Assembly: GCA_029856045.1 (NCBI GenBank)
Contig: JAHQWG010000028.1
Coordinates: forward strand, 288,001 to 352,000
From: Promethearchaeia archaeon
GTDB taxonomy: Archaea > Asgardarchaeota > Lokiarchaeia > Sigyniarchaeales > SOKP01
DNA: 64,000 bases
Reading direction: 5' to 3'
Shown here: positions 1-64,000 of the stretch, one piece after another
Layout: each line of letters opens with the position of its first letter
How positions within the stretch are numbered: position 1 is the first letter of the stretch
Made by a program: the position numbers and the translations under genes
Notes under the pieces: generated by a model
Told to the model about the DNA's origin: nothing
Databases searched by the model: none
The model's input: the letters and a program-made list of their open reading frames with translations, nothing else

Positions 1-1
1 A

Positions 2-232
2 GTAAAATCTCATTTAAAGAAGTTGGATTACCCCGTATTAATTATACAAGGAACTTCCGATGAAAAAGTGCCTTATGAATTAACAAGAAAAGCATTCAAT
101 TTTATTCCAAATAATAATAAAAACAAGCTTGTAGAAATAGAAAATGCTCCTCATGACTTCGAAGGGGAAAATCTAAAAGAATTCATAAAACATACAATTG
201 ATTGGTTGAAATTCCATTTAGGTGGAAACTGA
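2..232 (+). CDS. alpha/beta hydrolase, C-terminal part (5' truncated by window edge)
   Basis: Frame is open from base 2; PVLIIQGTSDEKVP (catalytic Asp) and ENAPHDF (catalytic His) motifs. Confidence 0.85.
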   Translation, partial: VKSHLKKLDYPVLIIQGTSDEKVPYELTRKAFNFIPNNNKNKLVEIENAPHDFEGENLKEFIKHTIDWLKFHLGGN

Positions 233-315
233 TTAATTATATTTTGCTTTCAAAAATTTTTGGTGTTTTCAATTTTAAATAGTTTTTGTGCCATAAGATA
301 TCTCATTAAGAATAA

Positions 316-426
316 TATTTCGCAAATAGTACTTTAATAATACGGGAAAATGTTGGACATGATGCCCACTTTGAAAAAGCACCCGAAGTTAATCAAAATA
401 TAATAAATTTTCTAAGAAATGAATAA
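316..426 (+). pseudogene. remnant of an alpha/beta hydrolase C-terminus
   Basis: Reads YFANSTLIIRENVGHDAHFEKAPEVNQNIINFLRNE* (GH...E.P..VN..I..FL pattern), preceded by in-frame stops and no start. Confidence 0.65.
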
Positions 427-465
427 AAATATTGTAATATTAGTTATTTTAAATTATCAGATGAT

Positions 466-1497
466 ATGAAAAATATGCAGAATGAAATTAGAGAACCATC
501 TGATTTGTTAGATGAGAATGGAAAATTAATTCAAAAAGGCTGGGCTCGAAAGTTAATTTTAAATTATAATAGAGAGAATATAAAAGCCGGTTGGCACAGA
601 ATAAAAGAGTGGGATTATTACGCTATTTTACATCCCGATTTCGGTATTTCATTAGTTATTGCAGATGTAGGATATCTGGGTTTAACTACTGTCACTTGGC
701 TCGATTTTGTAGAAAAAAGATTTACATCAGAAGACCAATTAAAATTATTTACTAGGGGGAAATTAGATTTACCGAGAACTTCCGAATCTGGAGATATCAA
801 CTTCTCAAGTAAAAAAATAAATATAAATTTTGAAAAGAGAGGTATTAATCGCATCCTGTCAGTTGATTATCCAGGATTTATGATGGGTAAAGGAATTAAG
901 GGTGAAATAACGCTATTTCAAGACCCAAATATGGATACAATGGTAATTGCAACACCCTTTAAAGAAAATGAGACTAGATTTTATTATAACCAAAAAATAA
1001 ATTGCATGCCTGCAAAGGGAACAATACAACTCGGGGAAAATAGTTATGAATTTACAGAAGATAAATGTTTTGGTGTTCTAGATTGGGGTCGGGGGGTCTG
1101 GACTTATAAAAATAGATGGTATTGGGGTTCTGCTTCGGGGTTATTAGAAGGAGTCCCGATTGGATGGAATATTGGTTATGGATTTGGTGACACATCAGCT
1201 GCAAGTGAAAATTTAATATTCTATAATGGCAAGGGACATAAATTTGACCAAGTTACTTTCCATATTGACCCAAATGATTACTTGAAACCATGGAAATTTA
1301 CAAGCAATGATGGACGTTTTGAGATGGACTTTGAGCCAATACTTGATCGTACAAATAAAATGAATCTTTTAATTTTAAAAACTGAGCCACATCAAGTTTT
1401 TGGGTATTATACAGGAGATTTAGTCCTTGATGATAGCACGAAACTTCATATTGATAAATTTATAGGATTTGCCGAAGAGGTTTTTAATAAATGGTAA
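466..1497 (+). CDS. DUF2804 family protein
   Basis: KEWDYY, FYYNQKINCMPA, LDWGRGVW, HQVFG motifs typical of the family. Confidence 0.8.
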   Translation: MKNMQNEIREPSDLLDENGKLIQKGWARKLILNYNRENIKAGWHRIKEWDYYAILHPDFGISLVIADVGYLGLTTVTWLDFVEKRFTSEDQLKLFTRGKLDLPRTSESGDINFSSKKININFEKRGINRILSVDYPGFMMGKGIKGEITLFQDPNMDTMVIATPFKENETRFYYNQKINCMPAKGTIQLGENSYEFTEDKCFGVLDWGRGVWTYKNRWYWGSASGLLEGVPIGWNIGYGFGDTSAASENLIFYNGKGHKFDQVTFHIDPNDYLKPWKFTSNDGRFEMDFEPILDRTNKMNLLILKTEPHQVFGYYTGDLVLDDSTKLHIDKFIGFAEEVFNKW

Positions 1498-1514
1498 GGA
1501 AAATTTGAAAAAAT

Positions 1515-2684
1515 TTAGACTTGTAAAGATTTTTGATTTTTCAATTGTTTCCTGATTTTTCTTTTAAATTCTTTGAAATTGCCGGAACCACCTTGCCCAC
1601 CGATAAAAGTTGGCAAATAAAAATCTAGCTTAATTTTATTTAAAGAGACAATAGATGCAAACAAACTTTTAGCATCGAATTGTTTATAAATATGAGGTAA
1701 AAATTTTATATCTTCAAAAAAATCCATTACAACATTTTTTCCCGCACCTTGAATCTTTTTATATATTGGTATCCATTTCTCATGGTATTTAGGTTCGGTT
1801 CCTGCCCCAGGAACCCATTGGATCCCGGTTATTAACGGAATATCTAATATATCATCTAAGTGCGTAAGTGCAAGTGGACCATCTAAATGATAAATTGCAT
1901 AATCCAAATGCTCAGCTTGAGTAATTATATCTGGTAAAGCAAATCTTTTAAACCATTTGGGGGATAACATTGCACTAAAATCGCATTGAATTGGATACCA
2001 ACGTTTAGGACACCATATGTTCATCCAACTATTGCATCCATCTCCATATTGTTCGATAATTGTTTGGAGATCATCATAAATTTTTAAGGTTTTTTCTAGA
2101 ATTATAGCCCGACAAGTATCAATAATATTTGGGCTACGTTTCATAGCAAGTATTAAATTTTCAGGTCTCAAAAAGGAGGATAGAATATCTAAAATACCTC
2201 CAAGATCGGTCATTGCAATAGAATAATCCATGCCCGCTCGTTTAGCCGCGTATTCAGTGATTCTGATAAGTCGGGCATACCATGGATTATTCATATTGAT
2301 TTTTACGCTTTCCAGTAAAGGGACGATTTCTTCAATAGAAGTAGTTTTATTAAACCATACGGTCTGAGACATAAACTTAGGTTCAATACCAAAAATTGAT
2401 GCCATAATTCCAGCTCCATAATTAGGAAAAAATGTAGGAATAGCATCTCCCCCAAAATATAATTTTTTTGATACTCTTTCAAAATCATCCAAACAAGGAC
2501 CGATATCATCCCAATTTTTTGCTAAACACCAAGGAATAAAATATTCAATTATTTCCTCAATTAAGAATTTTTCATTTAATCGAGGATGACAATAACTAAG
2601 ACAAGGACGATCAAGTATTTCATGATCCCACCATGCTTTTAAGCATTCCTTGGCTTCATTAATATCTTCTTTAAAAACCCTCAT
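1515..2684 (-). CDS. uroporphyrinogen decarboxylase/MtaA-like TIM-barrel protein (trimethylamine corrinoid protein 2-like)
   Basis: QCDFSAMLSP, YHLDGP, IQWVPGAG motifs. Confidence 0.7.
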   Translation of the reverse strand: MRVFKEDINEAKECLKAWWDHEILDRPCLSYCHPRLNEKFLIEEIIEYFIPWCLAKNWDDIGPCLDDFERVSKKLYFGGDAIPTFFPNYGAGIMASIFGIEPKFMSQTVWFNKTTSIEEIVPLLESVKINMNNPWYARLIRITEYAAKRAGMDYSIAMTDLGGILDILSSFLRPENLILAMKRSPNIIDTCRAIILEKTLKIYDDLQTIIEQYGDGCNSWMNIWCPKRWYPIQCDFSAMLSPKWFKRFALPDIITQAEHLDYAIYHLDGPLALTHLDDILDIPLITGIQWVPGAGTEPKYHEKWIPIYKKIQGAGKNVVMDFFEDIKFLPHIYKQFDAKSLFASIVSLNKIKLDFYLPTFIGGQGGSGNFKEFKRKIRKQLKNQKSLQV

Positions 2685-2699
2685 TTTTCCTCATAAAAT

Positions 2700-3887
2700 T
2701 TATACATATTCTATAGTTCCAGGAGGTTTGGGGGTTATGTCATAATATATAAATTTTGTTTCAGAAATTTCAAGCAATTTACTTTTAATCTGATTTATCA
2801 AATCTATTGGCAGATTTGTAACGCTTGCTGTTCTTGCGTCTTTACTATTAATACTTCGGATTATAACATCATACCGTCCTTTTTGATTGCAACCAAGTTC
2901 AAAAAACATTCTAGCATATCCTTTAATTTGCGCTGCTATCTTTATAAGTTTTTTATAATCCCAATTTCCCTTCACACATAATGGAACTTCATAAGATCTT
3001 TTACCATCAACTATCCCAGTGACTTTTTTATTAAGAACATCTTCACTAATTGCTGCAAACGCTTGGAACGGTTCTTCTTCTCCTTTTTCGTTTATTATCA
3101 TTGATTTCCCATATTTTTCTATATAATAATCATCAATACGAGTTTCTACAATGTCATGAACCTTTTTTTCAAATTTTAAATTATCAAGAGTTACTGGTCC
3201 TATAATTCTTGCTGAAAGTGCAGGTCCAGGGAATGCTTTCCTATAAACTAATTCTTGAGGCATTTTAAGATATTCAAGAACCTTTCGAACTTCTGGTTTC
3301 GTTAGACTGGCTACGGGCTGAATAGTTGCATCAACATCGTATTCAATTTCCACATTATGCTGACTTTTTATAAATCCTTTAATATTTTTTTTTTTCAATA
3401 TATTCTCTTCTTCTATAGACATTGTTTCTTTTAAGTCTGTGATTTTAACTCCAAAACTTTCTTCAATATCTGGAAGAATAGTACCATCTGCGAGTAAATC
3501 GCAATTCTCCTTATCTATGACTTTACTTATGGTTTCTGAGTAGGCATCTTTGAAAAGTTTTCTCTTTACTTCTGCATCGCCCTTACCTATAATTTTAGGG
3601 AGAAATTTCTCCCGAATATCTAAAATAATGGTATCAGGAAAGTTTTTCTTAATATCTTCTCTTTCTTCTACACCATTAATTATTCTCATTAGTCCATGAT
3701 CAATAAATACTGGAATCGCATTGATTTTTGCTTTTTTAAGTAGAAGATATGTGGCGGAACTATCCACCCCTCCAGATAGTGCGCAAAAAACTTTTTTTTC
3801 CTTTGCATGTTTTTGTAAAAATTGAACAGCAGCATCTACAAACTTCTCAGGTTCGTGAGGTGCATTTATTAAACGATGGTTTAACAT
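2700..3887 (-). CDS. guaAB: GMP synthase subunit B (ATP pyrophosphatase subunit)
   Basis: PP-loop SGGVDSS, IKSQHNV, FPGPALSARI, C-terminal YDITPKPPGTIEY. Confidence 0.88.
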   Translation of the reverse strand: MLNHRLINAPHEPEKFVDAAVQFLQKHAKEKKVFCALSGGVDSSATYLLLKKAKINAIPVFIDHGLMRIINGVEEREDIKKNFPDTIILDIREKFLPKIIGKGDAEVKRKLFKDAYSETISKVIDKENCDLLADGTILPDIEESFGVKITDLKETMSIEEENILKKKNIKGFIKSQHNVEIEYDVDATIQPVASLTKPEVRKVLEYLKMPQELVYRKAFPGPALSARIIGPVTLDNLKFEKKVHDIVETRIDDYYIEKYGKSMIINEKGEEEPFQAFAAISEDVLNKKVTGIVDGKRSYEVPLCVKGNWDYKKLIKIAAQIKGYARMFFELGCNQKGRYDVIIRSINSKDARTASVTNLPIDLINQIKSKLLEISETKFIYYDITPKPPGTIEYV

Positions 3888-3989
3888 AGCGTATTTAATG
3901 ATGTAAGATTTAATTAACTTTTTGGTTATTATTAAAAAATTAGTAAAATTATATGAGAATCTGGGCTAATCATACAATTTTATTTTAAA

Positions 3990-4430
3990 TTAATCGATAT
4001 TCATTGAATCGGGTAAAATCCATACAGGTGGATCTTTTCGAAGTCCTTTTTTTTTTAAAGATTCGATTTTTCTCTTATAAATTTTATAAAAATCCTGTCC
4101 TAATAAGCAAATTCCCTCATCTATTGCATCTAAGATCGATACAATGCCTTCAATAAACATTGTATCGAACTCTTGAGGAGTGTAGCAAAAAGCATCTAAG
4201 CCAAGTTTACGGTTATGTTTCTCGTAAATTATACTAGAACGATTTATAAATTTCTCTTTAAAATCTCCTATAAATATTAAATCTATGTCGCTATGAGGTA
4301 AAAAATCCTCTCTAACTCGAGATCCAAACAAAATTACACAATCCAAAGAGATATAATTCTTAATTTCTTTAATAAAATTGCTAAGATAATTTATTACATC
4401 TTCATTTTTTTGAATTTTTTTTGAAATAAT
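3990..4430 (-). CDS. minimal nucleotidyltransferase (MNT), antitoxin-type partner of HEPN; start uncertain (TTG 4346 or ATT 4427/4430)
   Basis: FGSRVREDFLPHSDID = GSx10DxD motif; frame stays open to 4430, overlapping the HEPN gene end. Confidence 0.85.
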   Translation of the reverse strand: MISKKIQKNEDVINYLSNFIKEIKNYISLDCVILFGSRVREDFLPHSDIDLIFIGDFKEKFINRSSIIYEKHNRKLGLDAFCYTPQEFDTMFIEGIVSILDAIDEGICLLGQDFYKIYKRKIESLKKKGLRKDPPVWILPDSMNID

Positions 4431-4818
4431 TCATCTCCTCTTCTACATAATTAATAATTTTTTCTGCTTGTTTTATGGAATGTTGAGCTTCTTCCTTATT
4501 ATATGCTTTATGAGGTGCAATTCCTGGTAATGAATCTGGATATCTGGTTGGAATATATTGTTTATCAAGACTGAGTGCTTCCTTTTCTACGCTACTAATT
4601 TGGCGATTTTTTATTTCCTTGTATTTTTCCAATAAAGAAGTTATTGAGTGCCCCCATCCATTTAAATTACAAGAAAACATTAATGCTTTTACTGCCTTTT
4701 CTGATGTTTGTTGAGAATGAAACACAGCGGTATTATATCTTTGATTTTTCAACAATATTTTTGCATTCTCAAGATCCCAATACGCCTCATTAAGCCAATT
4801 TTCTACTATTTTCTTCAT
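4402..4818 (-). CDS. HEPN domain protein (HEPN-MNT pair)
   Basis: FHSQQTSEKAVKA, GHSI, YIPTRYPD motifs; directly upstream of MNT. Confidence 0.88.
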   Translation of the reverse strand: MKKIVENWLNEAYWDLENAKILLKNQRYNTAVFHSQQTSEKAVKALMFSCNLNGWGHSITSLLEKYKEIKNRQISSVEKEALSLDKQYIPTRYPDSLPGIAPHKAYNKEEAQHSIKQAEKIINYVEEEMNYFKKNSKK

Positions 4819-4942
4819 GAAATCTCTTTTTATTTTGATCTAGTTCCTTTTAAACTAAATAATAATAATCGCATATATAATATAATTTTATTATATAAGT
4901 AAAGATAAAAAAAGAATGAATTAAAGTTCTGATTTAAAGTTC

Positions 4943-4974
4943 TAACTTTAACTATAACTTTAACTTTAACTTTA
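4943..4974. repeat. short TAACTT hexamer tandem repeat (about 5 imperfect copies)
   Basis: taactt taacta taactt taactt taactt at the 3' end of the GH3 gene. Confidence 0.6.
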
Positions 4975-7146
4975 AATTATTTCAAATTTCCCTTCTACAA
5001 TATTAATATTTGTATCACTATATCCAGGTTGGCACCCACCTACAGTTATAAATATTTCACCCGGCTGAATAATCTGTTCTCCATTCTCATTAAATATTGA
5101 AAACTGCTCTGGTAAAAGTATAAATGAAACCGTTTTTCTCTCTCCTTTTTTTAGTGTAATTCTTTTAAAACCTTGAAGTTCTCGAATTGGAGCTTGAGAT
5201 GAGATAGAACGCTTATTTAAATAAAGTTGTACAACCTCATCACCTAATTGATTACCAATATTTTCAATATCTACACCAATAGTAACTTTATCATCCGTTT
5301 TTACTTTACTTGGAGAAATCTGAAGATTACAATATTTGAATTTCGTATAACTAAGACCATAGCCGAAAGAAAATAATGGTTTATCTTTAAAATATCGATA
5401 AGTTCTCCCCACCATACTATAATCGTGAAAATCAGGTAATTGATCAACTGATTTATAAAAAGTCACAGGCAACCTTCCTGCGGGGTTATAGTTTCCAAAA
5501 ATTACATCGGCTAACGCTGCCCCACCTTCTTCACCAGGATACCATATTTGTATAATCGCAGGAATATTTTCTTTCGCAAAATTAAAAGATAATGCACTAC
5601 CACTAGATAATAGGAGAATAATAGGTTTGCCGATATTATATATTTCCTTTAAAAGTTCTTCTTGAATTTCTGGAATATTCAGATGAATGCGATCGCCTCT
5701 TAAATCTGATTCTGCTGCCTCACCTTCTTCACTTTCAATGCGTGGTGATATACCCAATACCATAATAACTACATCGGATTTTTTAGAAATCTCAATTGCT
5801 TCATTAAAATCATCTGTAGATTTTTCTTTAAGAGGACATCCTTTTGCATAATAGACTTCAGTCTCAGGTGATGCAACATTTTTAATTCCTTGAAGAGGTG
5901 TCGTGTATTTAGATGGAATACCATTATAATTCCCAAGGAGTACATCTAAATTATCAGCATTAGGTCCAATTATGGCTATTGATTTAATATTTTTGTTTAA
6001 GGGAAGTATATTATTTTCATTTTTCAATAACACAATCGATTCTCTTGCCGCTTTTCGAGCAAGATCCCTATGTTTTTCACAGTCATTCACTTCGAAAGGT
6101 ATTTGTGCATATGGAACAATCTCTGGTGGATCAAACATGCCGAGCCTAAATTGCGCGTTAAAGAGGCGTTTAATTGATTTATCAATGATATCTTCTGTAA
6201 GTAAACCTTTTTCTACCGCTCCCTTTATCCAATCCCATACAATCCTTTTACTTCGTTTGGTTCCAATCCCAATGCAGCAAAAAAGGTCACAACCCGCATT
6301 AAGTGCCATTGCCACCGCTTCCTCGGGAGAGAAGACAACTTTATGAAACTTAAAAATATCTGAAATTGCACCACAATCAGAAACCACATATCCATCAAAA
6401 TTCCATTTTTTGCGCAAAATATCCTCTAATAATAATTTACTTCCACAACATGGTTCCCCATTGATTCTATTATAGGCTCCCATAATAGAAAAGGCCTTAC
6501 CTTCCTGTATACAAGCTTTAAAAGCGGGGAGATATGTTTCATAGAGATCCTTTTGACTAACTTTTGCATCAAAATGATGACGCTCCGATTCCAACCCACT
6601 ATAAGCAACATAATGCTTAGGTGTTGCAACTAATTTTAAATATTTTGATTCATTTCCTTGGAGTCCTTTAACAAATGTTACTCCCATCCTTGACGTGAGA
6701 TAAGGATCTTCGCCATAAGTCTCTTGACCTCGCCCCCATCGAGGATCTCTGAAAATATTTACATTCGGACTCCAAAAAGTAAGACCTTGAAATATTTTTC
6801 TTTGATTTTTTCTTACTGCTTCATGATGTTTGGCTCTCGCTTCATCAGATATAGCTGTTGCCACCTGACCCATTAATTGAGTGTTCCAAGTAGCTGCTAA
6901 ACCAATTGCCTGAGGAAATACAGTTGCAGTCCCAGAAAAACCAACTCCGTGCAGACATTCATTCCACCAGTTATATTTAGGTATTTTCAGCCGGTCAATT
7001 TTTGGAGCATCGTTCAATAACTGTGAAATCTTTTCATCAAAGGTCATTCTTGCTACTAAATCTTCCACTCTCTTTTCAATAGGTTGAGCATAATCAAGGT
7101 AAAGTGGTTTATTCATTTCATTCTTTTTTTCCATACATTTTTTCAC
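4972..7146 (-). CDS. glycoside hydrolase family 3 (beta-xylosidase/beta-glucosidase) with C-terminal Fn3-like domain
   Basis: WWNECLHG, RDPRWGRGQETYGEDP, KHY, VVSDCGA nucleophile motif, FGYGLSYT. Confidence 0.93.
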   Translation of the reverse strand: MKKCMEKKNEMNKPLYLDYAQPIEKRVEDLVARMTFDEKISQLLNDAPKIDRLKIPKYNWWNECLHGVGFSGTATVFPQAIGLAATWNTQLMGQVATAISDEARAKHHEAVRKNQRKIFQGLTFWSPNVNIFRDPRWGRGQETYGEDPYLTSRMGVTFVKGLQGNESKYLKLVATPKHYVAYSGLESERHHFDAKVSQKDLYETYLPAFKACIQEGKAFSIMGAYNRINGEPCCGSKLLLEDILRKKWNFDGYVVSDCGAISDIFKFHKVVFSPEEAVAMALNAGCDLFCCIGIGTKRSKRIVWDWIKGAVEKGLLTEDIIDKSIKRLFNAQFRLGMFDPPEIVPYAQIPFEVNDCEKHRDLARKAARESIVLLKNENNILPLNKNIKSIAIIGPNADNLDVLLGNYNGIPSKYTTPLQGIKNVASPETEVYYAKGCPLKEKSTDDFNEAIEISKKSDVVIMVLGISPRIESEEGEAAESDLRGDRIHLNIPEIQEELLKEIYNIGKPIILLLSSGSALSFNFAKENIPAIIQIWYPGEEGGAALADVIFGNYNPAGRLPVTFYKSVDQLPDFHDYSMVGRTYRYFKDKPLFSFGYGLSYTKFKYCNLQISPSKVKTDDKVTIGVDIENIGNQLGDEVVQLYLNKRSISSQAPIRELQGFKRITLKKGERKTVSFILLPEQFSIFNENGEQIIQPGEIFITVGGCQPGYSDTNINIVEGKFEII

Positions 7147-7229
7147 TAAAAATATTTGTATAAATATGCGATCTATTCAAATTTATAATTAATTTCAGTT
7201 TAGAAATAAATTTTTTGAATTTTTATTTG

Positions 7230-8570
7230 TTAATTAAACATTTCCATAAAAGCCCCGAGTCTTGTTTTCACTTGTTCGATGTTTTCTCCAATTTTATTAA
7301 AAGTTAGAGCAGTTGTGGGAATTTCAAGCTCATTTCTAACTTTTTGACGAAGTATTGTATAACAATTTGATATTGAATGACAACCAAATAGTTCGATAAA
7401 TATTAAGCCGTCAACATCCATTTTCCTTGCAACCCTAATATAAGAATCGGTTAGGGCATTATTATCACAACCAACGCCTTTTGTTGTAATGTCCATCAGG
7501 TATTTAGCATAATTTTCCGCTGGATCAGAATAAGTATTAACCTCAACATTTTCCAAAGCCCCTAATATTTCCCAATCAGCATAAAGAAGTCGACCACCCA
7601 TTTTATATATTAAATTGTGAGATTCTGGTTCCCAACCTCCAAACCGAGGTGTTAAAAGAATACGAGGTCGATTAGATACATCCATCCCTATTTTCTTCCT
7701 AATCCTTTCTTTCATTTCTTTAACTAAATTTCTAAAATTTTTCAAATATGTCTCAGCATTAGAATTAAAATCTTGAAATGATATGCTCAAAAGGGCGAGT
7801 ATTTCAGAAAAGGTTGCAGGGTTACAAGGGTAAAAATCAGAATTACTTATTTCATAAATAATTTCTCTGTACAATTCTCTACATTCATTACTGATTCTAA
7901 ACTGTTTTCTTAGGTCATTATCAGTAATGGAATTTCCAGTTAATTTTTCTAATTGAGAAATAGTTTCTTTTACATTTTCGGTGCAAATTTCCAAAGCATT
8001 GCCAATATTTCTCGGAGGAATGTCCAACCAGATTAATTTATCACTAAATCGCTTTAAAGATTCATAATATTTGTTAAAGGCACTACACCTTATTATAACA
8101 TTTAAGTTTGCGTCCAAATTATTATGTCTTGATGAATGCATGCCATAAAGCGCCTTAATTCCATAACAAAAGTCATTGGAAACCCCTTCTTCAATCCCCA
8201 AATCATACATTTTATTATATTTATAGTTTAGTGAGTTAATCACGTCATCTATTATTCCATCAAATACTTTAAGAAAATCAAATTTTCTTATAAATCCTAA
8301 AAAATTTGACACTGCCTTCCAACCAAAAAGACCTGAGGCCGAATTTAATGCCTCTAAGTACGTATTAACTTTAAATTTTTCTAATCTTATCGGGAAAATA
8401 GGAATTGCTTTTGCTGCAAATACTAAGTCACTAAAGGGGAACACAACTGAAATTAATTTCTTTCCTTTTCTATTGGATTTAATATTGAATTTTCGTCCGG
8501 AATGCAAAAAATCATAGGACATTCTTAACATTGAAGTAAAATTTATAACATCATCCGTCATTAAACTCAT
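7230..8570 (-). CDS. 2-hydroxyacyl-CoA dehydratase subunit (HgdA/B, FldB/C family)
   Basis: RPRILLT, VDGLIF..FGCH, C-terminal EQVKTRLGAFMEM; Fe-S Cys motifs. Confidence 0.8.
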   Translation of the reverse strand: MSLMTDDVINFTSMLRMSYDFLHSGRKFNIKSNRKGKKLISVVFPFSDLVFAAKAIPIFPIRLEKFKVNTYLEALNSASGLFGWKAVSNFLGFIRKFDFLKVFDGIIDDVINSLNYKYNKMYDLGIEEGVSNDFCYGIKALYGMHSSRHNNLDANLNVIIRCSAFNKYYESLKRFSDKLIWLDIPPRNIGNALEICTENVKETISQLEKLTGNSITDNDLRKQFRISNECRELYREIIYEISNSDFYPCNPATFSEILALLSISFQDFNSNAETYLKNFRNLVKEMKERIRKKIGMDVSNRPRILLTPRFGGWEPESHNLIYKMGGRLLYADWEILGALENVEVNTYSDPAENYAKYLMDITTKGVGCDNNALTDSYIRVARKMDVDGLIFIELFGCHSISNCYTILRQKVRNELEIPTTALTFNKIGENIEQVKTRLGAFMEMFN

Positions 8571-9707
8571 TTAAATCATCTCCAAAAATGCTTCAATCCT
8601 TGTGGATAATTGTCCATGTGAGGCTCTTGAGTAATCCCTCTCAATATTTAACACAAAATAATTTTTTTCTTGTAATTTCTCTTTTAATTGTTCTCTTGGT
8701 AAGCTCATATGGTCGCAGAATTTAATTATATGATTAATTACACCGATATTACTTATTCCCAATTTTTCTTTAAGGTCATTTATGATTGAAACGATTTTTT
8801 TAATTTTATATTCGATAAATTTTGGGACTACATGATCAGTATAAGTATTTCTCTTAAACATCTCTGTTAAAATGTCAAATGGATCGTTTTCTTTTTGTTG
8901 ATCTAACCAATTATCCTCAAATGTTTGTGAGAAATAAACGTCTCCAACCCAGGTATCTAAAAATATAACATTACCGCCTCCCTCTTCTATAATCTCTATT
9001 AAATCATCACCAAGAAATATCGAACATCCCGTTAAAATTACATTTTTCTTATTATTGATTTTGATTTGACCAGCGTTATTAATATTAAAATCTCTCAATT
9101 CCAATATTTTTGGACCATATAATAATGCTTTTTGGTATAATTCCAACTTATCTGAGCCGGAAATATCTAAATATTTTATTTTTGATATTTTTTTACGAAA
9201 TTTATTATATTTTTCAATACTAATGATAATATTTTCACTTGAAATAGAAGATCCTCTAATTTCTTCCAACTTTTTCTTAAATTCTATTAACTCTAGTCTA
9301 TAATATTTCAGTCCGTTTTCTGATAAAATATAAGGAACATAAAAATCAATTCTTGGAATATCAAAATATTTACAAATTATTTCTGAAGAACAAATATCGG
9401 AAACGCAGTGATTGGATACAATAAAATAATCGATTAAATCAAGAAATCGATATTTATTCGGCTTTACTGAAAATAAGCCTATAGTACTAAGAGCGAAACT
9501 ACAAGTTGAAGTCGGCAAATAATCCGCGCCTCTATCCATTAATTCGTCGTTTCCCGAAAAGATCAATCTCAATGGAATAAACCCAGCAGCGTCGATAAGT
9601 TCCTCAGGAATATTATCATGAGACATATAAGCAATTATTTTTTTACCTTTTTCCTTCTCTTGTTTCAAGAATTCATAGTACTCAAGAAAAAATTCTAAAT
9701 CTACCAT
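8571..9707 (-). CDS. 2-hydroxyacyl-CoA dehydratase subunit
   Basis: PEELIDAAGFIP, TCS, KFCD, C-terminal GQLSTRIEAFLEMI; abuts the partner gene. Confidence 0.85.
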   Translation of the reverse strand: MVDLEFFLEYYEFLKQEKEKGKKIIAYMSHDNIPEELIDAAGFIPLRLIFSGNDELMDRGADYLPTSTCSFALSTIGLFSVKPNKYRFLDLIDYFIVSNHCVSDICSSEIICKYFDIPRIDFYVPYILSENGLKYYRLELIEFKKKLEEIRGSSISSENIIISIEKYNKFRKKISKIKYLDISGSDKLELYQKALLYGPKILELRDFNINNAGQIKINNKKNVILTGCSIFLGDDLIEIIEEGGGNVIFLDTWVGDVYFSQTFEDNWLDQQKENDPFDILTEMFKRNTYTDHVVPKFIEYKIKKIVSIINDLKEKLGISNIGVINHIIKFCDHMSLPREQLKEKLQEKNYFVLNIERDYSRASHGQLSTRIEAFLEMI

Positions 9708-10003
9708 TTGAATTAGAAAATTAAATTCAGTAAAAAAGGTTTTTGAAAATTAAATGAATATGAATAGTATTTGAATGTTTTATTTTAATTTATGATTGTG
9801 TATTTAATGAAAATAATTTAAATTATCAAAAAAATATAAATTTTTAAATACTAAATTTAAATAATAAAGAATGCTTTACCACAAAGATAATAAATGTACC
9901 CAAAGACTTAAATATTAGTTATGATTTTTATCATTTTGGTTATCAAATTTTTTTAGATTTTTACCAAAAACAGAATTTATATTTTTTTAGGGGTTGAGGA
10001 AGT

Positions 10004-10408
10004 ATGTATTTAGAATCTCAAAAAGATTGTGTAGAGTTTATAGCAAGTGTAGGAAAACATAAAGATATCAAGCCTTGTTTTTCTACTATATTAAAAAGTG
10101 TAAGCAAGGCAGTTATTGTTATAGACTTAAGTGGGAATGTAAAATACATGAATTCTTTGTCTGAACATTTATCGGGGTGGAAAGAACATAAAGCTGCAGG
10201 AAAGCCATGGAGAGAAGTATTTAATATTATTAAAGAAAGTCCGTGTGAAAACAACGAGAATCGTAAGGTAATTTTAATTTCAAATAAGGGTCTAAAAATT
10301 CCAATCAAATACGAAACGTCATTGGTAATAGACGATGATGGAACTATAAGGGGAATTTTTTTGATTTTTAGTGATATTCATGGATTCAACCAAGTAAATT
10401 GTTTTTAA
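10004..10408 (+). CDS. stand-alone PAS domain protein
   Basis: AVIVIDLSGNVKYMN..SEHLSGW..GKP..VFNII; resembles the last PAS of the kinase at 21664-24345. Confidence 0.8.
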   Translation: MYLESQKDCVEFIASVGKHKDIKPCFSTILKSVSKAVIVIDLSGNVKYMNSLSEHLSGWKEHKAAGKPWREVFNIIKESPCENNENRKVILISNKGLKIPIKYETSLVIDDDGTIRGIFLIFSDIHGFNQVNCF

Positions 10409-10597
10409 AAAACTCTATTGTGAGGTAGTATTTGCCCGTCACATTAGTAAATATATCTATAAAAACACGTATCCTCTCTTAATTGTCAATTAAATTCTAT
10501 GATTTTGTTTTTATTTTAATATTCTAATTTTTAAAAGGATTATTAAGATGGAACATTTATATTTATGAGTTTTTATTAAAATAATAAGACAAAATAA

Positions 10598-12025
10598 ATG
10601 ATTTTTATGTCAGATTCAGCTAAAAACATAATAAAATTTCTTTGTGATCGGTTTTTTGAATTAGATTATTATCCAACCAGTTTAAGTGCACTATTGGATT
10701 TACCAATAGAGAAGTTGAGGGATTTTACACAAAAAGATATCTCTAAATTTAACAAGATAGATATTAAAATATTACGTGATTTAACCACAATTAGTGAAGA
10801 AGAGTTTTTAGAACTTGCAACGCTAACAAACATGGATTCAAATGTATTAAATAATGCAAAAATTGCCGCTACTTTAATAGCAAATGCATGGACTAAAAGA
10901 AAAGAATATATAAAAAAATCTCAGAGTAAAATCGTTGTAGCAGGTCTTGATTATGCAGGAAAAACATCTCTTATTAATAGATTAATGCATGATCATACTC
11001 CTGGGGATGTGATTAATTTAGAGCCTACAATAGGCGCAAATATCCAAGAATTTGAATCGGATAATTTAAACTTGATAATATGGGATCTTGGAGGGCAAAA
11101 AAGTAATTTAGAGGAATATATCCAAGAACCAGAGAAATTTTTTATCCAGCTAGATGTTTTATTTTTTGTATTTGATGCTCAAGATGATGTTCGCTATGAA
11201 GTTGCTCTTAAATATTTAAATGATCTCTTAGAAATTCTTGAATTTATAAAAGAAATTCCCCATATCTTAATTCTTATAAATAAAGTAGATCCTGACATCG
11301 AAAAAGATCCCGATTTTCAAATCAAACTTGAATATTTATCTGATAAAATTACAAGAATCTTTCTTAAGAAACCAAAAAATGTAAACTATGAAATAATACA
11401 AACAAGTATTTATAATATTTATTCCCATGAGCCTGAAATCGTAAAAACCATAAAAAATGTTTTTTCAAAAGATATTATTGCGAAGAAAGAAAAAAAAGAA
11501 ATGGAAATTGATGAAAAACTTCAGAAAATATTGGATATTAATTTTAAATTAATGGATAAAGTTGTTTCTGAACTCTCTGACATAAAAAGAGTTTTATATA
11601 AATTAGCACCATCAGATCTTAAACAATCAATCTATGCTGTTCCTTTTGATAAAGTTCCCTCTGAATATGTATCAACTCCCAAAAAAATCGCAAAAAAGCC
11701 TATAATTGCAAAAATTGAAAAGGAAAAACCTAAAAAAAAGAAAAAACCTAAAAAACCAGGGGTTCCTACTAAAATTCCTAAACCTATAAAATTATCTCCA
11801 CCGGCATCCAAAATTGAAGAAACAATGGATAAATTAAGTCAAAAATTTGAAGAAAGCGAACAAAGAATGGCATTGGAAAATTTAACACCACCCAAACCTC
11901 CTCCAAAAGCACCTGCAATTCCATCAACAACCCCACATAACATTATTAATCCTCGCAGCCAAATAATGTCAGAGTTAAAAGATATCTTCAAAAAAAAGGG
12001 AATCGTGAAAAAAGAAATTGTCTAA
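10598..12025 (+). CDS. Arf/Arl-like small GTPase with N-terminal helical extension and Lys/Pro-rich C-terminal tail
   Basis: G1 GLDYAGKT, G2 EPTIG, G3 WDLGGQ, G4 NKVD, G5 TSIY; tail PPKPPPKAPAIP...PRSQIMSELKDIFKKKG. Confidence 0.85.
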   Translation: MIFMSDSAKNIIKFLCDRFFELDYYPTSLSALLDLPIEKLRDFTQKDISKFNKIDIKILRDLTTISEEEFLELATLTNMDSNVLNNAKIAATLIANAWTKRKEYIKKSQSKIVVAGLDYAGKTSLINRLMHDHTPGDVINLEPTIGANIQEFESDNLNLIIWDLGGQKSNLEEYIQEPEKFFIQLDVLFFVFDAQDDVRYEVALKYLNDLLEILEFIKEIPHILILINKVDPDIEKDPDFQIKLEYLSDKITRIFLKKPKNVNYEIIQTSIYNIYSHEPEIVKTIKNVFSKDIIAKKEKKEMEIDEKLQKILDINFKLMDKVVSELSDIKRVLYKLAPSDLKQSIYAVPFDKVPSEYVSTPKKIAKKPIIAKIEKEKPKKKKKPKKPGVPTKIPKPIKLSPPASKIEETMDKLSQKFEESEQRMALENLTPPKPPPKAPAIPSTTPHNIINPRSQIMSELKDIFKKKGIVKKEIV

Positions 12026-12263
12026 AAAATAATCTAAATATCAAATATCAAACTAAAATTAAGTAATTATTATTAAATATCTGAAATTTTTATCGTAATT
12101 TTTCAATTAATTAAAAATCTATTACTTAGCTAATTTTTCTTGGATCTAAAGCTGTTATATTCCCATTCTCGTATTTACACATAATTTATAAGTAGATTTT
12201 TTTTTTGATTTATAGTAAATTTAATGATATTTGTAAAAACAAACAATTTTAGAAATATAGAGT

Positions 12264-12971
12264 TTACAACATGAAATCATTGATATCTTCTTTTATTGAG
12301 CGATCTATTTTTGGACATGGTTTTTCATTCAAGGCATATTGAATCAAGGTTTCCACACCAAGCAATGATGATGCCCTCCAGAGAACGTAATCTGCTAAAC
12401 CAATGTATTTTTCTCTATTATTTTTAATTATTATTTTAAAAATTATTCTTGTATCCAAATTTAGCTTATTTGAAAGATTTGTAATATGCCTATCAGGTTT
12501 AAAACAATCGATCCCGATATTTCGCATTAAATGATATACAGTAACATTACTAATATGCGGTAATTCTATTAGTTTTTTCTTAATCACTTCAAAATCATTT
12601 GCATTTCTAATATCATTTAACCATGAATTTGTAATTATTTTGCTACCCTTGATTATTGAACATATTTTTAATTTATTCTTTATAGGGATTCTTTCAAATA
12701 ATTCTGTCTCATTCATTTTGCAAACTTTTTCAACATTAAGCCCATAGAGAACATTTTTAATTAACCCCCAATTTTTTCTCACAATACTAGCATTAAAACC
12801 ACTAGTGAATACAACCCACACATATTGCTTGAAGAATTCATTTAATGATATGAATTTGTAAAAATCTTTTCCTAATAAATCTCTTATATATATCAAATAT
12901 GGATCGAATCCGGCTCTTTTTACAATTATCTTTGCATAATTATAGATTTTTAATATTTTTTCTTCAGACAC
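12264..12971 (-). CDS. HhH DNA glycosylase-like protein (3-methyladenine glycosylase I-like)
   Basis: VWVVFTSGFN..IVRKNW, HhH-like LIELPHISNVTVYHLMRNIG, KPDRH. Confidence 0.6.
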   Translation of the reverse strand: MSEEKILKIYNYAKIIVKRAGFDPYLIYIRDLLGKDFYKFISLNEFFKQYVWVVFTSGFNASIVRKNWGLIKNVLYGLNVEKVCKMNETELFERIPIKNKLKICSIIKGSKIITNSWLNDIRNANDFEVIKKKLIELPHISNVTVYHLMRNIGIDCFKPDRHITNLSNKLNLDTRIIFKIIIKNNREKYIGLADYVLWRASSLLGVETLIQYALNEKPCPKIDRSIKEDINDFML

Positions 12972-13082
12972 TTTTAATCTTACTCAATCCTAGCCAATGA
13001 TATTACATTATAATTATTTTATAATTATAAATAAAAAATAAAAAAGCTTAATTAATACAGAATTACTTCTTTTTTAACGATT

Positions 13083-13784
13083 TTGGAAAAAGATGGACTG
13101 AAAAAAATAATGATAAAACAATATTGCGTTATCTTCGATATGGATGGTGTCTTAGCAGATACAGGTCCTGTTCATTTAAAAAGTTGGATAATGATCGCAA
13201 ATGAATTAGGGATTAAAATAACTAAAAAGTTTTTTGAAGAAACATTTGGACAACAAAGCATTCCAATCATGCGAAAATTAGCTGGTCCTAATATAAATCA
13301 ATTAGAAATAGAAAAATTTGCAGCTTTAAAAGAAAAATATTACAGGGATATGGTCAAAGATGAAATAAAACCATTACCTGGAGTAATATCCCTAATTAAA
13401 TTATTGAAAGAAAAAAAATTTAAATTAGCAATAGGATCAAGTGGACCTCCTGAAAATATAGATTTATTACTTAATGGATTGAAGATTAAGCAATATTTTG
13501 ATGTTATTATTTCAGCTAAAGATGTCAAAAAAGGAAAACCTGCTCCTGATGTTTTTTTAATTGCAGCAAAACGCCTTAATATTGCACCTAAAAGATGTCT
13601 TGTAATTGAAGATGCTCCTGTAGGATTAGAAGCAGCAAAGAGAGCTGGGATGAAGTCAATTGCATTAACAACAACACATAATAAAGATGAGCTTTCTAAT
13701 GCTGATTTCGTTTGTCCTGATTTGTCCTATCTCAATGTGAACCAGATAACAGAATTGATAAACATAAAATATAAAAAAAATTAA
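13083..13784 (+). CDS. HAD-superfamily phosphatase (beta-phosphoglucomutase-like)
   Basis: DMDGVL, SS, GKPAPD, IEDAPVG motifs. Confidence 0.9.
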   Translation: MEKDGLKKIMIKQYCVIFDMDGVLADTGPVHLKSWIMIANELGIKITKKFFEETFGQQSIPIMRKLAGPNINQLEIEKFAALKEKYYRDMVKDEIKPLPGVISLIKLLKEKKFKLAIGSSGPPENIDLLLNGLKIKQYFDVIISAKDVKKGKPAPDVFLIAAKRLNIAPKRCLVIEDAPVGLEAAKRAGMKSIALTTTHNKDELSNADFVCPDLSYLNVNQITELINIKYKKN

Positions 13785-14080
13785 GAATTTTGTTAGAAAT
13801 AATAATGATTATCGTTCTTTTATCTATTTAATAGTTAATAATTAACTATCATATAACGCGAATTCAAATAATAAGAATATTACCATAATGGTTAATTATT
13901 TATTTTTAGATGTTCTAGAGATAAGAGAACAAAACAAAATTAAATAGCTGTAATCTCATTATAATTTTATAGCACTAATCCACCAAAAAATAAATTTTTA
14001 AAAAATTGAAATAAATTAAATACTTAAGAATCCCCAATTACATATCATCAACTATTAATTAAATACAATGTGTATAAAAT

Positions 14081-14632
14081 TTGAAAGATGCCACATTTAA
14101 AATTTGCATTTTTGGAGACGGAGGTGTGGGTAAAACATCTTTGACCAAAAAATATGTTACTGGCTTATTTGATCCTGATTTGAAATTTACAATTGGACTG
14201 GATTTTTATGTGAAAAACCTAGAAGTTAATGAAAAGTTAATATCTTTACAAATCTGGGACTTTGCTGGTGAATCTCGATTTAGATTTCTTTTACCCGACT
14301 ATGTAAAAGGGGCATCTGGAGCAATTTTTATGTACGATATTACTCGATACTCATCCCTAAAAAATATGGATGATTGGTTGCTTGTTTTTAATCAAGGTTT
14401 AATTAAAACTGATAAGCAAATGCCTATTATTATGGTCGGAGGAAAAGCAGATCTCATTCAGAGACGGGCAATTCAGAGTGAAGACGCTATTGAGATCGCG
14501 AAAAAGCAAAAATTTATTGGATTTATTGAATGTTCCTCTAAAACAGGAGAAAATGTAGAAAAAATATTTATTACATTAGCTAATATAATGATGAAAGAAG
14601 CAGGTTTAACCCAAGATAATATTTTGTTATAA
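14081..14632 (+). CDS. Rab-like small GTPase
   Basis: GDGGVGKT, TIG, LQIWDFAGE, YDIT, GKAD, SSKTG; no C-terminal prenylation cysteines. Confidence 0.92.
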   Translation: MKDATFKICIFGDGGVGKTSLTKKYVTGLFDPDLKFTIGLDFYVKNLEVNEKLISLQIWDFAGESRFRFLLPDYVKGASGAIFMYDITRYSSLKNMDDWLLVFNQGLIKTDKQMPIIMVGGKADLIQRRAIQSEDAIEIAKKQKFIGFIECSSKTGENVEKIFITLANIMMKEAGLTQDNILL

Positions 14633-14780
14633 ATTCTTTTTCTAAACCAGAAGAATTAAACCAATAATAGGATGTTATTCGTATTATTGAGGTTTATTCA
14701 ATTTATAATAAAAAAAAAGAAAAAAAATTGGTTATTATTTATTCCTCCGCTTGAAAGAAAACTCTAAAACATAAGATTTA

Positions 14781-14990
14781 CTAGAAGTATTTAATAGCGA
14801 GTAAGATATCTTCTTTTGTAATTTTCTTCCTCTTCGAATGTTTTGTTAACTTCAAAGCGGTTTCAGTTATTGATTTACTGGCAACACCCAACCAATCGAT
14901 TAATTCATCAACAGCGTCGCGTGCAACGATTGTAGCACCACTGTTTTTCATTAATCGGCGGATGGGGCTCCATGAAAAGTATTCTGCCAT
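14781..14990 (-). CDS. archaeal histone (HMf-type fold, tailless)
   Basis: 69 aa; PIRRLMK..GA..VARDA...H.KRKKITKEDI pattern. Confidence 0.9.
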   Translation of the reverse strand: MAEYFSWSPIRRLMKNSGATIVARDAVDELIDWLGVASKSITETALKLTKHSKRKKITKEDILLAIKYF

Positions 14991-15424
14991 AATTTTTCAC
15001 ACTTTTTTATTTTTTTTATTAATTTTTTATTTTATATTTATATAAAAATTTGTGTTTGAATTAATATATTCTCTTCAAATATTTAAAGATTTTGGTGTGT
15101 ATTGAAAAATAGTAAAAAAAAAGTGAGAAAAATTGAAATATTTTTGTCGAGTCATGGAATTTGTTAATCTGGTAAGAGATAATTTTTTTAATTAAATTTC
15201 ATCAGCTGACCAAAATTTGTAGCCAATTAATAATATTTGTAATGATTTTTATATATTTTTTATTTATGGGATTAAATTTTAGAATTAAAGTAGGTTTTTA
15301 TAAAAATGTGAGATAGAATATTAGAAAAAATATTAAAAGATATGAGAAAACTTTTACTATTTGTTAAGTAGATTTATAATTTATTTGGTAAAATTTATTT
15401 TAATCTAAATCAAATTGAACTATT

Positions 15425-15928
15425 ATGATAAATCCAAAAGATTTCTTAGAATTTCTAAAGAGAAGAAGAAGTATAAGAATGTTTCAGAATAAGATGATTC
15501 CAGATGATGAAATTGAAATGATTTTAAAAGCAGCAAGATGGACACCCAGCGCTTCAAATAGACAGCCATGGCAATTTATAGTTATAAAGGATAAGGAATT
15601 GTTAAAAACTCTTTCAAAAATAACGATTTATGGGTATTTTATGGCGCAAGCACCAGTAGCCATTGCTATTGTGGGTAAGATTTCAGAAAGTCCAAATTGG
15701 TATATTCAAGATACTACACTGGCTTCAATGAGTATAATACTTATGGCTTGGTCTCTAGGTATTGGAACATGTTGGATTGGCAGTTTAGATCGAGAAAAAA
15801 CTAAAGAATTGTTAAACCTAGATAAAAAGGACTATTTACTTACAGTATTACCATTGGGTTATATTAAAGGAGATATTCCTAAACCTACACCGCGTAAGGA
15901 ATTAAAAGAAATAAAAAAAGAAATTTAA
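15425..15928 (+). CDS. nitroreductase family protein
   Basis: RRRSIR, PSASNRQPW, GIGTCWIG. Confidence 0.92.
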   Translation: MINPKDFLEFLKRRRSIRMFQNKMIPDDEIEMILKAARWTPSASNRQPWQFIVIKDKELLKTLSKITIYGYFMAQAPVAIAIVGKISESPNWYIQDTTLASMSIILMAWSLGIGTCWIGSLDREKTKELLNLDKKDYLLTVLPLGYIKGDIPKPTPRKELKEIKKEI

Positions 15929-15951
15929 AAATATTATATTAATAATCTGAA

Positions 15952-16380
15952 TTAAAACATATCTTTTTGAATAGAATTTTCAATTTCTTTATCGATTTCA
16001 TCATTTGGTTTTTTGACACATCCTATTTCTGCTATTGTTTGAAGTCCTGTTGGACTTACCGTTTCCTTTATATCGTTACAAATCTTTGGTGGACTATTTG
16101 GATCAGCACCTGTCCCAAATATGATAAGTTTTTTGCCTTGTAGATTCAATTGGTTAACTTTTTTCAAGAATTTTTTAAAAGTCATCGCCATTTGACCACC
16201 ATGAGTTGGAGAACCCAACCCGATAATATCAAAACTTTTAATAGAATCAATTGATTTGAATTCTTTATCCCGATAAATTTCGACTGAAGTCCCCAGATCT
16301 TCCAATCTTTTCATAATTTTTTCTGCTAATAATTTTGTGTTTCCAGAGCGTGTATCATAAATAATAATTGCTTTCGACAT
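15952..16380 (-). CDS. flavodoxin
   Basis: YDTRSGNT FMN loop, LGSPTHGG. Confidence 0.88.
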   Translation of the reverse strand: MSKAIIIYDTRSGNTKLLAEKIMKRLEDLGTSVEIYRDKEFKSIDSIKSFDIIGLGSPTHGGQMAMTFKKFLKKVNQLNLQGKKLIIFGTGADPNSPPKICNDIKETVSPTGLQTIAEIGCVKKPNDEIDKEIENSIQKDMF

Positions 16381-16534
16381 TTTTTATCACTCTCTAAAAA
16401 TAATGTAATATAATATCTGGAAGACCTTAAATAACTTTTTCATCATTTTGAAAGGTAAATAAAATTACTTAAAATTTTTTAAGTTCCATAACAAATAATC
16501 TTTTATTTTTAATGATTCTGGAATTTCTAAAGGT

Positions 16535-16906
16535 TTAAGATAAAAATTCTTTTATAACTTCTTTGAATTCCTTGAGATTTAATGGTTTTGAGAGCGATTT
16601 ATTAAACCTGGCACTGGCAAATACGGATTCCCTATTACCTTCAACTGGAGAAGAAGAGGCGGCAATGATTGGAGTCTCTTTAAATTTATCTATTTTACGG
16701 AGTTCTTTACAAATATCAATTCCTTTTAATTTTGGAAGGTTATTATCTAAAATAATAAGATCAGGATTCTCAGATTTTATCATTTCTAAGCCTTTATCTC
16801 CCCGAGTTTCATAGAAAACTTTAATATTTGGGATTTTCTTGAAGATAGCTTTATATAATTTGATATTGGTTTCGTTATCTTCGATAATAAAAATTTTTTT
16901 TGTCAA
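16535..16906 (-). CDS. single-domain response regulator (REC)
   Basis: IEDN, LIILDNNLP, KP motifs. Confidence 0.88.
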   Translation of the reverse strand: MTKKIFIIEDNETNIKLYKAIFKKIPNIKVFYETRGDKGLEMIKSENPDLIILDNNLPKLKGIDICKELRKIDKFKETPIIAASSSPVEGNRESVFASARFNKSLSKPLNLKEFKEVIKEFLS

Positions 16907-17004
16907 TGATTTTCCCTCTTATACTAAATTATAAACTTTTTGTCAAATAATAACATAATAATAATAAATTATTTCTATTTAAATTAAATGGAGAAAAACT
17001 TCAA

Positions 17005-17931
17005 TTGAAATATATTTTTGGTCCAGTTCCATCTCGACGGTTGGGAAATTCATTAGGGGTTGATCCAATCCCTTCTAAAACTTGTAATTTTTCATGTGTT
17101 TATTGTCAATTAGGAAGAACAACAAACTTAACAAATACAAGAAAAAATTTTTTTCCAAAAGAAGATATAATTCAAGAAATGAAACTATCATTAAAAATTC
17201 ACGAAAAAACGATGGATTTTTTAACTTTTGTAGGAAGTGGAGAACCAACATTATATAAGGATTTGAAAGATCTTATTTTAGTGGCAAAACGATTGACAAA
17301 GAAACCAGTTTGTGTAATAACCAATGGAGCATTATTGTATGATCAGGAAGTGCAAAATACTCTGATGGAAGCAGATGTTATTATGCCAAGTTTAGATGCA
17401 GGAGATGAAAAAATGTTTAAAAGGATTAATCGCCCTCATCCTGATATAAAATTTAATAAAATGGTTGAAGGGTTGATTGAATTTAGAAAAAAATTTTCCG
17501 GTAAAATCTGGATGGAGATAATGTTAATGGATGAAATTAATGATGGAATCGAATCACTTAAATTGACTAAAGTAATCCTAAATCAGATTAATCCAGACCG
17601 TACATACATTAATGTACCTATAAGACCTCCTGCAGAATCTTGGGTAAAAAAGCCAAGTAAAGAATCAATTGAAAGATGTAAGGACATTTTAGGTGAAATC
17701 TATAATATCTCTTTTCCTGAAGAAGGACAATTTTTTAGTCCAAGTTCTGACTTAGAAAATGAAATTTTATTATTAATAGAAAGACATCCAATGAGGCATG
17801 AGCAAATTCTTAAAACATTTTCAAATTTCTCTGAAAAGAAAATATTAACAATCCTAAATAAATTAGAAAAGGAAGGGAAAGTAATAAAAAAGAAATATGA
17901 TGAGGTAATATTCTGGAATTTCATTCCGTAG
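17005..17931 (+). CDS. radical SAM Fe-S oxidoreductase with C-terminal wHTH-like segment
   Basis: FGPVPSRRLG.SLG, CNFSCVYC, GSGEPTL. Confidence 0.88.
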   Translation: MKYIFGPVPSRRLGNSLGVDPIPSKTCNFSCVYCQLGRTTNLTNTRKNFFPKEDIIQEMKLSLKIHEKTMDFLTFVGSGEPTLYKDLKDLILVAKRLTKKPVCVITNGALLYDQEVQNTLMEADVIMPSLDAGDEKMFKRINRPHPDIKFNKMVEGLIEFRKKFSGKIWMEIMLMDEINDGIESLKLTKVILNQINPDRTYINVPIRPPAESWVKKPSKESIERCKDILGEIYNISFPEEGQFFSPSSDLENEILLLIERHPMRHEQILKTFSNFSEKKILTILNKLEKEGKVIKKKYDEVIFWNFIP

Positions 17932-17962
17932 TTATTGAATCTGATTTTATGTATTATTATAT

Positions 17963-18601
17963 TTATTTTATTGAGTTTGTTGCGAGCATCTCATCAAGGG
18001 CTTTAGTTATTTCTTTACATGATTCAAGCATCATTTCTGTGTAATTCACAACTGTTTGCTCAGATAGATTTCCTTGTTTTTTCCCTTCTAAAATTAATTC
18101 ACAAAATCCTTGAATAGTATTAATTCCGCTTCTAATTTGCATAGTAAATGATTCTAATGGCAAGACTTCTTCCTTTTTCATATATATCTCATTTATTTCA
18201 CTAAAAAATTTCTTAAATGATTTTATATCATCTGATAAAATTTGTTTGTTTCCTAATTTTAGGAATTCCATTTCAATTCTTCGGAAATGAATTATTGGAA
18301 TTAGCGGATATGCTACATCCCGAAGAATTATCAGTGAATATAATTGTTTCCCTCCCCGAGCGCTAGGATCTTCAACTTCTATTTTACAGATCTGGGAATA
18401 AAATTGACTATAATCCAAAATGACAAATTTATTTTTAGTATTTAATGCATCTCTCAAAAGATTTTTGACAAATTGCTCTTCCTTAAGTGGAAAAGATGAA
18501 TATAAAGTTCTGGGACCCAAAATTTGATCATATTTTCCAATAATTAAAATAAATTGATATTTATCCAATCCTTCTTTAAAATTTAGGTAATCATCAGACA
18601 T
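17963..18601 (-). CDS. longin/uDENN (folliculin-like) domain fused to a degenerate HisKA (DHp) helix pair
   Basis: FILIIGKYDQILGP and DPSARGGKQLYSLII motifs; C-terminal TMQIRSGINTIQGFCELIL resembles an H-box without His; GGAGGA SD. Confidence 0.6.
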   Translation of the reverse strand: MSDDYLNFKEGLDKYQFILIIGKYDQILGPRTLYSSFPLKEEQFVKNLLRDALNTKNKFVILDYSQFYSQICKIEVEDPSARGGKQLYSLIILRDVAYPLIPIIHFRRIEMEFLKLGNKQILSDDIKSFKKFFSEINEIYMKKEEVLPLESFTMQIRSGINTIQGFCELILEGKKQGNLSEQTVVNYTEMMLESCKEITKALDEMLATNSIK

Positions 18602-18658
18602 AGCCTTCCTCCATTTTCATATTAGATTTTATTTTTATGCTGATTTCTTTGGTTATTT

Positions 18659-20965
18659 TTAATTAGTCTCACTAATTTTTTGTAATTGTTCTTCAGTTAA
18701 TGTGATTTTAGGAATTGTAAAAAAGAATGTGGTTCCTTTATCTAATTTACTTTCAAACCAAATTTCCCCTCCATGAAGATTTACTAGTCTTTTCGTTAAT
18801 GCTAAACCCAACCCTGTCCCCTGAACCTGTTTTATCTTATCACCTTCTACTCTTCCAAATTCTCTAAAGACTACATCGTAATCCTTCTTTGCAATACCAA
18901 CACCAGTATCTTTAATTTGAAATTCCCAATGATCGATTCTTTGAATACCACGAAGTGAAACATTTCCTTGCTCTGTAAATTTAAATGCATTACTTAAAAT
19001 ATTATATAATATTTGTTTGAAACGAATAGGATCAGCAGTTAAATAATCGTGTTCATCTATACCTTTAACTTTAAATTCCAAATTTTTGTTTGAATATAAT
19101 GGTTTTATTACTGCATTAATTTCTACAATAAATTCATTTAAATCAAATTTCTGCATATTTAATTTTAATTTTCCAGCTTCAATTTTTGAGATATCTAAAA
19201 TTGAATTTATTAAACTGAGTAAATGATCTCCTGCAGAATTAATATCATTTATAAAATCTTGTTGATCTACATTTAAATTACCATATGAACCATCTAATAA
19301 CAACTGTGAAAAACCTAATATGGCATTCAACGGTGTTCTTAATTCATGAGACATTGTAGCCATAAATCTTGATTTAATATCCAAGGAAGCAAGTAATTGA
19401 TCAAATAACATTTCTCGATTCTTTTCAAAATTTTTTCTATCAGTAATATCGGAAAAAAAAGATTGAATAATTATTTGATCTTCAATTCTTAATATGGTTG
19501 ACGTAACTTCTACATACAATAGTTTTCCATACTGTGCTTTTATCAATGCTTCGACTTTATTAGGAATTGATAAATCATAAATACCTTCTTCGTAATGTTT
19601 TTTAACTATATCTATAAATTCTGGGTCAAATAACTCGTATATATTGTGTGTTAATAATTCTTCTCGATTATAGTTGAATAAATTCTCTGTTTCTCTATTA
19701 GCCTTTAAAATTTCACCCTTTTGATTTAATAGAAAAATTCCCAATGGAGCTGTTTCATTAAGCGCATCTATTTCTTGTAATGTTTTCTCTAATTTTTTTA
19801 TTTCTTTCTCAGACTGTTTTTGAGCGGTAATATCTTGTATCATCAATTGTACAATATTTTTCTCCCCCATTTTAAATAAAGAAGATTGTATATTCACCCA
19901 AGCAATGTTCCCATCCTTTTTCTTAATTTGAATTTCAAGAGGCGTTGGAGCATTTCCATCATATATATCTTTATATTTTTCTTTTATATCTGAAAGACTT
20001 GATGAAGGAAGAATAGGTGTTTCATAATATCTTTTATTGATTAACTCTTCCTTTTTATATCCAAATATTTTTTCGGTAGTATTATTGCAATCAATAATCA
20101 CACCTTCCAAATTAAGTAGGATTATGGAATTTGGAGAATTTTCAAATAGATATCTGAATTTTTCTTCTGACTCTTTTTTCTTTTTTTCCGTCTTCTTGCG
20201 TTCCGTAATATCTTCGCAATTAGTTAGGAGTACATTTTTACCACCCAACTCTATTAAGTCTATATTCATTAGAGCTGTATAAATTGTGCCGTCTTTTTTT
20301 TTCAGTTTTACTTCGAAATTATAGACCTTATCAGTTTCATGCAATTTATTAAGCAATTTTTTACGTTCATTTGGATCAACATAAGTAGAAATAAGTCTAT
20401 GAGTGTTTAACTCATCTAAGGTAAAACCTGTTATTTCTTGCATTTTTTTGTTCATAGCAAGAATATTACCCTCAAGGTCAGCAATCCCAATCCCTATTGG
20501 AGAAGAATTAAATAAAAATTGATATTTTTCCTCAGATTTTTGTATCTGGGTAGTTAATTTTTCCATTTTAATCCATGTTCGATTTCTTTCAATAGCATAT
20601 TGGATTGAACGTAATAATAGATTACTATTAATCTCATTTTTAATCAAGTAATCTTGAGTTCCTGCTTTAACCGCTTCTACACCTATTTGAAAACCATCAT
20701 TTACAGTTAGAACAATAACAGGAATATTTTGAACCTTTTCACAAGTCTTAAATACAGTATTAAGTCCAAAACTATCTGGAAGGTTTATATCTAAGAGAAT
20801 TACGTCATAATTTCTATTATCAATATGGTTAAATCCTTTCTTAAGGGTATCAGCCCAAACCAAATTAAATTTTAAATTTTTAATCTTTTTTAGCATTTCT
20901 TCTATTAATCGAACATCACCAGGATTATCTTCGATTAACAGAATATTAATTAAATTATCTAACAT
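18659..20965 (-). CDS. hybrid sensor histidine kinase REC-PAS-PAS-PAS-HisKA-HATPase
   Basis: IEDNPGD/LLDINLPD REC; three PAS ending in DIT; SHELRTPL, NILSNAFKF, DTGVG, GTGLGL. Confidence 0.93.
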   Translation of the reverse strand: MLDNLINILLIEDNPGDVRLIEEMLKKIKNLKFNLVWADTLKKGFNHIDNRNYDVILLDINLPDSFGLNTVFKTCEKVQNIPVIVLTVNDGFQIGVEAVKAGTQDYLIKNEINSNLLLRSIQYAIERNRTWIKMEKLTTQIQKSEEKYQFLFNSSPIGIGIADLEGNILAMNKKMQEITGFTLDELNTHRLISTYVDPNERKKLLNKLHETDKVYNFEVKLKKKDGTIYTALMNIDLIELGGKNVLLTNCEDITERKKTEKKKKESEEKFRYLFENSPNSIILLNLEGVIIDCNNTTEKIFGYKKEELINKRYYETPILPSSSLSDIKEKYKDIYDGNAPTPLEIQIKKKDGNIAWVNIQSSLFKMGEKNIVQLMIQDITAQKQSEKEIKKLEKTLQEIDALNETAPLGIFLLNQKGEILKANRETENLFNYNREELLTHNIYELFDPEFIDIVKKHYEEGIYDLSIPNKVEALIKAQYGKLLYVEVTSTILRIEDQIIIQSFFSDITDRKNFEKNREMLFDQLLASLDIKSRFMATMSHELRTPLNAILGFSQLLLDGSYGNLNVDQQDFINDINSAGDHLLSLINSILDISKIEAGKLKLNMQKFDLNEFIVEINAVIKPLYSNKNLEFKVKGIDEHDYLTADPIRFKQILYNILSNAFKFTEQGNVSLRGIQRIDHWEFQIKDTGVGIAKKDYDVVFREFGRVEGDKIKQVQGTGLGLALTKRLVNLHGGEIWFESKLDKGTTFFFTIPKITLTEEQLQKISETN

Positions 20966-21157
20966 ATTTTTATTTTTATTTTTTGTTTAGTTTAATTAAT
21001 AATTACGATAATATGAAAAATGATAATTTTTAATGTTATAGAAATATTGGATGAGAGAGAGATGCATAGATTATTCCACTTTTTTTTACATTAGAAAATT
21101 TTTTAAATTTATTATGTGAATACCATTAGCATTTTCTTTCAATTATAATTTATCAAA

Positions 21158-21616
21158 TTAAGTTATTTCATGCCCATCAGGTGGTAATTTGACAATCGAA
21201 AACCAGAAATCTCCAATAGATTTCACCACTTTTATAAATTGTACCATACCTATAGGTTTGGAGATATAACAGTTCGCATGTAAATTGTATGTTTTTATAA
21301 TATCCTCCTGAGATTTAGAAGTTGTTAAAACTACGACCGGAATTCGCCTTAAATCTTTATCTTGCTTAATTTCAGCTAAAACCTCACGTCCGTCTTTCTT
21401 AGGTAGATTTAAATCAAGTAAAATTACATCAGGTCGTGGTGAATTATTAAATTTTCCTTTTTTATATAAAAAATCTATTGCTTCTATACCATCCAATGCT
21501 ACGTGTAATTTATTGGCAATTTTACATTCTTTAAGAGCTTCTTTTGTCAAACGCACATCTCCTGGATTATCTTCAATTAGCAAAATTTCTATCATTTTAT
21601 ATTTTTGTTTTGTCAA
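21158..21616 (-). CDS. single-domain response regulator (Rcp1-type)
   Basis: EDNPGD, LLDLNLPKKDG, VVLTTS, ANCYISKP, FWF..VKLP. Confidence 0.93.
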   Translation of the reverse strand: MTKQKYKMIEILLIEDNPGDVRLTKEALKECKIANKLHVALDGIEAIDFLYKKGKFNNSPRPDVILLDLNLPKKDGREVLAEIKQDKDLRRIPVVVLTTSKSQEDIIKTYNLHANCYISKPIGMVQFIKVVKSIGDFWFSIVKLPPDGHEIT

Positions 21617-21663
21617 AACTTTTACCTTATTTTTTTCTTTAAATTTCTTCTTTTTTCATATAA

Positions 21664-24345
21664 TTATTTTTTTATTGGAATAGTAAAATGAAATGTTGAA
21701 CCCTTTCCAACTTCTGATTCAACCCAGATTTTTCCATTATGTCTTTCTATAATTCTTTTACATAGGGCTAAACCTATTCCTGTGCCAGGATATTCAGATT
21801 TTGAATGTAAACGTTGAAAAATAATAAAAATACGATCAAAATATTCTGGATCTATGCCGATCCCGTTATCTTTTACTGAAAATTGCCAGTTTTTTTTAAT
21901 CTTTTTCGCCGAAATATGTATACGCACGGGATCTTCACTGCGGAATTTTATTGCATTACCAATCAAATTTTGAAACACTTGCAGAAGTTGTGTTTTATCT
22001 ACCATTACATTTGGTAAATAATCATAGGTTATCTTTACATCTATTTCTCTTATAATCTTATGTAGATTTAAAAGAACATCTTTTAAAACCTCTTCACAGT
22101 TAGTAAATTCAAAAGGATTACCACGAGTCTGAATTCTTGAATATTCTAATAAATTTTCTATAAGAACTTTCATATTATTTGCACCATCTACAGCATATTT
22201 AATGAACTCATTTGCATCCTCATCTAATTTATCTTTATAACGCTTTGCTAGGAGTTGGGTATAACTTGCCACCATTCTTAATGGTTCTTGTAAGTCATGA
22301 GATGCAATATAAGCAAATTGTTGTAATTCTTCATTGGAACACTTTAAATCGGCCATAATTTGTTGTAATTCTTTTTCTTTCTTCCTGCGCTCGGCAATAT
22401 CTCGGAAGATAAGGATAACACCTATAATATTACCTTTATCATTCTTTATTGGTGCGCCACTATCAGCGATCGGTATTTCCTTTCCATTTTTCGCTATTAA
22501 GATAGTATTATTCGCCAGACCGACAATAAATCCTTCTCGAAGGACTCTAGATACAGGATTTTCAACAGATTTACGCGTTTCCTCTTTAATGATATTAAAA
22601 ATATATTGTATGGGTTTTTCTATAGCTTCTTCTAACTTCCAGCCAGTCAAAGACTCGGCAATTGGATTTAAAAATGATACCTTACTTTTTATGTCAGTAG
22701 TAATTACTGCATCCCCAATACTTCTGAGTGTTGTGGAAAGCCATTCTTCACTCTCTTTTAATCTTTCTTCGGATTTTTGGAGCTTTTGAGTGCGCTTCTC
22801 TACCAATTCTTCAAGATGATCACGATATTTTCTCAATTCCTTCTCCGTTTTTTTACGCTCGGTAATGTCTATAAAAGAAGCCATCCTACCGATATCGTTC
22901 CCATCCTGATCCGTCACAACGGAAGTGGATACTTCAACAGGAAACTCCGTGCCGTCATTGCGTTGCGCAATAAATTCTTCAGTCTCGCCTTTTACCTTGT
23001 CAATAATCGTTTGCACATCAGAAAACCTCTGTACTACCTCTCTGGGAATTAATTCTCTAGCAGATTTACCGAGTAAACCTTCCTTGCTTTCATATTCAAA
23101 CATTCTCGCAAAAACTGGATTGACATACGTTATTTCTCCTTTAAGGTTCGTTATGATAACGCCGCTCACTGAAGAATCTATCGCATCGTAAGCAACGCTT
23201 AACTCTCGCTCCAACTTCTTGCGCTCGGTAATATCTTTTATAATAAATGCAATATCTATTGTCTTACCATCAGGTCCCTTTACAATAAAAGTGGTTAGTA
23301 AAATGGGAATTCTCGAACCGTCTTTTCTTATATATTCTTTTTCATACGTTTCAGGATTTCCTGTTTTTATGATCCTTTCTATTATTTTGTATTCATATTC
23401 TTCGTACTCCTCCGGAGTTATATCTTGAAATTTTTTTCTGGCTAATAATTCCTCTTTTGAATAACCCGTTAGCTCGGAAAAAGCATCATTAACATCCAAT
23501 AGCATTCCATCCAAATTAGCATAGGCTATGGCATCTTTTGAGGAGTTGAATATCCCATTGAAACGTTCTTGAACCTTTCCATTCTCCTCCTCTGCTTTCT
23601 TTCGCTCCGTAATATCCTGTCCAACTCCTTGAATCCCAATTGCCTTTCCATCAGCATCTTTTACTGCAGTAACATTCCATGAGATCAAAATCCTTTCTTT
23701 TTTACCCTTTTTCCAATAATATTGCTCAAAACCTTCTTGACTCCTATTTGGATCTATTATAACCTTCTGCCTTACGGGTTCAGCCTTTTCTAATTCATTT
23801 TTCTCAAGCATTGATCTTATATCATTACCAATCATCTCCCCTTCTTCATATCCTAATATTTTACAGGCGTATGGATTCATTAAAGTTACTCTCCACTCAT
23901 CATCGTATGCCAAAACGATGGCATTGGCATTATTTACTAGCATTTTGTAGCTATACAATTCTGCCTTTATCTTCTTACTCTCAGTAATATCTCTGAAAAC
24001 TTCAATAACTACTGGATTACCATAAAAATCTTCTACGAAAAAAGCGTCAATTCCAAAATATTTTGTTTCTTTGGTTGAAGGAAATGTTGTAATTTTTTCG
24101 AATCTCATCCTACGTTGTTCTATTGTCAAAGAGTTTTCAATAGGACAAGATTCACAAGGTTTTGAGCGCTTAAATAAAGTATTATAGCAGTTTTTTCCAA
24201 CCAAATTCTTTCCGAATTCTTTGAGAGCATTTTCATTTGCAAATAATATCTTATTCTTCTGAGAAATAACCAAAATTGGATCTTTCATATTTGAAAAGAT
24301 TAATCCTAATTCTTCTAGAGATTTTTTTAAATCTTGTGTTGCTAT
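21664..24345 (-). CDS. multi-PAS (5x) sensor histidine kinase, Cph1-type H-box; start ATA 24345 or ATG 24288
   Basis: ASHDLQEPLR, NLIGNAIKF, DNGIG, GTGIGL; five PAS/PAC units; GGTGA SD precedes the ATA at 24345. Confidence 0.92.
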   Translation of the reverse strand: MATQDLKKSLEELGLIFSNMKDPILVISQKNKILFANENALKEFGKNLVGKNCYNTLFKRSKPCESCPIENSLTIEQRRMRFEKITTFPSTKETKYFGIDAFFVEDFYGNPVVIEVFRDITESKKIKAELYSYKMLVNNANAIVLAYDDEWRVTLMNPYACKILGYEEGEMIGNDIRSMLEKNELEKAEPVRQKVIIDPNRSQEGFEQYYWKKGKKERILISWNVTAVKDADGKAIGIQGVGQDITERKKAEEENGKVQERFNGIFNSSKDAIAYANLDGMLLDVNDAFSELTGYSKEELLARKKFQDITPEEYEEYEYKIIERIIKTGNPETYEKEYIRKDGSRIPILLTTFIVKGPDGKTIDIAFIIKDITERKKLERELSVAYDAIDSSVSGVIITNLKGEITYVNPVFARMFEYESKEGLLGKSARELIPREVVQRFSDVQTIIDKVKGETEEFIAQRNDGTEFPVEVSTSVVTDQDGNDIGRMASFIDITERKKTEKELRKYRDHLEELVEKRTQKLQKSEERLKESEEWLSTTLRSIGDAVITTDIKSKVSFLNPIAESLTGWKLEEAIEKPIQYIFNIIKEETRKSVENPVSRVLREGFIVGLANNTILIAKNGKEIPIADSGAPIKNDKGNIIGVILIFRDIAERRKKEKELQQIMADLKCSNEELQQFAYIASHDLQEPLRMVASYTQLLAKRYKDKLDEDANEFIKYAVDGANNMKVLIENLLEYSRIQTRGNPFEFTNCEEVLKDVLLNLHKIIREIDVKITYDYLPNVMVDKTQLLQVFQNLIGNAIKFRSEDPVRIHISAKKIKKNWQFSVKDNGIGIDPEYFDRIFIIFQRLHSKSEYPGTGIGLALCKRIIERHNGKIWVESEVGKGSTFHFTIPIKK

Positions 24346-24363
24346 TTTTTATTTCACCTTTTT

Positions 24364-24540
24364 TTAGAACCAATAATTTCTATTAAAAAATTTATTAAAT
24401 GTATTTTGAACAATTTGTCTAAATTCATTAATATTAATGGGTTTTGAAATATATTCATTAAAATCTGCTTGTAATATACGCTTCTTATATCCTTTCATCG
24501 CAAAAGAGGTAATTCCGACATATTCTAACGAATTTTCATC
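24364..24540 (-). pseudogene. truncated response regulator (C-terminal half), paralogue of 24827-25195
   Basis: Reads VGITSFAMKGYKKRILQADFNEYISKPININEFRQIV vs IAVTSFAMKGDKERILKAGFDTYIAKPININDFRETV; N-terminal half and start are absent. Confidence 0.85.
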
Positions 24541-24586
24541 TTATTTTTATGTGATTGAATAAAATTGGCAAATTTTAATTTAACAA

Positions 24587-24653
24587 TATCTGATAACAAA
24601 TTTGTTATAAAGAATTAATAATTGTATAACTATATAAATATACTTGTTGTAAT
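24587..24653 (-). promoter_or_regulatory. promoter with two tandem TTTGTTATAACAAA-like sites and a TATA box
   Basis: tatctgataacaaa (24587-24600) + tttgttataaagaa (24601-24614); minus-strand TTTATATA at 24631-24638. Confidence 0.55.
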
Positions 24654-24826
24654 TCTTACATCATAATATCAGTTTTTTAAAAGATTTTTTATAACGATTA
24701 AGAAGTAATAATTTAATTTTTCATGAAAAAAGTTAATTCATTAGAAAATAGTGTAAAAAATTTTCTTTAAAAAGAAATATAATCTTAAAAATTGTAATAT
24801 CAGAATTTTTATATTAAAATATAAGA

Positions 24827-25195
24827 TTAGACAATAACATTTTTGACTGTTTCCCTAAAATCGTTAATATTTATTGGTTTTGCAATGTAAGTATCGAAAC
24901 CTGCTTTCAATATACGTTCTTTATCACCTTTCATCGCGAAAGACGTGACAGCAATAATTGGAATGTTTTTATATTTTTCAAGTTTACGAAGTTCTTTACA
25001 AATATCGATTCCACTCATATCTGGTAGTTGAATGTCTAAAATTATTAGGTCTGGATTATCTGACTTTAGAGATTCAAAAGCTCGGGCACCATGCGTTTCT
25101 GCTACAATTTCAATATCAAGCATTGTATTTAGGACTGCTTTAAACAATTTCATGTTTTTTTCATTATCTTCCACAAGAAATACTCGTTTTTTCAT
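24827..25195 (-). CDS. single-domain response regulator (DivK-like)
   Basis: VEDN, LIILDIQLP, AVTSFAMKGDKERIL.AGFD.YIAKPI. Confidence 0.92.
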   Translation of the reverse strand: MKKRVFLVEDNEKNMKLFKAVLNTMLDIEIVAETHGARAFESLKSDNPDLIILDIQLPDMSGIDICKELRKLEKYKNIPIIAVTSFAMKGDKERILKAGFDTYIAKPININDFRETVKNVIV

Positions 25196-25263
25196 AAAAT
25201 CTTAACTCTACATTATTGTAATAATGAAATACGCATCTCTTCATCATCAAATGTTCATATATT

Positions 25264-25396
25264 ACTATAATAACAAATTTTGATAACAAATAGATACAAA
25301 ATATTAGTGATAAACATAGTATTTAAATGTTTTGTTATAATAATGTGTTTGTTAACATTGAATTCTTTTTTACAATATTATAACAAATATTTAAAA
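25264..25396. promoter_or_regulatory. divergent promoter region with clustered ATAACAAA/TTTGTTAT sites
   Basis: ATAACAAA at 25270, 25283, 25380; TTTGTTAT at 25331; TATA-like boxes at 25320-25327 (minus) and about 25390 (plus). Confidence 0.55.
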
Positions 25397-25622
25397 ATTA
25401 AAAGAATTATATAATAATTACATATAAATAGCTGTTTGTGTGTAAAAACCGAAACATAAAAAGACAAAATAAAATTGAATAATGAGAGTTTATTAATGCA
25501 TTCAAATAGTAGGGCGGTACGGAATTTGGTTTCTTGTAAGAAAATAATCTCAATTATTTCATTAAGTTCTTTGTTTCCGAAACAATATTGAAATCCTCAT
25601 ACTAAAAATTATTTGAGAAAGA

Positions 25623-26483
25623 ATGAATAATAAGAAAACTGAAGAGATGGAAAAATATGAAAAAATGACTGGCAAACACGCAATTTGGCGTGGTGTAATA
25701 ACTGAAGGATTTAAAAAATGGCAACGAGGAGAAAAAATTTATGATAGATTTAAGGAGAGAATAGCTCTATATGTAGCTAAAGAAACTAAAGAAGAATGGC
25801 AGAATTTCATAAATAATTCAAAATATACTTCTGTTTCTAAGCTTGTGAGAGATGCAGTAAATAATTTCATTGAAAAAAAATTAAAAGTAATAGATTATAA
25901 GAATTATAGTAAAGATAATCAGCTTAGAGATCTTTCAGATATCTCACATGTTTTAAAAGAAGCATTAACTTCAATAAAAGGTTTCTCACAATTATTAATT
26001 GAAAATTATAAGGAAGAACTCAATGAGGAAATCATTTTAAAAATAAAAGAAATTTTTGATAAAAGCATCTTCCTTGAAAACAAGATTAATGAATCTTTAG
26101 AATATTCTCAAACTAAAAAATCACAATACGACATTTTATTAATTGAAGATGATATTTCAACAATAAAATTATTAACATCATTTTTTGAAAGGAAAGGTTA
26201 TAGTTGTAAAGGTGTCATAAGTGGTTCTAGAGGATTGGATGAATTGAAGAGAAATATTCCAAAAATAATTTTATTAGACATTATTTTACCTGATATTAAT
26301 GGATTTGAAGTTTGCAAAATAATAAAATCTAATAAAGAATATCAAAATATTCCCATCTTTCTATTAACTGCTGTATCAAGTCTAAAAGTTGAGCATCTTA
26401 TTAAAAAAGCAAAAGTAGATGGTTATATCTCAAAACCTTTTGATTTTTCGGATTTTAATATAATATTGGAATACTTACATTAA
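25623..26483 (+). CDS. RHH-DHp-REC protein: ribbon-helix-helix, HisKA helices with His, receiver domain; no HATPase
   Basis: ERIALYV.KETKEEWQNF...YTSVSKLVRDAVNNFI (RHH pattern); ISHVLKEALTSIKGFSQLL; IEDD/LLDIILPD/LTA/KPF. Confidence 0.75.
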   Translation: MNNKKTEEMEKYEKMTGKHAIWRGVITEGFKKWQRGEKIYDRFKERIALYVAKETKEEWQNFINNSKYTSVSKLVRDAVNNFIEKKLKVIDYKNYSKDNQLRDLSDISHVLKEALTSIKGFSQLLIENYKEELNEEIILKIKEIFDKSIFLENKINESLEYSQTKKSQYDILLIEDDISTIKLLTSFFERKGYSCKGVISGSRGLDELKRNIPKIILLDIILPDINGFEVCKIIKSNKEYQNIPIFLLTAVSSLKVEHLIKKAKVDGYISKPFDFSDFNIILEYLH

Positions 26484-26486
26484 TTT

Positions 26487-28493
26487 TTAATCTTTTAAAA
26501 TGGGAAGAGAAAAATAAAATTTACTTCCTCTATTTCTTCCTTCTGATGCCATCCAGATATTTCCCTCGTGTAAATCAATAATCTTTTTCGCAATATATAG
26601 ACCGAGCCCTGTACCCTCAATTCTAACATCCCAACCTTGACCATATCTTTCAATTTTTCCAAATTGTTTAAATAATTGATTCTTTTCCTCAGCGGAAAAC
26701 CCAATTCCATTATCTTCTATTGAGATTATGAAAAAGTTAGATTTTACTTCAGAAAAGATTTTAATTTCTCCTCCAGGAGGAGTGTAATTAATTGCGTTTA
26801 ATAATAAATTTGAAAAGACTTCATAAATCCGCTGTTTATCAAAAGTTGTAATTAAATTATTATCAATATTTAAGGAAATAGATTGGTTTCTCAGCTCTAA
26901 CACAGCTTGCATTTCTTTTAAGCAGGATTTGATCAATTTTGATAAATTTCCTTGTTTTAAAATTAATTTTAATTGTCCAGATTCTAATTGGGATGATTCT
27001 AGGAGAGAATTAACTATATTATCAAGGCGCAGACATCCTTGTTTAATTTCTTTTAAAATGGATATTGTCTTATTATCATATTTCTCTTCAAATTTTGTTA
27101 ATAAAAAGTCAGAGAACCCCTTAATTGAGACAAGAGGAGTTTTCAATTCATGGGAAGTTCTATTTAGTAAATTGGTTTTAAATTTATTTATTTCACTTAG
27201 TCGTATATTTTGCTCCTTTAAATTTTTCTGAATTTGCCATCTTTGTTCTTCAACCTTAATGGCACCACAAACTAAGGACAAAATCAAATGTTCTTGGTGT
27301 GAAATAGCAGGATTTTCTCTTTTTAAAATACAAATAAAACTATTAAATTTATCTTTAGACTTAATTAATCTTCCAAATCCTCCTTTTATGTTGTATTTAA
27401 TAATAAAAGGATCAGTTTTTGCATATTGGGTTTCATTTAGATTTATAAATGTTTGTATAATATTCTGTTTAAGCTCGAATGTTTCATTTGTAAAATAATT
27501 CTTTTTAAATTCTTCCTTATTGCAATTAAAATTATTATCATCACTAGAAATGATTTGATATATTTTATTTCCATTTTGCACCCTTTTTCGAATATATAAT
27601 ACACTTTCTGCTTTACTCAATTTCTTTACTGTTTGAATTAGAGTTTTAATATTCGATTGGAAATCTGGTGTAAACTTTAAAAAACTTAAATTTATTTCAT
27701 AAATTAAATTTTCATAAGTCTTTCTTTCATTAATATCTTGATAAGTTGTTTGAACATAAATATTATTTCCGAATTTTATTAAAGAGCTCTGGAGACTTAC
27801 CCAAATCTTTTGTCCATCTACATTTAGTAATTCAACTTCAATAGGACTAATTACTCCTCCTTTAATTATAGTTTCAAATCGATCTTTAAGTAGCAGTAAA
27901 ATTTCTTGAGGATATATATCAAGTTGGTTCTTAGTTTTACCAACAATTGTATCCTTTCTATATCCAAATAATCGTTCCGTTGCAGAGTTACAATCAATAA
28001 CTCTTCCTTTTAAATTTGCTAAAATGATGGCGTAGGGAGAATTTTCAAATAAGAATCGATATTTCGCTTCAGATTCTATTAATTTTTGCTCAGTTTCTTT
28101 ACGTTCAGTGATTTCTAACACAAATTCAACTGCTCCAATAATATTATCATTATTATCTTTCACTGGAGAAGCTTTTACCTTCCATACCCTTCCATCGGGA
28201 GTAGTTTGTTCTGCTTCATGAGATTGCCTTGTTTCAATAGTTTTCAGCACAGGGCAATTAGCACATGGTGCATTTCTCTGATGCCATATCTCATAGCAAT
28301 AGCCACCAATTAATTTATCAGTTGTTAGACTCACAGATTCAGAAGCGGCTTTGTTTGCCCACAAAATTTTTAATTCGTTATTATAATATAATATAAGCTC
28401 AGAAATACTGTTCAAAATAGGAGAGTTAAAAGTAATTTTAAGATTTCCTTCATTCTTTGAACTCGCATTATTTTCGAATTTTTGATTTTGCAT
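26487..28493 (-). CDS. sensor histidine kinase PAS-PAS-GAF-like-HisKA-HATPase
   Basis: CYE...CANCP PAS; SHELKTPL; NLLLNAINY; DNGIG; FGKIERYGQGWDVRIEGTGLGL. Confidence 0.9.
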   Translation of the reverse strand: MQNQKFENNASSKNEGNLKITFNSPILNSISELILYYNNELKILWANKAASESVSLTTDKLIGGYCYEIWHQRNAPCANCPVLKTIETRQSHEAEQTTPDGRVWKVKASPVKDNNDNIIGAVEFVLEITERKETEQKLIESEAKYRFLFENSPYAIILANLKGRVIDCNSATERLFGYRKDTIVGKTKNQLDIYPQEILLLLKDRFETIIKGGVISPIEVELLNVDGQKIWVSLQSSLIKFGNNIYVQTTYQDINERKTYENLIYEINLSFLKFTPDFQSNIKTLIQTVKKLSKAESVLYIRKRVQNGNKIYQIISSDDNNFNCNKEEFKKNYFTNETFELKQNIIQTFINLNETQYAKTDPFIIKYNIKGGFGRLIKSKDKFNSFICILKRENPAISHQEHLILSLVCGAIKVEEQRWQIQKNLKEQNIRLSEINKFKTNLLNRTSHELKTPLVSIKGFSDFLLTKFEEKYDNKTISILKEIKQGCLRLDNIVNSLLESSQLESGQLKLILKQGNLSKLIKSCLKEMQAVLELRNQSISLNIDNNLITTFDKQRIYEVFSNLLLNAINYTPPGGEIKIFSEVKSNFFIISIEDNGIGFSAEEKNQLFKQFGKIERYGQGWDVRIEGTGLGLYIAKKIIDLHEGNIWMASEGRNRGSKFYFSLPILKD

Positions 28494-28742
28494 ATTTTCT
28501 AACTAATTAATATTTATTCAAAAGAATCAAATGAATAATTTTAATAAAAATTAAACTTAGAAGGTTATTTTTGCTAATAGCATAAAGAAAATAATAAAAG
28601 AAGTATATTAAATTAAGCATCATAAAGTTAAAATTGGAAAAATAAGATTAAATTTTGTGCTAATAATAAAAAAACTTATATTATAATTTGTGATAATAAT
28701 AATCTAGATATGTTATAAATACAGTGAATCCTTCCTTTTTTA

Positions 28743-29618
28743 TTGGTGATTTCAATTTTGAATAATGAAAAAAAAAATAGTGAAATGGAACAATATGAAA
28801 AAGAGACAGGAAAATATGCTGTTTGGCGTGGTATCATAACTGAAGGATTTAAAAAGTGGAAAAGAGGAGAAAAGATTTATGATAGAGATAAGGAGAGAAT
28901 ATCACTCTATATATCGGAAGAAACTAAAAAAAAATGGCAAAATTTTATTGAAAGTAGCAAATATTCTTCAATTTCAAAATTGATAAGAGATGCTATGGAT
29001 TTTTTTATTAATGAGAAATTAAGAGGAGGTATTGATGAAAAACTTAAAAAATCAAGACCTTTTAAATCAATTACTGATATTTCCCATGATTTAAAAGAGG
29101 CTTTAACTACCATAAAAGGATTTTCACAGTTATTGCTTAATAACTATAAGGATGATATAAAAGAAGATGTATTATCAAAAATTAAGGAGATTTTTAATAA
29201 AAGTATATTTCTTGAAAATAAAATAAAAGAAGTCTTGGAAAAAGGAGAAAATAGAAAGACACAATATGACCTTTTATTAATTGAAGATGACCCATCGACT
29301 ATAAAATTATTAACCACGTTTTTTGAAAGTAAAGGTTATTCTAGTAGAGGGGTAATTAGTGGTTCTAAGGGAATAGAAGAATTAAAAGTAAATGTTCCAA
29401 AATTAATATTATTAGATATAATATTGCCAGATATAAATGGATATGATGTTTGTAAAATTATAAAATCTGATGAGAATCTTAAATATATTCCAGTTTTTTT
29501 CTTAACGGCAATTCCAAGTTCAGAAGTTGAGAAAAAAATTAAATTTGCTGGTGCAGATGGATATATTTTGAAACCATTTGATTTTAGTGATTTTGAAATT
29601 TTATATACATATCTATAA
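28743..29618 (+). CDS. RHH-DHp-REC protein, paralogue of 25623-26483
   Basis: Same architecture: TGKYAVWRGIITEGFKKW, ERISLYI..., ISHDLKEALTTIKGFSQLL, intact REC. Confidence 0.75.
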   Translation: MVISILNNEKKNSEMEQYEKETGKYAVWRGIITEGFKKWKRGEKIYDRDKERISLYISEETKKKWQNFIESSKYSSISKLIRDAMDFFINEKLRGGIDEKLKKSRPFKSITDISHDLKEALTTIKGFSQLLLNNYKDDIKEDVLSKIKEIFNKSIFLENKIKEVLEKGENRKTQYDLLLIEDDPSTIKLLTTFFESKGYSSRGVISGSKGIEELKVNVPKLILLDIILPDINGYDVCKIIKSDENLKYIPVFFLTAIPSSEVEKKIKFAGADGYILKPFDFSDFEILYTYL

Positions 29619-29765
29619 ATTTTAAAATTCTCTTTTCTTAGTTACAGAAAGCGTTTCTTTTACATAATTCCATAATCGATTTAGTAATAATCAAATTAAA
29701 TAACTAAGAAATAAAGTATTTATTCAATTTATTGGCAAAATTAACTTAAAAATTTGGTTTAATTA

Positions 29766-31073
29766 ATGGTTATAGGCATAGCATTATTTAGTTGGGATAA
29801 GAAGATGGGTCCGGTTTTAGAGATTAAACATCCTGAAAATCTTGATTTATCACAAAATTTAATTAATAAAATATATATGACTCATGCTTATAGGCAGGAA
29901 AATCAAAATGAAGAGTTAATGGAAATTAATCTGGAGAATAAAATTATACTTAGCTACTGTGATATGTCTAAAGTTGCAAAATTTGGGTATGAAATAATTA
30001 TTCTTATTGTTCATGAGAAGGAGAAAATACATCTTAAAAATTTAAAATCCAAATTATTTGAATTTGCGAGAGAAGTGTTAAATAAACCTAAAATTGAGAG
30101 ACATAAGTATTTTTTTGAAAATCTCGATTTGTTTTTTAAAGAAACATTAAAGAAAAAGATATTATTAGTTGGACGAGCAGCTACAGGAAAATCTAGTATT
30201 AAGCAAGTTATTTTTGAAGGAAAGATGCCACAGGAGTTATTATCTAATCCCCTTGAGCCAACTCGTGGTTTAACACCCTCTGTTTATTCATGGTTAGATC
30301 TGGATTTGGGTATTTTCGATTCAGCTGGTCAAGAACTGGATTATTTATTAGATGATAAAAATGAACAAACCTTAGCATTCGAAAATACTGATATTATAAT
30401 ATATATGTTTGATTACCTAACGTGGGTTGAAAATAACGAAATAATAATAAAAGATATCAGAAAAATTTCAAGAATTATTAAACAAGAGTCTTATAATGCT
30501 AGGATTATATTATTTCTACATAAAATTGACTTAATTAAGGAAGAAAATAGAGAACAAAACATAAAAAATATCCAGCGAGAAATAAAAGAACAATTGAATT
30601 TACAGATTTATTTTACAAGTCTTTATCCAAATTTAATTTATAATACTTATAATGCATTTTATGAGATTTTGAGTAATTTTTCCAAAGAGACAATTTATTT
30701 TAAAGAAATTTTGGATGAAAAAATTAAAGACAGTTCAAAATCTATGTGTTTTATAACTAATCAAAACAGTAGTATAGTTGTTCAGACAATGTCTAATGAT
30801 TTCAATTTTAAATTAATCAACCAAATTCATAGATTAATTGCTCAATTTGACCAATCATTTGAAGACATGTGTATGAATGATAATATCGATTATATGATAC
30901 TTTCAAGTTTGAAAAATTTTAATATTATTATGAAATTTCTTAACCTCTCGAATTATAATCTTAAAAATTTAATTTTAATCTCTGAAATAGCTAGTATCAA
31001 TCAATTAATAGGATTTTGTGAGGAAATTAAAAGTACTTTGAATAGATATTTTTATAAAGATATTCAACTATGA
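29766..31073 (+). CDS. Rag/Gtr-like GTPase with N-terminal longin/uDENN-like and C-terminal roadblock-like domains
   Basis: IALFSWDKKMGP N-terminus; KKILLVGRAATGKSSIKQVIF, EPTRG, DSAGQ, HKID, FTSLY. Confidence 0.8.
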   Translation: MVIGIALFSWDKKMGPVLEIKHPENLDLSQNLINKIYMTHAYRQENQNEELMEINLENKIILSYCDMSKVAKFGYEIIILIVHEKEKIHLKNLKSKLFEFAREVLNKPKIERHKYFFENLDLFFKETLKKKILLVGRAATGKSSIKQVIFEGKMPQELLSNPLEPTRGLTPSVYSWLDLDLGIFDSAGQELDYLLDDKNEQTLAFENTDIIIYMFDYLTWVENNEIIIKDIRKISRIIKQESYNARIILFLHKIDLIKEENREQNIKNIQREIKEQLNLQIYFTSLYPNLIYNTYNAFYEILSNFSKETIYFKEILDEKIKDSSKSMCFITNQNSSIVVQTMSNDFNFKLINQIHRLIAQFDQSFEDMCMNDNIDYMILSSLKNFNIIMKFLNLSNYNLKNLILISEIASINQLIGFCEEIKSTLNRYFYKDIQL

Positions 31074-31082
31074 GAATCTAAA

Positions 31083-32588
31083 ATGGGTAAGAAGATAATT
31101 TTCGTTGGACCGCCTGGAGCGGGAAAAACCACCTTAAGAAAAGTTTTTTTTGAGGGAGAATCTTCTTCAAAATTATTAGATTATGCATTAGAGCCTACAC
31201 ATGGTAAAGAATCAGTTATTCTTCAGTTAAGTGAGGATGTTGGAGTGTTTGATCTAGCAGGTCAGGAAAATACAAGGTGGTTTGAAACAGATGATAAAGA
31301 AATTTTCTACGATACAAAAATTCTTATAGTAGTTATTGATATTACAACAGACCATGAAAGAATTATAGAGTTTATTAACAGAGTTATTAAAATTCGAAAT
31401 GAATTAACACCGACTGCATTTATATATATATTAATTCATAAAATTGATTTGGTAGCACAAAAAACAATCAAAGCAATAAAATATAAAATTTCTGATGTTA
31501 TTGGTGAGGAAAAGTCTGTTAAAATTGCATTTACAAGTATTCAGAAAGTATATTTCCCCTCAACATTTTCATTGTTTATGGATATCTTAGATACATGTAT
31601 AAGTGAAAGGGTAACTCCTGAAAGAATTAATTTGAATCTACTTCAAAACACTATTGATTTTTTATATGAATTACAAAAGAGTGTTTTAATTTCGAAAGAT
31701 GATTTACAGATAAGATTAAAAGCTCCTGATGAAATGATTGATTCTATAAGCAAACTATTGAGTAATAAAGGACATATTGATGTTTCAAAAATAAATGATA
31801 GAACAATTTTTAGTTTAACTGATAAAGGTAAAAATTATTTTAAAGAAATTTTAAATAAATTTTCTTTGCAAAAATTGATTAAATTTGAGAAAGAACATTA
31901 TAAGACAGAAGCCGCTTTAGGGCCAAAAGTTCCTCCATATTTAGGTTTTTTGGTGGCTGATAAAGATGGAAAAACAATAATAAATGTAGAAATATTTGAC
32001 GGAGCTTTTGATTTAATCTTAAATGCTGAAGAGGGAGCAATGAAAACTGATTTTGAGTTAATTCCTATGTTCATTAGTGCTTTAGAAAAATTCTCGGAAG
32101 AAATAAATATAAAGGAATTAGCGGGTTTTCAATTAAAGGGAACAAATATTGAAATGCAAACTTTATCTTTTGAATTATATACAGTTACTCTTTTTATAAA
32201 TCCAGAAACAAATGTTAAATTTTTTGAATATATAATCAGAGAATGGTTTGAAAATCTTTTTGAAATACATAGAAAAGAACTTGAGTCTGCTATTAAGACT
32301 GGTTATATGACTCAAGTTTCTAAATTAAATCAAGAAGGGAGAGAATGGTTGGACAATCTTAACCAAAGATATAAAAATATGGCTATGAACTTGGAGATTT
32401 TTGATTTTGATCAAGCTAAAGTACTTTATCATCATATAGATGATATATCTGCAGATATTAATTTTAAATATACTTTAGTCTTACAAAAGATCAAAAAATT
32501 AAAAATAGATTTAATGAAGGCGATATTAGTAGAAGATTTTCAAGAAGTAAAAGAAATTGCCGGTAAGATTCGAGAAATTAAAGTTTAA
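31083..32588 (+). CDS. Rag/Gtr-like GTPase with wHTH, longin/roadblock-like domain and UVR-like C-terminal helix
   Basis: GPPGAGKT, EPTHG, DLAGQ, HKID, FTSIQ; SKLLSNKGHI...FSLTDKG wHTH end; YLGFLVADKDGKT; AILVEDFQEVKEI. Confidence 0.78.
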   Translation: MGKKIIFVGPPGAGKTTLRKVFFEGESSSKLLDYALEPTHGKESVILQLSEDVGVFDLAGQENTRWFETDDKEIFYDTKILIVVIDITTDHERIIEFINRVIKIRNELTPTAFIYILIHKIDLVAQKTIKAIKYKISDVIGEEKSVKIAFTSIQKVYFPSTFSLFMDILDTCISERVTPERINLNLLQNTIDFLYELQKSVLISKDDLQIRLKAPDEMIDSISKLLSNKGHIDVSKINDRTIFSLTDKGKNYFKEILNKFSLQKLIKFEKEHYKTEAALGPKVPPYLGFLVADKDGKTIINVEIFDGAFDLILNAEEGAMKTDFELIPMFISALEKFSEEINIKELAGFQLKGTNIEMQTLSFELYTVTLFINPETNVKFFEYIIREWFENLFEIHRKELESAIKTGYMTQVSKLNQEGREWLDNLNQRYKNMAMNLEIFDFDQAKVLYHHIDDISADINFKYTLVLQKIKKLKIDLMKAILVEDFQEVKEIAGKIREIKV

Positions 32589-32720
32589 ATATAGGTTTTT
32601 ACTTTTTAAGCAATAATTTTTATTATATTCTACCAAATTTCATTAAGTAGTAAAATATTTTAAATTATTAAATTAATTTATAAAAAATTAATTCCCAAAA
32701 ATTTCGTTTGATCTAAGAAT

Positions 32721-34619
32721 TTGATTGATTTTAGAAATAATGATTTAGATTTCCCGATAATTGTTAGTCCGAATCTAGGGATTCCTTGTTTTTTAAAATA
32801 TGGTAATAAAAGAAAAAAGAGAGATTATTCTTTCAATTTATTAGTAATCACAAAAAAAATTGAATCTAGTGCTATCTTAAAAACATCTCTAGAAGAAGCA
32901 ATACAAATCATCCCTCTTAAAAGATTGAAAATTGAGAAAGAATCTAAAGATAATTCCCTAAAAAATATTGCTATTCGAGGCATTCCAATAGATTTAAAAC
33001 TTGATAAAATCGAGAACACCGATATCCTACCAATAAATCGGGTAGCTTTTCTTGAAGATCAGTATTATTTGAATCCTCAGGATTATCTTATTAAATTTAA
33101 GACATTTGGAAATTTGAATAAATTTTTTAAAGTATCTGTATCATTTGCAGAAAATTCTGAGGTAAAGACTATCTTAAAACATCAAAATTTTATAATGTTC
33201 GATATCGTTCATAAAATCTCAGATAAATTAAACCGAATAAATTATCATTCACTTGTGTTAACTAAACAAGATTGGAAAAATTTTACGTTTGTTCAAGCGA
33301 CAGATATTCATCTCGCCAAAAGAAATGACCTAATTTTAGAAAAATTAAAGACAGATATATCAAAAAGAGTTTCGACTAAAATTAGAGATTTAATTAACGG
33401 ATTAAATAAAAAAGAGATTACACCAATAGAAAATAGATTAATAAATCCAAATAATCAACTTAGAAAATTTATAAAAATCATAAATAAAAAAGTCCAAAAA
33501 AACCAAATTGACTTTTTAGTTTTTACAGGAGATATTATAGACTTCTGTTTAATTAGTGCAATTGAAAAATTAGAAGATATGACGGATTTCAACTTTCCAA
33601 ATACAAACTGGAAGATTTTTCAAGATATAATTTTAAACAGAATAGATTATAATAAACCTGGGATGATAACCGGTGAAGAATTACTCTGTCCTATCTTCAC
33701 TATTCCTGGAAATCATGATTTCCGCTTGGGACATTATGATTTAAGATGGGGATTTATGTATAGAAAATTAGGATTAGTATTATCAGAAGCAATAATGTTA
33801 TACGATGAATGGGTTGCAGACCCAATAAGAGCACTAACTCCCTTAAGAAAATGCTTGATTAATTATTGGCAAGAAATTAATCCGGCTTTAGATTATATCA
33901 TAACTTTAGGCAATAACCACTTTATTTTTATGAACTCAGGGTATGATTCTGGCAAAGATTTTCGAGATTTCATTACGGGATTTCCATCATCAACTGGTAT
34001 GACAGATGCTCAAATAAAACTTTTAGAGAATTTCTTAAATTATAAATTTAAAGGAAATGAAAATATATTTCTTTTTACACATGGACCAATAATTAATCCC
34101 ATAAAAAAGATAAAATTTATTCAAAAACTGAAAAAAAAGATAAATGTAGATACTTTTCTTAATTTTGAGGAATTAAAAGAATCAAATTTAGCCAAAAAGG
34201 GAATCCCAGAGGATAAAAGAAATATTGATGATAAAATAAATCTCAAGTATGGAACTATTACTAATAACTGGCAAGAAATGATAAATTTTTGTAAAGATTT
34301 CTGTTTAATAGCGTTATGTGGGCATACGCACACCTTAAGAGAGTTTAGATTACAAAATCCGATTAAAAAAAGTAAAGTATTCAAATCCGTTCCATTCAAT
34401 TTGATAAAAATTGAAAATCCTGCAGCAGTATTTTTCGATGATTATTCAGAGTTATTAAAAAATCAAAAAGATATATGGAATAAGAAACCTTTTTTGTTTC
34501 AGACGCCCGCTTTGGGTTTAGGTTCTTACAAACATCCTACTATAGGTGGGGCATATAGAATAATTAAAATAAAAAAAGAAAAGATAGATTCTTTCAGGGT
34601 AAAATTTATACCAAAATGA
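32721..34619 (+). CDS. calcineurin-like metallophosphoesterase with long N-terminal extension
   Basis: DIH, GDIID, GNHD, THGP, GHTH metal-binding motifs. Confidence 0.85.
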   Translation: MIDFRNNDLDFPIIVSPNLGIPCFLKYGNKRKKRDYSFNLLVITKKIESSAILKTSLEEAIQIIPLKRLKIEKESKDNSLKNIAIRGIPIDLKLDKIENTDILPINRVAFLEDQYYLNPQDYLIKFKTFGNLNKFFKVSVSFAENSEVKTILKHQNFIMFDIVHKISDKLNRINYHSLVLTKQDWKNFTFVQATDIHLAKRNDLILEKLKTDISKRVSTKIRDLINGLNKKEITPIENRLINPNNQLRKFIKIINKKVQKNQIDFLVFTGDIIDFCLISAIEKLEDMTDFNFPNTNWKIFQDIILNRIDYNKPGMITGEELLCPIFTIPGNHDFRLGHYDLRWGFMYRKLGLVLSEAIMLYDEWVADPIRALTPLRKCLINYWQEINPALDYIITLGNNHFIFMNSGYDSGKDFRDFITGFPSSTGMTDAQIKLLENFLNYKFKGNENIFLFTHGPIINPIKKIKFIQKLKKKINVDTFLNFEELKESNLAKKGIPEDKRNIDDKINLKYGTITNNWQEMINFCKDFCLIALCGHTHTLREFRLQNPIKKSKVFKSVPFNLIKIENPAAVFFDDYSELLKNQKDIWNKKPFLFQTPALGLGSYKHPTIGGAYRIIKIKKEKIDSFRVKFIPK

Positions 34620-34705
34620 ATTAAATAAACTTATTAACCTAATAAGGAGTTCATGAAAATAAATTCAAATATTTTGAAAAAGAATAATATAAATAGATTT
34701 GAAAC

Positions 34706-35956
34706 ATGGAATTCGATATTTCTAATTATTTGATTAATTTTTCACTTAAAAAAAATTTAGATAGCTTTCTTGATGATTCCCAGAAAACTCAAGTTGATGC
34801 TTTCAAAATAAAAAATAAATCGATAAAAAAGTATATTAATGAATTTTGGACATCAAAACAGAGACAAGCATCATCTATTCATGAAATTTCATATAGAGCT
34901 TGTTTTAAAGCACAACTTCCAAGATTTTTTATAAAACTATTAACGAAGCCAAATCATATTATTTATGATCCTTTTAGTGGTCGGGGTACAACCATAATTG
35001 AAGCGGGTTTACTAAACAGAAATGTAATTTCCAATGATATTAATCCTTTAAGTGAAATTTTAACACGACCGAGATTAAATATTCCCTCTATTGATGATAT
35101 CAAAGATAGATTAGACAATATTCCGTTAAATTTGGAATTCGAAAATGAAATTGATTTATCCATGTTTTATCACGAAAAAACAAAGAGGGAAATACTTTCT
35201 TTGAAAACTTATCTTTATAAAAGAAAAATAGGAAATAAAGAGGATGATATTGATAGATGGATTCGAATGGTTACTACTAATAGATTAACTGGACATTCTA
35301 AAGGTTTCTTTTCTGTATATACTTTACCTCCAAATCAAGCGGTTTCACAAGAAAGACAAATTAAAATAAATAGAAAACATCGTCAAAAACCAGAGTACAG
35401 AGATGTGAAAAAAAGAATTATAAAAAAATCAATCTCTTTACTACGAAACCTAACTATGCAACAAAAAAAAAAATTAAGAGAAATTTCTAAAAATGCAATA
35501 TTTTTAACGAAAGATGCAAGAAATACACCAGAAATTAAAAAGAATTTGGTTCAATTAACGGTTACATCTCCCCCTTTTCTAAAAGTAGTGCAATATTCAA
35601 AGGATAATTGGTTAAGATGTTGGTTCAATTCAATAGATGCAGAAGAAATATCTAAAAAAATTACAATGGAATCTGATGTTAATAGATGGTCAAAGATGAT
35701 GGGTAATGTTTTTAAAGAATTATATAGAATCACCAAAATAAATGGATGGGTTGCATTTGAAGTGGGAGAAGTCCAGAAAGGAAAAATTAAATTAGAAGAA
35801 TATATTGTTCCTGAGGGATTAAATGCAGGATTTATCTCTAAAGGAATTGTCATTAATGAACAGGAATTTACTAAAACATCTAATATTTGGGGTATAAAAA
35901 ATAAAGAATCAGGGACTAATACAAATCGAATTGTGTTATTTAAAAAAGAGAGCTAA
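34706..35956 (+). CDS. site-specific DNA amino-methyltransferase (probably N4-C; motif order I then IV)
   Basis: DPFSGRGTT SAM motif followed later by TSPPF catalytic motif. Confidence 0.85.
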   Translation: MEFDISNYLINFSLKKNLDSFLDDSQKTQVDAFKIKNKSIKKYINEFWTSKQRQASSIHEISYRACFKAQLPRFFIKLLTKPNHIIYDPFSGRGTTIIEAGLLNRNVISNDINPLSEILTRPRLNIPSIDDIKDRLDNIPLNLEFENEIDLSMFYHEKTKREILSLKTYLYKRKIGNKEDDIDRWIRMVTTNRLTGHSKGFFSVYTLPPNQAVSQERQIKINRKHRQKPEYRDVKKRIIKKSISLLRNLTMQQKKKLREISKNAIFLTKDARNTPEIKKNLVQLTVTSPPFLKVVQYSKDNWLRCWFNSIDAEEISKKITMESDVNRWSKMMGNVFKELYRITKINGWVAFEVGEVQKGKIKLEEYIVPEGLNAGFISKGIVINEQEFTKTSNIWGIKNKESGTNTNRIVLFKKES

Positions 35957-35996
35957 AAAAAAAATTTGGTTATTAAAGAATTAATTATTTCTTAAA

Positions 35997-37478
35997 TTAT
36001 TCCATTTCCTCTTCATTCAAATTCTCTTCTTCTTGTTCTTCTTCTATAGAGTCCTTTTCTTCATTTATTTTCTCTGTCTCTACTTTTTCTTCTTGAAAGC
36101 GTTTTTCTTCAACTTGAACTTTTTTAGGTTCAGTTTCTAATGGTTTTAGTCCTTTAATTTTTAATTTTTTCACTTGTAAAAAGTCTTGGAATTCTTTATC
36201 TCCTATCTTATTTATATCAAGTGCTTCATTATCCTCTAAATATTTTTTGAAATCACTTACAATCAAAATTACTTCTTCCTGGTTATAACGTTTTCTCATT
36301 ATTAACCCTTTCCTTTCTAAGACATATTCAGAATACCATATAAAAAAGAACACGGTAATAATTAACATTAAAAAATTACTAATTAAATTAACTTGATTGC
36401 GATCTGTAAAAAATCCTGGTAATGAACCTCCTCCTGTAATCATTATAATCTGGCCTTCAATATATAAAAATGTAAAAGCAAAAAGGAAAAAAGGCATATT
36501 ATTGACATTGAATATTCGAGAGGTATAGACTTTATCACCCAATCCTTTTAGAACCAAAATAGCTGTAGCTACCATTAATAATACGTCAAGAATTGCCATA
36601 ATAACATCCGTACCTGTCGGTTGAGTTGCACCACGTAATGCATTTGTGAAACTGAATACTCTATACCAAATAATGAGCCAAATAAAAATGTAAAACATAG
36701 AAGAAAATACATTAGGGGTTTCATTCTTTTTACTTCTTAAATGAAGATTAATTAAGCGCCATGATGTTATACCAATAATAATAAAGACGACAACATTCCA
36801 ACCAATATATAAATATAAATTATCAAGAGGATCTCCTTGATTTACTGGCGCAAAATATGACCAAAATCCATAAAAAGTGCCAATTTGCATTAAGATAGGC
36901 GCAGCGAGTCCTAAAATTAAAAAGGCTATTGCGATATATTCTTTTCTTTCAGATAATTCAAATTTTGTAAGAACTTTATTATTTATCTTAATAGATAAAT
37001 CTTCAAATCCTACTTTGAGAAAAAATATTTGAATAATGTTCCATCCAAAATAAATTATAATGAAAATAGTTGGTAGAATTAAATCCCATCCCAAGAATTG
37101 TATGGATGATTGAGTAGAATGGCCTAATAGAAAGTATACTAGTATTATAACAAAACTTATTCCAAATGCAATTAAGAAACCAAAGATTTTATTCCTATCA
37201 AATCTTTTGTCTGTAGAAAATAAAAAATCATTCAATTTCGGTATTAATCCAAAAAACATTAGAAATATAAAAGCTAATGAAATTGTTGTTGCTAAAAATA
37301 AAATTAGATCCCCCCAATTGGGAATTAAGCTTATTAAGGCAATCAAAATTGCAGAAATGAAGAAAATTATTGTATATAATAAATGGCTTTCATTAAAGAT
37401 TCTATAAAAATATTTATCTAAAAGTTCTTGAACTTTAATTATAAATTTACTTTTGGGTTTTGGTTTTTCTTCTTCCAA
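35997..37478 (-). CDS. polytopic membrane protein of unknown function with Glu-rich C-terminal tail
   Basis: Roughly 11-12 hydrophobic segments; 493-aa ORF; acidic tail. Confidence 0.75.
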   Translation of the reverse strand: MEEEKPKPKSKFIIKVQELLDKYFYRIFNESHLLYTIIFFISAILIALISLIPNWGDLILFLATTISLAFIFLMFFGLIPKLNDFLFSTDKRFDRNKIFGFLIAFGISFVIILVYFLLGHSTQSSIQFLGWDLILPTIFIIIYFGWNIIQIFFLKVGFEDLSIKINNKVLTKFELSERKEYIAIAFLILGLAAPILMQIGTFYGFWSYFAPVNQGDPLDNLYLYIGWNVVVFIIIGITSWRLINLHLRSKKNETPNVFSSMFYIFIWLIIWYRVFSFTNALRGATQPTGTDVIMAILDVLLMVATAILVLKGLGDKVYTSRIFNVNNMPFFLFAFTFLYIEGQIIMITGGGSLPGFFTDRNQVNLISNFLMLIITVFFFIWYSEYVLERKGLIMRKRYNQEEVILIVSDFKKYLEDNEALDINKIGDKEFQDFLQVKKLKIKGLKPLETEPKKVQVEEKRFQEEKVETEKINEEKDSIEEEQEEENLNEEEME

Positions 37479-37586
37479 AATTAACCATCTTCTTTTTATT
37501 TATTTAAATTAATATAATAAATTCAAAATGTTATATAAAAATAGTTAAGCAATTTTAATATAAAAATTATTGAGATTTCCAAAGAA

Positions 37587-39011
37587 ATGTTCTTAAAAAA
37601 TAGAGACATATTATTGAACGAGAATATTCCACAGAAAGAACTAGAATTAAGAATAGTGCTTATCGACGCTTTAGAAAGAGCTTTAGATGCAGTAAAGCCA
37701 AAAATTTTAATTACGAGAGCCGTAGTTATTGATAAAAACCAACTCAAAATCCATAATTTATCTTTAGATTTAACAAAATTTAGGAGATGTATCATAATCG
37801 GTGGCGGAAAAGCATCTGGTGCTATGGCAGTAGAGTTGGAAAACATTTTAATTTCATATGGGAAAATTCCATTTAATGGAATCATTAATATCCCAAAAGG
37901 ATTAGAACTTGATAACAAATATTTCTCTGGTAGAATAAAATTAAACTTTGCATCTCATCCCATTCCTGATGATGCTGGTATAAATGGAGTTAAAAATATG
38001 ATGGATTTAATCCGAAATACTTCTAATAATGATTTAATTTTCTGTCTAATTTCCGGTGGGGGTTCAGCATTATTACCTTTACCAATGAAAGGATTAACTT
38101 TAGAAGATTTAAAAGATGTGAATTCATTATTATTAGCTTCTGGTGCCAGTATTGAAGAAATTAATGCGATAAGAAAGCATCTGTCTGCTTTTAAAGGCGG
38201 TCGATTAGCTAAAGCTGCAAATAAAAAGGGGCAACCAACAATAATTTCACTGATAATTTCCGATGTGATTGGAAATCGTCTAGATACAATTGCTTCAGGA
38301 CCTACAGTTCCAGATCAAACAACCTACGAAGATGCAATAAATTATTTAAAAAAATATCAGTTATTTTATAATATCCCAGAAAGTGTAAGAAAATTTTTAT
38401 TATCAGGATATAAGAAGGAGATTCCTGAGACACCTAAAAAAGGAGATCCATGTTTTCTTAAAGTTCATAATTTCATAATAGGAAGTGTAGAAAATGCTGC
38501 AAAAGCCGCAGAAAATTATTTGAAGCAAAATAATATAGAGGTTAGATATATTCAAGAAAAAATCAAGGGAGAAGCCAGAGATTATGGGGCAAATTTATTT
38601 AAAATTATTTCACAATTCATAGAAGAAAATGCAAAAAAAGCGAAAACTGATAAATTTGCCTTAATTGGAACTGGCGAATTAACTGTTACGATAAAAGGGG
38701 ATGGTACTGGTGGTAGAAATCAAGAGATGCTTTTAAATTTTCTTAATTCAATTAAAAATAAAGAAATTGATTACAATTTTTTAATCCTGGCAGTAAATCT
38801 TGATGGTATAGAAGGAAATAGCAAAGCTATGGGTGCAATTATTGATAATTATACGATAAGTAAGTATAGAAATATGAATTTAGATTTATCAATATTCCTT
38901 GAAAATAACGATTCAAATACATTTTTTAAAATGTTAAAGGATGAAATTATTACTGGTTATACTGGCATAAATGTGAATGATCTGACGATAGGAATCTTAT
39001 CTTTTAATTGA
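37587..39011 (+). CDS. gck: glycerate 2-kinase (MOFRL family)
   Basis: GGGKAS, ASHPIPD, LISGGGSAL, IRKHLS..KGG.LA, IASGPT, GGRNQE, TGINVND. Confidence 0.9.
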   Translation: MFLKNRDILLNENIPQKELELRIVLIDALERALDAVKPKILITRAVVIDKNQLKIHNLSLDLTKFRRCIIIGGGKASGAMAVELENILISYGKIPFNGIINIPKGLELDNKYFSGRIKLNFASHPIPDDAGINGVKNMMDLIRNTSNNDLIFCLISGGGSALLPLPMKGLTLEDLKDVNSLLLASGASIEEINAIRKHLSAFKGGRLAKAANKKGQPTIISLIISDVIGNRLDTIASGPTVPDQTTYEDAINYLKKYQLFYNIPESVRKFLLSGYKKEIPETPKKGDPCFLKVHNFIIGSVENAAKAAENYLKQNNIEVRYIQEKIKGEARDYGANLFKIISQFIEENAKKAKTDKFALIGTGELTVTIKGDGTGGRNQEMLLNFLNSIKNKEIDYNFLILAVNLDGIEGNSKAMGAIIDNYTISKYRNMNLDLSIFLENNDSNTFFKMLKDEIITGYTGINVNDLTIGILSFN

Positions 39012-39182
39012 ATAATTTTTATGATAAAAAGGAGCTTGTTAAATGATTTAGATAATTTTTTTTATAATAAAAAACCAAAGATAGCATAATTATATGTTAA
39101 ATTTTATTATCTATCTTCTATAAAATTGAATAAAAAAATACTTCAGGGGGGATAATTTTTTTGTTAAAATAGGATTAGTATT

Positions 39183-39206
39183 ATCTATCCGGTGATAGAT
39201 TTTTTT
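39183..39206. terminator. hairpin with T-run between convergent transcripts
   Basis: ATCTATC-cggt-GATAGAT followed by a T-run on the plus strand; abuts the stop of the 45-aa ORF. Confidence 0.45.
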
Positions 39207-39342
39207 ATTTTGGTTGAGTACCTCCCCCCTGGAGCCCCCCAACATCGCGTGGATTTAAAATGAGTATGAAGTGATTAGATATGATTGGGATATGTTTGGA
39301 TTCCATCTTTTTCAATAGAAGTATATTTCCTTTTTTATACAT
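39205..39342 (-). CDS. small protein (45 aa) MYKKGNILLLKKMESKHIPIISNHFILILNPRDVGGLQGGGTQPK, absent from ORF track
   Basis: ATG preceded by a strong SD GGAGGTG (39348-39354); upstream promoter identical to that at 43428; downstream hairpin. Confidence 0.6.
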   Translation of the reverse strand: MYKKGNILLLKKMESKHIPIISNHFILILNPRDVGGLQGGGTQPK

Positions 39343-39503
39343 CCCTACACCTCCCAATAGAGCCACTCTGGATTTATTGATTAACCTTTAGAATGGAAAT
39401 TATTTATTTTTTAAAATTTCAGAAAAATATTTTATTTTTTTACCGATTATGTAAAATTTTTACTTTTTTTTTTAAATTTGTTTACCTAATTAATACTTGG
39501 ATC

Positions 39504-39527
39504 ACATATTTAAACTTTTTGTTATAA
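39504..39527 (-). promoter_or_regulatory. 24-bp promoter element TTATAACAAAAAGTTTAAATATGT (operator half-site, BRE, TATA), copy 1
   Basis: Exact reverse complement of 43428-43451. Confidence 0.65.
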
Positions 39528-39699
39528 TAAAAGAAAAAGTAATTGTAAAAAAAGAAAATTATTCTTATTTATTAAATAATTCTTATAAAGAAATTTAAAA
39601 TACAGTAAAATTATGTATTTAATAATTCTGTGCTTCTACCCAATTGTTATGAAAAAAAGTGAGTAAATTGAATTAATAATACCTTTTTCAAAGAATATA

Positions 39700-40146
39700 T
39701 TATTTTTTAGTAAAAAAATTTTCAATCTCAGGTTTAAATTCTTGGAATTTATCAATAATAGTAAAATTCTCATTATTATATCTCTGTATAAATTGTTTTA
39801 GTATAAGTTCCAACTTAACTTTGACTTTTTCAACTTGTTTATCAATATTTTTCTTTTTATCACATATAGCATATGCAAGAATGTTTTCTACAGTATTGAA
39901 ATCTCCCGCTTGAATTGTTCCAGTAATAAAAATAAAAAGAATATCGCCTGATTCAAGATATTCTAAAGCAGAACCTTGAAATGCTTTTTCTACAAATTGT
40001 GTTATAGCAGAAATAAATGATGATCTAAGGTCCTTATGAACTTCCTTTTTTGTTTTTACCGAGATGTTTTTAATGATATAATTTACAATCGTAAATCCAC
40101 GAAATATTATACCAGCTTCATATAATTCTTTCAAATTATTAACCAT
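39700..40146 (-). CDS. stand-alone longin/roadblock-like domain protein
   Basis: EAGIIFRGFTIV beta-hairpin, DLRSSFISAITQFVEKAF helix, LEYLESGDILFIF strands, terminal helix. Confidence 0.6.
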   Translation of the reverse strand: MVNNLKELYEAGIIFRGFTIVNYIIKNISVKTKKEVHKDLRSSFISAITQFVEKAFQGSALEYLESGDILFIFITGTIQAGDFNTVENILAYAICDKKKNIDKQVEKVKVKLELILKQFIQRYNNENFTIIDKFQEFKPEIENFFTKK

Positions 40147-40346
40147 TCATTACTTTAATTTGTTATAAACATTAACTACTTTGAATAAAATTTTCTCGAA
40201 TTTAAAATATGAGCCATTACTACATATTTATCTAATTATATTAATAAATATAAAGGCAAATTTATAAGGAAAAACATTCTTACCTTTGTTAAGTATTACA
40301 ATTATAATTAAAAATCAAATATAGAGTAAGAATTTGAGAGAATTTT

Positions 40347-41351
40347 ATGCTTGTTGATGAAATTAACATAAAATTAGTCATTTTGGGTGTTGGAAGTGTT
40401 GGAAAAACTTCAATAGTAAAATCATTTTTAGATCAAGAGATTCCAAGAATGTATATTCCAACAATTGGAAGCAGTATTGCAAGGAAGGAATTTATATTAA
40501 AAAATATTGCAATTAAAATTAATATTTGGGATATTGGTGGTCAAAAATCCTTTAATCCTTTAAACCCAGTATTTTTTACTAATGTTGATGCAGCTTTTTT
40601 AGTGTTTGATTTAACTCAACCAAAAGAAACATTACCTAGATTAGAAATTGATTATTTAGCAAATTTGTCAAAATATACCAATAAATGTATTGCATTTGTA
40701 ATTGGAAATAAATTAGATTTAATTTCAACTAAGGAAGAACTAGAGAATATTGCAAATTATTATAAAATAAAAAATGTTCCATTAATTCTAACTTCTGCTA
40801 AAACTCAAGAAAACCTACTTGAAGCATTTAATTTAATCATATTTAACTTTTTGAAGGAATGGGAGAAAGGACTTAAATCTAAACAATTTCAGGGAATATC
40901 AAATGAATTCTTGAACTTAATTAACAAAACTGAAAATCAGCTAAAAGATTTATTTGTAAATTTAGATAAGGTAGACTCAATTATGATTTCAAGTAAATCA
41001 TTACCTCAATTAACTAAAAAAAAAATTTCATCTTCTACCCCTAATTTAGATTCTGGAATTGAATTAATTGATTATGGAAGATATAAGAAAAAAATTGAAG
41101 AATTTAATAAAATAAAAGATCATATTACTGATTCATTTGATAATAAATTAACCATTATAAAAGATGTAATTTCAAGTTTAAAAACAACTCCAATAGATTC
41201 ACTTATTGATACAATTGACAAAACAATGAAACAATTAAATGATATTAAAAAAGATTTTGAATTTAACTTAGATTCCTTATTGAGTTTAGAAAAAAGTGAA
41301 CAAAATGTGAAAGAAGTAAAGAAAGAACTTAAAGAAACTGGAGGCGAATAA
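40347..41351 (+). CDS. Rab-like small GTPase with C-terminal coiled-coil extension
   Basis: GVGSVGKT, PTIG, IWDIGGQ, FDLT, GNKLD, SAKT; heptad-rich C-terminal half. Confidence 0.88.
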   Translation: MLVDEINIKLVILGVGSVGKTSIVKSFLDQEIPRMYIPTIGSSIARKEFILKNIAIKINIWDIGGQKSFNPLNPVFFTNVDAAFLVFDLTQPKETLPRLEIDYLANLSKYTNKCIAFVIGNKLDLISTKEELENIANYYKIKNVPLILTSAKTQENLLEAFNLIIFNFLKEWEKGLKSKQFQGISNEFLNLINKTENQLKDLFVNLDKVDSIMISSKSLPQLTKKKISSSTPNLDSGIELIDYGRYKKKIEEFNKIKDHITDSFDNKLTIIKDVISSLKTTPIDSLIDTIDKTMKQLNDIKKDFEFNLDSLLSLEKSEQNVKEVKKELKETGGE

Positions 41352-41377
41352 AGATTCCAAAAGAGAAAAAAGATAAA

Positions 41378-41944
41378 ATGGAGCAGATAGAAAGCACAAA
41401 TGAAATTACAATGGATGAGATTGAAGAATTAGATGAACAACTTATTAATATTGAGAATTGGGTAAAATTTTTTGATGGAGAGATAAAAACTATAAAAAAT
41501 GATGTCAGTAATATTCGAGAGCAAATAAAAACTCAAGAAAAAACTATAAAAAATGATGTCAGTAATATTCGAGAGCAAATAAAAACTCAAGAAGAAATAA
41601 TCAATAGTAAATTTAAAGAATTTTCTGAGCAATATTTAATTGATAAAAAAAATATGACAGCAAAATTACAAGAAATTGAAAGTGAATATGATACAATGAA
41701 AATTTCCTTGGCAATAAATGAAAAACACCTATTGGAAAGGTTAAAATCGATGATAAGTGCCGAGATAGACATGGCTGTTAAAGGTAAGGAGCAGGAATTA
41801 CTTATGAATTTGTGGATTGATGAATTAAATCAGATTATTTCGGATTTTGAAAAATTAAAGAGCATGCATCCAAAGGAATTTTCACTTCGGATTAATGAAA
41901 TATCAAAAACAGTTGAGATATTTAAACAAAATCTTAAAAAATAG
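41378..41944 (+). CDS. coiled-coil protein
   Basis: Heptad-rich E/K/I/L composition; 26 nt downstream of the GTPase gene. Confidence 0.75.
   Translation: MEQIESTNEITMDEIEELDEQLINIENWVKFFDGEIKTIKNDVSNIREQIKTQEKTIKNDVSNIREQIKTQEEIINSKFKEFSEQYLIDKKNMTAKLQEIESEYDTMKISLAINEKHLLERLKSMISAEIDMAVKGKEQELLMNLWIDELNQIISDFEKLKSMHPKEFSLRINEISKTVEIFKQNLKK
41486..41593 (+). repeat. perfect in-frame 54-bp tandem duplication (KTIKNDVSNIREQIKTQE x2)
   Basis: 41486-41539 is identical to 41540-41593. Confidence 0.92.
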
Positions 41945-42089
41945 AATTTATATTCCTGCTTTTTACAAAGTTAATCTAAGTTAATTTCCTTTTAATTAAA
42001 TTTATTGCATTTATTCAATTATTCTAAATTATAAATGCCTCGTCTAAATAAATATAAATAAATTCGCTCAATATTTTTTGTTATAACCA

Positions 42090-43322
42090 ATGATTGATCA
42101 AAATTTTATTGAATTTTTAATACCAATATTAGTCTCTTTATTCTGTGGTTTTATTATTGGAATTGAACGAACAAGAGTATCTGCACAATATGGTGCTAGA
42201 GATCATATATTTTTTTCAATAATATCTACTACAATTATTATTCTATATGATAAATTTTTGCAAGATCTAGGTTTTTATATTCTTATTATTATTTTTGGAG
42301 GAATGATTGTATTTTTATTAATTGGTACTTTTTATCGATTATTTAGAACTGATGACCCAGGATATACGACAACATTATCTATGCTTTTGGCAATGGTTGT
42401 TGGAATCGTTAGTTATTATAATTCTTATCTTGCTATAACTATTTCAGTTATATTTTTAATAATCCTTTCTACTAAAAAGCAATTCTATAAAATACAAAAG
42501 TTAAAAGATATTGAATGGACAGGAACTGTTGAATTTTTAGCAATTATGATATTAACGCTTATACTTTTCCCTCAATATTTAATAATTTATAATATTCAAA
42601 TTGTTACTATAGTATATGTTTTTCTAACCATTTTAGCGATTAAATATTTCTCATATTTTCTTCTTAAATCGTCATCGGAAAAGAATTTATATGTTTTATC
42701 GATATTAGGAGGCTTTGCTCATAGTGAAGCTACTACTAAAGAATTAGCTGAAATTGACGCTCATCCTGCAACTGTTTCATTATTACTTCAGACTATGATC
42801 ATTAGAATCCTTTTAGTAATAATTCTAATCTCATTTGAATTAACCGTTAGATTATTTTACCCATTAATATTAACAACCATAATTGGCATAATTATAAATA
42901 TATTAATTTTAAGGAAAAAAGAGAAAAAGTATATTCTTCAAAAAGTGAAGAACCCTCTTTCTTTAAAATCAGCTTTAATTTTTTCTTCTACCTATTTACT
43001 TGCGGTGTTCTTAACGATTATATTTAAAAATATTCAAATCCCATATCAGTTATATCTCCCAATTGCAATTCTGATGGGATTATTATCTGGTGGTGCAAGT
43101 TCATTATTTACATCTACAGCATATATTTCAGGATTAGTTGAAATTAATTTGGCTATTAATATGATTGTTTTTGGATTATGTGCTACAATATTAAATAAAT
43201 TATTATATTATTATCGCTTTCAAAAAACAAGAAGTAAAAAAAATATAATCAATTTAATATTATATTTGTCATTAACAGTAATAATTCTTTTATTTTTCTC
43301 ATTTACTATAGGTTTTTTATGA
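42090..43322 (+). CDS. MgtC/SapB family membrane protein (DUF4010-type)
   Basis: GFIIGIER...GARD, GYTT, LGGFAHSEATT, NPLSLKSAL. Confidence 0.8.
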   Translation: MIDQNFIEFLIPILVSLFCGFIIGIERTRVSAQYGARDHIFFSIISTTIIILYDKFLQDLGFYILIIIFGGMIVFLLIGTFYRLFRTDDPGYTTTLSMLLAMVVGIVSYYNSYLAITISVIFLIILSTKKQFYKIQKLKDIEWTGTVEFLAIMILTLILFPQYLIIYNIQIVTIVYVFLTILAIKYFSYFLLKSSSEKNLYVLSILGGFAHSEATTKELAEIDAHPATVSLLLQTMIIRILLVIILISFELTVRLFYPLILTTIIGIIINILILRKKEKKYILQKVKNPLSLKSALIFSSTYLLAVFLTIIFKNIQIPYQLYLPIAILMGLLSGGASSLFTSTAYISGLVEINLAINMIVFGLCATILNKLLYYYRFQKTRSKKNIINLILYLSLTVIILLFFSFTIGFL

Positions 43323-43427
43323 TTTCCAGTTAATTTAGAGCTTGATTTTGAATTTATTATTTTTGTTGTAAAAAAGGATTCAATATCAAGTGTTTTATGT
43401 TTGTATTTTTAGATCTAAGAAAAAGTC

Positions 43428-43451
43428 TTATAACAAAAAGTTTAAATATGT
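43428..43451 (+). promoter_or_regulatory. 24-bp promoter element TTATAACAAAAAGTTTAAATATGT, copy 2
   Basis: Identical to the reverse complement of 39504-39527; 86 nt upstream of the 64-aa ORF. Confidence 0.65.
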
Positions 43452-43537
43452 AAAAGAAAATATTTTAGTACTAAATATTCGTTTCTTTTTGGTAAAAAAA
43501 AAGCTCAAGACAAAAAAAGAACTCAAAAAGTGATATA

Positions 43538-43732
43538 ATGAAAGTATTATTAAATAATTTGATATATTCTAAAAAAAATTTACTTATAAATACTCCGTTT
43601 AAAGAATCAAGCAATATAAAGCAAGATAATTTTTATCTTGAACAATTTAGAGTAAAAGATATTTTTACTGAGATTGATTTCGCTCGTTTACAAAGATTAA
43701 GAAACAAAGCAAATAGGATTAAAAAGTTATAA
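43538..43732 (+). CDS. small basic hypothetical protein (64 aa)
   Basis: ATG with GTGA SD-like element, upstream promoter and downstream hairpin/T-run. Confidence 0.6.
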   Translation: MKVLLNNLIYSKKNLLINTPFKESSNIKQDNFYLEQFRVKDIFTEIDFARLQRLRNKANRIKKL

Positions 43733-43785
43733 AGCAATTTGAGATAAAATTTAAAAAAAGCCAAATAGGGTAAATGGGGGAGAAC

Positions 43786-43821
43786 GGCTTCTCCTTATAG
43801 GGAGAAGCCACCTTTTTTTTT
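43786..43821 (+). terminator. GC-rich hairpin plus poly-T (intrinsic terminator-like)
   Basis: GGCTTCTCC-ttatag-GGAGAAGCC then ACC and T9. Confidence 0.7.
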
Positions 43822-44034
43822 CCTTGTCAAGTAATAAATTAAATAGAATTTAAATCTAGTTATAAAAATAAATATAGTTAATAATAAGTTTATTAGTAAG
43901 TGTTTTTTAGGTTAAAAAATATCGAAAAAGTTAATAAAAATTTAATCTATTAAGAAGTATTAGATATAAGGAATTTTAAATTAACATTAAAAAACTATAA
44001 TCAAATAAAAAAAAACAAAAGTAAGTGAATTACT

Positions 44035-44805
44035 ATGGATTGGGGAATGAAAAATCGCTTATCACGGATAATTAACCCAAAATCTGGGCATTGTGTAATG
44101 TTAGCGGTTGATCACGGTTATTTTGGGAATGTTCCGGGTGCTTTAAAACGTTTTGAAGATTTAAATATACTTTTTGAATACGCTGATGCTTTAATGTTAA
44201 CACGTGGAATGCTTCGAAACTGTGTTCCTGCAGAAGTTAATAAACCAATAGTTCTGAGAGTTTCAGCTGGTGCAAGTATGCTTAAAGAACTCTCAAATGA
44301 AGAAATCAATGTTACGATAGATGATGCGATTAGATTGAATGTATCTGCTATCACATGCTCGATTTTTATTGGTGGTGAATATGAGAAACAATCAATTATG
44401 AATCTTTCAAAATTAGTAAATTGGGGTCAAACTTATGGTATCCCGGTTCTAGCAGTTACTGCTGTTGGTAGAGAGATGGTAAGAGATGCAAGATATTTGA
44501 GTATGGCATCTCGAATGGCAGCTGAAATGGGTGCAACTTTCGTTAAGACTTATTATTGCGAAGATTTTGAAGAAGTTACTAGTATATGCCCGGCACCAGT
44601 TGTTATTGCAGGTGGTAAGAAAATTGAAGAACGTGATGCCTTACAGATGGCTAAAAATGCTATAGATAAAGGGGCAGTCGGCGTAGACATGGGAAGGAAT
44701 ATTTTTCAATCTGATAAACCTGTTGGAATGATTAAAGCAGTAAGAGAAATTGTCCATAATAACGCTAGTGTAGATGATGCATTTGAAATTTACCAAAATG
44801 GGTAA
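44035..44805 (+). CDS. lsrF: LsrF-type thiolase / class I aldolase family
   Basis: [43 protein letters not shown]. Confidence 0.85.
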
Positions 44806-44867
44806 ATTAAAAATTTCCTTAATTTTTTTTTAATATATATTTATTATTTAATTGGGATTTTGGTCAA

Positions 44868-45818
44868 GTGACAAGATCTAAGATAGATAACATCAGAATT
44901 GACGAAATAGCGGATAAAGTTTTACTTATTCATCAAATAAAAGCATCTGGACCTTTTACTAGATGTGATGGGTTGCTCATATTACCTAAAGAAGATCGTA
45001 ATTCTAAAACCGTTGTTCTTGACTTAAATGTAGAACCCAAATGCATTAAATCTATCAATGAAGTATATGGACCAGTCTCAGAATATGTGTGTAGTCATGG
45101 ACATATGGATCATATCACCCATGTTTATATGTGGGAGCGATTCGGTGCGAATATATATGGTTTTATTCCGGAAGCTAATTATTTGCTTAATCTATACAAT
45201 CTTTTTGAAGGTTTTGGGTTCAATGAAGCTATGGACTTTTCAATAATAGAAAAATTTGCAGAACTTAATAAATATCATGAATGTAATAATGTTATTCCAA
45301 TTAAACCTGGCTCTAAATTAAAATTTGAAAATTTTAAAATTGAAACTATTCCATTTCAGGGTCATTCATTAGCTAATGTGGGCTTTTACCTTCCCGTAGA
45401 AAGAATACTACATATCGGATGCCTTGGGTTTGACCTTTCTAAGCTAAATAGTGAAGGTTTTGGTCCGTGGTATGGTTTCAAACAATGTTCTATTCTACAA
45501 TATCTAAAGGATATTGATTTCGCTGAATCTTTATATCTTAGAAAGGCTGATTTCTTGACTTCAAGCCACGGGTATGTTGTAAAAAATCCCGACAGAAGTC
45601 CATTTGACTATATGAGGAAAAAAATCGAAAGTAACAAGCTAAAGATTGATCAAGCTTTAAAATCCTTAAATCCACCATTAAAATCCGAAGAAGAAACTGT
45701 AAAAAAATTACTCAAAATGGATATTTTTTTTCCAAAAAGAAATATGAGTGGATTCATGCTAGAAATTTACACTTTTTGGGAATATTGGATAATTAAAAAT
45801 CACATCCAGCTTATTTAA
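44868..45818 (+). CDS. metallo-beta-lactamase fold hydrolase
   Basis: SHGHMDH, GHS, SSHG motifs. Confidence 0.8.
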   Translation: MTRSKIDNIRIDEIADKVLLIHQIKASGPFTRCDGLLILPKEDRNSKTVVLDLNVEPKCIKSINEVYGPVSEYVCSHGHMDHITHVYMWERFGANIYGFIPEANYLLNLYNLFEGFGFNEAMDFSIIEKFAELNKYHECNNVIPIKPGSKLKFENFKIETIPFQGHSLANVGFYLPVERILHIGCLGFDLSKLNSEGFGPWYGFKQCSILQYLKDIDFAESLYLRKADFLTSSHGYVVKNPDRSPFDYMRKKIESNKLKIDQALKSLNPPLKSEEETVKKLLKMDIFFPKRNMSGFMLEIYTFWEYWIIKNHIQLI

Positions 45819-45876
45819 TTTATTATCAGATAATAAGAAAGATATATTTAATTTGATCTTAACCTTTAGGATTAGG

Positions 45877-46845
45877 CTATTTCCCTTTATAATATGGCGA
45901 TTTTCTAAGTATATGTTTTTTAGCAATTGGACGAATAATCAGAGGAAAAATTTGATTGAAAAATCTTGAGTTTTTAACTTTTTTCTTGACTTCTTTAAAA
46001 TAATCATCAAGAGTGTATCTCTGATATTGAAGTAAATTTTGACTTTTTTCTGTATCCATAAATCCACAGTGAAAATCATCTTCACTAAAGGCCTCGGAAG
46101 GTAAAAAATTGGTTCCAAGACCAAACAATTTAAACATTCTATTAAGATAATCCCTATAGATAATCCGACATTTTTGTCCTCCGGAGATATTCAATGTTTC
46201 ACCCCAAATTTCATTATTTTCCACCGAATTTGCAAGAGCAAGTCCAACATCTTTAGTATCGCAAATCTCAATACATGTATCTATTGGCATATCAAACATT
46301 ATGGGGTCCATTTGAAGTTTATTAGGGGAGACAATATAAGTTAAGCGCAAAATAACCCATTTTAAATTAGAAGATCTGATGAGATCTTCACATTTTAGTT
46401 TTTGTTTGGCATATTCATCATCAATTGTGGGATTAGGAGGGTCGCTAGTCCTAATTAAAGGAGATTTACGGCGATCTCCATAAATTGCTATCGAAGATGT
46501 ATAAACCAATCGAGGTTTTTGGGGTTGAATTTCCATTGCCTTAATAATATTTGAGGTACCTCCAACATTAACTTCTTCGGCAAATTTTGGTTGTGCATCA
46601 GCAAGTGGAGGAATTATGGCAGCAACATGCAATACGACATCCATTCCTGAGACGGCTTTATTAACATCCTCACTATTCCGTAAATCCCCCCAAATTATTT
46701 CAACTTTTCCTTCATAATCTTTTGCTATCTTTTTATTTTTAGAATTCTCAATATCAAAAATTCTAATATTATAATTTTTTTTAGATAATTCCTTTATAGT
46801 GCTTAATCCGACATTTCCAAAAGCTCCTGTAAGAAGAACATTCAT
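45877..46845 (-). CDS. NAD-dependent epimerase/dehydratase (extended SDR; 3-beta-HSD-like)
   Basis: TGAFGNVG, HVAA, YTSS, YAKQK. Confidence 0.88.
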   Translation of the reverse strand: MNVLLTGAFGNVGLSTIKELSKKNYNIRIFDIENSKNKKIAKDYEGKVEIIWGDLRNSEDVNKAVSGMDVVLHVAAIIPPLADAQPKFAEEVNVGGTSNIIKAMEIQPQKPRLVYTSSIAIYGDRRKSPLIRTSDPPNPTIDDEYAKQKLKCEDLIRSSNLKWVILRLTYIVSPNKLQMDPIMFDMPIDTCIEICDTKDVGLALANSVENNEIWGETLNISGGQKCRIIYRDYLNRMFKLFGLGTNFLPSEAFSEDDFHCGFMDTEKSQNLLQYQRYTLDDYFKEVKKKVKNSRFFNQIFPLIIRPIAKKHILRKSPYYKGK

Positions 46846-46957
46846 TTATTTCACTCTTTAATTAAAGAAAAAATTAATTTATCATAAAAATAATATTCAA
46901 TTCGTATTAAAAGTTACAAAATTTACAAATATTTGTGTTTAATTATTATTGACATTG

Positions 46958-47998
46958 TTAAGGTTCGAAAATAACCTTTAAAGATTCATTCGCTTCACAG
47001 ACTACTTTAAAAGCATCTCCAGCTCTACTTAGTGGAAATCGGTGGGAAATTAAATCTACTACCTTTATTTTTTTAGATTTAATCCATTCAAATGCTTCAT
47101 CAAGATCTTCAGGAGCAGCACCATAAGAAGTCATAATAACAACCTCATTCCTCCAGTAATCATTTATGGGGATTTCTATGTTTATACCTGGTTTTGGGAC
47201 TGCAAAGTAAATAATAACCGTTCCAGGGCCTGCATATTCTATAGCCTGTTTTGCAGCAGATAATGCACCTGTACATACAATTATACAATCAGGAGGTCTG
47301 TTTTCGTTAAATTTTTTTACCTCTGCGATTATATTTTTGCTTGCATGAAGAACTAATTCTGCTCCGAATTCTTTTGCCTTTTTTAATCGATATTCACTAA
47401 TATCAGTTGTAATTATTTTTTCAACACCTTTTGCTTTTGCTAACTTAAGATGTAATAATCCAGAGACACCACTACCTAAAATTAATAGGGTTTGTCCTTT
47501 TCTAATATTTGCTAAACGCTGGGCTCGACATACGCATCCTAATGGTTCAATAAAAACGCCCTCATCATATGTCATATTCTCTGATAAAATATATACTCCT
47601 TTTTTTTCTAAATTTATTTTTGGAATTCTGATATATTCTGCAAAACCTCCAGGGTCATAATTTGTATTGTGCAATAAATGACAAGCGGTATGGTGGCCAA
47701 GTCGGCAGTAATGGCAATCGAAATCCGGTACGTGATGGGATACAAAAACTCGATCCCCTAACTTATAATCTAAAACACTTTCACCTATTTCAATAATATC
47801 ACCCGTCATCTCATGACCGAGAACTAGACTATTGACTCCCAATTTTTTCATTTTAGCAAAACGATAATATTCTAAAATATCGCTTCCACAAATCCCGGAT
47901 TTTTTTACTTTTATTAATAATTCTCCAGAATTAATCTGAGGTTTTGGCATTTCTTCTAATCTAACATCATCATTATTATAATATTTTGCGACTTTCAT
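46958..47998 (-). CDS. Zn-dependent polyol/alcohol dehydrogenase (sorbitol/L-iditol dehydrogenase-like)
   Basis: GICGSD, GHE, C..C.......C, EPLGC, GSGVSG. Confidence 0.88.
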   Translation of the reverse strand: MKVAKYYNNDDVRLEEMPKPQINSGELLIKVKKSGICGSDILEYYRFAKMKKLGVNSLVLGHEMTGDIIEIGESVLDYKLGDRVFVSHHVPDFDCHYCRLGHHTACHLLHNTNYDPGGFAEYIRIPKINLEKKGVYILSENMTYDEGVFIEPLGCVCRAQRLANIRKGQTLLILGSGVSGLLHLKLAKAKGVEKIITTDISEYRLKKAKEFGAELVLHASKNIIAEVKKFNENRPPDCIIVCTGALSAAKQAIEYAGPGTVIIYFAVPKPGINIEIPINDYWRNEVVIMTSYGAAPEDLDEAFEWIKSKKIKVVDLISHRFPLSRAGDAFKVVCEANESLKVIFEP

Positions 47999-48118
47999 AA
48001 TAAATCTCTAAATTTCATATTCATACAGAACAAGTTGATCTAAATAGAAATAACTTTTCTTTAAATTTAACTACTTTTCTTCAACTTTTTTAAAGAATTA
48101 AATTAAATAATAATTATT

Positions 48119-48652
48119 ATGAATGCAAAAAATTCAGATCAAGCTGATATGAATAAGCTTTTTGATGAGAAAATTGAAGAATTAGAAAAGAATTTACGAT
48201 TTGGTGAAGGTGATAAAAATTGTGCTGCTTGGACATTTACAAGTATCCTAGATGTATTAGGATTAGAGAATTTCTTTTTTAATAATCTGGCTATACCTCT
48301 TGCTGGTGGCTTTGGGGGATTTAAGAGTATGCATGGATGGAAGGGACCTTGTGGTGCTGTGTGTGCTGGTTGTGCTGCAATCGGAATAATTATGGGTGGA
48401 CAAAAACCGATAAAGTTTGGAGCCAAATCAAGAATATATTTAAGAGCAGCGAAATTTGTCCATTATTTCGAAAAAGAGTTTGGTTCTGTAATTTGCGAAG
48501 ATCTTTGCGGAATAGATTTTAGCGACCCAATCGGACTTCAAAAATTTTTAGATGTTGATATTTGGGGAAATACATGCTATAAATATATTATTAAAGCTGT
48601 TGATCTTGTAAGAAAAGTAACAGATAAAGAATTAACAAGAAAATGGGGTTGA
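48119..48652 (+). CDS. C_GCAxxG_C_C family putative redox protein
   Basis: NCA...GGFGG...GPCGAVCAG...FEKEFGSVIC..C. Confidence 0.85.
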   Translation: MNAKNSDQADMNKLFDEKIEELEKNLRFGEGDKNCAAWTFTSILDVLGLENFFFNNLAIPLAGGFGGFKSMHGWKGPCGAVCAGCAAIGIIMGGQKPIKFGAKSRIYLRAAKFVHYFEKEFGSVICEDLCGIDFSDPIGLQKFLDVDIWGNTCYKYIIKAVDLVRKVTDKELTRKWG

Positions 48653-48654
48653 TA

Positions 48655-49050
48655 TCATATCGATAGTAACTCTTCTTTAGATATTTCTTGTCGGTGTTTT
48701 TGATCTGCCCATAATTTACGATAGAAATAAAAATATTCGTATAAATCTGATTTGTCTGGTGAATAAATTAGAATTCCATCATTAATAACTTGAATTTTAA
48801 TATATAATGGTAATTCAGAGAAAAATCGAATGTCATATTTTTTCGAAACAACGTTTATATTTCTTAAAAATACTGATAATAATTCGTAATTTTCTTTTTT
48901 TGGAGCTACAATACAAATATCGATATCACTTCTATTTGTCTCCCAATTATATATATAAGATCCGAATAATAATATCCCTAATATCTTTTTATTTGTAAAT
49001 GCAAATGAAAAATCATTAATTATTTGATCTATAAGTTCTTTTGATACCAT
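48655..49050 (-). CDS. mntA: MntA-type nucleotidyltransferase antitoxin
   Basis: FGSYIYNWETNRSDID (GSx10DxD); overlaps the hepT gene. Confidence 0.85.
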   Translation of the reverse strand: MVSKELIDQIINDFSFAFTNKKILGILLFGSYIYNWETNRSDIDICIVAPKKENYELLSVFLRNINVVSKKYDIRFFSELPLYIKIQVINDGILIYSPDKSDLYEYFYFYRKLWADQKHRQEISKEELLSI

Positions 49051-49466
49051 TTCCTAATAACTTCTTTATATTTTTCTATACCATCTAAATGAGACAAAAT
49101 TCCTTTATATGCAATTTTATCAACAAGACGATTATATTTATGTACAATTTTATTTCGCAGACCATGTGCTTCCTTTATAACAAGTGATAACTCTTTGGAA
49201 ATAACTTGTTTCTTAACTAAAATATCAATATTTGTATAATCATCTTTTGGGATTAGATTTAAATCTTTTATGATCATTGCTGCTAAATCTGAAATTGCCT
49301 CTATTATAATTTGATAAGCATGATATATGGATAATTGATTTCTTATATTCAATTTGTTTAAAAAATCTTTTTCTTTAATATCTCTAGTCCATTCCTTAAG
49401 ATAATTTAAGAATTCGTCTATTTGTTCTAATTTTTCTCTATATCTTACTATTCTTTTCTTATCCAT
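49029..49466 (-). CDS. hepT: HepT-like HEPN RNase toxin (DUF86)
   Basis: LRNKIVHKY = Rx4HxY motif. Confidence 0.87.
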   Translation of the reverse strand: MDKKRIVRYREKLEQIDEFLNYLKEWTRDIKEKDFLNKLNIRNQLSIYHAYQIIIEAISDLAAMIIKDLNLIPKDDYTNIDILVKKQVISKELSLVIKEAHGLRNKIVHKYNRLVDKIAYKGILSHLDGIEKYKEVIRKWYQKNL

Positions 49467-49513
49467 TCAAATATTATATATTATTTTCTTTTTTAATATT
49501 TATGCATTTGAGG

Positions 49514-51031
49514 TTAATTAATCGGCTTATCTTTTTGCATTTCTTGATATTTTAAATACAATTTATACGCTTTTTCCCATTTTGAATCATTTTTTGGGTT
49601 AAATGATTTTATTTCGAATGAATTCCTAACAATATAGCGTAATTGCTGAAGTGATTCTATTTGATCTGTCGCTACAGTCTGCATTAAAATATTTCCAATA
49701 GTTGTAGCTTCACTTGGTCCAGCATCTACAGGAAGATTAGTAGCATTGGATGTAAATTGACATAAAAGTTTATTTTGTGAACCTCCACCAATAATATAAA
49801 TTTTTTCGATCTTTTTATATGAAAATTCTTGTAATTGGTCGAGTATTTGACGATATCTAAAAGCTAATCCCTCAAAAATTATTCTAGAAATAGTACCTAT
49901 TTCCGTAGGAACATCTTGATCTGTTCCTTTACAATAATTTTGGATTGTTTCAATTATATTCTTTGGATTTAAAAACATATTATTATCTGGAAAAATAAAA
50001 CTAGTATATGGTTTTGCTCTTTTAGCTAATTTTTCAATTTCACGATAAGAAATTTTTGTTCTATTTTGTTCTTCCCATATTCGTTTACATTCTTGAATTA
50101 ACCATAATCCCATAATATTATTAAGAAAGCATATTTTTCCAAAAACCCCTCCTTCATTTGTGAAATTATATTTAAGAGCTTTTTGATTTATTATAGGTTG
50201 AGGTAATTCTAAACCCATTAAACTCCAAGTACCGGAGCTAATATAAGCCCAATTCTTAAATTCTTCTTCAAGTGGAACTGCTGCAATTGCCGCAGCAGTA
50301 TCATGACAGAGAGTTGCAATAACGGGTGTATTTTCATCTAAACAAGTTTTATTTGTTATAGAGTTATGAATTTTTCCAAGAATAGTTCCATGGTTTATAA
50401 TACCGGGAAACCATTTAGGATTGAACCCTAACTTTTCTATTAAATCAAACGCCCATTCATTCTTAATTGGATTATATAACTGCGATGTTGTTGCTAATGT
50501 ATATTCCGAGCCAATTTTTCCTGATAGTAAAAAGTTAAAATAATCTGCAATCATTAAAACTTTATTTATAATGGTGAGTTGTGGGGATTTGGATTTTACC
50601 ATAGAAAATAATTGAGTAGAGCTATTAATTGGCATGAATTGAATTCCAGTTTGATTAAAAATCTCTTCTTTTCGAACGACCTTAAACATTTCATCAACCA
50701 TTCCATCAGTTCGCTTATCTCGATAATGATGATTGAGCCCTACAAGCTCATTATTACAATCCAAAAGAACAAAATCAACTCCCCAACTATCGATTCCAAC
50801 TCCATCAAAATTGGGTCCATACTTTTCTACACACATCTTCAAACCATTTTTTATTTCTTCGAAGAGTCTTAAAGTATCCCAATATAATGAATCAAACACT
50901 TGAATAACACCATTGGAAAAACGGTATATTTCATCTAATTTTAATAGTTTGTCTTCAAGAACTCCCACTATTACTCTTCCTGAACTGGCACCTAGATCTA
51001 TTCCAATATATTTCTTCATTGGATTTTTCAT
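49514..51031 (-). CDS. rhaB: rhamnulokinase (FGGY family)
   Basis: DLGASSGR, IDSWGVDF, TGIQFM, HDTA, SSGTWSL, FTNEGG, NIMGLWLIQE. Confidence 0.87.
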   Translation of the reverse strand: MKNPMKKYIGIDLGASSGRVIVGVLEDKLLKLDEIYRFSNGVIQVFDSLYWDTLRLFEEIKNGLKMCVEKYGPNFDGVGIDSWGVDFVLLDCNNELVGLNHHYRDKRTDGMVDEMFKVVRKEEIFNQTGIQFMPINSSTQLFSMVKSKSPQLTIINKVLMIADYFNFLLSGKIGSEYTLATTSQLYNPIKNEWAFDLIEKLGFNPKWFPGIINHGTILGKIHNSITNKTCLDENTPVIATLCHDTAAAIAAVPLEEEFKNWAYISSGTWSLMGLELPQPIINQKALKYNFTNEGGVFGKICFLNNIMGLWLIQECKRIWEEQNRTKISYREIEKLAKRAKPYTSFIFPDNNMFLNPKNIIETIQNYCKGTDQDVPTEIGTISRIIFEGLAFRYRQILDQLQEFSYKKIEKIYIIGGGSQNKLLCQFTSNATNLPVDAGPSEATTIGNILMQTVATDQIESLQQLRYIVRNSFEIKSFNPKNDSKWEKAYKLYLKYQEMQKDKPIN

Positions 51032-51086
51032 AAATTATAATTAAATAGCGAAATTTTTATAATTTTTCAAATATTTATTAAAAATT

Positions 51087-51761
51087 ATGGAAGATGATAA
51101 AGAAGACCAACTTAGAATAGAAGTTGTAAATGGGGCGAAAGAGATCTTTTCTAAAGGCTTAGTGGAAGCAGGGGAAGGTAATGTAAGTATTCGAATTCCG
51201 AAAAAGGATGAACTCTTCATCACACCATCATTTAATAAATATACAACCTTAGTGAAAGATGAAATAGTTCATATGAAATTTGATGGTGCGCCATTAAGTT
51301 CAGGAAAATTGCCCTCTACAGAATATCGGCTTCATGTAGCTATTTATGAAGCGCGTCCAAGAGCTAATTGCGTAATACACACTCATTCACCATATGCAAC
51401 TATGCTTTCTGTTGTGCAAAAAAAAATCCCAGTAATTATGGAAGAACAAGTTGTATTTTTAGGTGGATCTATTGATATAGCGGAATTTGGTAAGGCACAT
51501 ACTGAAGAAATTGGAGAAAAAGCACTTGAAGTTATGGGTATAAAAAATGGTGTATTATTAGGCAATCATGGAGTTTTAGTATGTGCAAGATCTATGGGAC
51601 ATGTTGTTATATTAGCAGAATTAGTTGAAAAATTGGCAAGAATTTATTGGGGTGCACTTCAAATAGGAGACCCTATTTTAATTTCGAAAGAAGATTGTCA
51701 AAGATTTAAAAAGCACTTTGATTCTTTGTTTGCAACGTATGTAAAAAAAAGAAGGAGATAA
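51087..51761 (+). CDS. class II aldolase (L-fuculose-1-phosphate aldolase-like)
   Basis: GNVS, ITPS, PSTE..LH, HTHS, NHG. Confidence 0.87.
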   Translation: MEDDKEDQLRIEVVNGAKEIFSKGLVEAGEGNVSIRIPKKDELFITPSFNKYTTLVKDEIVHMKFDGAPLSSGKLPSTEYRLHVAIYEARPRANCVIHTHSPYATMLSVVQKKIPVIMEEQVVFLGGSIDIAEFGKAHTEEIGEKALEVMGIKNGVLLGNHGVLVCARSMGHVVILAELVEKLARIYWGALQIGDPILISKEDCQRFKKHFDSLFATYVKKRRR

Positions 51762-51826
51762 ACTATAAAATATCTAAAACTTTTTAAGATTTTAATAAAA
51801 AATAATTAAAAGAGCTAGAACAATCT

Positions 51827-52336
51827 TTGACCGCAAATATAATTACAAAAGTAGTAGAAATAAATAATTGTAATGGAGATACATTTGTAAAAGCTATTTA
51901 CAAAGAAAAATTTTGGGAAATTATTAGTCCCGTTACCAAAATTGAAGTAGAGTTCATTTCCCCCAATGTATTTCGGAGTGAGATAATTGATGAAGTTAAA
52001 TTAACTGTAGGTAATCTTTTAAATATTCCAATAGAGATGACCGGTGAAATGGTTTTACTGGATAAGGGAGAAGTACCGGAAAAGGGAAGATTAATAGAAT
52101 TTAATGTTCGAAATAATAAAGATGTTAAAAAATTAGAAGGACGCTTCAGAATCAAACAGATCTCAACAAATACTGTAAAAATTGGAGTATTCATTCAAAT
52201 TCTTGAATTAAGTAGTGATTTTATCAATTTAATTGGGAAAAGTGCAGCGGAACTCATTTTAAGAACAAAAATTACCGGGATGTTGAGAAATTTAGAGAAA
52301 TATTGCCAATCTAATAATCTTAAAGATCTTTTATAG
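51827..52336 (+). CDS. hypothetical protein (possible START/SRPBCC-like fold)
   Basis: 169-aa ORF; strand-rich core with a long C-terminal helix; fold call is tentative. Confidence 0.55.
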   Translation: MTANIITKVVEINNCNGDTFVKAIYKEKFWEIISPVTKIEVEFISPNVFRSEIIDEVKLTVGNLLNIPIEMTGEMVLLDKGEVPEKGRLIEFNVRNNKDVKKLEGRFRIKQISTNTVKIGVFIQILELSSDFINLIGKSAAELILRTKITGMLRNLEKYCQSNNLKDLL

Positions 52337-52461
52337 CGCATAAATCTCATAAAATTTACATTTCAATAAAATTTAGGTAAAGATAAATAAAAACTTATTA
52401 AAAAATAATAAATTCATATAAATTTAAGATATTTCAATTTTAGAAATTCATGTGAAGTTTT

Positions 52462-52749
52462 ATGCCACAAAATAAAAAAAAAAGCACAAAAGAAAAACCA
52501 GTAGATATCACTGAAGAGACCAGAGAGTGCCCTATATGTGGAAAAATGTTAAAAAGACCATATTGGAAACATCTACAAAAAAAACATCCAAAAGAATACC
52601 ATGAAAATAGAACTACGTGGATTCAGCTCTACAAAGATTACACAGCAATGGGGATGAGTATGGATATGAGTTTAAAAGTAATTAGTGAATTGTTTAATGT
52701 CTCAGAAAAGGAGATTAAATCACTTTTAAAGAAACAAAAAATATTATGA
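52462..52749 (+). CDS. C2H2 zinc-finger protein with C-terminal HTH-like segment
   Basis: CPICGK......KHLQKKH; LKVISELFNVSEKEI. Confidence 0.7.
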   Translation: MPQNKKKSTKEKPVDITEETRECPICGKMLKRPYWKHLQKKHPKEYHENRTTWIQLYKDYTAMGMSMDMSLKVISELFNVSEKEIKSLLKKQKIL

Positions 52750-52780
52750 AAAATAAATTTTTGTAATCAAATTTATTAAC

Positions 52781-53074
52781 TTAAAATTCCTCTTCTTCTT
52801 CCTCCTTTAACAAACCTGTTTGCTTCAACAAATCCTCAACAGTTTCTTTTGTTTTCATAACTTGTTCGTTATCTTTCAAGTTCAAGTTATCTAAAACTGA
52901 ATCGGTGAATTCCATAAACTTCTTAATCGATTTACTAGATAAATCTTCAACTTTCTCTTGTGTTTCTTTTACAAAATCTCTTCCAGAATCACCAAAAACA
53001 CTTCCAACAAAATCAACAAATGATTTATTTAATTTGTCAATGAAGGTTTCATCTTTTTCTTCTTCATAACTCAT
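52781..53074 (-). CDS. acidic helical hypothetical protein
   Basis: 97-aa ORF with AAGGT SD-like element; ends EEEEEEF. Confidence 0.65.
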   Translation of the reverse strand: MSYEEEKDETFIDKLNKSFVDFVGSVFGDSGRDFVKETQEKVEDLSSKSIKKFMEFTDSVLDNLNLKDNEQVMKTKETVEDLLKQTGLLKEEEEEEF

Positions 53075-53205
53075 AATATATTTACCTTATAAAAACGTAT
53101 TTTAATTTATTTCATTTAATTGATTTTATAAAAATTTAATCATATTAATAATAATTTCAAATAAAAAAAGATTTTTTACCTTCCTCGTTTATCTGAAGGC
53201 TTCCA

Positions 53206-54522
53206 TTATTTTTCAATTACATTATCTTTTTTCAATCCTAATTCTTCCTCAGCATACTTTTTTATTGCCTTCCATTGGCTTTCACTTGTTCCATAATATT
53301 TAAAGAGAGCGATACCTAAACCAAAATCGAAGCCTTTCATTTGTTTTAACATCTCTTCAGTATTACATTCTACGGAATTAGTAATAGATAATACAGGAGT
53401 ATTACCGAATTCGTGAGCTCGCTTTTTAATATTTCTAATAAAATACCAATAGAAAATATCACCTACTTTACCCCAAAACCATCCATCATCTCTAGTTCCC
53501 ATTAAATATGGATATTCCATAGGTGAGACAACATCCAAAATCGTAGATAATTTCTTCCAATCTTGGCCCAATCTTTTCCTTGATAATATTTTTTTTGGTC
53601 CAGGAAGACAAAACCATCCTGTGATACAATCTTGATTAATAGATTTAATCGTATCTTGCAATTTCTGAGCATATTCTGCAATAGCATTGGTCTTAAAATC
53701 AAACCATTCCTTACTATTAATGATTTTTGCTTTCTCTCCAAATTTCTCATGAAATAATTTAACACAATGATCACAAGCACATAAATCAATAAATGCTCCA
53801 TTATATCTGATATAATCTGCAAAAAAAGCTTTAATGGGATAATTTCTTACTATCTCTTTCGTTAGCTCTAGAAGATAATCAATATGTTTGCTATTTGGAC
53901 ACATGAAACTAGTTAAGGGAATATAACCTTGCCCGCGATTGCCTCTAGAAGCCCCAATCTTTTCATCTATTTTATTTGTTAAGAAGGGGATTTTTTTCTG
54001 ATATTCCTCAAAAGAAATACCATCTGGTAAATCAACTCTCATTTCACCTTCATTATGGGTTGATATTTCTCCTTTTTTATATTCTATCCCATGTTTTTTT
54101 CCGCTTTTACCGTGAATACTTACTCTTTCTGGATGTAAATATCCTTGATAAGCATCATTCATTGATGTGAATGAGACCATTAATGTAATATTTCTATCCT
54201 TTCCAGCATCACAAAATTCTCCTAAAATGTCTCGATCAGTAGGATTCCATCCAATATTTGTATCCCAAGTACATGCACCATCAGTGTCTTTAATAACTAA
54301 ACCAAAAACATTAATATGACACTCTCCTAATTTATCCATTACCTCATTTACATTAAGACCATTTTGAGCAAATTGGTAATCTAATTTTCTAAACCCTTTT
54401 GGACCTCTAACCGGCATTAATCCCATAGCGTAAATTTTCTTTACTCCGAAAATTGTTTGTAATTTTTCAATTTTCTTCAAATCCATTGAAAAATATTTTG
54501 ACCAATCTACTGTTTTTACCAA
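53206..54522 (-). CDS. glycoside hydrolase-like TIM-barrel protein (GHL6/GHL10-like)
   Basis: MCPNS, FADYIRY, CACDHC, LGQDW, SPMEY motifs. Confidence 0.6.
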   Translation of the reverse strand: MVKTVDWSKYFSMDLKKIEKLQTIFGVKKIYAMGLMPVRGPKGFRKLDYQFAQNGLNVNEVMDKLGECHINVFGLVIKDTDGACTWDTNIGWNPTDRDILGEFCDAGKDRNITLMVSFTSMNDAYQGYLHPERVSIHGKSGKKHGIEYKKGEISTHNEGEMRVDLPDGISFEEYQKKIPFLTNKIDEKIGASRGNRGQGYIPLTSFMCPNSKHIDYLLELTKEIVRNYPIKAFFADYIRYNGAFIDLCACDHCVKLFHEKFGEKAKIINSKEWFDFKTNAIAEYAQKLQDTIKSINQDCITGWFCLPGPKKILSRKRLGQDWKKLSTILDVVSPMEYPYLMGTRDDGWFWGKVGDIFYWYFIRNIKKRAHEFGNTPVLSITNSVECNTEEMLKQMKGFDFGLGIALFKYYGTSESQWKAIKKYAEEELGLKKDNVIEK

Positions 54523-54655
54523 ATTAATCCTTATTATTTTAAATTTTTAATATATTTATGATATTCGATAGTTAGAACATTTTTTCTTACTACTTTTTTA
54601 GATAATTTTGGATCTTTTTCAAAACTTTTTATTTTTTATAGTGTAATTATTATTA

Positions 54656-55792
54656 ATGAACGCAAACATCACGAGTAATAAGAGTACATTAAGTCAATAT
54701 TATGAAATTGATGATAGTTATCAACGTTTTGATGCAAAAAATCATATGATCTATAGACCATTCTGGGACAAAACTTTACCAACTTACAGACAGATGTTTT
54801 TTACTAACATTGAAAAACACATTAAATCTAAGAAAGAAGGATATACACGTTTTGATTTCGCTTTTGTGAAAGCTGGATGGACAATTTATGAAAATTCTCC
54901 ATTTGCTTTTGCATGGGAAGGAGAGAAAATTCATACAATAGATGAATATGGCACAAATTGGACAAGATCCGAACATAATATTGAAAATCTTAATGAATTT
55001 ACTCAAAAAATTAAAAAAGTTGCAAAGTTTTATGGAGCATCGCTAGTAGGAATTACAGATATTGACAAAAAATGGATTTATAACACTGATTTAAAAGTAA
55101 AAGCATTATCAAAAATAGAAATAGATAAAAATCGAATTAAATCTACTGAGAATGACGATGCTTTTTCCAAAAAACCCATCTTTTTACCGAAAGGAATTAA
55201 TAAAGCTATTATAATAGCAATAGAAATGAACTCAGATGGATTAGCAACTGCACCTGCACAACCATCCTCAGCATCATCTGCTATTGCGTATTCAAAAATG
55301 GCATTTTCAATAGCTTGTGTTGGCGAATTTATTAGAAATCTTGGGTATAGGGCGATTCAATGTGGTAATGATACTGCTTTAAGCATTCCTCTAGCAATCG
55401 ATGCAGGTTTAGGCGCTTTAGGAAGATCAGGCTTATTAATCACTCCTGAATATGGTCCAAGGGTTAGAATTTGTAAAGTTTTTACAGATCTACCTTTAAA
55501 ATCTGATAAACCGAATTCTAAATTTATTGAAACAATTAAAGAAACTTGTAGGGATTGTTTTAAATGTGCTGATGCTTGTGAAAATGGTGCAATAACTAAG
55601 GATAAAGAGCCGAGCTTTAAAGGAGAATCATCTTCAAACAATCCAGGTGTCAAGAAATATTATGTAAATGTCGAAAAATGTTTTGAATTTTGGGTAGAAA
55701 ATAGCGGTGATTGCGGAAATTGCATTACAGTATGCCCATTTTCTAAAATTAAAAAATCGATAACACCTAGTGAATTTTGGAATAAAATATAA
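54656..55792 (+). CDS. rdhA: reductive dehalogenase-like cobalamin/2x[4Fe-4S] protein, no TAT signal
   Basis: KKVAKFYGASLVGI, FIRNLGYRA, AGLG.LGRSGLLITPEYGPRVR, CRDCFKCADAC, CFEFW..DCGNCITVCP. Confidence 0.8.
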   Translation: MNANITSNKSTLSQYYEIDDSYQRFDAKNHMIYRPFWDKTLPTYRQMFFTNIEKHIKSKKEGYTRFDFAFVKAGWTIYENSPFAFAWEGEKIHTIDEYGTNWTRSEHNIENLNEFTQKIKKVAKFYGASLVGITDIDKKWIYNTDLKVKALSKIEIDKNRIKSTENDDAFSKKPIFLPKGINKAIIIAIEMNSDGLATAPAQPSSASSAIAYSKMAFSIACVGEFIRNLGYRAIQCGNDTALSIPLAIDAGLGALGRSGLLITPEYGPRVRICKVFTDLPLKSDKPNSKFIETIKETCRDCFKCADACENGAITKDKEPSFKGESSSNNPGVKKYYVNVEKCFEFWVENSGDCGNCITVCPFSKIKKSITPSEFWNKI

Positions 55793-55824
55793 AAAGTAAA
55801 ATGATTTTTAATTGATATTTGTTG

Positions 55825-55880
55825 AGTGAAAAATTATTAATGTAATTTTCTTATATTTTTTTATTAAATACCAAAATATT
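55825..55880 (+). repeat. about 56-bp imperfect direct repeat, left copy, flanking vapBC
   Basis: agtgaaaaattattaatgtaattttcttatatttttttattaaataccaaaatatt matches 56762-56818 with 2 substitutions and 1 indel. Confidence 0.8.
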
Positions 55881-56000
55881 TATGATATTTAATATTTGAA
55901 TGATTTTCATATTTTAAGGGAAAAAAAAATTTCCGAAAAAAAATATAAATATATGAAAAATATTTATTTAATAGGAAAAATCTTTTAAGGAGAATTATAA

Positions 56001-56246
56001 ATGCAATATATAAAAGTCGGAACGCACGGAGAGATTATAATAAAGAAGAAATTAAGAGAAAAATTTGGTATAAAACCAGGACAAGAAATAATAGCATTTA
56101 ACGCCGGAGATCATATTGGCATTATTCCCGTAAACGGAAACCCCTTTAAAAAATTAAGTGGAAAATATAAATGGAAAGAAACTTCAAAAGAAGCAAAAAA
56201 ACTTGCAGAAAAAATTGCATTAGAAGAAGTTAATAAAAGGTTTTAA
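56001..56246 (+). CDS. AbrB/MazE-family antitoxin (VapB-type)
   Basis: KVGTHGEIIIKKKLREKFGIKPG. Confidence 0.87.
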   Translation: MQYIKVGTHGEIIIKKKLREKFGIKPGQEIIAFNAGDHIGIIPVNGNPFKKLSGKYKWKETSKEAKKLAEKIALEEVNKRF

Positions 56247-56247
56247 A

Positions 56248-56661
56248 ATGCCATTGATTGAAACGGATACAATTTATGCTTTACTTAATAGCAATGATAA
56301 ATATCATAAATTTTCAGAAGAAATTATAAAAAAAATAATTTCAAATAAATTAGAAGCAATATTTTCTTCTGCTTCTCTTGTTGAATTAGCTTTGATATAT
56401 AAATCAAAGAATATTGAAAATGAATTTAAAAATGATTTAATAGAAATCCAAAGAATAAAAAATATTGAATGGGCACCATTAGATGCAATAAATTCATTAA
56501 CAGCAGCATATCTCAGAGAAACATATCAGATTTCATTTTTTGATTCTTTACATGCGGGAATTGCACTAAATTTAGATAATCAAATAATATCACAAGATAA
56601 GGGTTATGATCTAATTACTGGCTTGAAAAGGATTCCATTAACTCATTTTAAGCATGAGTAA
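56248..56661 (+). CDS. vapC: PIN-domain toxin (VapC)
   Basis: IETDTIYA, LVEL, FFDSLH, ISQD acidic PIN residues; 1 nt after the antitoxin gene. Confidence 0.87.
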   Translation: MPLIETDTIYALLNSNDKYHKFSEEIIKKIISNKLEAIFSSASLVELALIYKSKNIENEFKNDLIEIQRIKNIEWAPLDAINSLTAAYLRETYQISFFDSLHAGIALNLDNQIISQDKGYDLITGLKRIPLTHFKHE

Positions 56662-56761
56662 TATTAAATTAGAGAATTTTAATGATATCATCTCATAATT
56701 ATAAAACTAGGCGCTTGGGTCAATTATTCTTACTTTTTTATTATAAATAAACGCTTAATTA

Positions 56762-56818
56762 AGTGAAAAATTATTAATTTAATTTTACTTATATTTTTTT
56801 ACTAAATACCAAAATATT
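56762..56818 (+). repeat. about 57-bp imperfect direct repeat, right copy
   Basis: agtgaaaaattattaatttaattttacttatatttttttactaaataccaaaatatt. Confidence 0.8.
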
Positions 56819-56890
56819 GAATTTCTGAAAATCTATTATTAATAGCATTATTAATTGCTAGATTTTTAAAAAGGGTTTGAGAGTAGGTTT

Positions 56891-57433
56891 ATGACGGAAT
56901 ATAAATATATTTTTAAGGTTGTAATTTTAGGAGATGCCTCAGTTGGAAAAACTACTCTAACATATAGATTTATAACAGGAGATTTTTTACAAACCCTTAA
57001 AAGTTCAATTGGAACTACACTCTATTCTAAACTTGTGCAATATAAAGGAGATTCAATAAAATTACAAATTTGGGATTTTGCTGGAGAAAAAAGGTTTCGA
57101 TTTTTATTACCAGGTTACATTGAAGGAGCTAATGGTGCTTTTTTAATGTATGATATTACAAGTTCAATCTCATTTTCACACCTTCAAGAATGGCTAGATA
57201 TTGTAAGACAGCAAGAGGGGCATATCCCTATAGTGTTAATTGGATCAAAGTTAGATTAAAATAAATACAGAACTGTTAGTAAAGAAGAAGGTCTAAGTGT
57301 TGCGAAGCAATTTGGTTTATTTTCATTTATTGAGTTAAGCTCAAAATCAGGTAAAAATGTTGAAATTGCAATAGAACAGATGACTAAAATTTTACTGGCA
57401 GATACAACCAAAAAAGAGAGGATTCATCTCTAA
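56891..57433 (+). pseudogene. Rab-like GTPase interrupted by an in-frame TAA (57257-57259)
   Basis: After GSKLD* the frame continues NKYRTVSKEEG...FIELSSKSGKNVE... to TAA 57431-57433, supplying G5. Confidence 0.88.
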
Positions 57434-57767
57434 ATTTTTTATTGAAGAATTACACTTGTTTTAGTGTTAAGTTTTCGAAAAATTAATATAACTAGTAAAT
57501 TATCTAAATTGATATAATATAGGAAATAAGGCAAAATACGGATTGGAATTTAAAGTTAGGGGAAAATATTAAAGAATTATACATATTTTCGGAAGAGAGA
57601 ATTAATATGCTAAGATTTTTTGATCCAAGTGGATTTTTTTTTACTCAAAATTAGAATTTATAACTAAATTGAAAGCTATTTTTTACAAAATATTTAAAAA
57701 TGAATTTTTGATTTATATATGTTAGTACAAAAAATTTTGTCGGATTAATTTTAGATTCAATAGGGAG

Positions 57768-58287
57768 ATGGATATCACATTCTAGAGGAAATTCTATCTA
57801 ATTCTCAAAAGAAAATTAGAGAAGAGTATAAATCTTTATTTGACTTTTCTTTAGATTTAATTTATGTATATGAATCAGAAGGATATAATATTGATGCAAA
57901 TGATATTGCATTAACATCTCTTGGATATAATTTAGAAGATTTTCAAAAATTATCTCTTAAAGATTTAATAGATAAAGATCAGATCATCACACATATAATG
58001 CTATCAAAGAAATTAAAGAAACAGGGAAAAAATCTTCAAATTTTGAATCCAAACTTAAAACAAAAAGTTGTAATTTCATATATGTCGAAACATATGGAAT
58101 TCCATTTAAAAAAAATGGGAAAATATATGCTATTTTAAATGTTGCTCATGATATTACCGAACGTAAGAAGATGGAATAAAAATTAAAAGAATCAGAAGAA
58201 AACCTTAAAAAATTAAAAAAAGAATTAGAATGGAAAGTAGAGAAAAGACCTAGGGAATTAAAAAAATCTAAAGACACTTTAAAAAAA
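57768..58287 (+). pseudogene. disrupted N-terminal PAS/coiled-coil part of the downstream histidine kinase
   Basis: YKSLFDFSLDLIYVY..G..IDAN, frameshift near 57990, then VETYGIP..AHDITERKKME* (TAA 58177-58179) KLKESEE.. in frame with 58288. Confidence 0.8.
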
Positions 58288-60147
58288 TTGAATAAATTAT
58301 TAGAACAAGAAGTGGAGGAAATGACTAAGAAATTAAACGAAACCAAAGAAAAATATCAGACCTCATATGAGTATAGTAAAGATGGCATTAGTTTGATAGA
58401 TACGTATCATGCTAATGAAAGTATAATTATGGATTTGAAAAATAGGAAATCAGGAATTGAAATATTAGATGTCATTCCATGGGGTACTCATCTCTGTCTT
58501 TTTTACGAAAAAAAAGAAGATTTATTTGAAATTTTAATACCTTATTTTAAAGCAGGATTAGAGAATAATGAATACTGTATTTGGGTAACTTCAGAACCAC
58601 TAAATCAAAAAGATGTTGAAATAGGTATAAGTAAAGCTATACCAAATTTTGAGCAATATCTAAAAAGAAAACAAGTAGAGATAATTCCATATTTTGACTT
58701 TTATTTTAAAAATAACGAGTTTGATCTGCAAAGAGTTCTTTATGAATGGATTGAGAAATTAAAGTACGCCTTAAATGAAGGATATGATGGATTAAGAGTG
58801 ACTGGGAATACTGCTTGGCTTGAGAAAAAAGATTGGAAAAGCTTTACTGATTATGAAGCAGAAATAAATAGTGTGATACCATTCCATAAGATGATTGCCA
58901 TTTGCACTTATGCACTCGAGAAATGTGGACCATTTGAATTATTAGATGTTATAAATAATCATCAATTTGCTCTTCTTAGACGGGAGGGCGAGTGGGAGTA
59001 CTTTAAAAGCATGGAACAAATTAAGGTAGAACGAAAATTAAAAGAATCCGAAGAAAAATATCGAAATATTCTTGATAATATACAAGAAGGGTATCTTGAA
59101 GTAGATCTCAAGGGAAATTATACTTTTGTGAATGATTATCATTGTTATTTTTTTGGTATTTCGAAAGATGATACGATTGGAAATAATTATGCGGAATTTG
59201 TAGATAAAAAACAAAAAAAAAAATTATTCGAAATTTTCAACAAAGTATATAGAAGAGAAGTTCCCAGTGCAAGATTTGAGATTGAAGCTATTAGATATGA
59301 CGGGGAGAAACGAATCTATGAGGGTACCTGTAATTTAAAATTAGATTCTAATGGTAGAAGGATTGGTTTTTATAGTCTTACTCGAGATATTACTGAAAGA
59401 AAAGAGGCAGAAAAGTTAATGATAGAGGAGTTAAATAAACTCACAGAACTTGATCAACTTAGAAGAGATTTTGTATCCAGAGCATCACATGAGTTAAAGA
59501 CCCCATTAACGTCTATATATAGCGCTACCCAACTCCTTTTAGAGTTATATAAAGATCAATTAGGAAAAAATGCTTTAGAACTTGTTGAAATGATTGAGAA
59601 AGGAGGATATAGGTTGAAAGGATTGGTCGAAAAATTACTAGATTTTTCACGTATTGAATCAGGAAGATTCCAGTTATATAAGAAAATGGAGAATGCTACT
59701 GAGATTATTAGGGATTGTATAAGTAATATGGCATATTTAGCAAATAAACGAAATATTATTTTGAATGTGGATCTTCCAGAAACATTTAATATAGAATTAG
59801 ATAAAGTAAGATTTGAACAAGTTGTTATAAATTTATTATCAAATGCTATTAAAAACACTCCACCTATTGGTGATATTCAAATTAGTTTAAGCAAACAGAA
59901 TGGATTTATGGTGTTTTCCGTAAAAGATAGTGGTGTAGGTCTCACAAGAAGTGAAAGGGGTAAGATTTTCAAAAAATTCGGAAAAATTGAAAGATATGGA
60001 AAGGGTTTAGATATAATTCCTGAAGGAGTCGGTCTCGGGCTTTTTATTTCGAAGGAAATAGTAGAGAATCATGGAGGTAAAATTTTTGTTGAGTCCAAAG
60101 GAAGAGATAAGGGTGCAAATTTTATTGTAAAATTACCTTTTAAATGA
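58288..60147 (+). CDS. sensor histidine kinase MEDS-PAS-HisKA-HATPase (5' region degraded)
   Basis: MEDS IPWGTHLCLFY...GLRVTG...CTY..H; SHELKTPL; NLLSNAIK; DSGVG; FGKIERYGKGLDIIPEGVGLGL. Confidence 0.87.
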   Translation: MNKLLEQEVEEMTKKLNETKEKYQTSYEYSKDGISLIDTYHANESIIMDLKNRKSGIEILDVIPWGTHLCLFYEKKEDLFEILIPYFKAGLENNEYCIWVTSEPLNQKDVEIGISKAIPNFEQYLKRKQVEIIPYFDFYFKNNEFDLQRVLYEWIEKLKYALNEGYDGLRVTGNTAWLEKKDWKSFTDYEAEINSVIPFHKMIAICTYALEKCGPFELLDVINNHQFALLRREGEWEYFKSMEQIKVERKLKESEEKYRNILDNIQEGYLEVDLKGNYTFVNDYHCYFFGISKDDTIGNNYAEFVDKKQKKKLFEIFNKVYRREVPSARFEIEAIRYDGEKRIYEGTCNLKLDSNGRRIGFYSLTRDITERKEAEKLMIEELNKLTELDQLRRDFVSRASHELKTPLTSIYSATQLLLELYKDQLGKNALELVEMIEKGGYRLKGLVEKLLDFSRIESGRFQLYKKMENATEIIRDCISNMAYLANKRNIILNVDLPETFNIELDKVRFEQVVINLLSNAIKNTPPIGDIQISLSKQNGFMVFSVKDSGVGLTRSERGKIFKKFGKIERYGKGLDIIPEGVGLGLFISKEIVENHGGKIFVESKGRDKGANFIVKLPFK

Positions 60148-60309
60148 AATAATAAAAGGAATAACGTCGATTATAAAGGTAAACAACTATTTTTTTAATT
60201 TGGTAAATTAGATAAAATTTAATTAATGAGGTTTGATAAAAATATATAAACTAGTAGAATTAAGTATATAACTATCTTTTAGTTTATCATTCCAATTTGA
60301 TCATTTTAA

Positions 60310-61593
60310 GTGAAAAAGATGTCAAATAAAACAAAATCTGATTTTTCATTTTCAGAAATAGAAAATAAATTAAAATCTAAACCCTTATTCACGCTTATAT
60401 TTGTCGCAGTATTAATGACTTTATTTTTCATCCAAGCTTTAAAGGCATATTTAACAGGATTATATATGGGCATGTATTATGCAGTATTTTCAGGGCAACC
60501 AGAATATTATCCCATCCTTCTTACCCTAATTTTTTTCTTTTTACCAGCCTTGACCAATACAATTGGCAAGAAGATTGAAAAAAGTCGTTTTATGATTTTT
60601 TCTATATATGTCATTACTATCATTAGATTATTAATGGCATTTCATCTACCATTTATATGGGAGGTTATCTGTTCGGGACTAATAATCACATTTTACGGCT
60701 TTTTTATGAGCACATTCCTTACGCTTTGGTCAGAAGAAGCTGATAATATTGAACTAAACCATAAAGTAGTAATAATTACATTTTCTATCTTTTGTGCTTT
60801 TCTAATTGATTATTTGATTAGAACAATTGGTTTTTCCCAAGATATTTCATTATTACCACCGGGTTTAATCGCAGATTATTGGTACATAACGCAATATATC
60901 TGGTTATTTATTCAAATTCCCTTAAGCTTTTTTTGTATCTATTTTATGAGATTGCATTTTCCAAGATTTTCTACAAAACCTAAAGAAGAAATAGAAAAAA
61001 AAGATAATTTCAGCACTCTTTATTCCCTAATCTTTATAGGCTTAGGAATGTTCTTGTTTCTCTTAATTAATCTCTTTCTTTATCCCAACTCAATTGCCCA
61101 ATATACTGCAACTAGTTATTCTTTTAACAATATTTTAAATATAGTTGCACTAATGATTGCGATTTGTATAATACTATTTGTAAACGTAGATTTAATTTCA
61201 AATATAAAAATAATAGGTATTCTGAATGGTTTTATGATTTTGTCTCTGTGTCTATTCCTATTTCTTGGAAAAATTTTAACCTATATTGCAAGTATCCTTA
61301 TTTCAATTTCTCTCGTAATCATGTATTTAAATTTCTATTTATTATTGTTCCGATTATTAAAAATAAATTTCAAATGGGAGAAATTAAAAACAATTTCTAA
61401 TTCTATAACAATTGGACTCGCCTTTTTAGTTTTATTTATTTTTTTGCATGCCTTTGCAGATGAATGGGCATATACATTTAAATTTTTAAAAGATCTAGGG
61501 CCATTCATATTACTGCTAGCAGGAATTATTTTTTCTATTTCAACTTGGTTTTCAATTATATTCAAATCAAAAAAGGAGGAGGTAATTAGATGA
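60310..61593 (+). CDS. polytopic membrane protein (partner of downstream EEP; Cwh43/PGAP2IP TM-like)
   Basis: About 12 hydrophobic segments; ATGA overlap with the next gene. Confidence 0.7.
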   Translation: MKKMSNKTKSDFSFSEIENKLKSKPLFTLIFVAVLMTLFFIQALKAYLTGLYMGMYYAVFSGQPEYYPILLTLIFFFLPALTNTIGKKIEKSRFMIFSIYVITIIRLLMAFHLPFIWEVICSGLIITFYGFFMSTFLTLWSEEADNIELNHKVVIITFSIFCAFLIDYLIRTIGFSQDISLLPPGLIADYWYITQYIWLFIQIPLSFFCIYFMRLHFPRFSTKPKEEIEKKDNFSTLYSLIFIGLGMFLFLLINLFLYPNSIAQYTATSYSFNNILNIVALMIAICIILFVNVDLISNIKIIGILNGFMILSLCLFLFLGKILTYIASILISISLVIMYLNFYLLLFRLLKINFKWEKLKTISNSITIGLAFLVLFIFLHAFADEWAYTFKFLKDLGPFILLLAGIIFSISTWFSIIFKSKKEEVIR

Positions 61594-62417
61594 GGAAAAA
61601 TCATAGAATTATTCTTATATTTTTATTTTTCATTCCACTGATATTTTCAATTATAATGTTTGGAGTTAGCGAAACACCTGTAGAAAGTTCAACAAAAAAT
61701 GAATTTACGTTTATGACATATAACATTCATTTTGGACAAGGTGAAGATAATTTACTAAATTTTGAACGGTTAGCACAGAACATTTTAGTCGCAGAGCCCG
61801 ATTTCATTGGACTTCAAGAAGTAGAAAATGGTAGAATGACAACTCAAGGGGTAGATATGACATTTTGGTTAGCTAAAAGATTAAATATGTATTACTATTA
61901 TTACCCTGCAGAAAGTGAACATTCGTTTGGTTGCGCACTCCTAAGTAAATATCCTATAATATTTAAAATGGGCGAACAGATACCCAGCAATTCTATGAGA
62001 AGGGTTTATATCCATTGCGTGGTTGAAGTAAATAATACACTCCAATTTGATGTATTTGTAACACATCTTGGGATTAGAGCAGAGAATTTAACAAGACAAG
62101 TAAATTTTCTCGTCGAAAATATCCAGGAAGTTTTTATTTCTTCTACAAAACCAAAAATTTTAATGGGAGACTTTAATCTACGTGAGAATTGGACTCATCC
62201 AGAAGAATCAATACTTTATCCAATTCATTACTATTTTAACAATACCGCTGAAGCAGTTCCTATTGAACAACGAGCAAGAATAGATCATATTTACGCCTCG
62301 GGTTATCAAGAGATTCTTGATTACAATATACATAGCGATATGCTCCCCGGAGTTGATACTCCCGCTGAATTTGGTTCTGACCATTTACCTACCGTAGCAA
62401 CTTTAACTTTTCCTTAA
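61590..62417 (+). CDS. endonuclease/exonuclease/phosphatase (EEP) family protein with N-terminal membrane anchor
   Basis: TYNIH, GLQE, LLSKYPI, VTHL, MGDFN, IDHI, SDH. Confidence 0.9.
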   Translation: MRKNHRIILIFLFFIPLIFSIIMFGVSETPVESSTKNEFTFMTYNIHFGQGEDNLLNFERLAQNILVAEPDFIGLQEVENGRMTTQGVDMTFWLAKRLNMYYYYYPAESEHSFGCALLSKYPIIFKMGEQIPSNSMRRVYIHCVVEVNNTLQFDVFVTHLGIRAENLTRQVNFLVENIQEVFISSTKPKILMGDFNLRENWTHPEESILYPIHYYFNNTAEAVPIEQRARIDHIYASGYQEILDYNIHSDMLPGVDTPAEFGSDHLPTVATLTFP

Positions 62418-62431
62418 AAAGGAATAAAAAT

Positions 62432-63856
62432 ATGGCATTTAAAGATGAGAGAAGATTATTAGGGGAACATCTTACATCTACAGAAATCTTTGAGGAATTG
62501 ATTTTTCCTGAAATAAAAAATGATCTATATAATTTTTTATGGATTGATCTTTATGCTGGAGAGGGAAATCTGATTTTTCCAATATTAAATCATCTTCGTA
62601 AAGAGGAAAGAATTGATTTTTTTAAAGATCATATATTTTTATCAGATATTCAGGAAAAAATGGTTCATAAGTGCATTGAAACTGCTAAAAATTATGGTAT
62701 TGAAGAAAATATTGCTCAACAAAACATTAAATTACATGATAATTTAAAGAATATCCCAGTATTTTTAAAAAAAAATAAATATCCTGTTTATCATATTACG
62801 AATCCCCCTTATTTATATATAGGATATATCCGAAAGCATAAAGAAACACAAAAATATGTATCCTATTTCGATAATAAAAATAAGGGGTATCAGGATTTAT
62901 ATCAAATTGCTATGGTGAATGATCTAAGGAATAGACTTGCAAATTTAATATATATTATTCCATCAAATTTTTTATTTGGTGCTTCAGTATCCAATAAGAT
63001 TAGAGAAGATTTCCTAAAAAATTACTATATTAAAAGAGTTATTATCTTCGAAAAACAAATCTTCGAGTTTACTGGAACAAATATATGCTTATGTTTTTTT
63101 AGAAGAAAGCAGATACCATCAATTGAAATTCAAGAATTTAATGGAATAAAAGTTAAAAAAGAAAACCAGATCTTAGAAAAAATTTATACTTTAAAACCTA
63201 AATTTAAATATAGAGCTGGCTCAGAATTTGAAGAATTTCTCAAAAATCATCGAGCTAATAATCCTCCACACATTAAATATTATTTATTAATGGATGAAGT
63301 ATCAAAAAACAACGGAATTAATAAAATTGACGTAATTGATGCAAATAATTATCAAAATAATGAATATAAAAAATTAACGCTTGAAGTTAATGAAGGATTA
63401 GAAAACAGAATCAAATCGAATATATTATTTGTTCGAACAGTGGATACAGGCTCAGATGAGGGAAGAGTAGGGATTAATATAATTAAAAATGAATTTAATG
63501 TTGATGGGATTCTTGTTTCAGGTAATACATATAGGACACATCCAATTCAAATTTTTTTCGTATCTCAAATCTCAGTAGAAAATCAGAAATTGCTAAAGAA
63601 TTATTTTAATCTCTTATTGGAACACTTTCGGGAAAAACTTGATAGTGAATTTCTGACAACATATAAATATTCAAATGCAAAATATACTAGAAAGTATTTA
63701 GGACTTACATATGTGAAGAGATTAATTGAAACATATCCATATTTAGATTTTAATAAGGAGCAGAATGAAACTCTAAAAAATTTGATTCTCAATAATGATG
63801 TTGGGGGAATTTTGAATTTATTAGAGAATCATAAGAAGCATTATTTAACTAAATAA
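62432..63856 (+). CDS. N6-adenine DNA methyltransferase (gamma-type motif order)
   Basis: DLYAGEG, TNPPY, DLY, IIPSNFL, F..T. Confidence 0.82.
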   Translation: MAFKDERRLLGEHLTSTEIFEELIFPEIKNDLYNFLWIDLYAGEGNLIFPILNHLRKEERIDFFKDHIFLSDIQEKMVHKCIETAKNYGIEENIAQQNIKLHDNLKNIPVFLKKNKYPVYHITNPPYLYIGYIRKHKETQKYVSYFDNKNKGYQDLYQIAMVNDLRNRLANLIYIIPSNFLFGASVSNKIREDFLKNYYIKRVIIFEKQIFEFTGTNICLCFFRRKQIPSIEIQEFNGIKVKKENQILEKIYTLKPKFKYRAGSEFEEFLKNHRANNPPHIKYYLLMDEVSKNNGINKIDVIDANNYQNNEYKKLTLEVNEGLENRIKSNILFVRTVDTGSDEGRVGINIIKNEFNVDGILVSGNTYRTHPIQIFFVSQISVENQKLLKNYFNLLLEHFREKLDSEFLTTYKYSNAKYTRKYLGLTYVKRLIETYPYLDFNKEQNETLKNLILNNDVGGILNLLENHKKHYLTK

Positions 63857-63859
63857 GTT

Positions 63860-64000
63860 TTATTTATCATAAATTTTGTTTAATTCTTTTAGAAATGGCA
63901 GGAATTCTTTTGGTTGTCCAAATACAGGAATTTTCTTTCCTCTTAGCATTTTAATAATATCATTTCTAAGTTCAGGATAATCAACGCGTTGAATAATAAC
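63860..64000 (-). CDS. C-terminal fragment of a gene continuing beyond the window (function not assignable)
   Basis: Open frame VIIQRVDYPELRNDIIKMLRGKKIPVFGQPKEFLPFLKELNKIYDK*. Confidence 0.6.
   Translation of the reverse strand, partial: VIIQRVDYPELRNDIIKMLRGKKIPVFGQPKEFLPFLKELNKIYDK

Follow-up and report, generated by a model that had tools for sequence, protein, structure and literature searches.

Conserved linkage of two-component and Rag/Arf-like GTPase genes around a longin-DHp fusion in Loki-type Asgard archaea

Positions 16535-32588 of the window (the whole 64,000-nucleotide stretch of a Promethearchaeia genome analysed here) raise the question whether the histidine kinases, receivers and Rag-like GTPases encoded there side by side form one signalling circuit. 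A first-pass annotation had proposed such a circuit, and all the genes it named in this interval were recovered with their coordinates and domains (open reading frames, Pfam). The interval includes six of the 13 REC domains of the 3.34-Mb genome, a density exceeding chance, and also an unrelated radical-SAM gene (17005-17931).

Two-component and GTPase genes of the island

Pfam analysis identified three PAS histidine kinases, all cytoplasmic, on the minus strand and with PAS, HisKA and HATPase domains. The sensor kinase 18659-20965 (768 aa, REC-PASx3-HisKA-HATPase) has its stop codon 57 bp upstream of the start of the longin-DHp gene, on the same strand. The kinase 21664-24288 (874 aa) includes four to five PAS domains (PAS_9 E 2e-66) together with HisKA and HATPase_c, and the kinase 26487-28493 (668 aa) two. 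The proposed nutrient or redox sensing has its sole basis in the cytoplasmic PAS/GAF domains.

Three stand-alone receivers, likewise on the minus strand, are intact, with the acidic pair, the phospho-acceptor Asp, Thr/Ser and Lys. The receiver 16535-16906 (123 aa; Response_reg E 1.1e-18) has orthologues only sporadically near the module in relatives. The second, 21158-21616 (152 aa; E 1.4e-18), is the partner of kinase 21664-24288; its orthologues (70%) adjoin similar kinases in L034 and L084, and the pair recurs in some relatives. The third, 24827-25195 (122 aa; E 1.1e-26), is DivK-like, its best solved relative being Caulobacter DivK (E 2.9e-29, the next 3e-20), and its orthologues (53-68%) adjoin Rag1/Rag2 in relatives, often divergently from Rag1. 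A receiver remnant at 24364-24498 (minus strand) corresponds to the C-terminal 34 residues only, being 62% identical to the DivK-like receiver at residues 88-121. The sister genome keeps a longer remnant (L031:15335-15532) and also differs from the window by one additional kinase and one kinase remnant.

Two paralogous plus-strand proteins without an ATPase domain combine DHp and REC domains: 25623-26483 (286 aa; REC E 1e-19, HisKA E 2.7e-4) and 28743-29618 (291 aa; REC E 1e-19, HisKA E 1.6e-5), the latter followed at a distance of 147 bp by the co-directional Rag1 gene. They share 65% identity, and the DHp of the kinase 26487-28493, which they flank, is 40% identical to theirs (BLAST). The convergent kinase/DHp-REC pair recurs in relatives. 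In the annotation these proteins were RHH-DHp-REC; the REC assignment is strong, the DHp is recovered by a weak HisKA match, and an N-terminal RHH is probable, judged from Atlas (ESM) structure neighbours of residues 41-99 of the 25623 protein (NikR, CopG and ParD clusters, TM 0.44-0.57) and from an 'SxSKLIR' motif. The RHH region had no match in Pfam or in the PDB profile search. The DHp His is replaced by Tyr in three of 12 orthologues. As to the proposed transcriptional outputs, the RHH-DHp-REC protein is found with the module at just 10 of 32 loci, and the wHTH-like segment of Rag2 is a sub-threshold match (HTH_34 E 0.017), so that such outputs are at most hinted at.

The tandem Rag-like pair lies on the plus strand, Rag2 starting 9 bp past the end of Rag1. 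Rag1 (29766-31073, 435 aa; Gtr1_RagA E 8e-25) consists of a longin-like N-domain, a Rag-type G domain and a C-terminal roadblock. In the AF2 model (pLDDT 84) residues 126-430, covering GTPase and roadblock, matched full-length RagA/Gtr1 with Z 22.5 and LokiRagO with Z 20.8, while residues 1-118 showed longin topology, with W10, G15, P23 and the motif 'WDxKxG' invariant in the alignment. The G1-G5 motifs of Rag1 are conserved in 15 orthologues and those of Rag2 are also conserved. Rag2 (31083-32588, 501 aa; Gtr1_RagA E 4e-16) has a G domain, the wHTH-like segment (~205-285), a roadblock/longin-like part (~284-428) and a helical tail; the Atlas neighbours of residues 284-428 were Robl_LC7, LAMTOR3 and the Fuz longin.

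A further GTPase gene, 10598-12025 (plus strand, 475 aa), falls outside the interval. It encodes an ArfR-like protein with a helical N-domain, a G domain ('WDLGGQ', NKxD) and a Pro/Lys-rich tail (Gtr1_RagA E 7e-22, Arf E 1.6e-21). Its full-length identity to L078:10660-12159 is 49%. The gene is the orthologue of the one that stands divergent from longin-DHp in most relatives and is a member of the conserved set.

The longin-DHp fusion

The 212-aa protein 17963-18601 (minus strand), annotated as a folliculin-like longin-DHp fusion, was indeed folded by AF2 (pLDDT 83) into a longin domain followed by a DHp hairpin. The best Foldseek matches were NPRL2, FLCN and Npr2. In the VIA structural alignment residues 15-149 matched NPRL2 (Z 11.8) and FLCN (Z 11.4), and residues 142-212 the DHp of HK853 (Z 8.7, rmsd 2.3); the GAP-type longins (Z 11-12) exceed other longins (9-10) by a margin of only 1-2. 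Both Pfam matches, Folliculin (E 1.7e-3) and HisKA (E 1.4e-3), are under the curated cut-off, and no ATPase domain was found by Pfam.

Of the 297 homologues found, 42 were aligned; among these G29-P30 is invariant and A81-R82-G83 nearly so. The latter is a candidate arginine finger: R82 lies in the beta4-beta5 loop of the model and may, by motif and loop position rather than residue-level superposition, be equivalent to FLCN R164 or NPRL2 R78. In the hairpin the kinase His is replaced by M/L/V/I154 and the adjacent Glu by Q155, and to judge from the alignment it is kinase-dead. R157, N161, T162, G165 and F166 are invariant, and helix 1 keeps the polar H-box residues E150, R157, N161, T162 and Q164, and it agrees with the H-box helix of the canonical-operon kinases at roughly half of its positions. 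The H+4 position is Ser in family f1 and Gly in the MK-D1 copy (L043). In histidine kinases, phosphatase activity depends on H+4 and kinase activity on the residue beside the H-box His, neither position being needed for the other activity (PMC3510030). The best kinase match of the DHp profile was the adjacent kinase, at a non-significant E value of 0.023.

Linkage and co-inheritance in related genomes

The longin-DHp gene was found in 49 species-level genomes, cultured Promethearchaeum syntrophicum MK-D1 included, and the module belongs to a single Asgard order (Promethearchaeales/Loki type). Among these relatives, which are non-independent samples and in many cases incomplete MAGs, a Rag/Arf-family GTPase gene is present within 10 kb of longin-DHp in 48 of the 49 genomes. 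The tightest neighbour is a kinase, within 1.5 kb at 33 of 35 loci; Rag1 and a receiver lie within 10 kb in 19 and 21 of 24, respectively, and the ArfR orthologue within 1 kb upstream at 24 of 37 eligible loci. The genomes have 18-23 Rag-like genes per 3.6-4.7 Mb, so that about 0.1 would be expected per 20 kb.

The canonical operon runs longin-DHp, RagS, two kinases (~970 and ~710 aa), Rag1, Rag2 and the DivK-like receiver, with the ArfR-like GTPase divergent from it and the kinase/RHH-DHp-REC pair often near. In many genera the genes form co-directional arrays with gaps mostly of 0-60 bp or with overlaps. No transmembrane segments were predicted for the module proteins, including kinases 18659-20965 and 21664-24288, and the H-box type of the former is also that of both canonical-operon kinases (alignment with the L078 kinases). 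RagS, Rag1 and Rag2 are mutual closest paralogues, all with G1-G5 kept. RagS, the commonest direct neighbour of longin-DHp in relatives, is missing from this genome, and the window, also interrupted by unrelated flavodoxin and nitroreductase genes (Pfam), carries a rearranged, partly eroded copy of the module.

Of 28 genomes that have longin-DHp, 22 have a full-length Rag1 and two more a divergent adjacent copy, while among 20 same-family genomes without longin-DHp, Rag1 was present in two; the two genes are co-inherited, with joint gain and loss even inside one genus. The annotation had made its proposal hang on co-localisation in related genomes, and across the 49 genomes the linkage to kinases, Rag/Arf-like GTPases and a DivK-like receiver survives rearrangements. 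Conserved linkage and co-inheritance make the functional coupling of the two-component and GTPase parts well supported; its direction and mechanism we infer.

Possible wiring and relation to known systems

The reading that we favour, tentatively though with a substantial chance of being right, is that the island represents, in rearranged local form, one cytoplasmic module that is inherited together and in which longin-DHp acts as an adaptor from receiver state to the GTPases. On sensing a cue inside the cell, the PAS/GAF kinases would phosphorylate the DivK-like receiver. The hairpin of longin-DHp may have been copied from the neighbouring kinases, keeping the H-box face while losing the His and the acidic residue that kinase activity requires; it would dimerise the protein and, by putative docking, read the phosphorylation state of the receiver, as DivL reads DivK~P. 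In this way the arginine-finger longin, a putative GAP for RagS where present, for the Rag1-Rag2 pair and possibly for ArfR, would be controlled in its activity or its location. The catalytic longin may have an FNIP/NPRL3/C9orf72-like partner in the N-terminal longin of Rag1.

The polarity could also be reversed, a rather unlikely arrangement in which the GTPases and longin stand upstream. Their nucleotide state (e.g. a GTP/energy read-out) would pass through longin-DHp to the kinases, the hairpin pairing with or competing at the kinase DHp and so tuning autophosphorylation or receiver dephosphorylation. The position of a kinase as nearest neighbour and the half-shared H-box helix agree with this, as does the actinobacterial conservon, where GTPase, roadblock protein and kinase interact with interdependent activities (PMC4316618). 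The output would leave through receivers (the DivK-like REC and RHH-DHp-REC), the latter being a possible DNA-binding exit but one accompanying a minority of loci, and the conserved GP and Arg motifs favour a longin that acts on a GTPase over one that simply senses it.

Equally improbable is that longin-DHp regulates the neighbouring GTPases, as a GAP or otherwise, with the hairpin as a mere dimerisation coiled coil replacing the FLCN-FNIP DENN, kinases and receivers being tied to it only by co-expression in one regulon, without protein-level cross-talk. DHp domains are intrinsic dimerisation modules, the model is a plain two-helix hairpin from which His, acidic residue and ATPase domain are gone, and eukaryotic longin GAPs function as dimers (PMC12290439). 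However, the invariant polar residues of helix 1 exceed the needs of a coiled coil, variants retain a PAS sensor ahead of the longin-hairpin unit, and kinase adjacency persists through many rearrangements. Less probable still is an island without joint function, its separate systems clustered by local duplication or hitch-hiking and decaying here. The rearranged copy with its receiver remnant, missing RagS and inserted genes would fit, as would the kinase differences of the sister genome and the occasional membership of RHH-DHp-REC and of the 21664/21158 kinase-receiver pair; the operon-like arrays with overlapping genes in many genera, the joint gain and loss of longin-DHp and Rag1, and the single polypeptide joining longin and two-component parts argue against it.

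The adaptor reading has partial parallels. In eukaryotes the longin GAP complexes are FLCN-FNIP (RagC/D), GATOR1 NPRL2-NPRL3 (RagA/B) and C9orf72-SMCR8 (Arf). The module shares with them the nearest longin fold, the GP and ARG motifs, Rag/Arf neighbour GTPases and a second longin, in Rag1, available as partner. It differs in having a DHp hairpin instead of a DENN or NPRL2 C-domain, in lacking TOR kinase, Ragulator and lysosome, and in its wiring to His-Asp signalling, the GAP role here being putative. The annotation knew of no description of such a circuit, which was mistaken for the concept: Liu et al. 2020 had described fusions of NPRL2-like longins with two-component domains and proposed two-component systems as the centre of Asgard growth control (bioRxiv 10.1101/2020.10.19.343400). 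Rag or ArfR have been raised as possible clients of Asgard longins (bioRxiv 10.1101/2020.10.19.343400; PMC12290439). These NPRL2-like and FLCN-SMCR8-type longins resemble longin-DHp in class, GP motif and candidate arginine finger, but the papers define neither operon nor matched GTPase, whereas here the longin adjoins specific Rag-/Arf-like genes, two kinases and a DivK-like receiver (49 genomes), and the fused part, unlike in Liu et al., is identified as a kinase-dead H-box hairpin. No account of this operon was found in the literature searched.

Rag1 superposes in G domain and roadblock on Rag/Gtr and LokiRagO (PDB 8yl2), with G4 as HKxD, and the tandem pair resembles that of MK-D1, predicted to heterodimerise via roadblock domains (PMC10933270). 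Unlike Rag/Gtr, Rag1 has an additional longin at its N-terminus and Rag2 a wHTH-like insertion plus a helical tail, and the module adds a third (RagS) and fourth (ArfR-like) GTPase. Asgard GTPase genes are generally outside operons with roadblock or longin genes (PMC10933270), to which the module is an exception. Caulobacter DivL, kinase-derived and without the phospho-acceptor His, reads the phosphorylation state of DivK (PMC4211667), and here also the receiver is nearest DivK among solved structures and the hairpin has no His. DivL, however, still has an entire (pseudo)kinase body and regulates the kinase CckA, whereas in longin-DHp only the hairpin remains, the output is a longin domain and receiver binding is putative. 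Bacterial circuits of this kind are MglA-MglB with RomR and Frz, and the conservon CvnA-D (PMC4316618), in both of which small GTPases and roadblock-superfamily regulators are wired to kinases or receivers in conserved neighbourhoods. Their GTPases are MglA-type, not Rag/Arf-type, and their regulator is a roadblock protein instead of an arginine-finger longin; the longin-DHp fusion is absent from them and a CvnC-like gene from the module.

One inherited cluster in Loki-type Asgard archaea thus includes bacterial-style kinases and receivers, Rag/Arf-like GTPases and an FLCN/NPRL2-type longin, and it supplies a testable set of regulator and targets for a forerunner of eukaryotic Rag signalling.

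Gene content of the signalling island

The island (positions 16535-32588) lies in an AT-rich region (~27% GC) of a genome of 3.34 Mb in 55 contigs from a Loki-type Asgard archaeon. All the island genes and domains listed in the first-pass annotation were found, the genes as ORFs with Pfam matches and the longin, DHp (kinase dimerisation hairpin) and Rag folds by AF2 modelling with Foldseek and VIA comparisons. The minus strand carries a stand-alone receiver (REC; 16535-16906), the longin-DHp gene (17963-18601; 212 aa, with a sub-threshold Pfam Folliculin match), a kinase of REC-PASx3-HisKA-HATPase layout (18659-20965), a further REC (21158-21616), a multi-PAS kinase (21664-24288), a receiver remnant of 44 aa (24364-24498) with 62% identity to the end of the following receiver, and that receiver itself, here called the module receiver (24827-25195). 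On the plus strand are two paralogous DHp-REC genes (25623-26483 and 28743-29618), with a PAS kinase of the minus strand between them (26487-28493), and two Gtr1_RagA-family GTPase genes, Rag1 (29766-31073) and Rag2 (31083-32588), separated by a 9 bp gap.

Above the Pfam cut-offs, the two-component parts of the island comprised three HisKA+HATPase kinases and six REC domains, and every REC had the phospho-acceptor pocket (acidic pair, Asp, Thr/Ser and Lys). Six of the 13 REC domains of the genome and three of its 17 HATPase_c matches fall within these 16 kb. No membrane segments were predicted in the island proteins, kinases included, and the system is therefore cytoplasmic. The first PAS domains of the 21664-24288 and 26487-28493 kinases have a common cysteine pattern, C-x10-P-C-x2-C-P (CYNTLFKRSKPCESCP and CYEIWHQRNAPCANCP, respectively), which may form a metal, Fe-S or redox-sensing site.

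Two neighbouring genes were ruled out as module members since they are absent near the module in other genera: an unrelated radical-SAM gene (17005-17931, plus strand) and a metallophosphoesterase of 632 aa (32721-34619), located just 3' of Rag2 and followed by a DNA methyltransferase gene (34706-35956; N6_N4_Mtase). A second methyltransferase gene (N6_Mtase) is present at 62432-63856, and a gene pair at 7230-9707, 5' of the signalling genes, encodes 2-hydroxyacyl-CoA dehydratase D-components (HGD-D, E 5e-51 and 6e-42). The window also includes a fourth sensor kinase (58288-60147; MEDS-PAS-HisKA-HATPase, MEDS E 1.4e-43) and altogether five small-GTPase genes, among them a Ras-family GTPase of 183 aa (14081-14632; E 7e-44) and a Ras/Roc-like GTPase of 334 aa (40347-41351), the latter followed by an ORF of 188 aa (41378-41944) with no Pfam match. 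A scan for sigma-70 promoters and terminators gave 129 sites against 105 expected and was uninformative, the genome being archaeal and AT-rich.

The longin-DHp protein and the Rag-like GTPases

The AF2 model of longin-DHp, built from 42 homologues (pLDDT 83), consists of a longin domain (residues ~15-141) and a hairpin of two helices (143-176 and 181-208). In the Foldseek search the top match was NPRL2 of GATOR1 (E 5e-5), followed closely by FLCN and Npr2 of yeast. VIA-align gave Z 11.8 against NPRL2 (131 aa, rmsd 3.0), Z 11.4 against FLCN (126 aa, 16% identity) and Z 11.0 against a Lokiarchaeota longin; the preference for NPRL2/FLCN-type longins is modest because other longins reach Z 9-10. 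A search of the PDB with the sequence profile of the family produced only chance REC matches (E 0.12), and a longin-only profile run on 1.84 billion proteins retrieved no more than 28 representatives, PAS-longin-hairpin variants included.

The GP motif of the first hairpin is present, G29 and P30 being invariant in the 42 sequences ('GKYDxxLGP'). Also A81-R82-G83 is near-invariant, with R82 invariant in the family alignment; the model puts it in the loop joining strands four and five (67-77 and 85-95), and the sub-threshold Folliculin match spans it. From its conservation and modelled position, R82 is a candidate arginine finger, in a loop that may be equivalent to that of the GAP longins. In comparison to the GAP longins FLCN, NPRL2 and SMCR8, longin-DHp has the common longin fold and GP motif, but instead of the DENN domain (FLCN, SMCR8) or the NPRL2-specific C-terminal domain it carries the two-helix hairpin. 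In a distant branch of homologues (P0252 and P0253, 388-391 aa; e.g. positions 683-1849 of locus L048 in genome G001) a PAS domain precedes the longin-hairpin unit, giving a kinase-like layout that lacks the ATPase and has the longin between its sensor and DHp parts.

The hairpin (142-212) was superposed on the DHp of HK853 (residues 248-316) with Z 8.7 and rmsd 2.3, while Pfam HisKA matched longin-DHp under the cut-off (E 1.4e-3). When the hairpin was aligned with the neighbouring kinases, the H-box proved to be retained (R157, N161, T162, G165 and F166), with M, L, V or I at the phospho-His position and Q or K where the kinases have Glu next to it. The chain stops after the hairpin and lacks an HATPase_c domain. 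In kinases the Glu beside the His is required for kinase activity only, and Thr or Asn at H+4 for phosphatase activity only (PMC3510030); H+4 is Ser (S158) in the window hairpin and Gly in the copy of the cultured Promethearchaeum syntrophicum MK-D1. The kept H-box together with the replaced His and Glu argues that the hairpin is a kinase-dead copy of the DHp of the local kinases with the receiver-facing surface retained. In a search of the same genome with a DHp profile, the adjacent kinase ranked first after the protein itself, but not significantly (E 0.023).

Both GTPases scored well above the Gtr1_RagA cut-off of 22 bits (Rag1 88 bits, Rag2 59.6 bits). The G1-G5 motifs are intact, and the orthologue sets conserve GKT, the switch-I Thr, DxxGQE, HKxD and TS. 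Rag1 and Rag2 are therefore both likely active GTPases. In the AF2 model of Rag1 (pLDDT 84) residues 126-430, covering the G domain and a roadblock domain, fit full-length RagA/Gtr1 with Z 22.5 over 270 aa, and the model fits the solved Lokiarchaeota RagA-like protein 8yl2 with Z 20.8. Residues 1-118 show a longin topology in which W10, G15 and P23 are invariant. Placement of this N-terminal domain by sequence failed, as the PDB sequence-profile search gave no match; hhalign found no similarity between the longin-DHp and Rag1 alignments, a comparison made uninformative by the low diversity of both. Rag2 consists of a G domain, a wHTH-like stretch with HTH_34 as the sole profile match (E 0.017), and a roadblock/longin-like domain (~284-428) assigned by ESM Atlas structure neighbours only (Robl_LC7 and LAMTOR3; TM 0.58-0.71 by row).

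Conservation of the module in related genomes

Of the 23 genera of close relatives, 18 proved to have the longin-DHp gene. Phylum-wide it was detected in families belonging to one order only, including 26 of the 68 genomes of family f1 and two of the seven of f2, and the relatives search found it also in f4 of the same order; none was present in 28 other families of the phylum. The neighbourhood map covered 49 species-level genomes, MK-D1 (NZ_CP042905.2, ~2.079-2.100 Mb) included. It showed a recurrent array of a divergent ArfR-like GTPase gene, longin-DHp, RagS (a third Rag-like GTPase, ~293 aa), a GAF-PAS kinase (~970 aa), a PAS kinase (~710 aa), Rag1, Rag2 (either co-directional or inverted) and a receiver standing alone, often with a pair of a kinase and an RHH-DHp-REC gene (RHH, ribbon-helix-helix) 5' of the array. 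Neighbouring genes overlap or are mostly 0-60 bp apart, and the Rag1-Rag2 tandem is kept as a pair.

The co-localisation described from this single stretch in the first-pass annotation is strongly conserved in relatives: a Rag/Arf GTPase lies within 10 kb of longin-DHp in 48 of 49 loci and a kinase within 1.5 kb in 33 of 35. Rag1 (19/24 loci) and a receiver (21/24) are likewise within 10 kb; ArfR is upstream in 24 of 37 loci, and RagS immediately 3' in 22 of 41. The relatives have 18-23 Rag-like genes per 3.6-4.7 Mb, so that ~0.1 would be expected per 20 kb. The persistence of the linkage through inversions and insertions speaks for selection, although the genomes, being related, are not independent samples. 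A full-length Rag1 orthologue (E < 1e-170) was present in 22 of the 28 genomes with longin-DHp, with a divergent adjacent copy in two more, and in two of the 20 genomes of the same family without longin-DHp; in genus g2 the two are either both present or both absent. The incompleteness of the MAGs blurs the edges of this co-inheritance and leaves the trend unaffected.

The window copy departs from the canonical form. Its ArfR-like orthologue (10598-12025, plus strand; 49% identity to the copy in the related locus L078) is separated from longin-DHp by 6 kb that hold unrelated genes; directly 5' of the ArfR-like gene, on the same strand, is a stand-alone PAS protein of 134 aa (10004-10408). Rag1-Rag2 are 11 kb from longin-DHp, and no RagS orthologue was found in this genome, the best matches being Rag2 and Rag1 (34-43%). 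The sister genome (G004, locus L031) has an extra kinase of 950 aa directly after longin-DHp, missing here (17931-17963), and of the 26487 kinase, which is intact here, it keeps no more than a remnant of 109 aa. These differences show that genes of the island were recently gained and lost. The locus is thus in flux within the genus, though the retained genes are intact.

The two DHp-REC proteins had been described as RHH-DHp-REC proteins. The DHp-REC part was upheld, while the N-terminal RHH matched neither Pfam nor PDB profiles and is suggested by ESM Atlas neighbours of residues 41-99 (NikR, CopG and ParD RHH clusters, TM 0.44-0.57) and by a strand and 'SxSKLIR' helix conserved in the orthologues. 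In three orthologues (L083:5917-6774, L083:7027-7893 and L084:6908-7777) the DHp His is replaced by Tyr, as in DivL, and phosphotransfer via this His is therefore not essential to the family. The gene is an occasional member, within 3 kb of longin-DHp in 10 of 32 loci. A palindrome considered as operator, TTGTTATAACAA, was rejected: it had three matches against 0.93 expected, one of them in the island, three of 100 shuffles reached three, and it is not clearly enriched. Of the proposed circuit from phosphorelay to a Rag/folliculin module with transcriptional outputs, linkage and co-inheritance were borne out and the case for the outputs is weak; the observation is confirmed and its interpretation partly supported.

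Possible signal flow and relation to known systems

Among solved receivers the module receiver is by far closest to Caulobacter DivK (E 2.9e-29), whose phosphorylated form is read by DivL, a kinase without the phospho-His (PMC4211667). By analogy, the hairpin would dimerise the longin and read the state of the DivK-like receiver, and kinase input would set its predicted GAP activity towards the neighbouring Rag/Arf-like GTPases. The N-terminal longin of Rag1 could be a second GAP subunit, an FNIP/NPRL3-like partner, because to our knowledge every longin GAP of eukaryotes is a heterodimer of longin proteins.

The module kinases and receiver probably control longin-DHp. Alternatively, the signal may flow the other way, the hairpin may have a purely structural role, or the kinases and GTPases may only be co-regulated. 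The specific reading, where the histidine-less hairpin reads the phospho-state of the DivK-like receiver and switches an arginine-finger longin GAP on Rag-like GTPases, is put forward tentatively, as a rather unlikely one.

Bacterial analogues are Mgl/Frz/RomR and the actinobacterial conservon (PMC4316618). Conservons have an MglA-type GTPase, a roadblock protein, CvnC (DUF742) and a membrane kinase in one operon (CvnA-D), whereas the module has Rag/Arf-type GTPases, neither a separate roadblock gene nor a CvnC-like one in its array, and kinases without a TM segment. Membership in the conservon or MglA/MglB systems is ruled out by the GTPase type, the lack of a CvnC-like gene and the TM-less kinases.

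That no such circuit had been described, as first assumed, does not apply to the concept: fusions of NPRL2-like longins to two-component domains are known, and Asgard growth regulation centred on such systems has been suggested (Liu et al. 2020, 10.1101/2020.10.19.343400). It does apply to the longin-DHp/Rag/kinase operon itself, of which full-text literature searches found no description. The GP and other GAP-longin motifs have been described in a recent paper that asks for the target GTPases of the Asgard arginine-finger longins, with Rag or ArfR as possible clients (PMC12290439). Another reports an MK-D1 Rag pair in an operon, but states that GTPase genes do not as a rule share operons with those for longin or roadblock proteins and that Asgard GTPases cannot be matched to regulators by genome layout (PMC10933270). 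The module is an exception, with a folliculin/NPRL2-type longin beside particular Rag- and Arf-like GTPases.

The interest of the module is that it supplies a matched, testable set of regulator, GTPase and kinase, also in a cultured organism; the concept having been proposed in 2020, its value is this concrete pairing and not a new principle. It provides a defined set of proteins for asking whether longin GAPs already regulated Rag GTPases before eukaryotes arose and how this regulation was controlled before TOR. If the reading by analogy with DivL is true, a switch of the FLCN/GATOR1-Rag type would already be at work in Asgard archaea, commanded by a His-Asp phosphorelay and not by TOR-linked nutrient sensors.

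Follow-up and report, generated by a model that had tools for sequence, protein, structure and literature searches.

Two paralogous RHH-DHp-REC proteins of a Loki-type Asgard archaeon are candidate phosphorylation-controlled transcription factors

Results

The 64,000-nucleotide stretch of Promethearchaeia DNA analyzed here (the window) contains two paralogous genes whose products join an N-terminal RHH fold to a kinase-less DHp hairpin and an intact receiver. In our best reading, to which we give a probability of about 0.6, each is a putative dimeric transcription factor controlled by phosphorylation. DNA-binding outputs are rare in archaeal two-component systems. Copy 1 (25623..26483, + strand, 286 aa) was delineated by ORF, Pfam, alignment and structure model; copy 2 (28743..29618, + strand, 291 aa) has a TTG start, with the next ATG at 28785. 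As the original prediction had it, the two ORFs are paralogs: their products share 65% identity over 284 residues (E 6e-136), and dN/dS values of 0.2–0.5 for both copies showed purifying selection. Domain order is the same in both. A WRG module (25635-25730 in copy 1, 28773-28868 in copy 2) is followed by the RHH (25746-25898 and 28884-29036), by a HisKA/DHp hairpin that has its His and no ATPase domain (25911-26111, with His109 encoded by CAT at 25947-25949, and 29049-29249, with His115 at 29085-29087) and by the receiver (26127-26480, Asp219 at 26277-26279, and 29265-29615, Asp225 at 29415-29417), all on the + strand. The predicted N-terminal motif is genuine and conserved, with residues Y12, W22, R23, T27, E28 and W33.

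Pfam RHH_1 gave only an E of 0.083, for copy 2, and matched 13/28 relatives (best E 0.0028), all of these matches being sub-threshold. Apart from spurious S1 matches, a PDB profile search with the N-terminal part found nothing but weak matches to CopG (E 0.13 and 1.3). One homolog (P0060) is labelled as a CopG/Arc/MetJ regulator in its source annotation. AlphaFold modeled the N-terminal 90 residues with a pLDDT of 87, and the structural matches to residues 39-90 of the model were almost exclusively RHH proteins, with whole targets covered (Z 4.6–5.9, where values of 5–6 are modest in absolute terms). They include ParD2 (5.9), TacA1 (5.6), NikR (5.0) and the RHH of PutA (4.8), and PrpA, MazE, CopG and omega were also matched. 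Foldseek probability for this region reached 0.94, with an E of ~1 because the domain is small; with the full-length model Foldseek returned receivers only and no RHH match. From the model and the structural matches we assigned the RHH fold to residues about 43-94, which upholds, in silico, the earlier placement of such a fold at residues about 45-85. For the RHH dimer whose structure was to be predicted, the fold did appear in the N-terminal model, but the ribbon strand stayed unformed in the monomer models. The predicted strand, K-E-R-I-x-L-Y, is identical in 28/28 relatives and so is compatible with a single conserved DNA target.

No convincing operator for copies 1 and 2 was found in the window, the genome or the upstream regions of the wider family. 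A 14-nt candidate box, TTTGTKMTAATAAT, occurs in exact form within the window only upstream of both copies. Upstream of copy 1 it lies at 25331-25344 (+ strand) and, inverted and with one mismatch, at 25374-25387 (− strand); upstream of copy 2 there are two exact direct copies 33 nt apart (28654-28667 and 28687-28700, + strand). As the pattern was itself built from these sites, the box is no more than a lead; genome-wide it had 8 matches versus 3 for the control. The palindrome TTTGTTATAACAAA had no exact copy in the genome, where it gave 7 sites at ≤1 mismatch versus 4 for the control; at ≤2 mismatches the window held 8 versus 3.0 expected. In the wider family, TTAGTGGT[AC]AAA was present upstream of copy A of the gene pair in 25/62 cases (controls, 3/805); copy B had ATTGTAAACAAT upstream in 19/67. 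Both patterns are confined to subsets and may stem from relatedness.

The Pfam HisKA model scored copies 1 and 2 at 21.3 and 25.3 bits, just below its cut-off of 26.9, and matched 28/28 aligned family members (best E 2.8e-10). Pfam detected no HATPase_c in either copy, and none of 112 clusters matching the N-terminal part was long enough for a complete kinase, except fusions, which were checked. The DHp helical hairpin is predicted from helices 97-132 and 135-162, with the receiver straight after it. REC scored 71 bits against a cut-off of 30.2; all five catalytic residues are present, D176/D177, D219, T249 and K271 being invariant, and the best NCBIfam matches include receivers of hybrid kinases. 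Pfam and alignment together thus confirmed the foreseen combination of a DHp that keeps its His, no ATPase domain and an intact REC.

The position of this residue is occupied by His in 124/132 relatives (94%) and by Tyr or Phe in 8/132, the replacement having occurred at least three times with the remaining H-box unchanged. Tyr carriers include orthologs of copy 1 that are 88–92% identical and still under purifying selection. Across the whole family H+4 is Glu, not Thr/Asn. At H+1 copy 1 has Val and copy 2 has Asp, and most relatives carry Ala. In HisKA proteins an acid at H+1 is needed for kinase activity and Thr/Asn at H+4 for phosphatase activity (Willett and Kirby, 2012; PMC3510030). Neither copy combines these residues with an ATP-binding domain as a bifunctional HisKA kinase/phosphatase does. 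With Tyr/Phe in 8/132, Thr/Asn absent from H+4 and the acid mostly absent from H+1, the built-in phosphotransfer His that had been proposed is unproven.

The two copies do flank a sensor histidine kinase (26487..28493, − strand, 668 aa), whose gene runs tail-to-tail with that of copy 1 and divergently from that of copy 2. This protein had been described as a PAS-GAF kinase; we found PAS, PAS, HisKA and HATPase_c, but residues 257-438 carry no assigned domain and no GAF was detected in them. Its HisKA box is canonical (H-E-x-x-T), and its H-box region shares 38% identity with the regulators’ own over query residues 97-183. This kinase is likely the phosphodonor for the copies in this genome, where alone it is intact: in three sister species a 1.8-kb deletion (window 26806-28603) removes it, accompanied in the same species by a His-to-Tyr change in copy 1. 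Repeated independent His-to-Tyr changes coupled with kinase loss were considered and rejected, this being a single linked deletion haplotype with recombination around it. A conserved kinase neighbor was also rejected, as none of the other 77 family loci had a match within 8 kb to any of the window’s three kinases; the flanking of a kinase is a peculiarity of this genus.

A stand-alone receiver of 122 aa (24827..25195, − strand) lies divergent from copy 1 and may be a partner in a phosphorelay or serve as a phosphate sink. The remaining part of the two-component island (16535..24288, − strand) holds stand-alone receivers at 16535-16906 and 21158-21616, a REC-PAS x3-HisKA-HATPase gene at 18659-20965 and a PAS x5 kinase at 21664-24288, each on the − strand. 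Inside this stretch is also a longin-DHp gene (17963-18601), the product of which is DHp-like, kinase-less and His-less, and, on the + strand, an unrelated radical-SAM gene.

The WRG module comprises ~32 residues modeled as helix, beta-hairpin and helix with pLDDT >90. The module is present beyond the regulators as well: it forms the C-terminal end of RNA polymerase subunit A′ (RpoA′), is repeated in tandem arrays and is carried by small GTPases and by the tail of a membrane protein. An ESM Atlas search with the module gave no match. Its resemblance to the RNase H1 N-terminal hybrid-binding domain (PF01693) is unsupported past one weak, sub-threshold match (E 0.0015, 19.2 bits versus a cut-off of 21) to a two-repeat protein on contig C9. 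No PF01693 match came from 22 regulator WRG modules or from 81 genomes, and the module profile matched no RNase H1 hybrid-binding domain in the PDB.

‘Arc-type RHH-HisKA-REC’ proteins in Lokiarchaeum (GC14_75) were catalogued by Galperin, Makarova, Wolf and Koonin (2018, J Bacteriol; PMC5847659). Copies 1 and 2 are members of this family, with identical domain order and the same lineage; the N-terminal RHH, the HisKA without HATPase_c and the C-terminal receiver with acceptor residues are all there. The notion of an unusual class did not hold in the sense of an undescribed one, since the architecture is already in that census. The census entry is one sentence without a function, and it is silent on the WRG module, on the synteny with TFB, on the split into A and B paralogs and on how narrowly the family is distributed (PMC5847659).

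By GTDB-based sampling, the family was present in 61/66 genomes of one GTDB family (f1) of Loki-class archaea, whereas other families gave 0/14 genomes within the class and 0/36 within the phylum. This sampling rejected an Asgard-wide family, which the source names Thor-, Hod-, Hermod- and Odinarchaeota had suggested; the MAGs under these odd names have uL2 genes 86–99% identical to Loki-labelled uL2. Overall identity across the family is ~57–62%. At ~60/80 loci a tandem pair is divergent from a TFB gene, which fits a role in transcription. Ancestrally, copies A and B stand in tandem beside the divergent TFB gene and an exosome/proteasome gene cluster, whereas this genus has its pair in the two-component island and both copies are B-type. 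The single-GTDB-family range, the ancestral TFB locus, the genus-specific island, the kinase deletion in sister species and the WRG module on RpoA′ are new here.

Discussion

Of the ‘phosphorelay-controlled transcription factor’ first proposed, the RHH fold, the kinase-less DHp with its His and the receiver stand, and a DNA-binding response regulator is the most plausible identity, but the phosphotransfer role of the His does not have comparable standing. Judging from the same domains elsewhere, two DHp hairpins would form a four-helix bundle, and this bundle would join two RHH halves into a two-stranded, DNA-reading ribbon. The receiver, on a linker of ~8 residues and at the position of a kinase’s ATPase, would be able to dock on the DHp. 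A sensor kinase, here probably the PAS kinase at 26487-28493, would phosphorylate the receiver Asp and so alter this docking and the bundle, with an effect on DNA binding or on how dimers pair at adjacent sites. The conserved His and the receiver Asp may also exchange phosphoryl groups, either to buffer them or to relay them to nearby stand-alone receivers; this step appears dispensable in some lineages. Retention of the family in 61/66 genomes, purifying selection on both copies, the TFB neighbor, the kinase gene between the copies and the coincidence of its loss with the His-to-Tyr change favor this reading, though that coincidence is a single linked event. The operator search, the sub-threshold Pfam RHH match, the unformed ribbon strand, the modest Z values and the lack of a match to the window’s kinases at the other 77 loci count against it.

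Several known systems share parts of this design. Hybrid HisKA kinases (HisKA-HATPase_c-REC; ArcB, BarA and HrmK) likewise have an H-box hairpin and then a receiver, whereas copies 1 and 2 have no ATPase, Glu at H+4 and a DNA-binding fold in the place of the sensor. Spo0B and ChpT are kinase-less four-helix-bundle proteins with a His, and the hairpin and His are present here, with transfer being putative. However, these phosphotransferases have their own degenerate ATPase-like alpha/beta domain and lack both receiver and DNA-binding domains, whereas here a receiver follows the hairpin; no sequence match of copies 1 and 2 to Spo0B or ChpT was found. In Caulobacter DivL a DHp reads the state of a receiver, and orthologs of copy 1 resemble it in having Tyr at the His position. 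DivL differs in keeping an ATPase-like domain and in binding a separate receiver, DivK; copies 1 and 2 have the His and no ATPase-like domain, the Tyr occurring in sister species only. The best structural matches, NikR, PutA and ParD/CopG-type antitoxins, also have an N-terminal RHH with the dimer set by the next domain, but control there comes from a domain that binds metal, an enzyme or a toxin and not from a DHp-receiver unit.

The His pattern bears on two other explanations. The more serious of them, which we still consider doubtful, is a DivL-like pseudokinase scaffold: the DHp would serve as a surface for dimerization and receiver docking, and the His would do no chemistry, being kept by structural constraint or history. 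The repeated replacement of His by Tyr/Phe with other H-box residues retained, Glu rather than Thr/Asn at H+4 and a mostly Ala H+1 (Willett and Kirby, 2012) suit it, as does the second kinase-less, His-less DHp-like protein in the island (17963-18601), whereas 94% retention of His at ~57–62% family identity exceeds what neutral drift suggests. That same retention, with an invariant H-box, would be expected of a phosphorelay node, a fused Spo0F-plus-Spo0B-like shuttle passing phosphate from kinase to Asp to DHp His to a separate receiver, with DNA binding secondary. Stand-alone receivers are close by (24827-25195, 21158-21616 and 16535-16906) and loss of the His is confined to cases in which the neighboring kinase has been deleted. 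Against this, purifying selection persists on Tyr/Phe variants, the RHH strand and the H-box are conserved to the same degree, and ancestral loci have neither this island’s kinase nor its stand-alone receiver genes nearby, and we regard such a node as unlikely.

Least probable, in our estimate, is that the proteins do not bind DNA at all and act as phospho-controlled adaptors, their RHH-like region and WRG module contacting proteins such as RNA polymerase or TFB. The module’s presence on the RpoA′ end, GTPases and membrane-protein tails and the outcome of the operator search are in keeping with it, but the fold matches RHH proteins nearly all of which bind DNA, and the basic/aromatic strand is invariant. 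A bolder reading, which we think improbable, is that WRG is an undescribed, lineage-specific docking or nucleic-acid-binding module through which the RHH regulators and RNA polymerase share a partner or bind each other, with the His as a true internal phosphorelay step; if true, the WRG part would be a direct link from signal to polymerase.

In the reading that we prefer, as phosphorylation-controlled transcription factors, these proteins belong to a family that is a near-universal and strongly conserved candidate link from two-component signal to transcription in one Loki-type Asgard group. The family is usually back-to-back with a TFB gene and has a small module in common with RNA polymerase. 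The present window is its most tractable version: beside the pair lie a candidate kinase that is intact and several receivers, together a full kit for assays of phosphotransfer and DNA binding, and the three sister species, kinase-deleted and with His changed to Tyr, provide a natural comparison.

Two paralogous genes with RHH, HisKA and receiver domains

Copy 1 (25623-26483) and copy 2 (28743-29618) are ORFs on the plus strand with 286 and 291 codons, in a window of ~27% G+C, and their products share 65% identity across 284 residues (E 6e-136). Pfam searches gave a strong receiver (REC) domain in both copies (71 bits), HisKA matches of 21.3 and 25.3 bits, slightly under the curated cut-off of 26.9 bits, no HATPase_c in either copy and, in copy 2 alone, a faint hit to RHH_1 (E 0.083). 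Every one of 28 aligned relatives matched HisKA (best E 2.8e-10), and 13 of them matched RHH_1 (best E 0.0028). In the alignment the receiver showed no variation at the acidic pair D176 and D177, the acceptor Asp219, Thr249 or Lys271, and two further stretches were also invariant: the H-box of the DHp domain (S-x-x-L-K-E-x-L-T-x-I-K-G), around His109 of copy 1 (25947-25949) and His115 of copy 2 (29085-29087), and the predicted RHH strand (K-E-R-I-x-L-Y).

A full-length AlphaFold model built on 28 sequences (pLDDT 76) showed a helix (7-16), a beta-hairpin (21-26) and a second helix (28-34) in the N-terminal WRG module. A low-confidence stretch (42-50) was followed by helices 53-64 and 71-89, by the DHp domain, whose long helices (97-132 and 135-162) form a hairpin, and by the receiver fold. 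Modelling the N-terminal 90 residues separately (51 sequences, pLDDT 87) reproduced these elements. When this N-terminal model was compared against ~48,000 PDB representatives, residues 39-90 matched almost exclusively ribbon-helix-helix proteins, including ParD2 (Z 5.9, 49/49 residues), TacA1, PrpA, RHH-type MazE, NikR, the PutA RHH domain, CopA, omega and AmrZ. Foldseek gave the same RHH set with probabilities ≤0.94 and E ~1, the latter expected because the domain has only 45 residues. The RHH strand is unformed in the monomer model, which is normal as the RHH sheet is made by two chains. ORFs, Pfam, alignment and fold thus agree with the originally predicted architecture of RHH, His-bearing DHp and intact receiver without an ATPase domain, and the structural matches place a predicted RHH fold at residues ~45-85, where it had been proposed.

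The claim that these proteins form a new class did not stand, as the family was already recorded in Lokiarchaeum sp. as Arc-type RHH-HisKA-REC proteins with no function assigned (Galperin et al., 2018; PMC5847659). No later study of it was found in the literature, and the window genes are a real pair from a family that has been catalogued but not studied.

The family is specific to one lineage of the Loki class

Word-based searching found >100 full-length homologs at 56-60% identity, under source names from Loki-, Thor-, Hod-, Hermod- and Odinarchaeota, and scanning a single genome for each species gave 173 relatives. In a GTDB-based sample, the N-terminal profile was present in 61 of 66 genomes (nine genera) of the GTDB family containing the window genome, f1, and in none of seven sister-family genomes or of seven genomes from three further families of the class. 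The WRG profile was likewise found in 5/5 f1 genomes and in 0/36 genomes spanning 17 other families of the phylum. Just 112 clusters matched the N-terminal 105 residues in a phmmer search of 1.84 billion cluster representatives. Given these f1-restricted matches and the small number of clusters, the family is a lineage-specific, near-universal trait of f1. The Thor, Hod, Hermod and Odin source names mislead, the uL2 beside copies so labelled being 86-99% identical to Loki-labelled uL2. Nine such loci (L016, L017, L018, L026, L039, L058, L063, L069 and L079) have Loki-type uL2 and the same synteny, and the phylum labels of their MAGs look wrong. One further locus (L085) is labelled Nanopelagicaceae, suggesting a mis-binned contig.

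The conserved histidine and a proposed mechanism

The DHp histidine is kept in 124/132 relatives; beyond three sister-species loci (L013, L014 and L015, see below), one further relative has Tyr and one has Phe. Position H+4 is Glu across the whole family, and H+1 is Ala, Thr, Val or sometimes Asp. In HisKA proteins kinase activity needs an acidic residue at H+1, and phosphatase activity needs Thr or Asn at H+4 (Willett and Kirby, 2012; PMC3510030). Set against these requirements, the H+4 Glu and the mostly non-acidic H+1 mean that the hairpin is neither a hidden kinase nor a canonical phosphatase. Neither an H+1 acid nor an H+4 Thr/Asn is required for simple His-Asp phosphotransfer, and the DHp histidine could possibly carry it out.

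Going beyond the observed domain order, residues and predicted folds, we infer dimerisation, docking, a phosphodonor and DNA binding, in a phospho-controlled mechanism that as a whole is the best-supported reading. The DHp hairpin would dimerise, thereby assembling the RHH ribbon, the receiver, tethered at the position of a kinase's ATPase domain, would dock on that hairpin, and receiver phosphorylation would alter DNA binding or dimer pairing. The invariance of the RHH strand points to a single conserved DNA target; motif searches of the window, the genome and family upstream regions identified none.

The WRG module occurs in other proteins

The N-terminal WRG motif is a separate module. Its profile matched four proteins in the window's genome, two being copy 1 and copy 2. 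A 251-aa protein on contig C9 (L012:1102-1857, minus strand) has two WRG modules in tandem and ends in a CxxC...CxxC zinc ribbon, and RNA polymerase subunit A' has one WRG module at its very C-terminus, after a Lys-rich linker (E 6.8e-6; C35:131806-131892, minus strand, L102:1477-3075), just before the A'' gene. This tail is kept in four other f1 genomes and missing from one sister-family genome. Elsewhere the module forms arrays of 2-7 copies, is joined to Ras/Arf-like GTPases and sits in the tail of a NosD-like membrane protein. A 415-aa metagenomic protein (P0182), which lacks RHH and DHp, joins an Arf-like GTPase to a WRG module and a receiver of the family type; it represents a natural fusion/deletion variant or else an assembly chimera.

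Comparison with known families gave no match to the module. The second module of the 251-aa protein had a sub-threshold match to PF01693, the N-terminal domain of RNase H1, and the faint resemblance to that hybrid-binding domain found no support beyond this match. The most interesting possibility is that WRG modules share a docking or nucleic-acid-binding function.

A derived arrangement in the window's genus

All ORFs of 80 loci were clustered and representatives checked by Pfam, showing a fixed neighbourhood in ~60 of them. It starts with GatE, GatD and uL2, then TFB on the opposite strand and two tandem family genes, followed by a JAB-like gene of 160 aa, in some loci an acyltransferase, then a DUF2110 gene and one of 123 aa, and at the far end by proteasome alpha, SBDS, Rrp4, Rrp41 and Rrp42. 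On a tree, 154 family members fall into two deep clades, the TFB-proximal (A) and distal (B) copies; position label requires just two changes on this tree, and A and B of one genome are ~62% identical.

Both window copies and those of L013-L015 form one clade on the B side (support 100), with B-type residues at 7/8 A/B-diagnostic positions, so the A copy was lost or overwritten in this genus and a B-type gene duplicated. In this genome the orthologous TFB is on another contig, and so is the JAB-like gene, with 205 kb between them. The window pair sits in a two-component island where three PAS kinases are clustered with three stand-alone receivers inside 13 kb; these kinases had no match within 8 kb at any of the other 77 loci. 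Directly downstream of copy 2 are two adjacent plus-strand genes for Gtr1/RagA-like (Rag/Gtr-like) GTPases (29766-31073 and 31083-32588), a neighbourhood that the window shares with the three sister species only. Also in the island, a 212-aa protein (17963-18601, minus strand) matches Folliculin (E 0.0017) and HisKA (E 0.012) below threshold and is a second kinase-less DHp-like protein. Another two-component gene of the window encodes a MEDS-PAS-HisKA-HATPase_c sensor kinase (58288-60147, plus strand).

The sensor kinase between the copies (26487-28493, minus strand) has a canonical H-E-L-K-T box. In L013, L014 and L015 the gene is reduced to its last 106 codons, an identical 1.8-kb stretch (window 26806-28603) being absent, and Tyr replaces His in copy 1 of exactly these loci; the window, with its intact kinase, keeps His. 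As the deletion end-points are identical, kinase deletion and His-to-Tyr change are a single event. Between the window and L013, dS was 0.235 for copy 1 and 0.056 for copy 2, and comparison of all three loci with window 24800-29700 gave a four-fold dS difference between copy 1 and copy 2 segments in the same species pairs. Such discordance indicates that homologous recombination of a linked haplotype took place inside the locus, between sister species. The Tyr-bearing copy 1 genes are still constrained (dN/dS 0.29-0.49). The value of the window lies in this derived arrangement, which combines an intact candidate kinase with several receivers, and in the natural kinase-deleted, Tyr-bearing relatives.

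Follow-up and report, generated by a model that had tools for sequence, protein, structure and literature searches.

Rag-like GTPases of Asgard archaea are frequently named as precursors of nutrient signalling in eukaryotes. The eukaryotic Rags are obligate dimers, which form through a C-terminal roadblock-type domain. To our knowledge, neither a partner nor a pathway is known for any Asgard Rag-like GTPase. Fusions of these GTPases to longin and roadblock domains are already known and have been catalogued, among them the LGR and GXLX proteins of Promethearchaeum syntrophicum MK-D1 (Tran et al. 2024, PMC10933270); they also appear in Liu et al. 2020 (bioRxiv 10.1101/2020.10.19.343400), and an earlier re-analysis is reviewed in Dey et al. 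2016 (PMC4917890). The catalogue leaves its 'X' domains unnamed, does not use the word 'winged', and reports that small GTPase genes generally lie outside operons with regulators, genome layout being of no help in matching them (PMC10933270). Crystal structures of Loki Rags are likewise known. LokiRagO (PDB entry 8yl2, a homotetramer) and LokiRagM (PDB entries 8zla and 9m28, a monomer) are G-R proteins of approximately 300–325 residues and, unlike the proteins described here, lack added longin or winged-helix domains; the literature searched yielded no paper on either.

Modules of kinase, roadblock protein and GTPase have precedents (PMC4316618). The Streptomyces conservon (CvnA kinase, CvnB roadblock protein, CvnC and CvnD GTPase) and the Myxococcus MglA/MglB/RomR system resemble the present locus in a conserved neighbourhood that combines a kinase, a receiver or both with a roadblock fold and a Ras-superfamily GTPase (PMC4316618, PMC3441718). 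However, the GTPases here are of the Rag type (best family Gtr1_RagA) rather than the MglA type, so that the analogy is one of logic only; the roadblock and longin domains are parts of the GTPases themselves instead of separate proteins; and each module contains two GTPases. The new elements of the locus are an operon of an LGR and a GXLX protein, the winged-helix identity of the 'X' domain, and the putative wiring to kinases. The first protein (P1) shares the LGR architecture described for MK-D1, and the second (P2) is 43% identical to WP_147663498.1 of MK-D1, labelled GXLX (PMC10933270).

Two adjacent GTPases of the Rag/Gtr type

The window, a 64-kb stretch of DNA from a Loki-type Asgard archaeon of the Promethearchaeota, contains the co-oriented open reading frames of P1 and P2, which are spaced by 9 nt, and a set of signalling genes on their upstream side. 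The features are as follows, with the evidence in brackets.

24827..25195, minus strand: stand-alone receiver (REC), 122 residues (clustering; Pfam Response_reg 1.1e-26)
25623–26483: paralog of the HisKA-like and REC protein
26487..28493, minus strand: PAS histidine kinase (ORF; clustering; Pfam of cluster members)
28743..29618, plus strand: HisKA-like and REC protein, 147 nt upstream of P1 (Pfam REC 9.9e-20, HisKA 1.6e-5, weak RHH)
29766..31073, plus strand: P1 gene, LGR (longin–GTPase–roadblock) Rag-like GTPase, 435 residues (ORF; Pfam Gtr1_RagA 88 bits; AlphaFold2 pLDDT 86.5)
29766..30125, plus strand: P1 N-terminal longin-topology domain, residues 1–120 (DSSP order; invariant residues)
30147..30680, plus strand: P1 Rag-type G domain, residues 128–305 (RagD 2q3f_B, Z-score 20.4, r.m.s.d. 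2.3, 168 residues; motifs)
30684..31064, plus strand: P1 C-terminal roadblock domain, residues 307–433 (structural alignment; Foldseek)
31074..31082, plus strand: spacer from P1 stop to P2 start, 9 nt (TGA gaatctaaa ATG)
31083..32588, plus strand: P2 gene, GXLX (GTPase–winged helix–longin/roadblock–helical tail), 501 residues (ORF; Pfam Gtr1_RagA 59.6 bits; AlphaFold2)
31083..31607, plus strand: P2 Rag-type G domain, residues 1–175 (RagD 2q3f_B, Z-score 15.2; LokiRagO 8yl2_A, Z-score 15.1, 31% identity)
31632..31868, plus strand: P2 winged helix-turn-helix, residues 184–262 (MarR 5h3r_A; ESM Atlas; weak Pfam)
31932..32300, plus strand: P2 longin/roadblock-superfamily domain, residues 284–406 (DSSP; Atlas structural matches)
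32310..32582, plus strand: P2 C-terminal helical region, residues 410–500 (four helices in the AlphaFold2 model)

The window stretch is contained in twenty DNA sequencing runs, from marine-sediment and salt-marsh metagenomes; no RNA run was among the runs found to contain it.

Gtr1_RagA (PF04670, cut-off 22 bits) is by far the top Pfam family for both proteins. P1 matches it with E 8e-25 (next family Ras, 21.8 bits) and P2 with E 4e-16 (next family Arf, 35.7 bits), as do 48 of 48 P2 homologs. Regular-expression searches located GRAATGKS at position 136, EPTRG at 164, DSAGQ at 185, HKID at 252 and YFTS at 282 of P1, and GPPGAGKT at 9, EPTHG at 37, DLAGQ at 57 and HKID at 119 of P2; FTSI at 150–153 of P2 was read off the translation. 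The P-loop, the switch I threonine and DxxGQ are thus intact in both proteins, as is HKxD, which takes the place of NKxD as G4, and the G1–G5 motif residues are invariant in alignments of 48 homologs of each protein. The top PDB sequence matches of both are all RagA/C or Gtr1/2 (a phmmer search of the PDB with P2 returned Rag/Gtr only), and the best Foldseek and VIA matches of both models are Rag/Gtr and Loki Rag structures. P1 and P2 are divergent Rag/Gtr GTPases, predicted to bind and hydrolyse GTP. These scores, motifs and matches bear out the first-pass annotation, which had described co-oriented Rag-type genes 9 nt apart, both with HKID as G4 and FTS as G5. For P2, Foldseek also gave LRRK1/2 and Roco; assignment as a Roc-COR protein was rejected, the VIA overlap being with the G domain only (residues 1–180).

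Domain architecture

The domain orders given by that annotation (longin, GTPase and roadblock in P1; GTPase, winged helix and longin/roadblock in P2) agree with the AlphaFold2 models. Residues 1–120 of P1 follow the order β-β-α-β-β-β-α-α (DSSP), with W10, G15, P23, S63, C65 and G74-Y75-E76 invariant. The roadblock domain comes directly after the G domain, and residues 129–429 together align with RagC, Gtr1, Gtr2 and LokiRagO. The best structural match of residues 129–425 is LokiRagO (8yl2_A, Z-score 20.9, 269 residues), and RagC (6nzd_G, Z-score 19.0, 280 residues), Gtr1 (6jwp_A, Z-score 18.0) and the Rag/Gtr structures 3r7w and 6s6a are also among the top matches. The best Foldseek matches are Rag/Gtr without exception and cover the G and roadblock domains together.

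The P2 model (pLDDT 72) comprises a G domain, for which LokiRagO is a near-best match, a winged helix, a longin/roadblock-type domain and four helices. The C-terminal roadblock arrangement is thus present in part, as a winged helix intervenes after the G domain and a longin/roadblock-like domain follows. This latter domain has the order β-β-α-β-β-β-α-α (DSSP) and matches Robl_LC7, LAMTOR3 and Fuz_longin clusters of the Atlas with TM-scores of 0.64–0.71. Paralogs of the longin part occur as stand-alone proteins (for example, one with 49% identity over residues 282–430); the idea that P2 arose by fusion with a free-standing winged-helix–longin protein was rejected, because the stand-alone paralogs examined carry the longin part alone. 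The C-terminal 'UVR-like helix' proposed earlier is unsupported: residues 410–501 match no Pfam family even at E ≤ 10 and form four helices in the model. The C-terminal module of P2 is found in one order only, and in 0 of approximately 225 genomes from other Asgard families.

Profiles of the P1 longin, P1 roadblock and P2 longin/roadblock domains had no significant match in the PDB, the top relevant one being dynein light chain roadblock (E 0.41). Comparison of the P1 and P2 longin-type domains with hhalign gave a probability of 33%, that of the P2 domain with the P1 roadblock gave no match, and Pfam searches with the isolated domains of both proteins gave none; these three assignments therefore derive from predicted structure only.

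The winged helix of P2 is structurally similar to MarR in its complex with operator DNA (Z-score of 13.3 and r.m.s.d. of 1.2 Å over 76 residues with 5h3r_A), to approximately 15 further MarR and PadR chains (Z-scores of 12–13), and to MarR and HTH_34 clusters of the ESM Atlas (TM-scores of 0.76–0.84). Between 4 and 11 of 48 P2 homologs weakly match assorted Pfam winged-helix families, and the window protein lies below every such cut-off (HTH_34, 16.2 bits, with 27 needed). The 'X' domain of the GXLX family can thus be named a winged helix.

Conservation of the pair and its signalling neighbourhood

In 30 related loci from named MAGs, P1 immediately precedes P2, with a gap of −8 to +38 nt (median 5) and, in seven of the loci, an overlap of the P1 stop and P2 start by 4 or 8 nt. 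Among 121 genomes of one Lokiarchaeial order, sampled independently, 31 contained both orthologs; the two genes are adjacent and co-oriented in 27 of these, from at least ten genera. P1 and P2 constitute a conserved operon that is often translationally coupled, and their synteny within one order could stem in part from shared ancestry.

The partnership is not obligatory, and each gene occurs alone in some genera. In one genus (three genomes, 98–100% complete) P2 is missing, and P1 is followed by a PAS kinase in convergent orientation. The converse applies to Promethearchaeum, MK-D1 included, where P2 is present and a P1 ortholog is lacking, the nearest match (33% identity) being 0.8 Mb away; MK-D1 accordingly differs from the window genome in having no P1–P2 operon. 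The single 'operon pair' reported for MK-D1 by Tran et al. appears to consist of two G-R proteins whose accessions follow one another (WP_147663117 and WP_147663118), and its equation with the window pair was rejected, as MK-D1 carries no P1 ortholog beside P2. No GTPase gene adjoins an LGR paralog of P1 on contig C34 of the window's own genome (49% identity), and in one genome (G181) P1 is followed by another, different Rag-like GTPase.

The strongest clue to the function of the pair is its kinase and receiver neighbourhood, which the first-pass annotation did not include. Orthologous GAF/PAS-HisKA-HATPase kinases accompany the pair in 27 of the 30 related loci and a stand-alone receiver of 121–133 residues in 26; the PAS histidine kinase and the 122-residue receiver of the window are members of these two clusters. 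The same components occur in two arrangements: either the receiver is divergent upstream of the pair and the kinase convergent downstream, or the kinase ends 6–10 nt before P1 and the receiver comes after P2. A separate LAMTOR3/Roadblock (Robl_LC7) gene lies near the pair in nine of the 30 loci. In MK-D1 a receiver gene is directly upstream of the P2 ortholog, and a HisKA-like and REC gene takes the position before the pair in the window's own genus alone (two loci). Lokiarchaeial genomes contain many kinase and receiver genes and approximately 30 Rag-like genes, an abundance that makes chance neighbours likelier. Because the pair is kept beside sensor kinases and a receiver, these Rag-like switches appear to be plugged into bacterial-style signalling, and the locus represents a conserved set of candidate partners: two co-made GTPases, PAS/GAF kinases, one receiver and, in part of the genomes, a roadblock protein resembling LAMTOR3.

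Candidate mechanisms

On balance, we lean towards a translationally coupled operon of two Rag/Gtr-family GTPases that act as one switch wired to the adjacent phosphorelay. P1 and P2 would be produced at a fixed ratio and function as a single unit, most likely joined through the P1 roadblock and P2 longin/roadblock domains in the manner of Rag/Gtr dimers. The P1 longin domain may act on a G domain as an integral platform or regulator, and the switch may serve the two-component phosphorelay as its output or modulator, by a logic akin to that of the Streptomyces conservon (kinase, roadblock protein and small GTPase) and of Myxococcus MglA/MglB/RomR. Heterodimerisation is plausible; complex prediction with full-length P1 and residues 280–501 of P2, given as alignments, yielded ipSAE values of 0.10 and 0.17 (mark 0.32), which are neutral on binding. 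If these links hold, an archaeal Rag-like switch works inside a two-component phosphorelay and not in a TOR pathway.

It is possible, if less probable, that P1 and P2 are co-expressed without a heterodimer, each assembling into separate homo-oligomers via its own roadblock or longin domain and acting either consecutively, in a GTPase cascade, or in parallel, as two branches of a pathway. The stop/start overlap and the 5-nt median gap, seen across at least ten genera, are what one typically finds for subunits produced at a fixed ratio and speak against such a separation, as does the obligate dimerisation, via the C-terminal domain, of eukaryotic Rags, whose body plan is the same. Separate assemblies are nevertheless consistent with the persistence of P1 or P2 alone in some genera and with the solitary LGR paralog; moreover, the titles of solved Loki structures describe one RagA-like GTPase as homotetrameric (8yl2) and another as monomeric (8zla/9m28), and longin-containing GTPases of MK-D1 have been modelled as homodimers (Tran et al. 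2024, PMC10933270).

The proposal that P2 is a GTP-gated transcription factor, whose winged helix would bind DNA and convey the kinase signal to gene regulation through the pair, we consider unlikely. The first-pass annotation had suggested a winged helix with a possible direct DNA-binding output; the fold is real, but DNA binding is doubtful because the domain is near-neutral (median net charge of approximately +1 among orthologs, and 0 for the recognition helix) and the recognition helix is not conserved, its exposed positions varying freely and conservation being limited to core hydrophobic positions. The absence of any Pfam winged-helix score above cut-off for the window protein points the same way, and winged helices frequently mediate protein–protein contacts. 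On the other side stand the close superposition on DNA-bound MarR, a nearly invariant wing motif (S-L-T-x-K-G-K, with K248, G249 and K250 conserved), shorter paralogs in the same clusters that combine a Rag-like GTPase with an ArsR-type HTH (289 residues), and the association of bacterial Group 3 MglA systems with a REC-wHTH protein (PMC4316618). The P2 winged helix more probably makes protein or non-specific nucleic-acid contacts than reads a specific operator sequence. Still more doubtful is the compound proposal of a two-GTPase switch that is fed by a PAS/GAF kinase–receiver phosphorelay and acts on DNA through this domain; if true, Rag-type nutrient or state signalling would have a prokaryotic forerunner that is independent of TOR and carries its own transcriptional output.

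Eukaryotic Rag/Gtr heterodimers, RagA/B–RagC/D and Gtr1–Gtr2, share with the pair the Pfam family, the HKxD form of G4 and the succession of a G domain and a roadblock-type dimerisation domain, and the whole G and roadblock body of P1 superposes on theirs (Z-scores of 18–19 over 250–280 residues). They differ in that P1 has an added N-terminal longin domain, that P2 has a winged helix between its G and C-terminal domains as well as a helical tail, and that the genomic partners of the pair, whose dimer is putative, are histidine kinases and a receiver rather than Ragulator, GATOR or TOR. Although two divergent Rag-like paralogs (27% identical) encoded together are what an A/C pair would lead one to expect, it is very improbable that P1 and P2 are the archaeal counterpart of the RagA/B–RagC/D split, ancestral to the nutrient-sensing dimer: the PDB bit scores of both are slightly higher with RagA/Gtr1 than with RagC/Gtr2 and so show no A/C-type correspondence, the C-terminal module of P2 has the narrow distribution given above, and P1 is nearer to G-R paralogs of approximately 310 residues (38–45% identity) than to P2.

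Gene pair and GTPase identity

The locus lies in an AT-rich window, with a G+C content of approximately 26% in its surroundings, and comprises two co-oriented genes.

Genes of the pair
29766–31073, co-oriented with P2: P1, an open reading frame (ORF) of 435 amino acids
31083–32588, co-oriented with P1: P2, an ORF of 501 amino acids

The spacer between them is exactly 9 nt, as the first-pass annotation had stated. That annotation had also called them a Rag-type pair, in agreement with the Pfam family Gtr1_RagA, which is the best small-GTPase match for both proteins, with scores far over the cut-off. In sequence searches of the Protein Data Bank (PDB), which contains crystal structures of Lokiarchaeial Rag-like proteins, the top 21 matches of P1 and all 20 matches of P2 are RagA/C/D and Gtr1/2. 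The G4 motif HKID and G5 motif FTS described earlier were found in both proteins, together with the P-loop, the switch I threonine and DxxGQ. These motifs are invariant among 48 homologues of each protein, and with the set complete, both look like functional GTPases. P1 and P2 share only 27% identity, and P1 is nearer to paralogues of approximately 310 amino acids comprising a G domain and a roadblock domain (G-R), so a recent tandem duplication is excluded.

Two T runs (TTTTT, TTTTT) at 32589–32620, immediately 3′ of the P2 stop codon, would fit an archaeal oligo-T terminator ending the two-gene unit. Further 3′, positions 32721–35956 encode a calcineurin-like metallophosphoesterase (632 amino acids) and an N6/N4 DNA methylase (416 amino acids); the former occupies this position after the pair solely in the genus to which the window belongs (L001 and L002).

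Domain architecture of P1 and P2

AlphaFold2 models were run on homologue alignments. The P1 model is confident (pLDDT 86.5, pTM 0.70) and that of P2 is weaker (pLDDT 72). None of the longin and roadblock domains was detectable by sequence profiles alone.

Domains in the AlphaFold2 models
P1, residues 1–120: longin-topology domain (β-β-α-β-β-β-α-α)
P1, residues 128–305: G domain
P1, residues 307–433: roadblock domain (α-β-β-α-β-β-β-α)
P2, residues 1–175: G domain
P2, residues 184–262: winged helix
P2, residues 284–406: longin/roadblock-superfamily domain
P2, residues 410–500: four helices

The G domain and roadblock of P1 jointly fit the Lokiarchaeial Rag-like GTPase LokiRagO (Z-score of 20.9 over 269 residues with PDB 8yl2_A) and human RagC (Z-score of 19.0 over 280 residues). 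Yeast Gtr1 and Gtr2 likewise superpose, and Rag/Gtr chains occupy the head of the Foldseek list throughout. Rag chains align over the G domain and residues 284–406 of P2, with a differing mutual orientation; the latter domain resembles Robl_LC7, LAMTOR3 and Fuz-longin clusters (TM-score 0.64–0.71). The UVR-like helix proposed for the P2 C terminus is unsupported.

The middle domain of P2, previously read as a winged helix-turn-helix, is a genuine winged helix, superposing on DNA-bound Escherichia coli MarR with a Z-score of 13.3 and an r.m.s.d. of 1.2 Å over 76 residues, and on many MarR and PadR chains with Z-scores of 12–13. Its ESM Atlas model matches MarR/HTH_34 clusters (TM-score 0.76–0.84), and several P2 homologues have weak Pfam matches to winged-helix families. 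DNA binding is possible but doubtful, because the domain is near-neutral in charge and the exposed positions of the recognition helix differ among orthologues, only the wing motif SLTxKGK being conserved.

Short paralogues (approximately 260–290 amino acids) with a Rag-like G domain and an ArsR-type HTH occur in the same clusters (L079:86–952 (+), Pfam HTH_5 at E = 1.4e-3; similar matches in L003, L023, L025, L027, L051, L055, L057, L063, L065 and L068), which argues that fusion of GTPase and predicted winged helix is recurrent within this order. Stand-alone proteins of 190–270 amino acids share homology with the longin/roadblock domain of P2 and the first helix after it (L084:362–937 in genome G208, 49% identity; L082:568–1353 in G009, 26%; both over P2 residues 282–430), and are possible alternative dimer partners.

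Conservation of the pair and its kinase/receiver neighbourhood

In 30 loci from named metagenome-assembled genomes (MAGs), a full-length P1 orthologue (47–94% identity) ends right upstream of a P2 orthologue, with a gap of −8 to +38 nt (median 5) and a stop/start overlap in seven. Of 121 genomes of the order sampled independently, 31 contain both orthologues; the two are adjacent and co-oriented in 27 (at least ten genera) and split over different contigs in three, and in one (G181) P1 precedes another Rag-like GTPase instead. The partnership is non-universal: the genus g3 retains P1 alone, Promethearchaeum retains P2 without a P1 orthologue, and a longin–GTPase–roadblock (LGR) paralogue in the window's genome has no GTPase neighbour. 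In one close relative (approximately 89% identity; L001:3686–4672 / G178:C207:19393–20376), the P1 orthologue matches only up to residue 330, with an in-frame TGA, which reflects either disruption of the gene or a misassembly.

Clustering of all flanking ORFs in the 30 loci revealed GAF/PAS-HisKA-HATPase kinases flanking the pair in 27 and a stand-alone receiver (REC) of 121–133 amino acids nearby in 26. In about 20 loci, a divergent REC lies 140–250 nt upstream of P1, with one or more convergent kinases right after P2. In six others (L009, L011, L016, L017, L018 and L020), a same-strand GAF/PAS histidine kinase ends 6–10 nt before P1, and four of these (L009, L011, L018 and L020) have the REC downstream of P2; L009:10–7075 and similar loci look like a co-oriented kinase-P1-P2-(kinase)-REC string. 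In the window, the orthologous genes lie upstream of the pair.

Orthologous signalling genes in the window
24827–25195, upstream of the pair: REC
26487–28493, upstream of the pair: kinase

They are interleaved with two paralogues that each combine HisKA-like and REC domains, one of which ends 147 nt before P1. In Promethearchaeum syntrophicum MK-D1, a REC gene is immediately upstream of the P2 orthologue. Retention of the same components despite rearrangement argues for a functional link between the kinase/receiver genes and the pair.

A coiled-coil protein (282–412 amino acids) is near the pair in 15 loci and a Roadblock/LAMTOR3-like protein in nine. The latter, a Roadblock/LC7 protein of 151–155 amino acids, lies approximately 2 kb upstream, past the coiled-coil gene (L008:1128–1595 (−) and eight other loci; Pfam Robl_LC7 2.5e-10 and MAPKK1_Int/LAMTOR3 2.7e-6).

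The evidence best supports a reading in which P1 and P2 would be produced together as components of a single GTPase switch, coupled to the neighbouring kinase/receiver phosphorelay. The P1 roadblock and P2 longin/roadblock domains would provide a heterodimer interface, a model that needs the fewest assumptions in view of the Rag body plan and translational coupling.

Relation to known systems and distribution

The locus is a real, conserved feature built from protein families and architectures described before. Asgard Rag-like GTPases and longin/roadblock fusions are established (PMC4917890, a review covering a previous re-analysis of the genome of Lokiarchaeum; bioRxiv 10.1101/2020.10.19.343400; PMC10933270). 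Tran et al. (PMC10933270) described LGR proteins, listed the MK-D1 orthologue of P2 as ‘GXLX’ with its winged helix unnamed, found GTPase genes in general outside operons with regulators, and presented a Rag-like heterodimer model for one operon pair. That pair appears, from consecutive accessions, to be two G-R proteins; its identity with P1–P2 was rejected, as MK-D1 lacks the P1–P2 pair. Liu et al. (bioRxiv 10.1101/2020.10.19.343400) proposed that Asgard ‘mTOR-pathway-like’ parts act via two-component systems, and the conservon and MglA/MglB/RomR are bacterial precedents for kinase/receiver–roadblock–GTPase modules. New in this analysis are the LGR–GXLX operon, the recognition of the winged helix in P2 and the conserved association with kinase and receiver genes.

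All close homologues of P1 and P2 are from Promethearchaeota/Lokiarchaeia MAGs and MK-D1. The non-GTPase part of P2 was found in 54 of 68 genomes of one family and 6 of 7 of a second family in the same order, and in none of approximately 225 genomes searched from the phylum's other families. Gtr1_RagA matches number 30 in the window's own 3.34-Mb genome, 25 of them over the cut-off; besides P1 and P2, the window carries two others, at 10928–11416 and 40371–40757 (ORFs of 475 and 337 amino acids). Contig C3 of this genome carries three Rag-like genes inside 10 kb, and C3:14903–16330 (L081:10903–12330) encodes a 476-amino-acid protein in which a Gtr1_RagA G domain is joined to a region weakly matching a Folliculin-type longin (PF11704, E = 1e-4). 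Contigs that bear these Lokiarchaeial genes (L027, L036, L041, L051 and L055) are in MAGs named Patescibacteria, Bathyarchaeota and Odinarchaeota, probably reflecting mis-binning rather than gene transfer.
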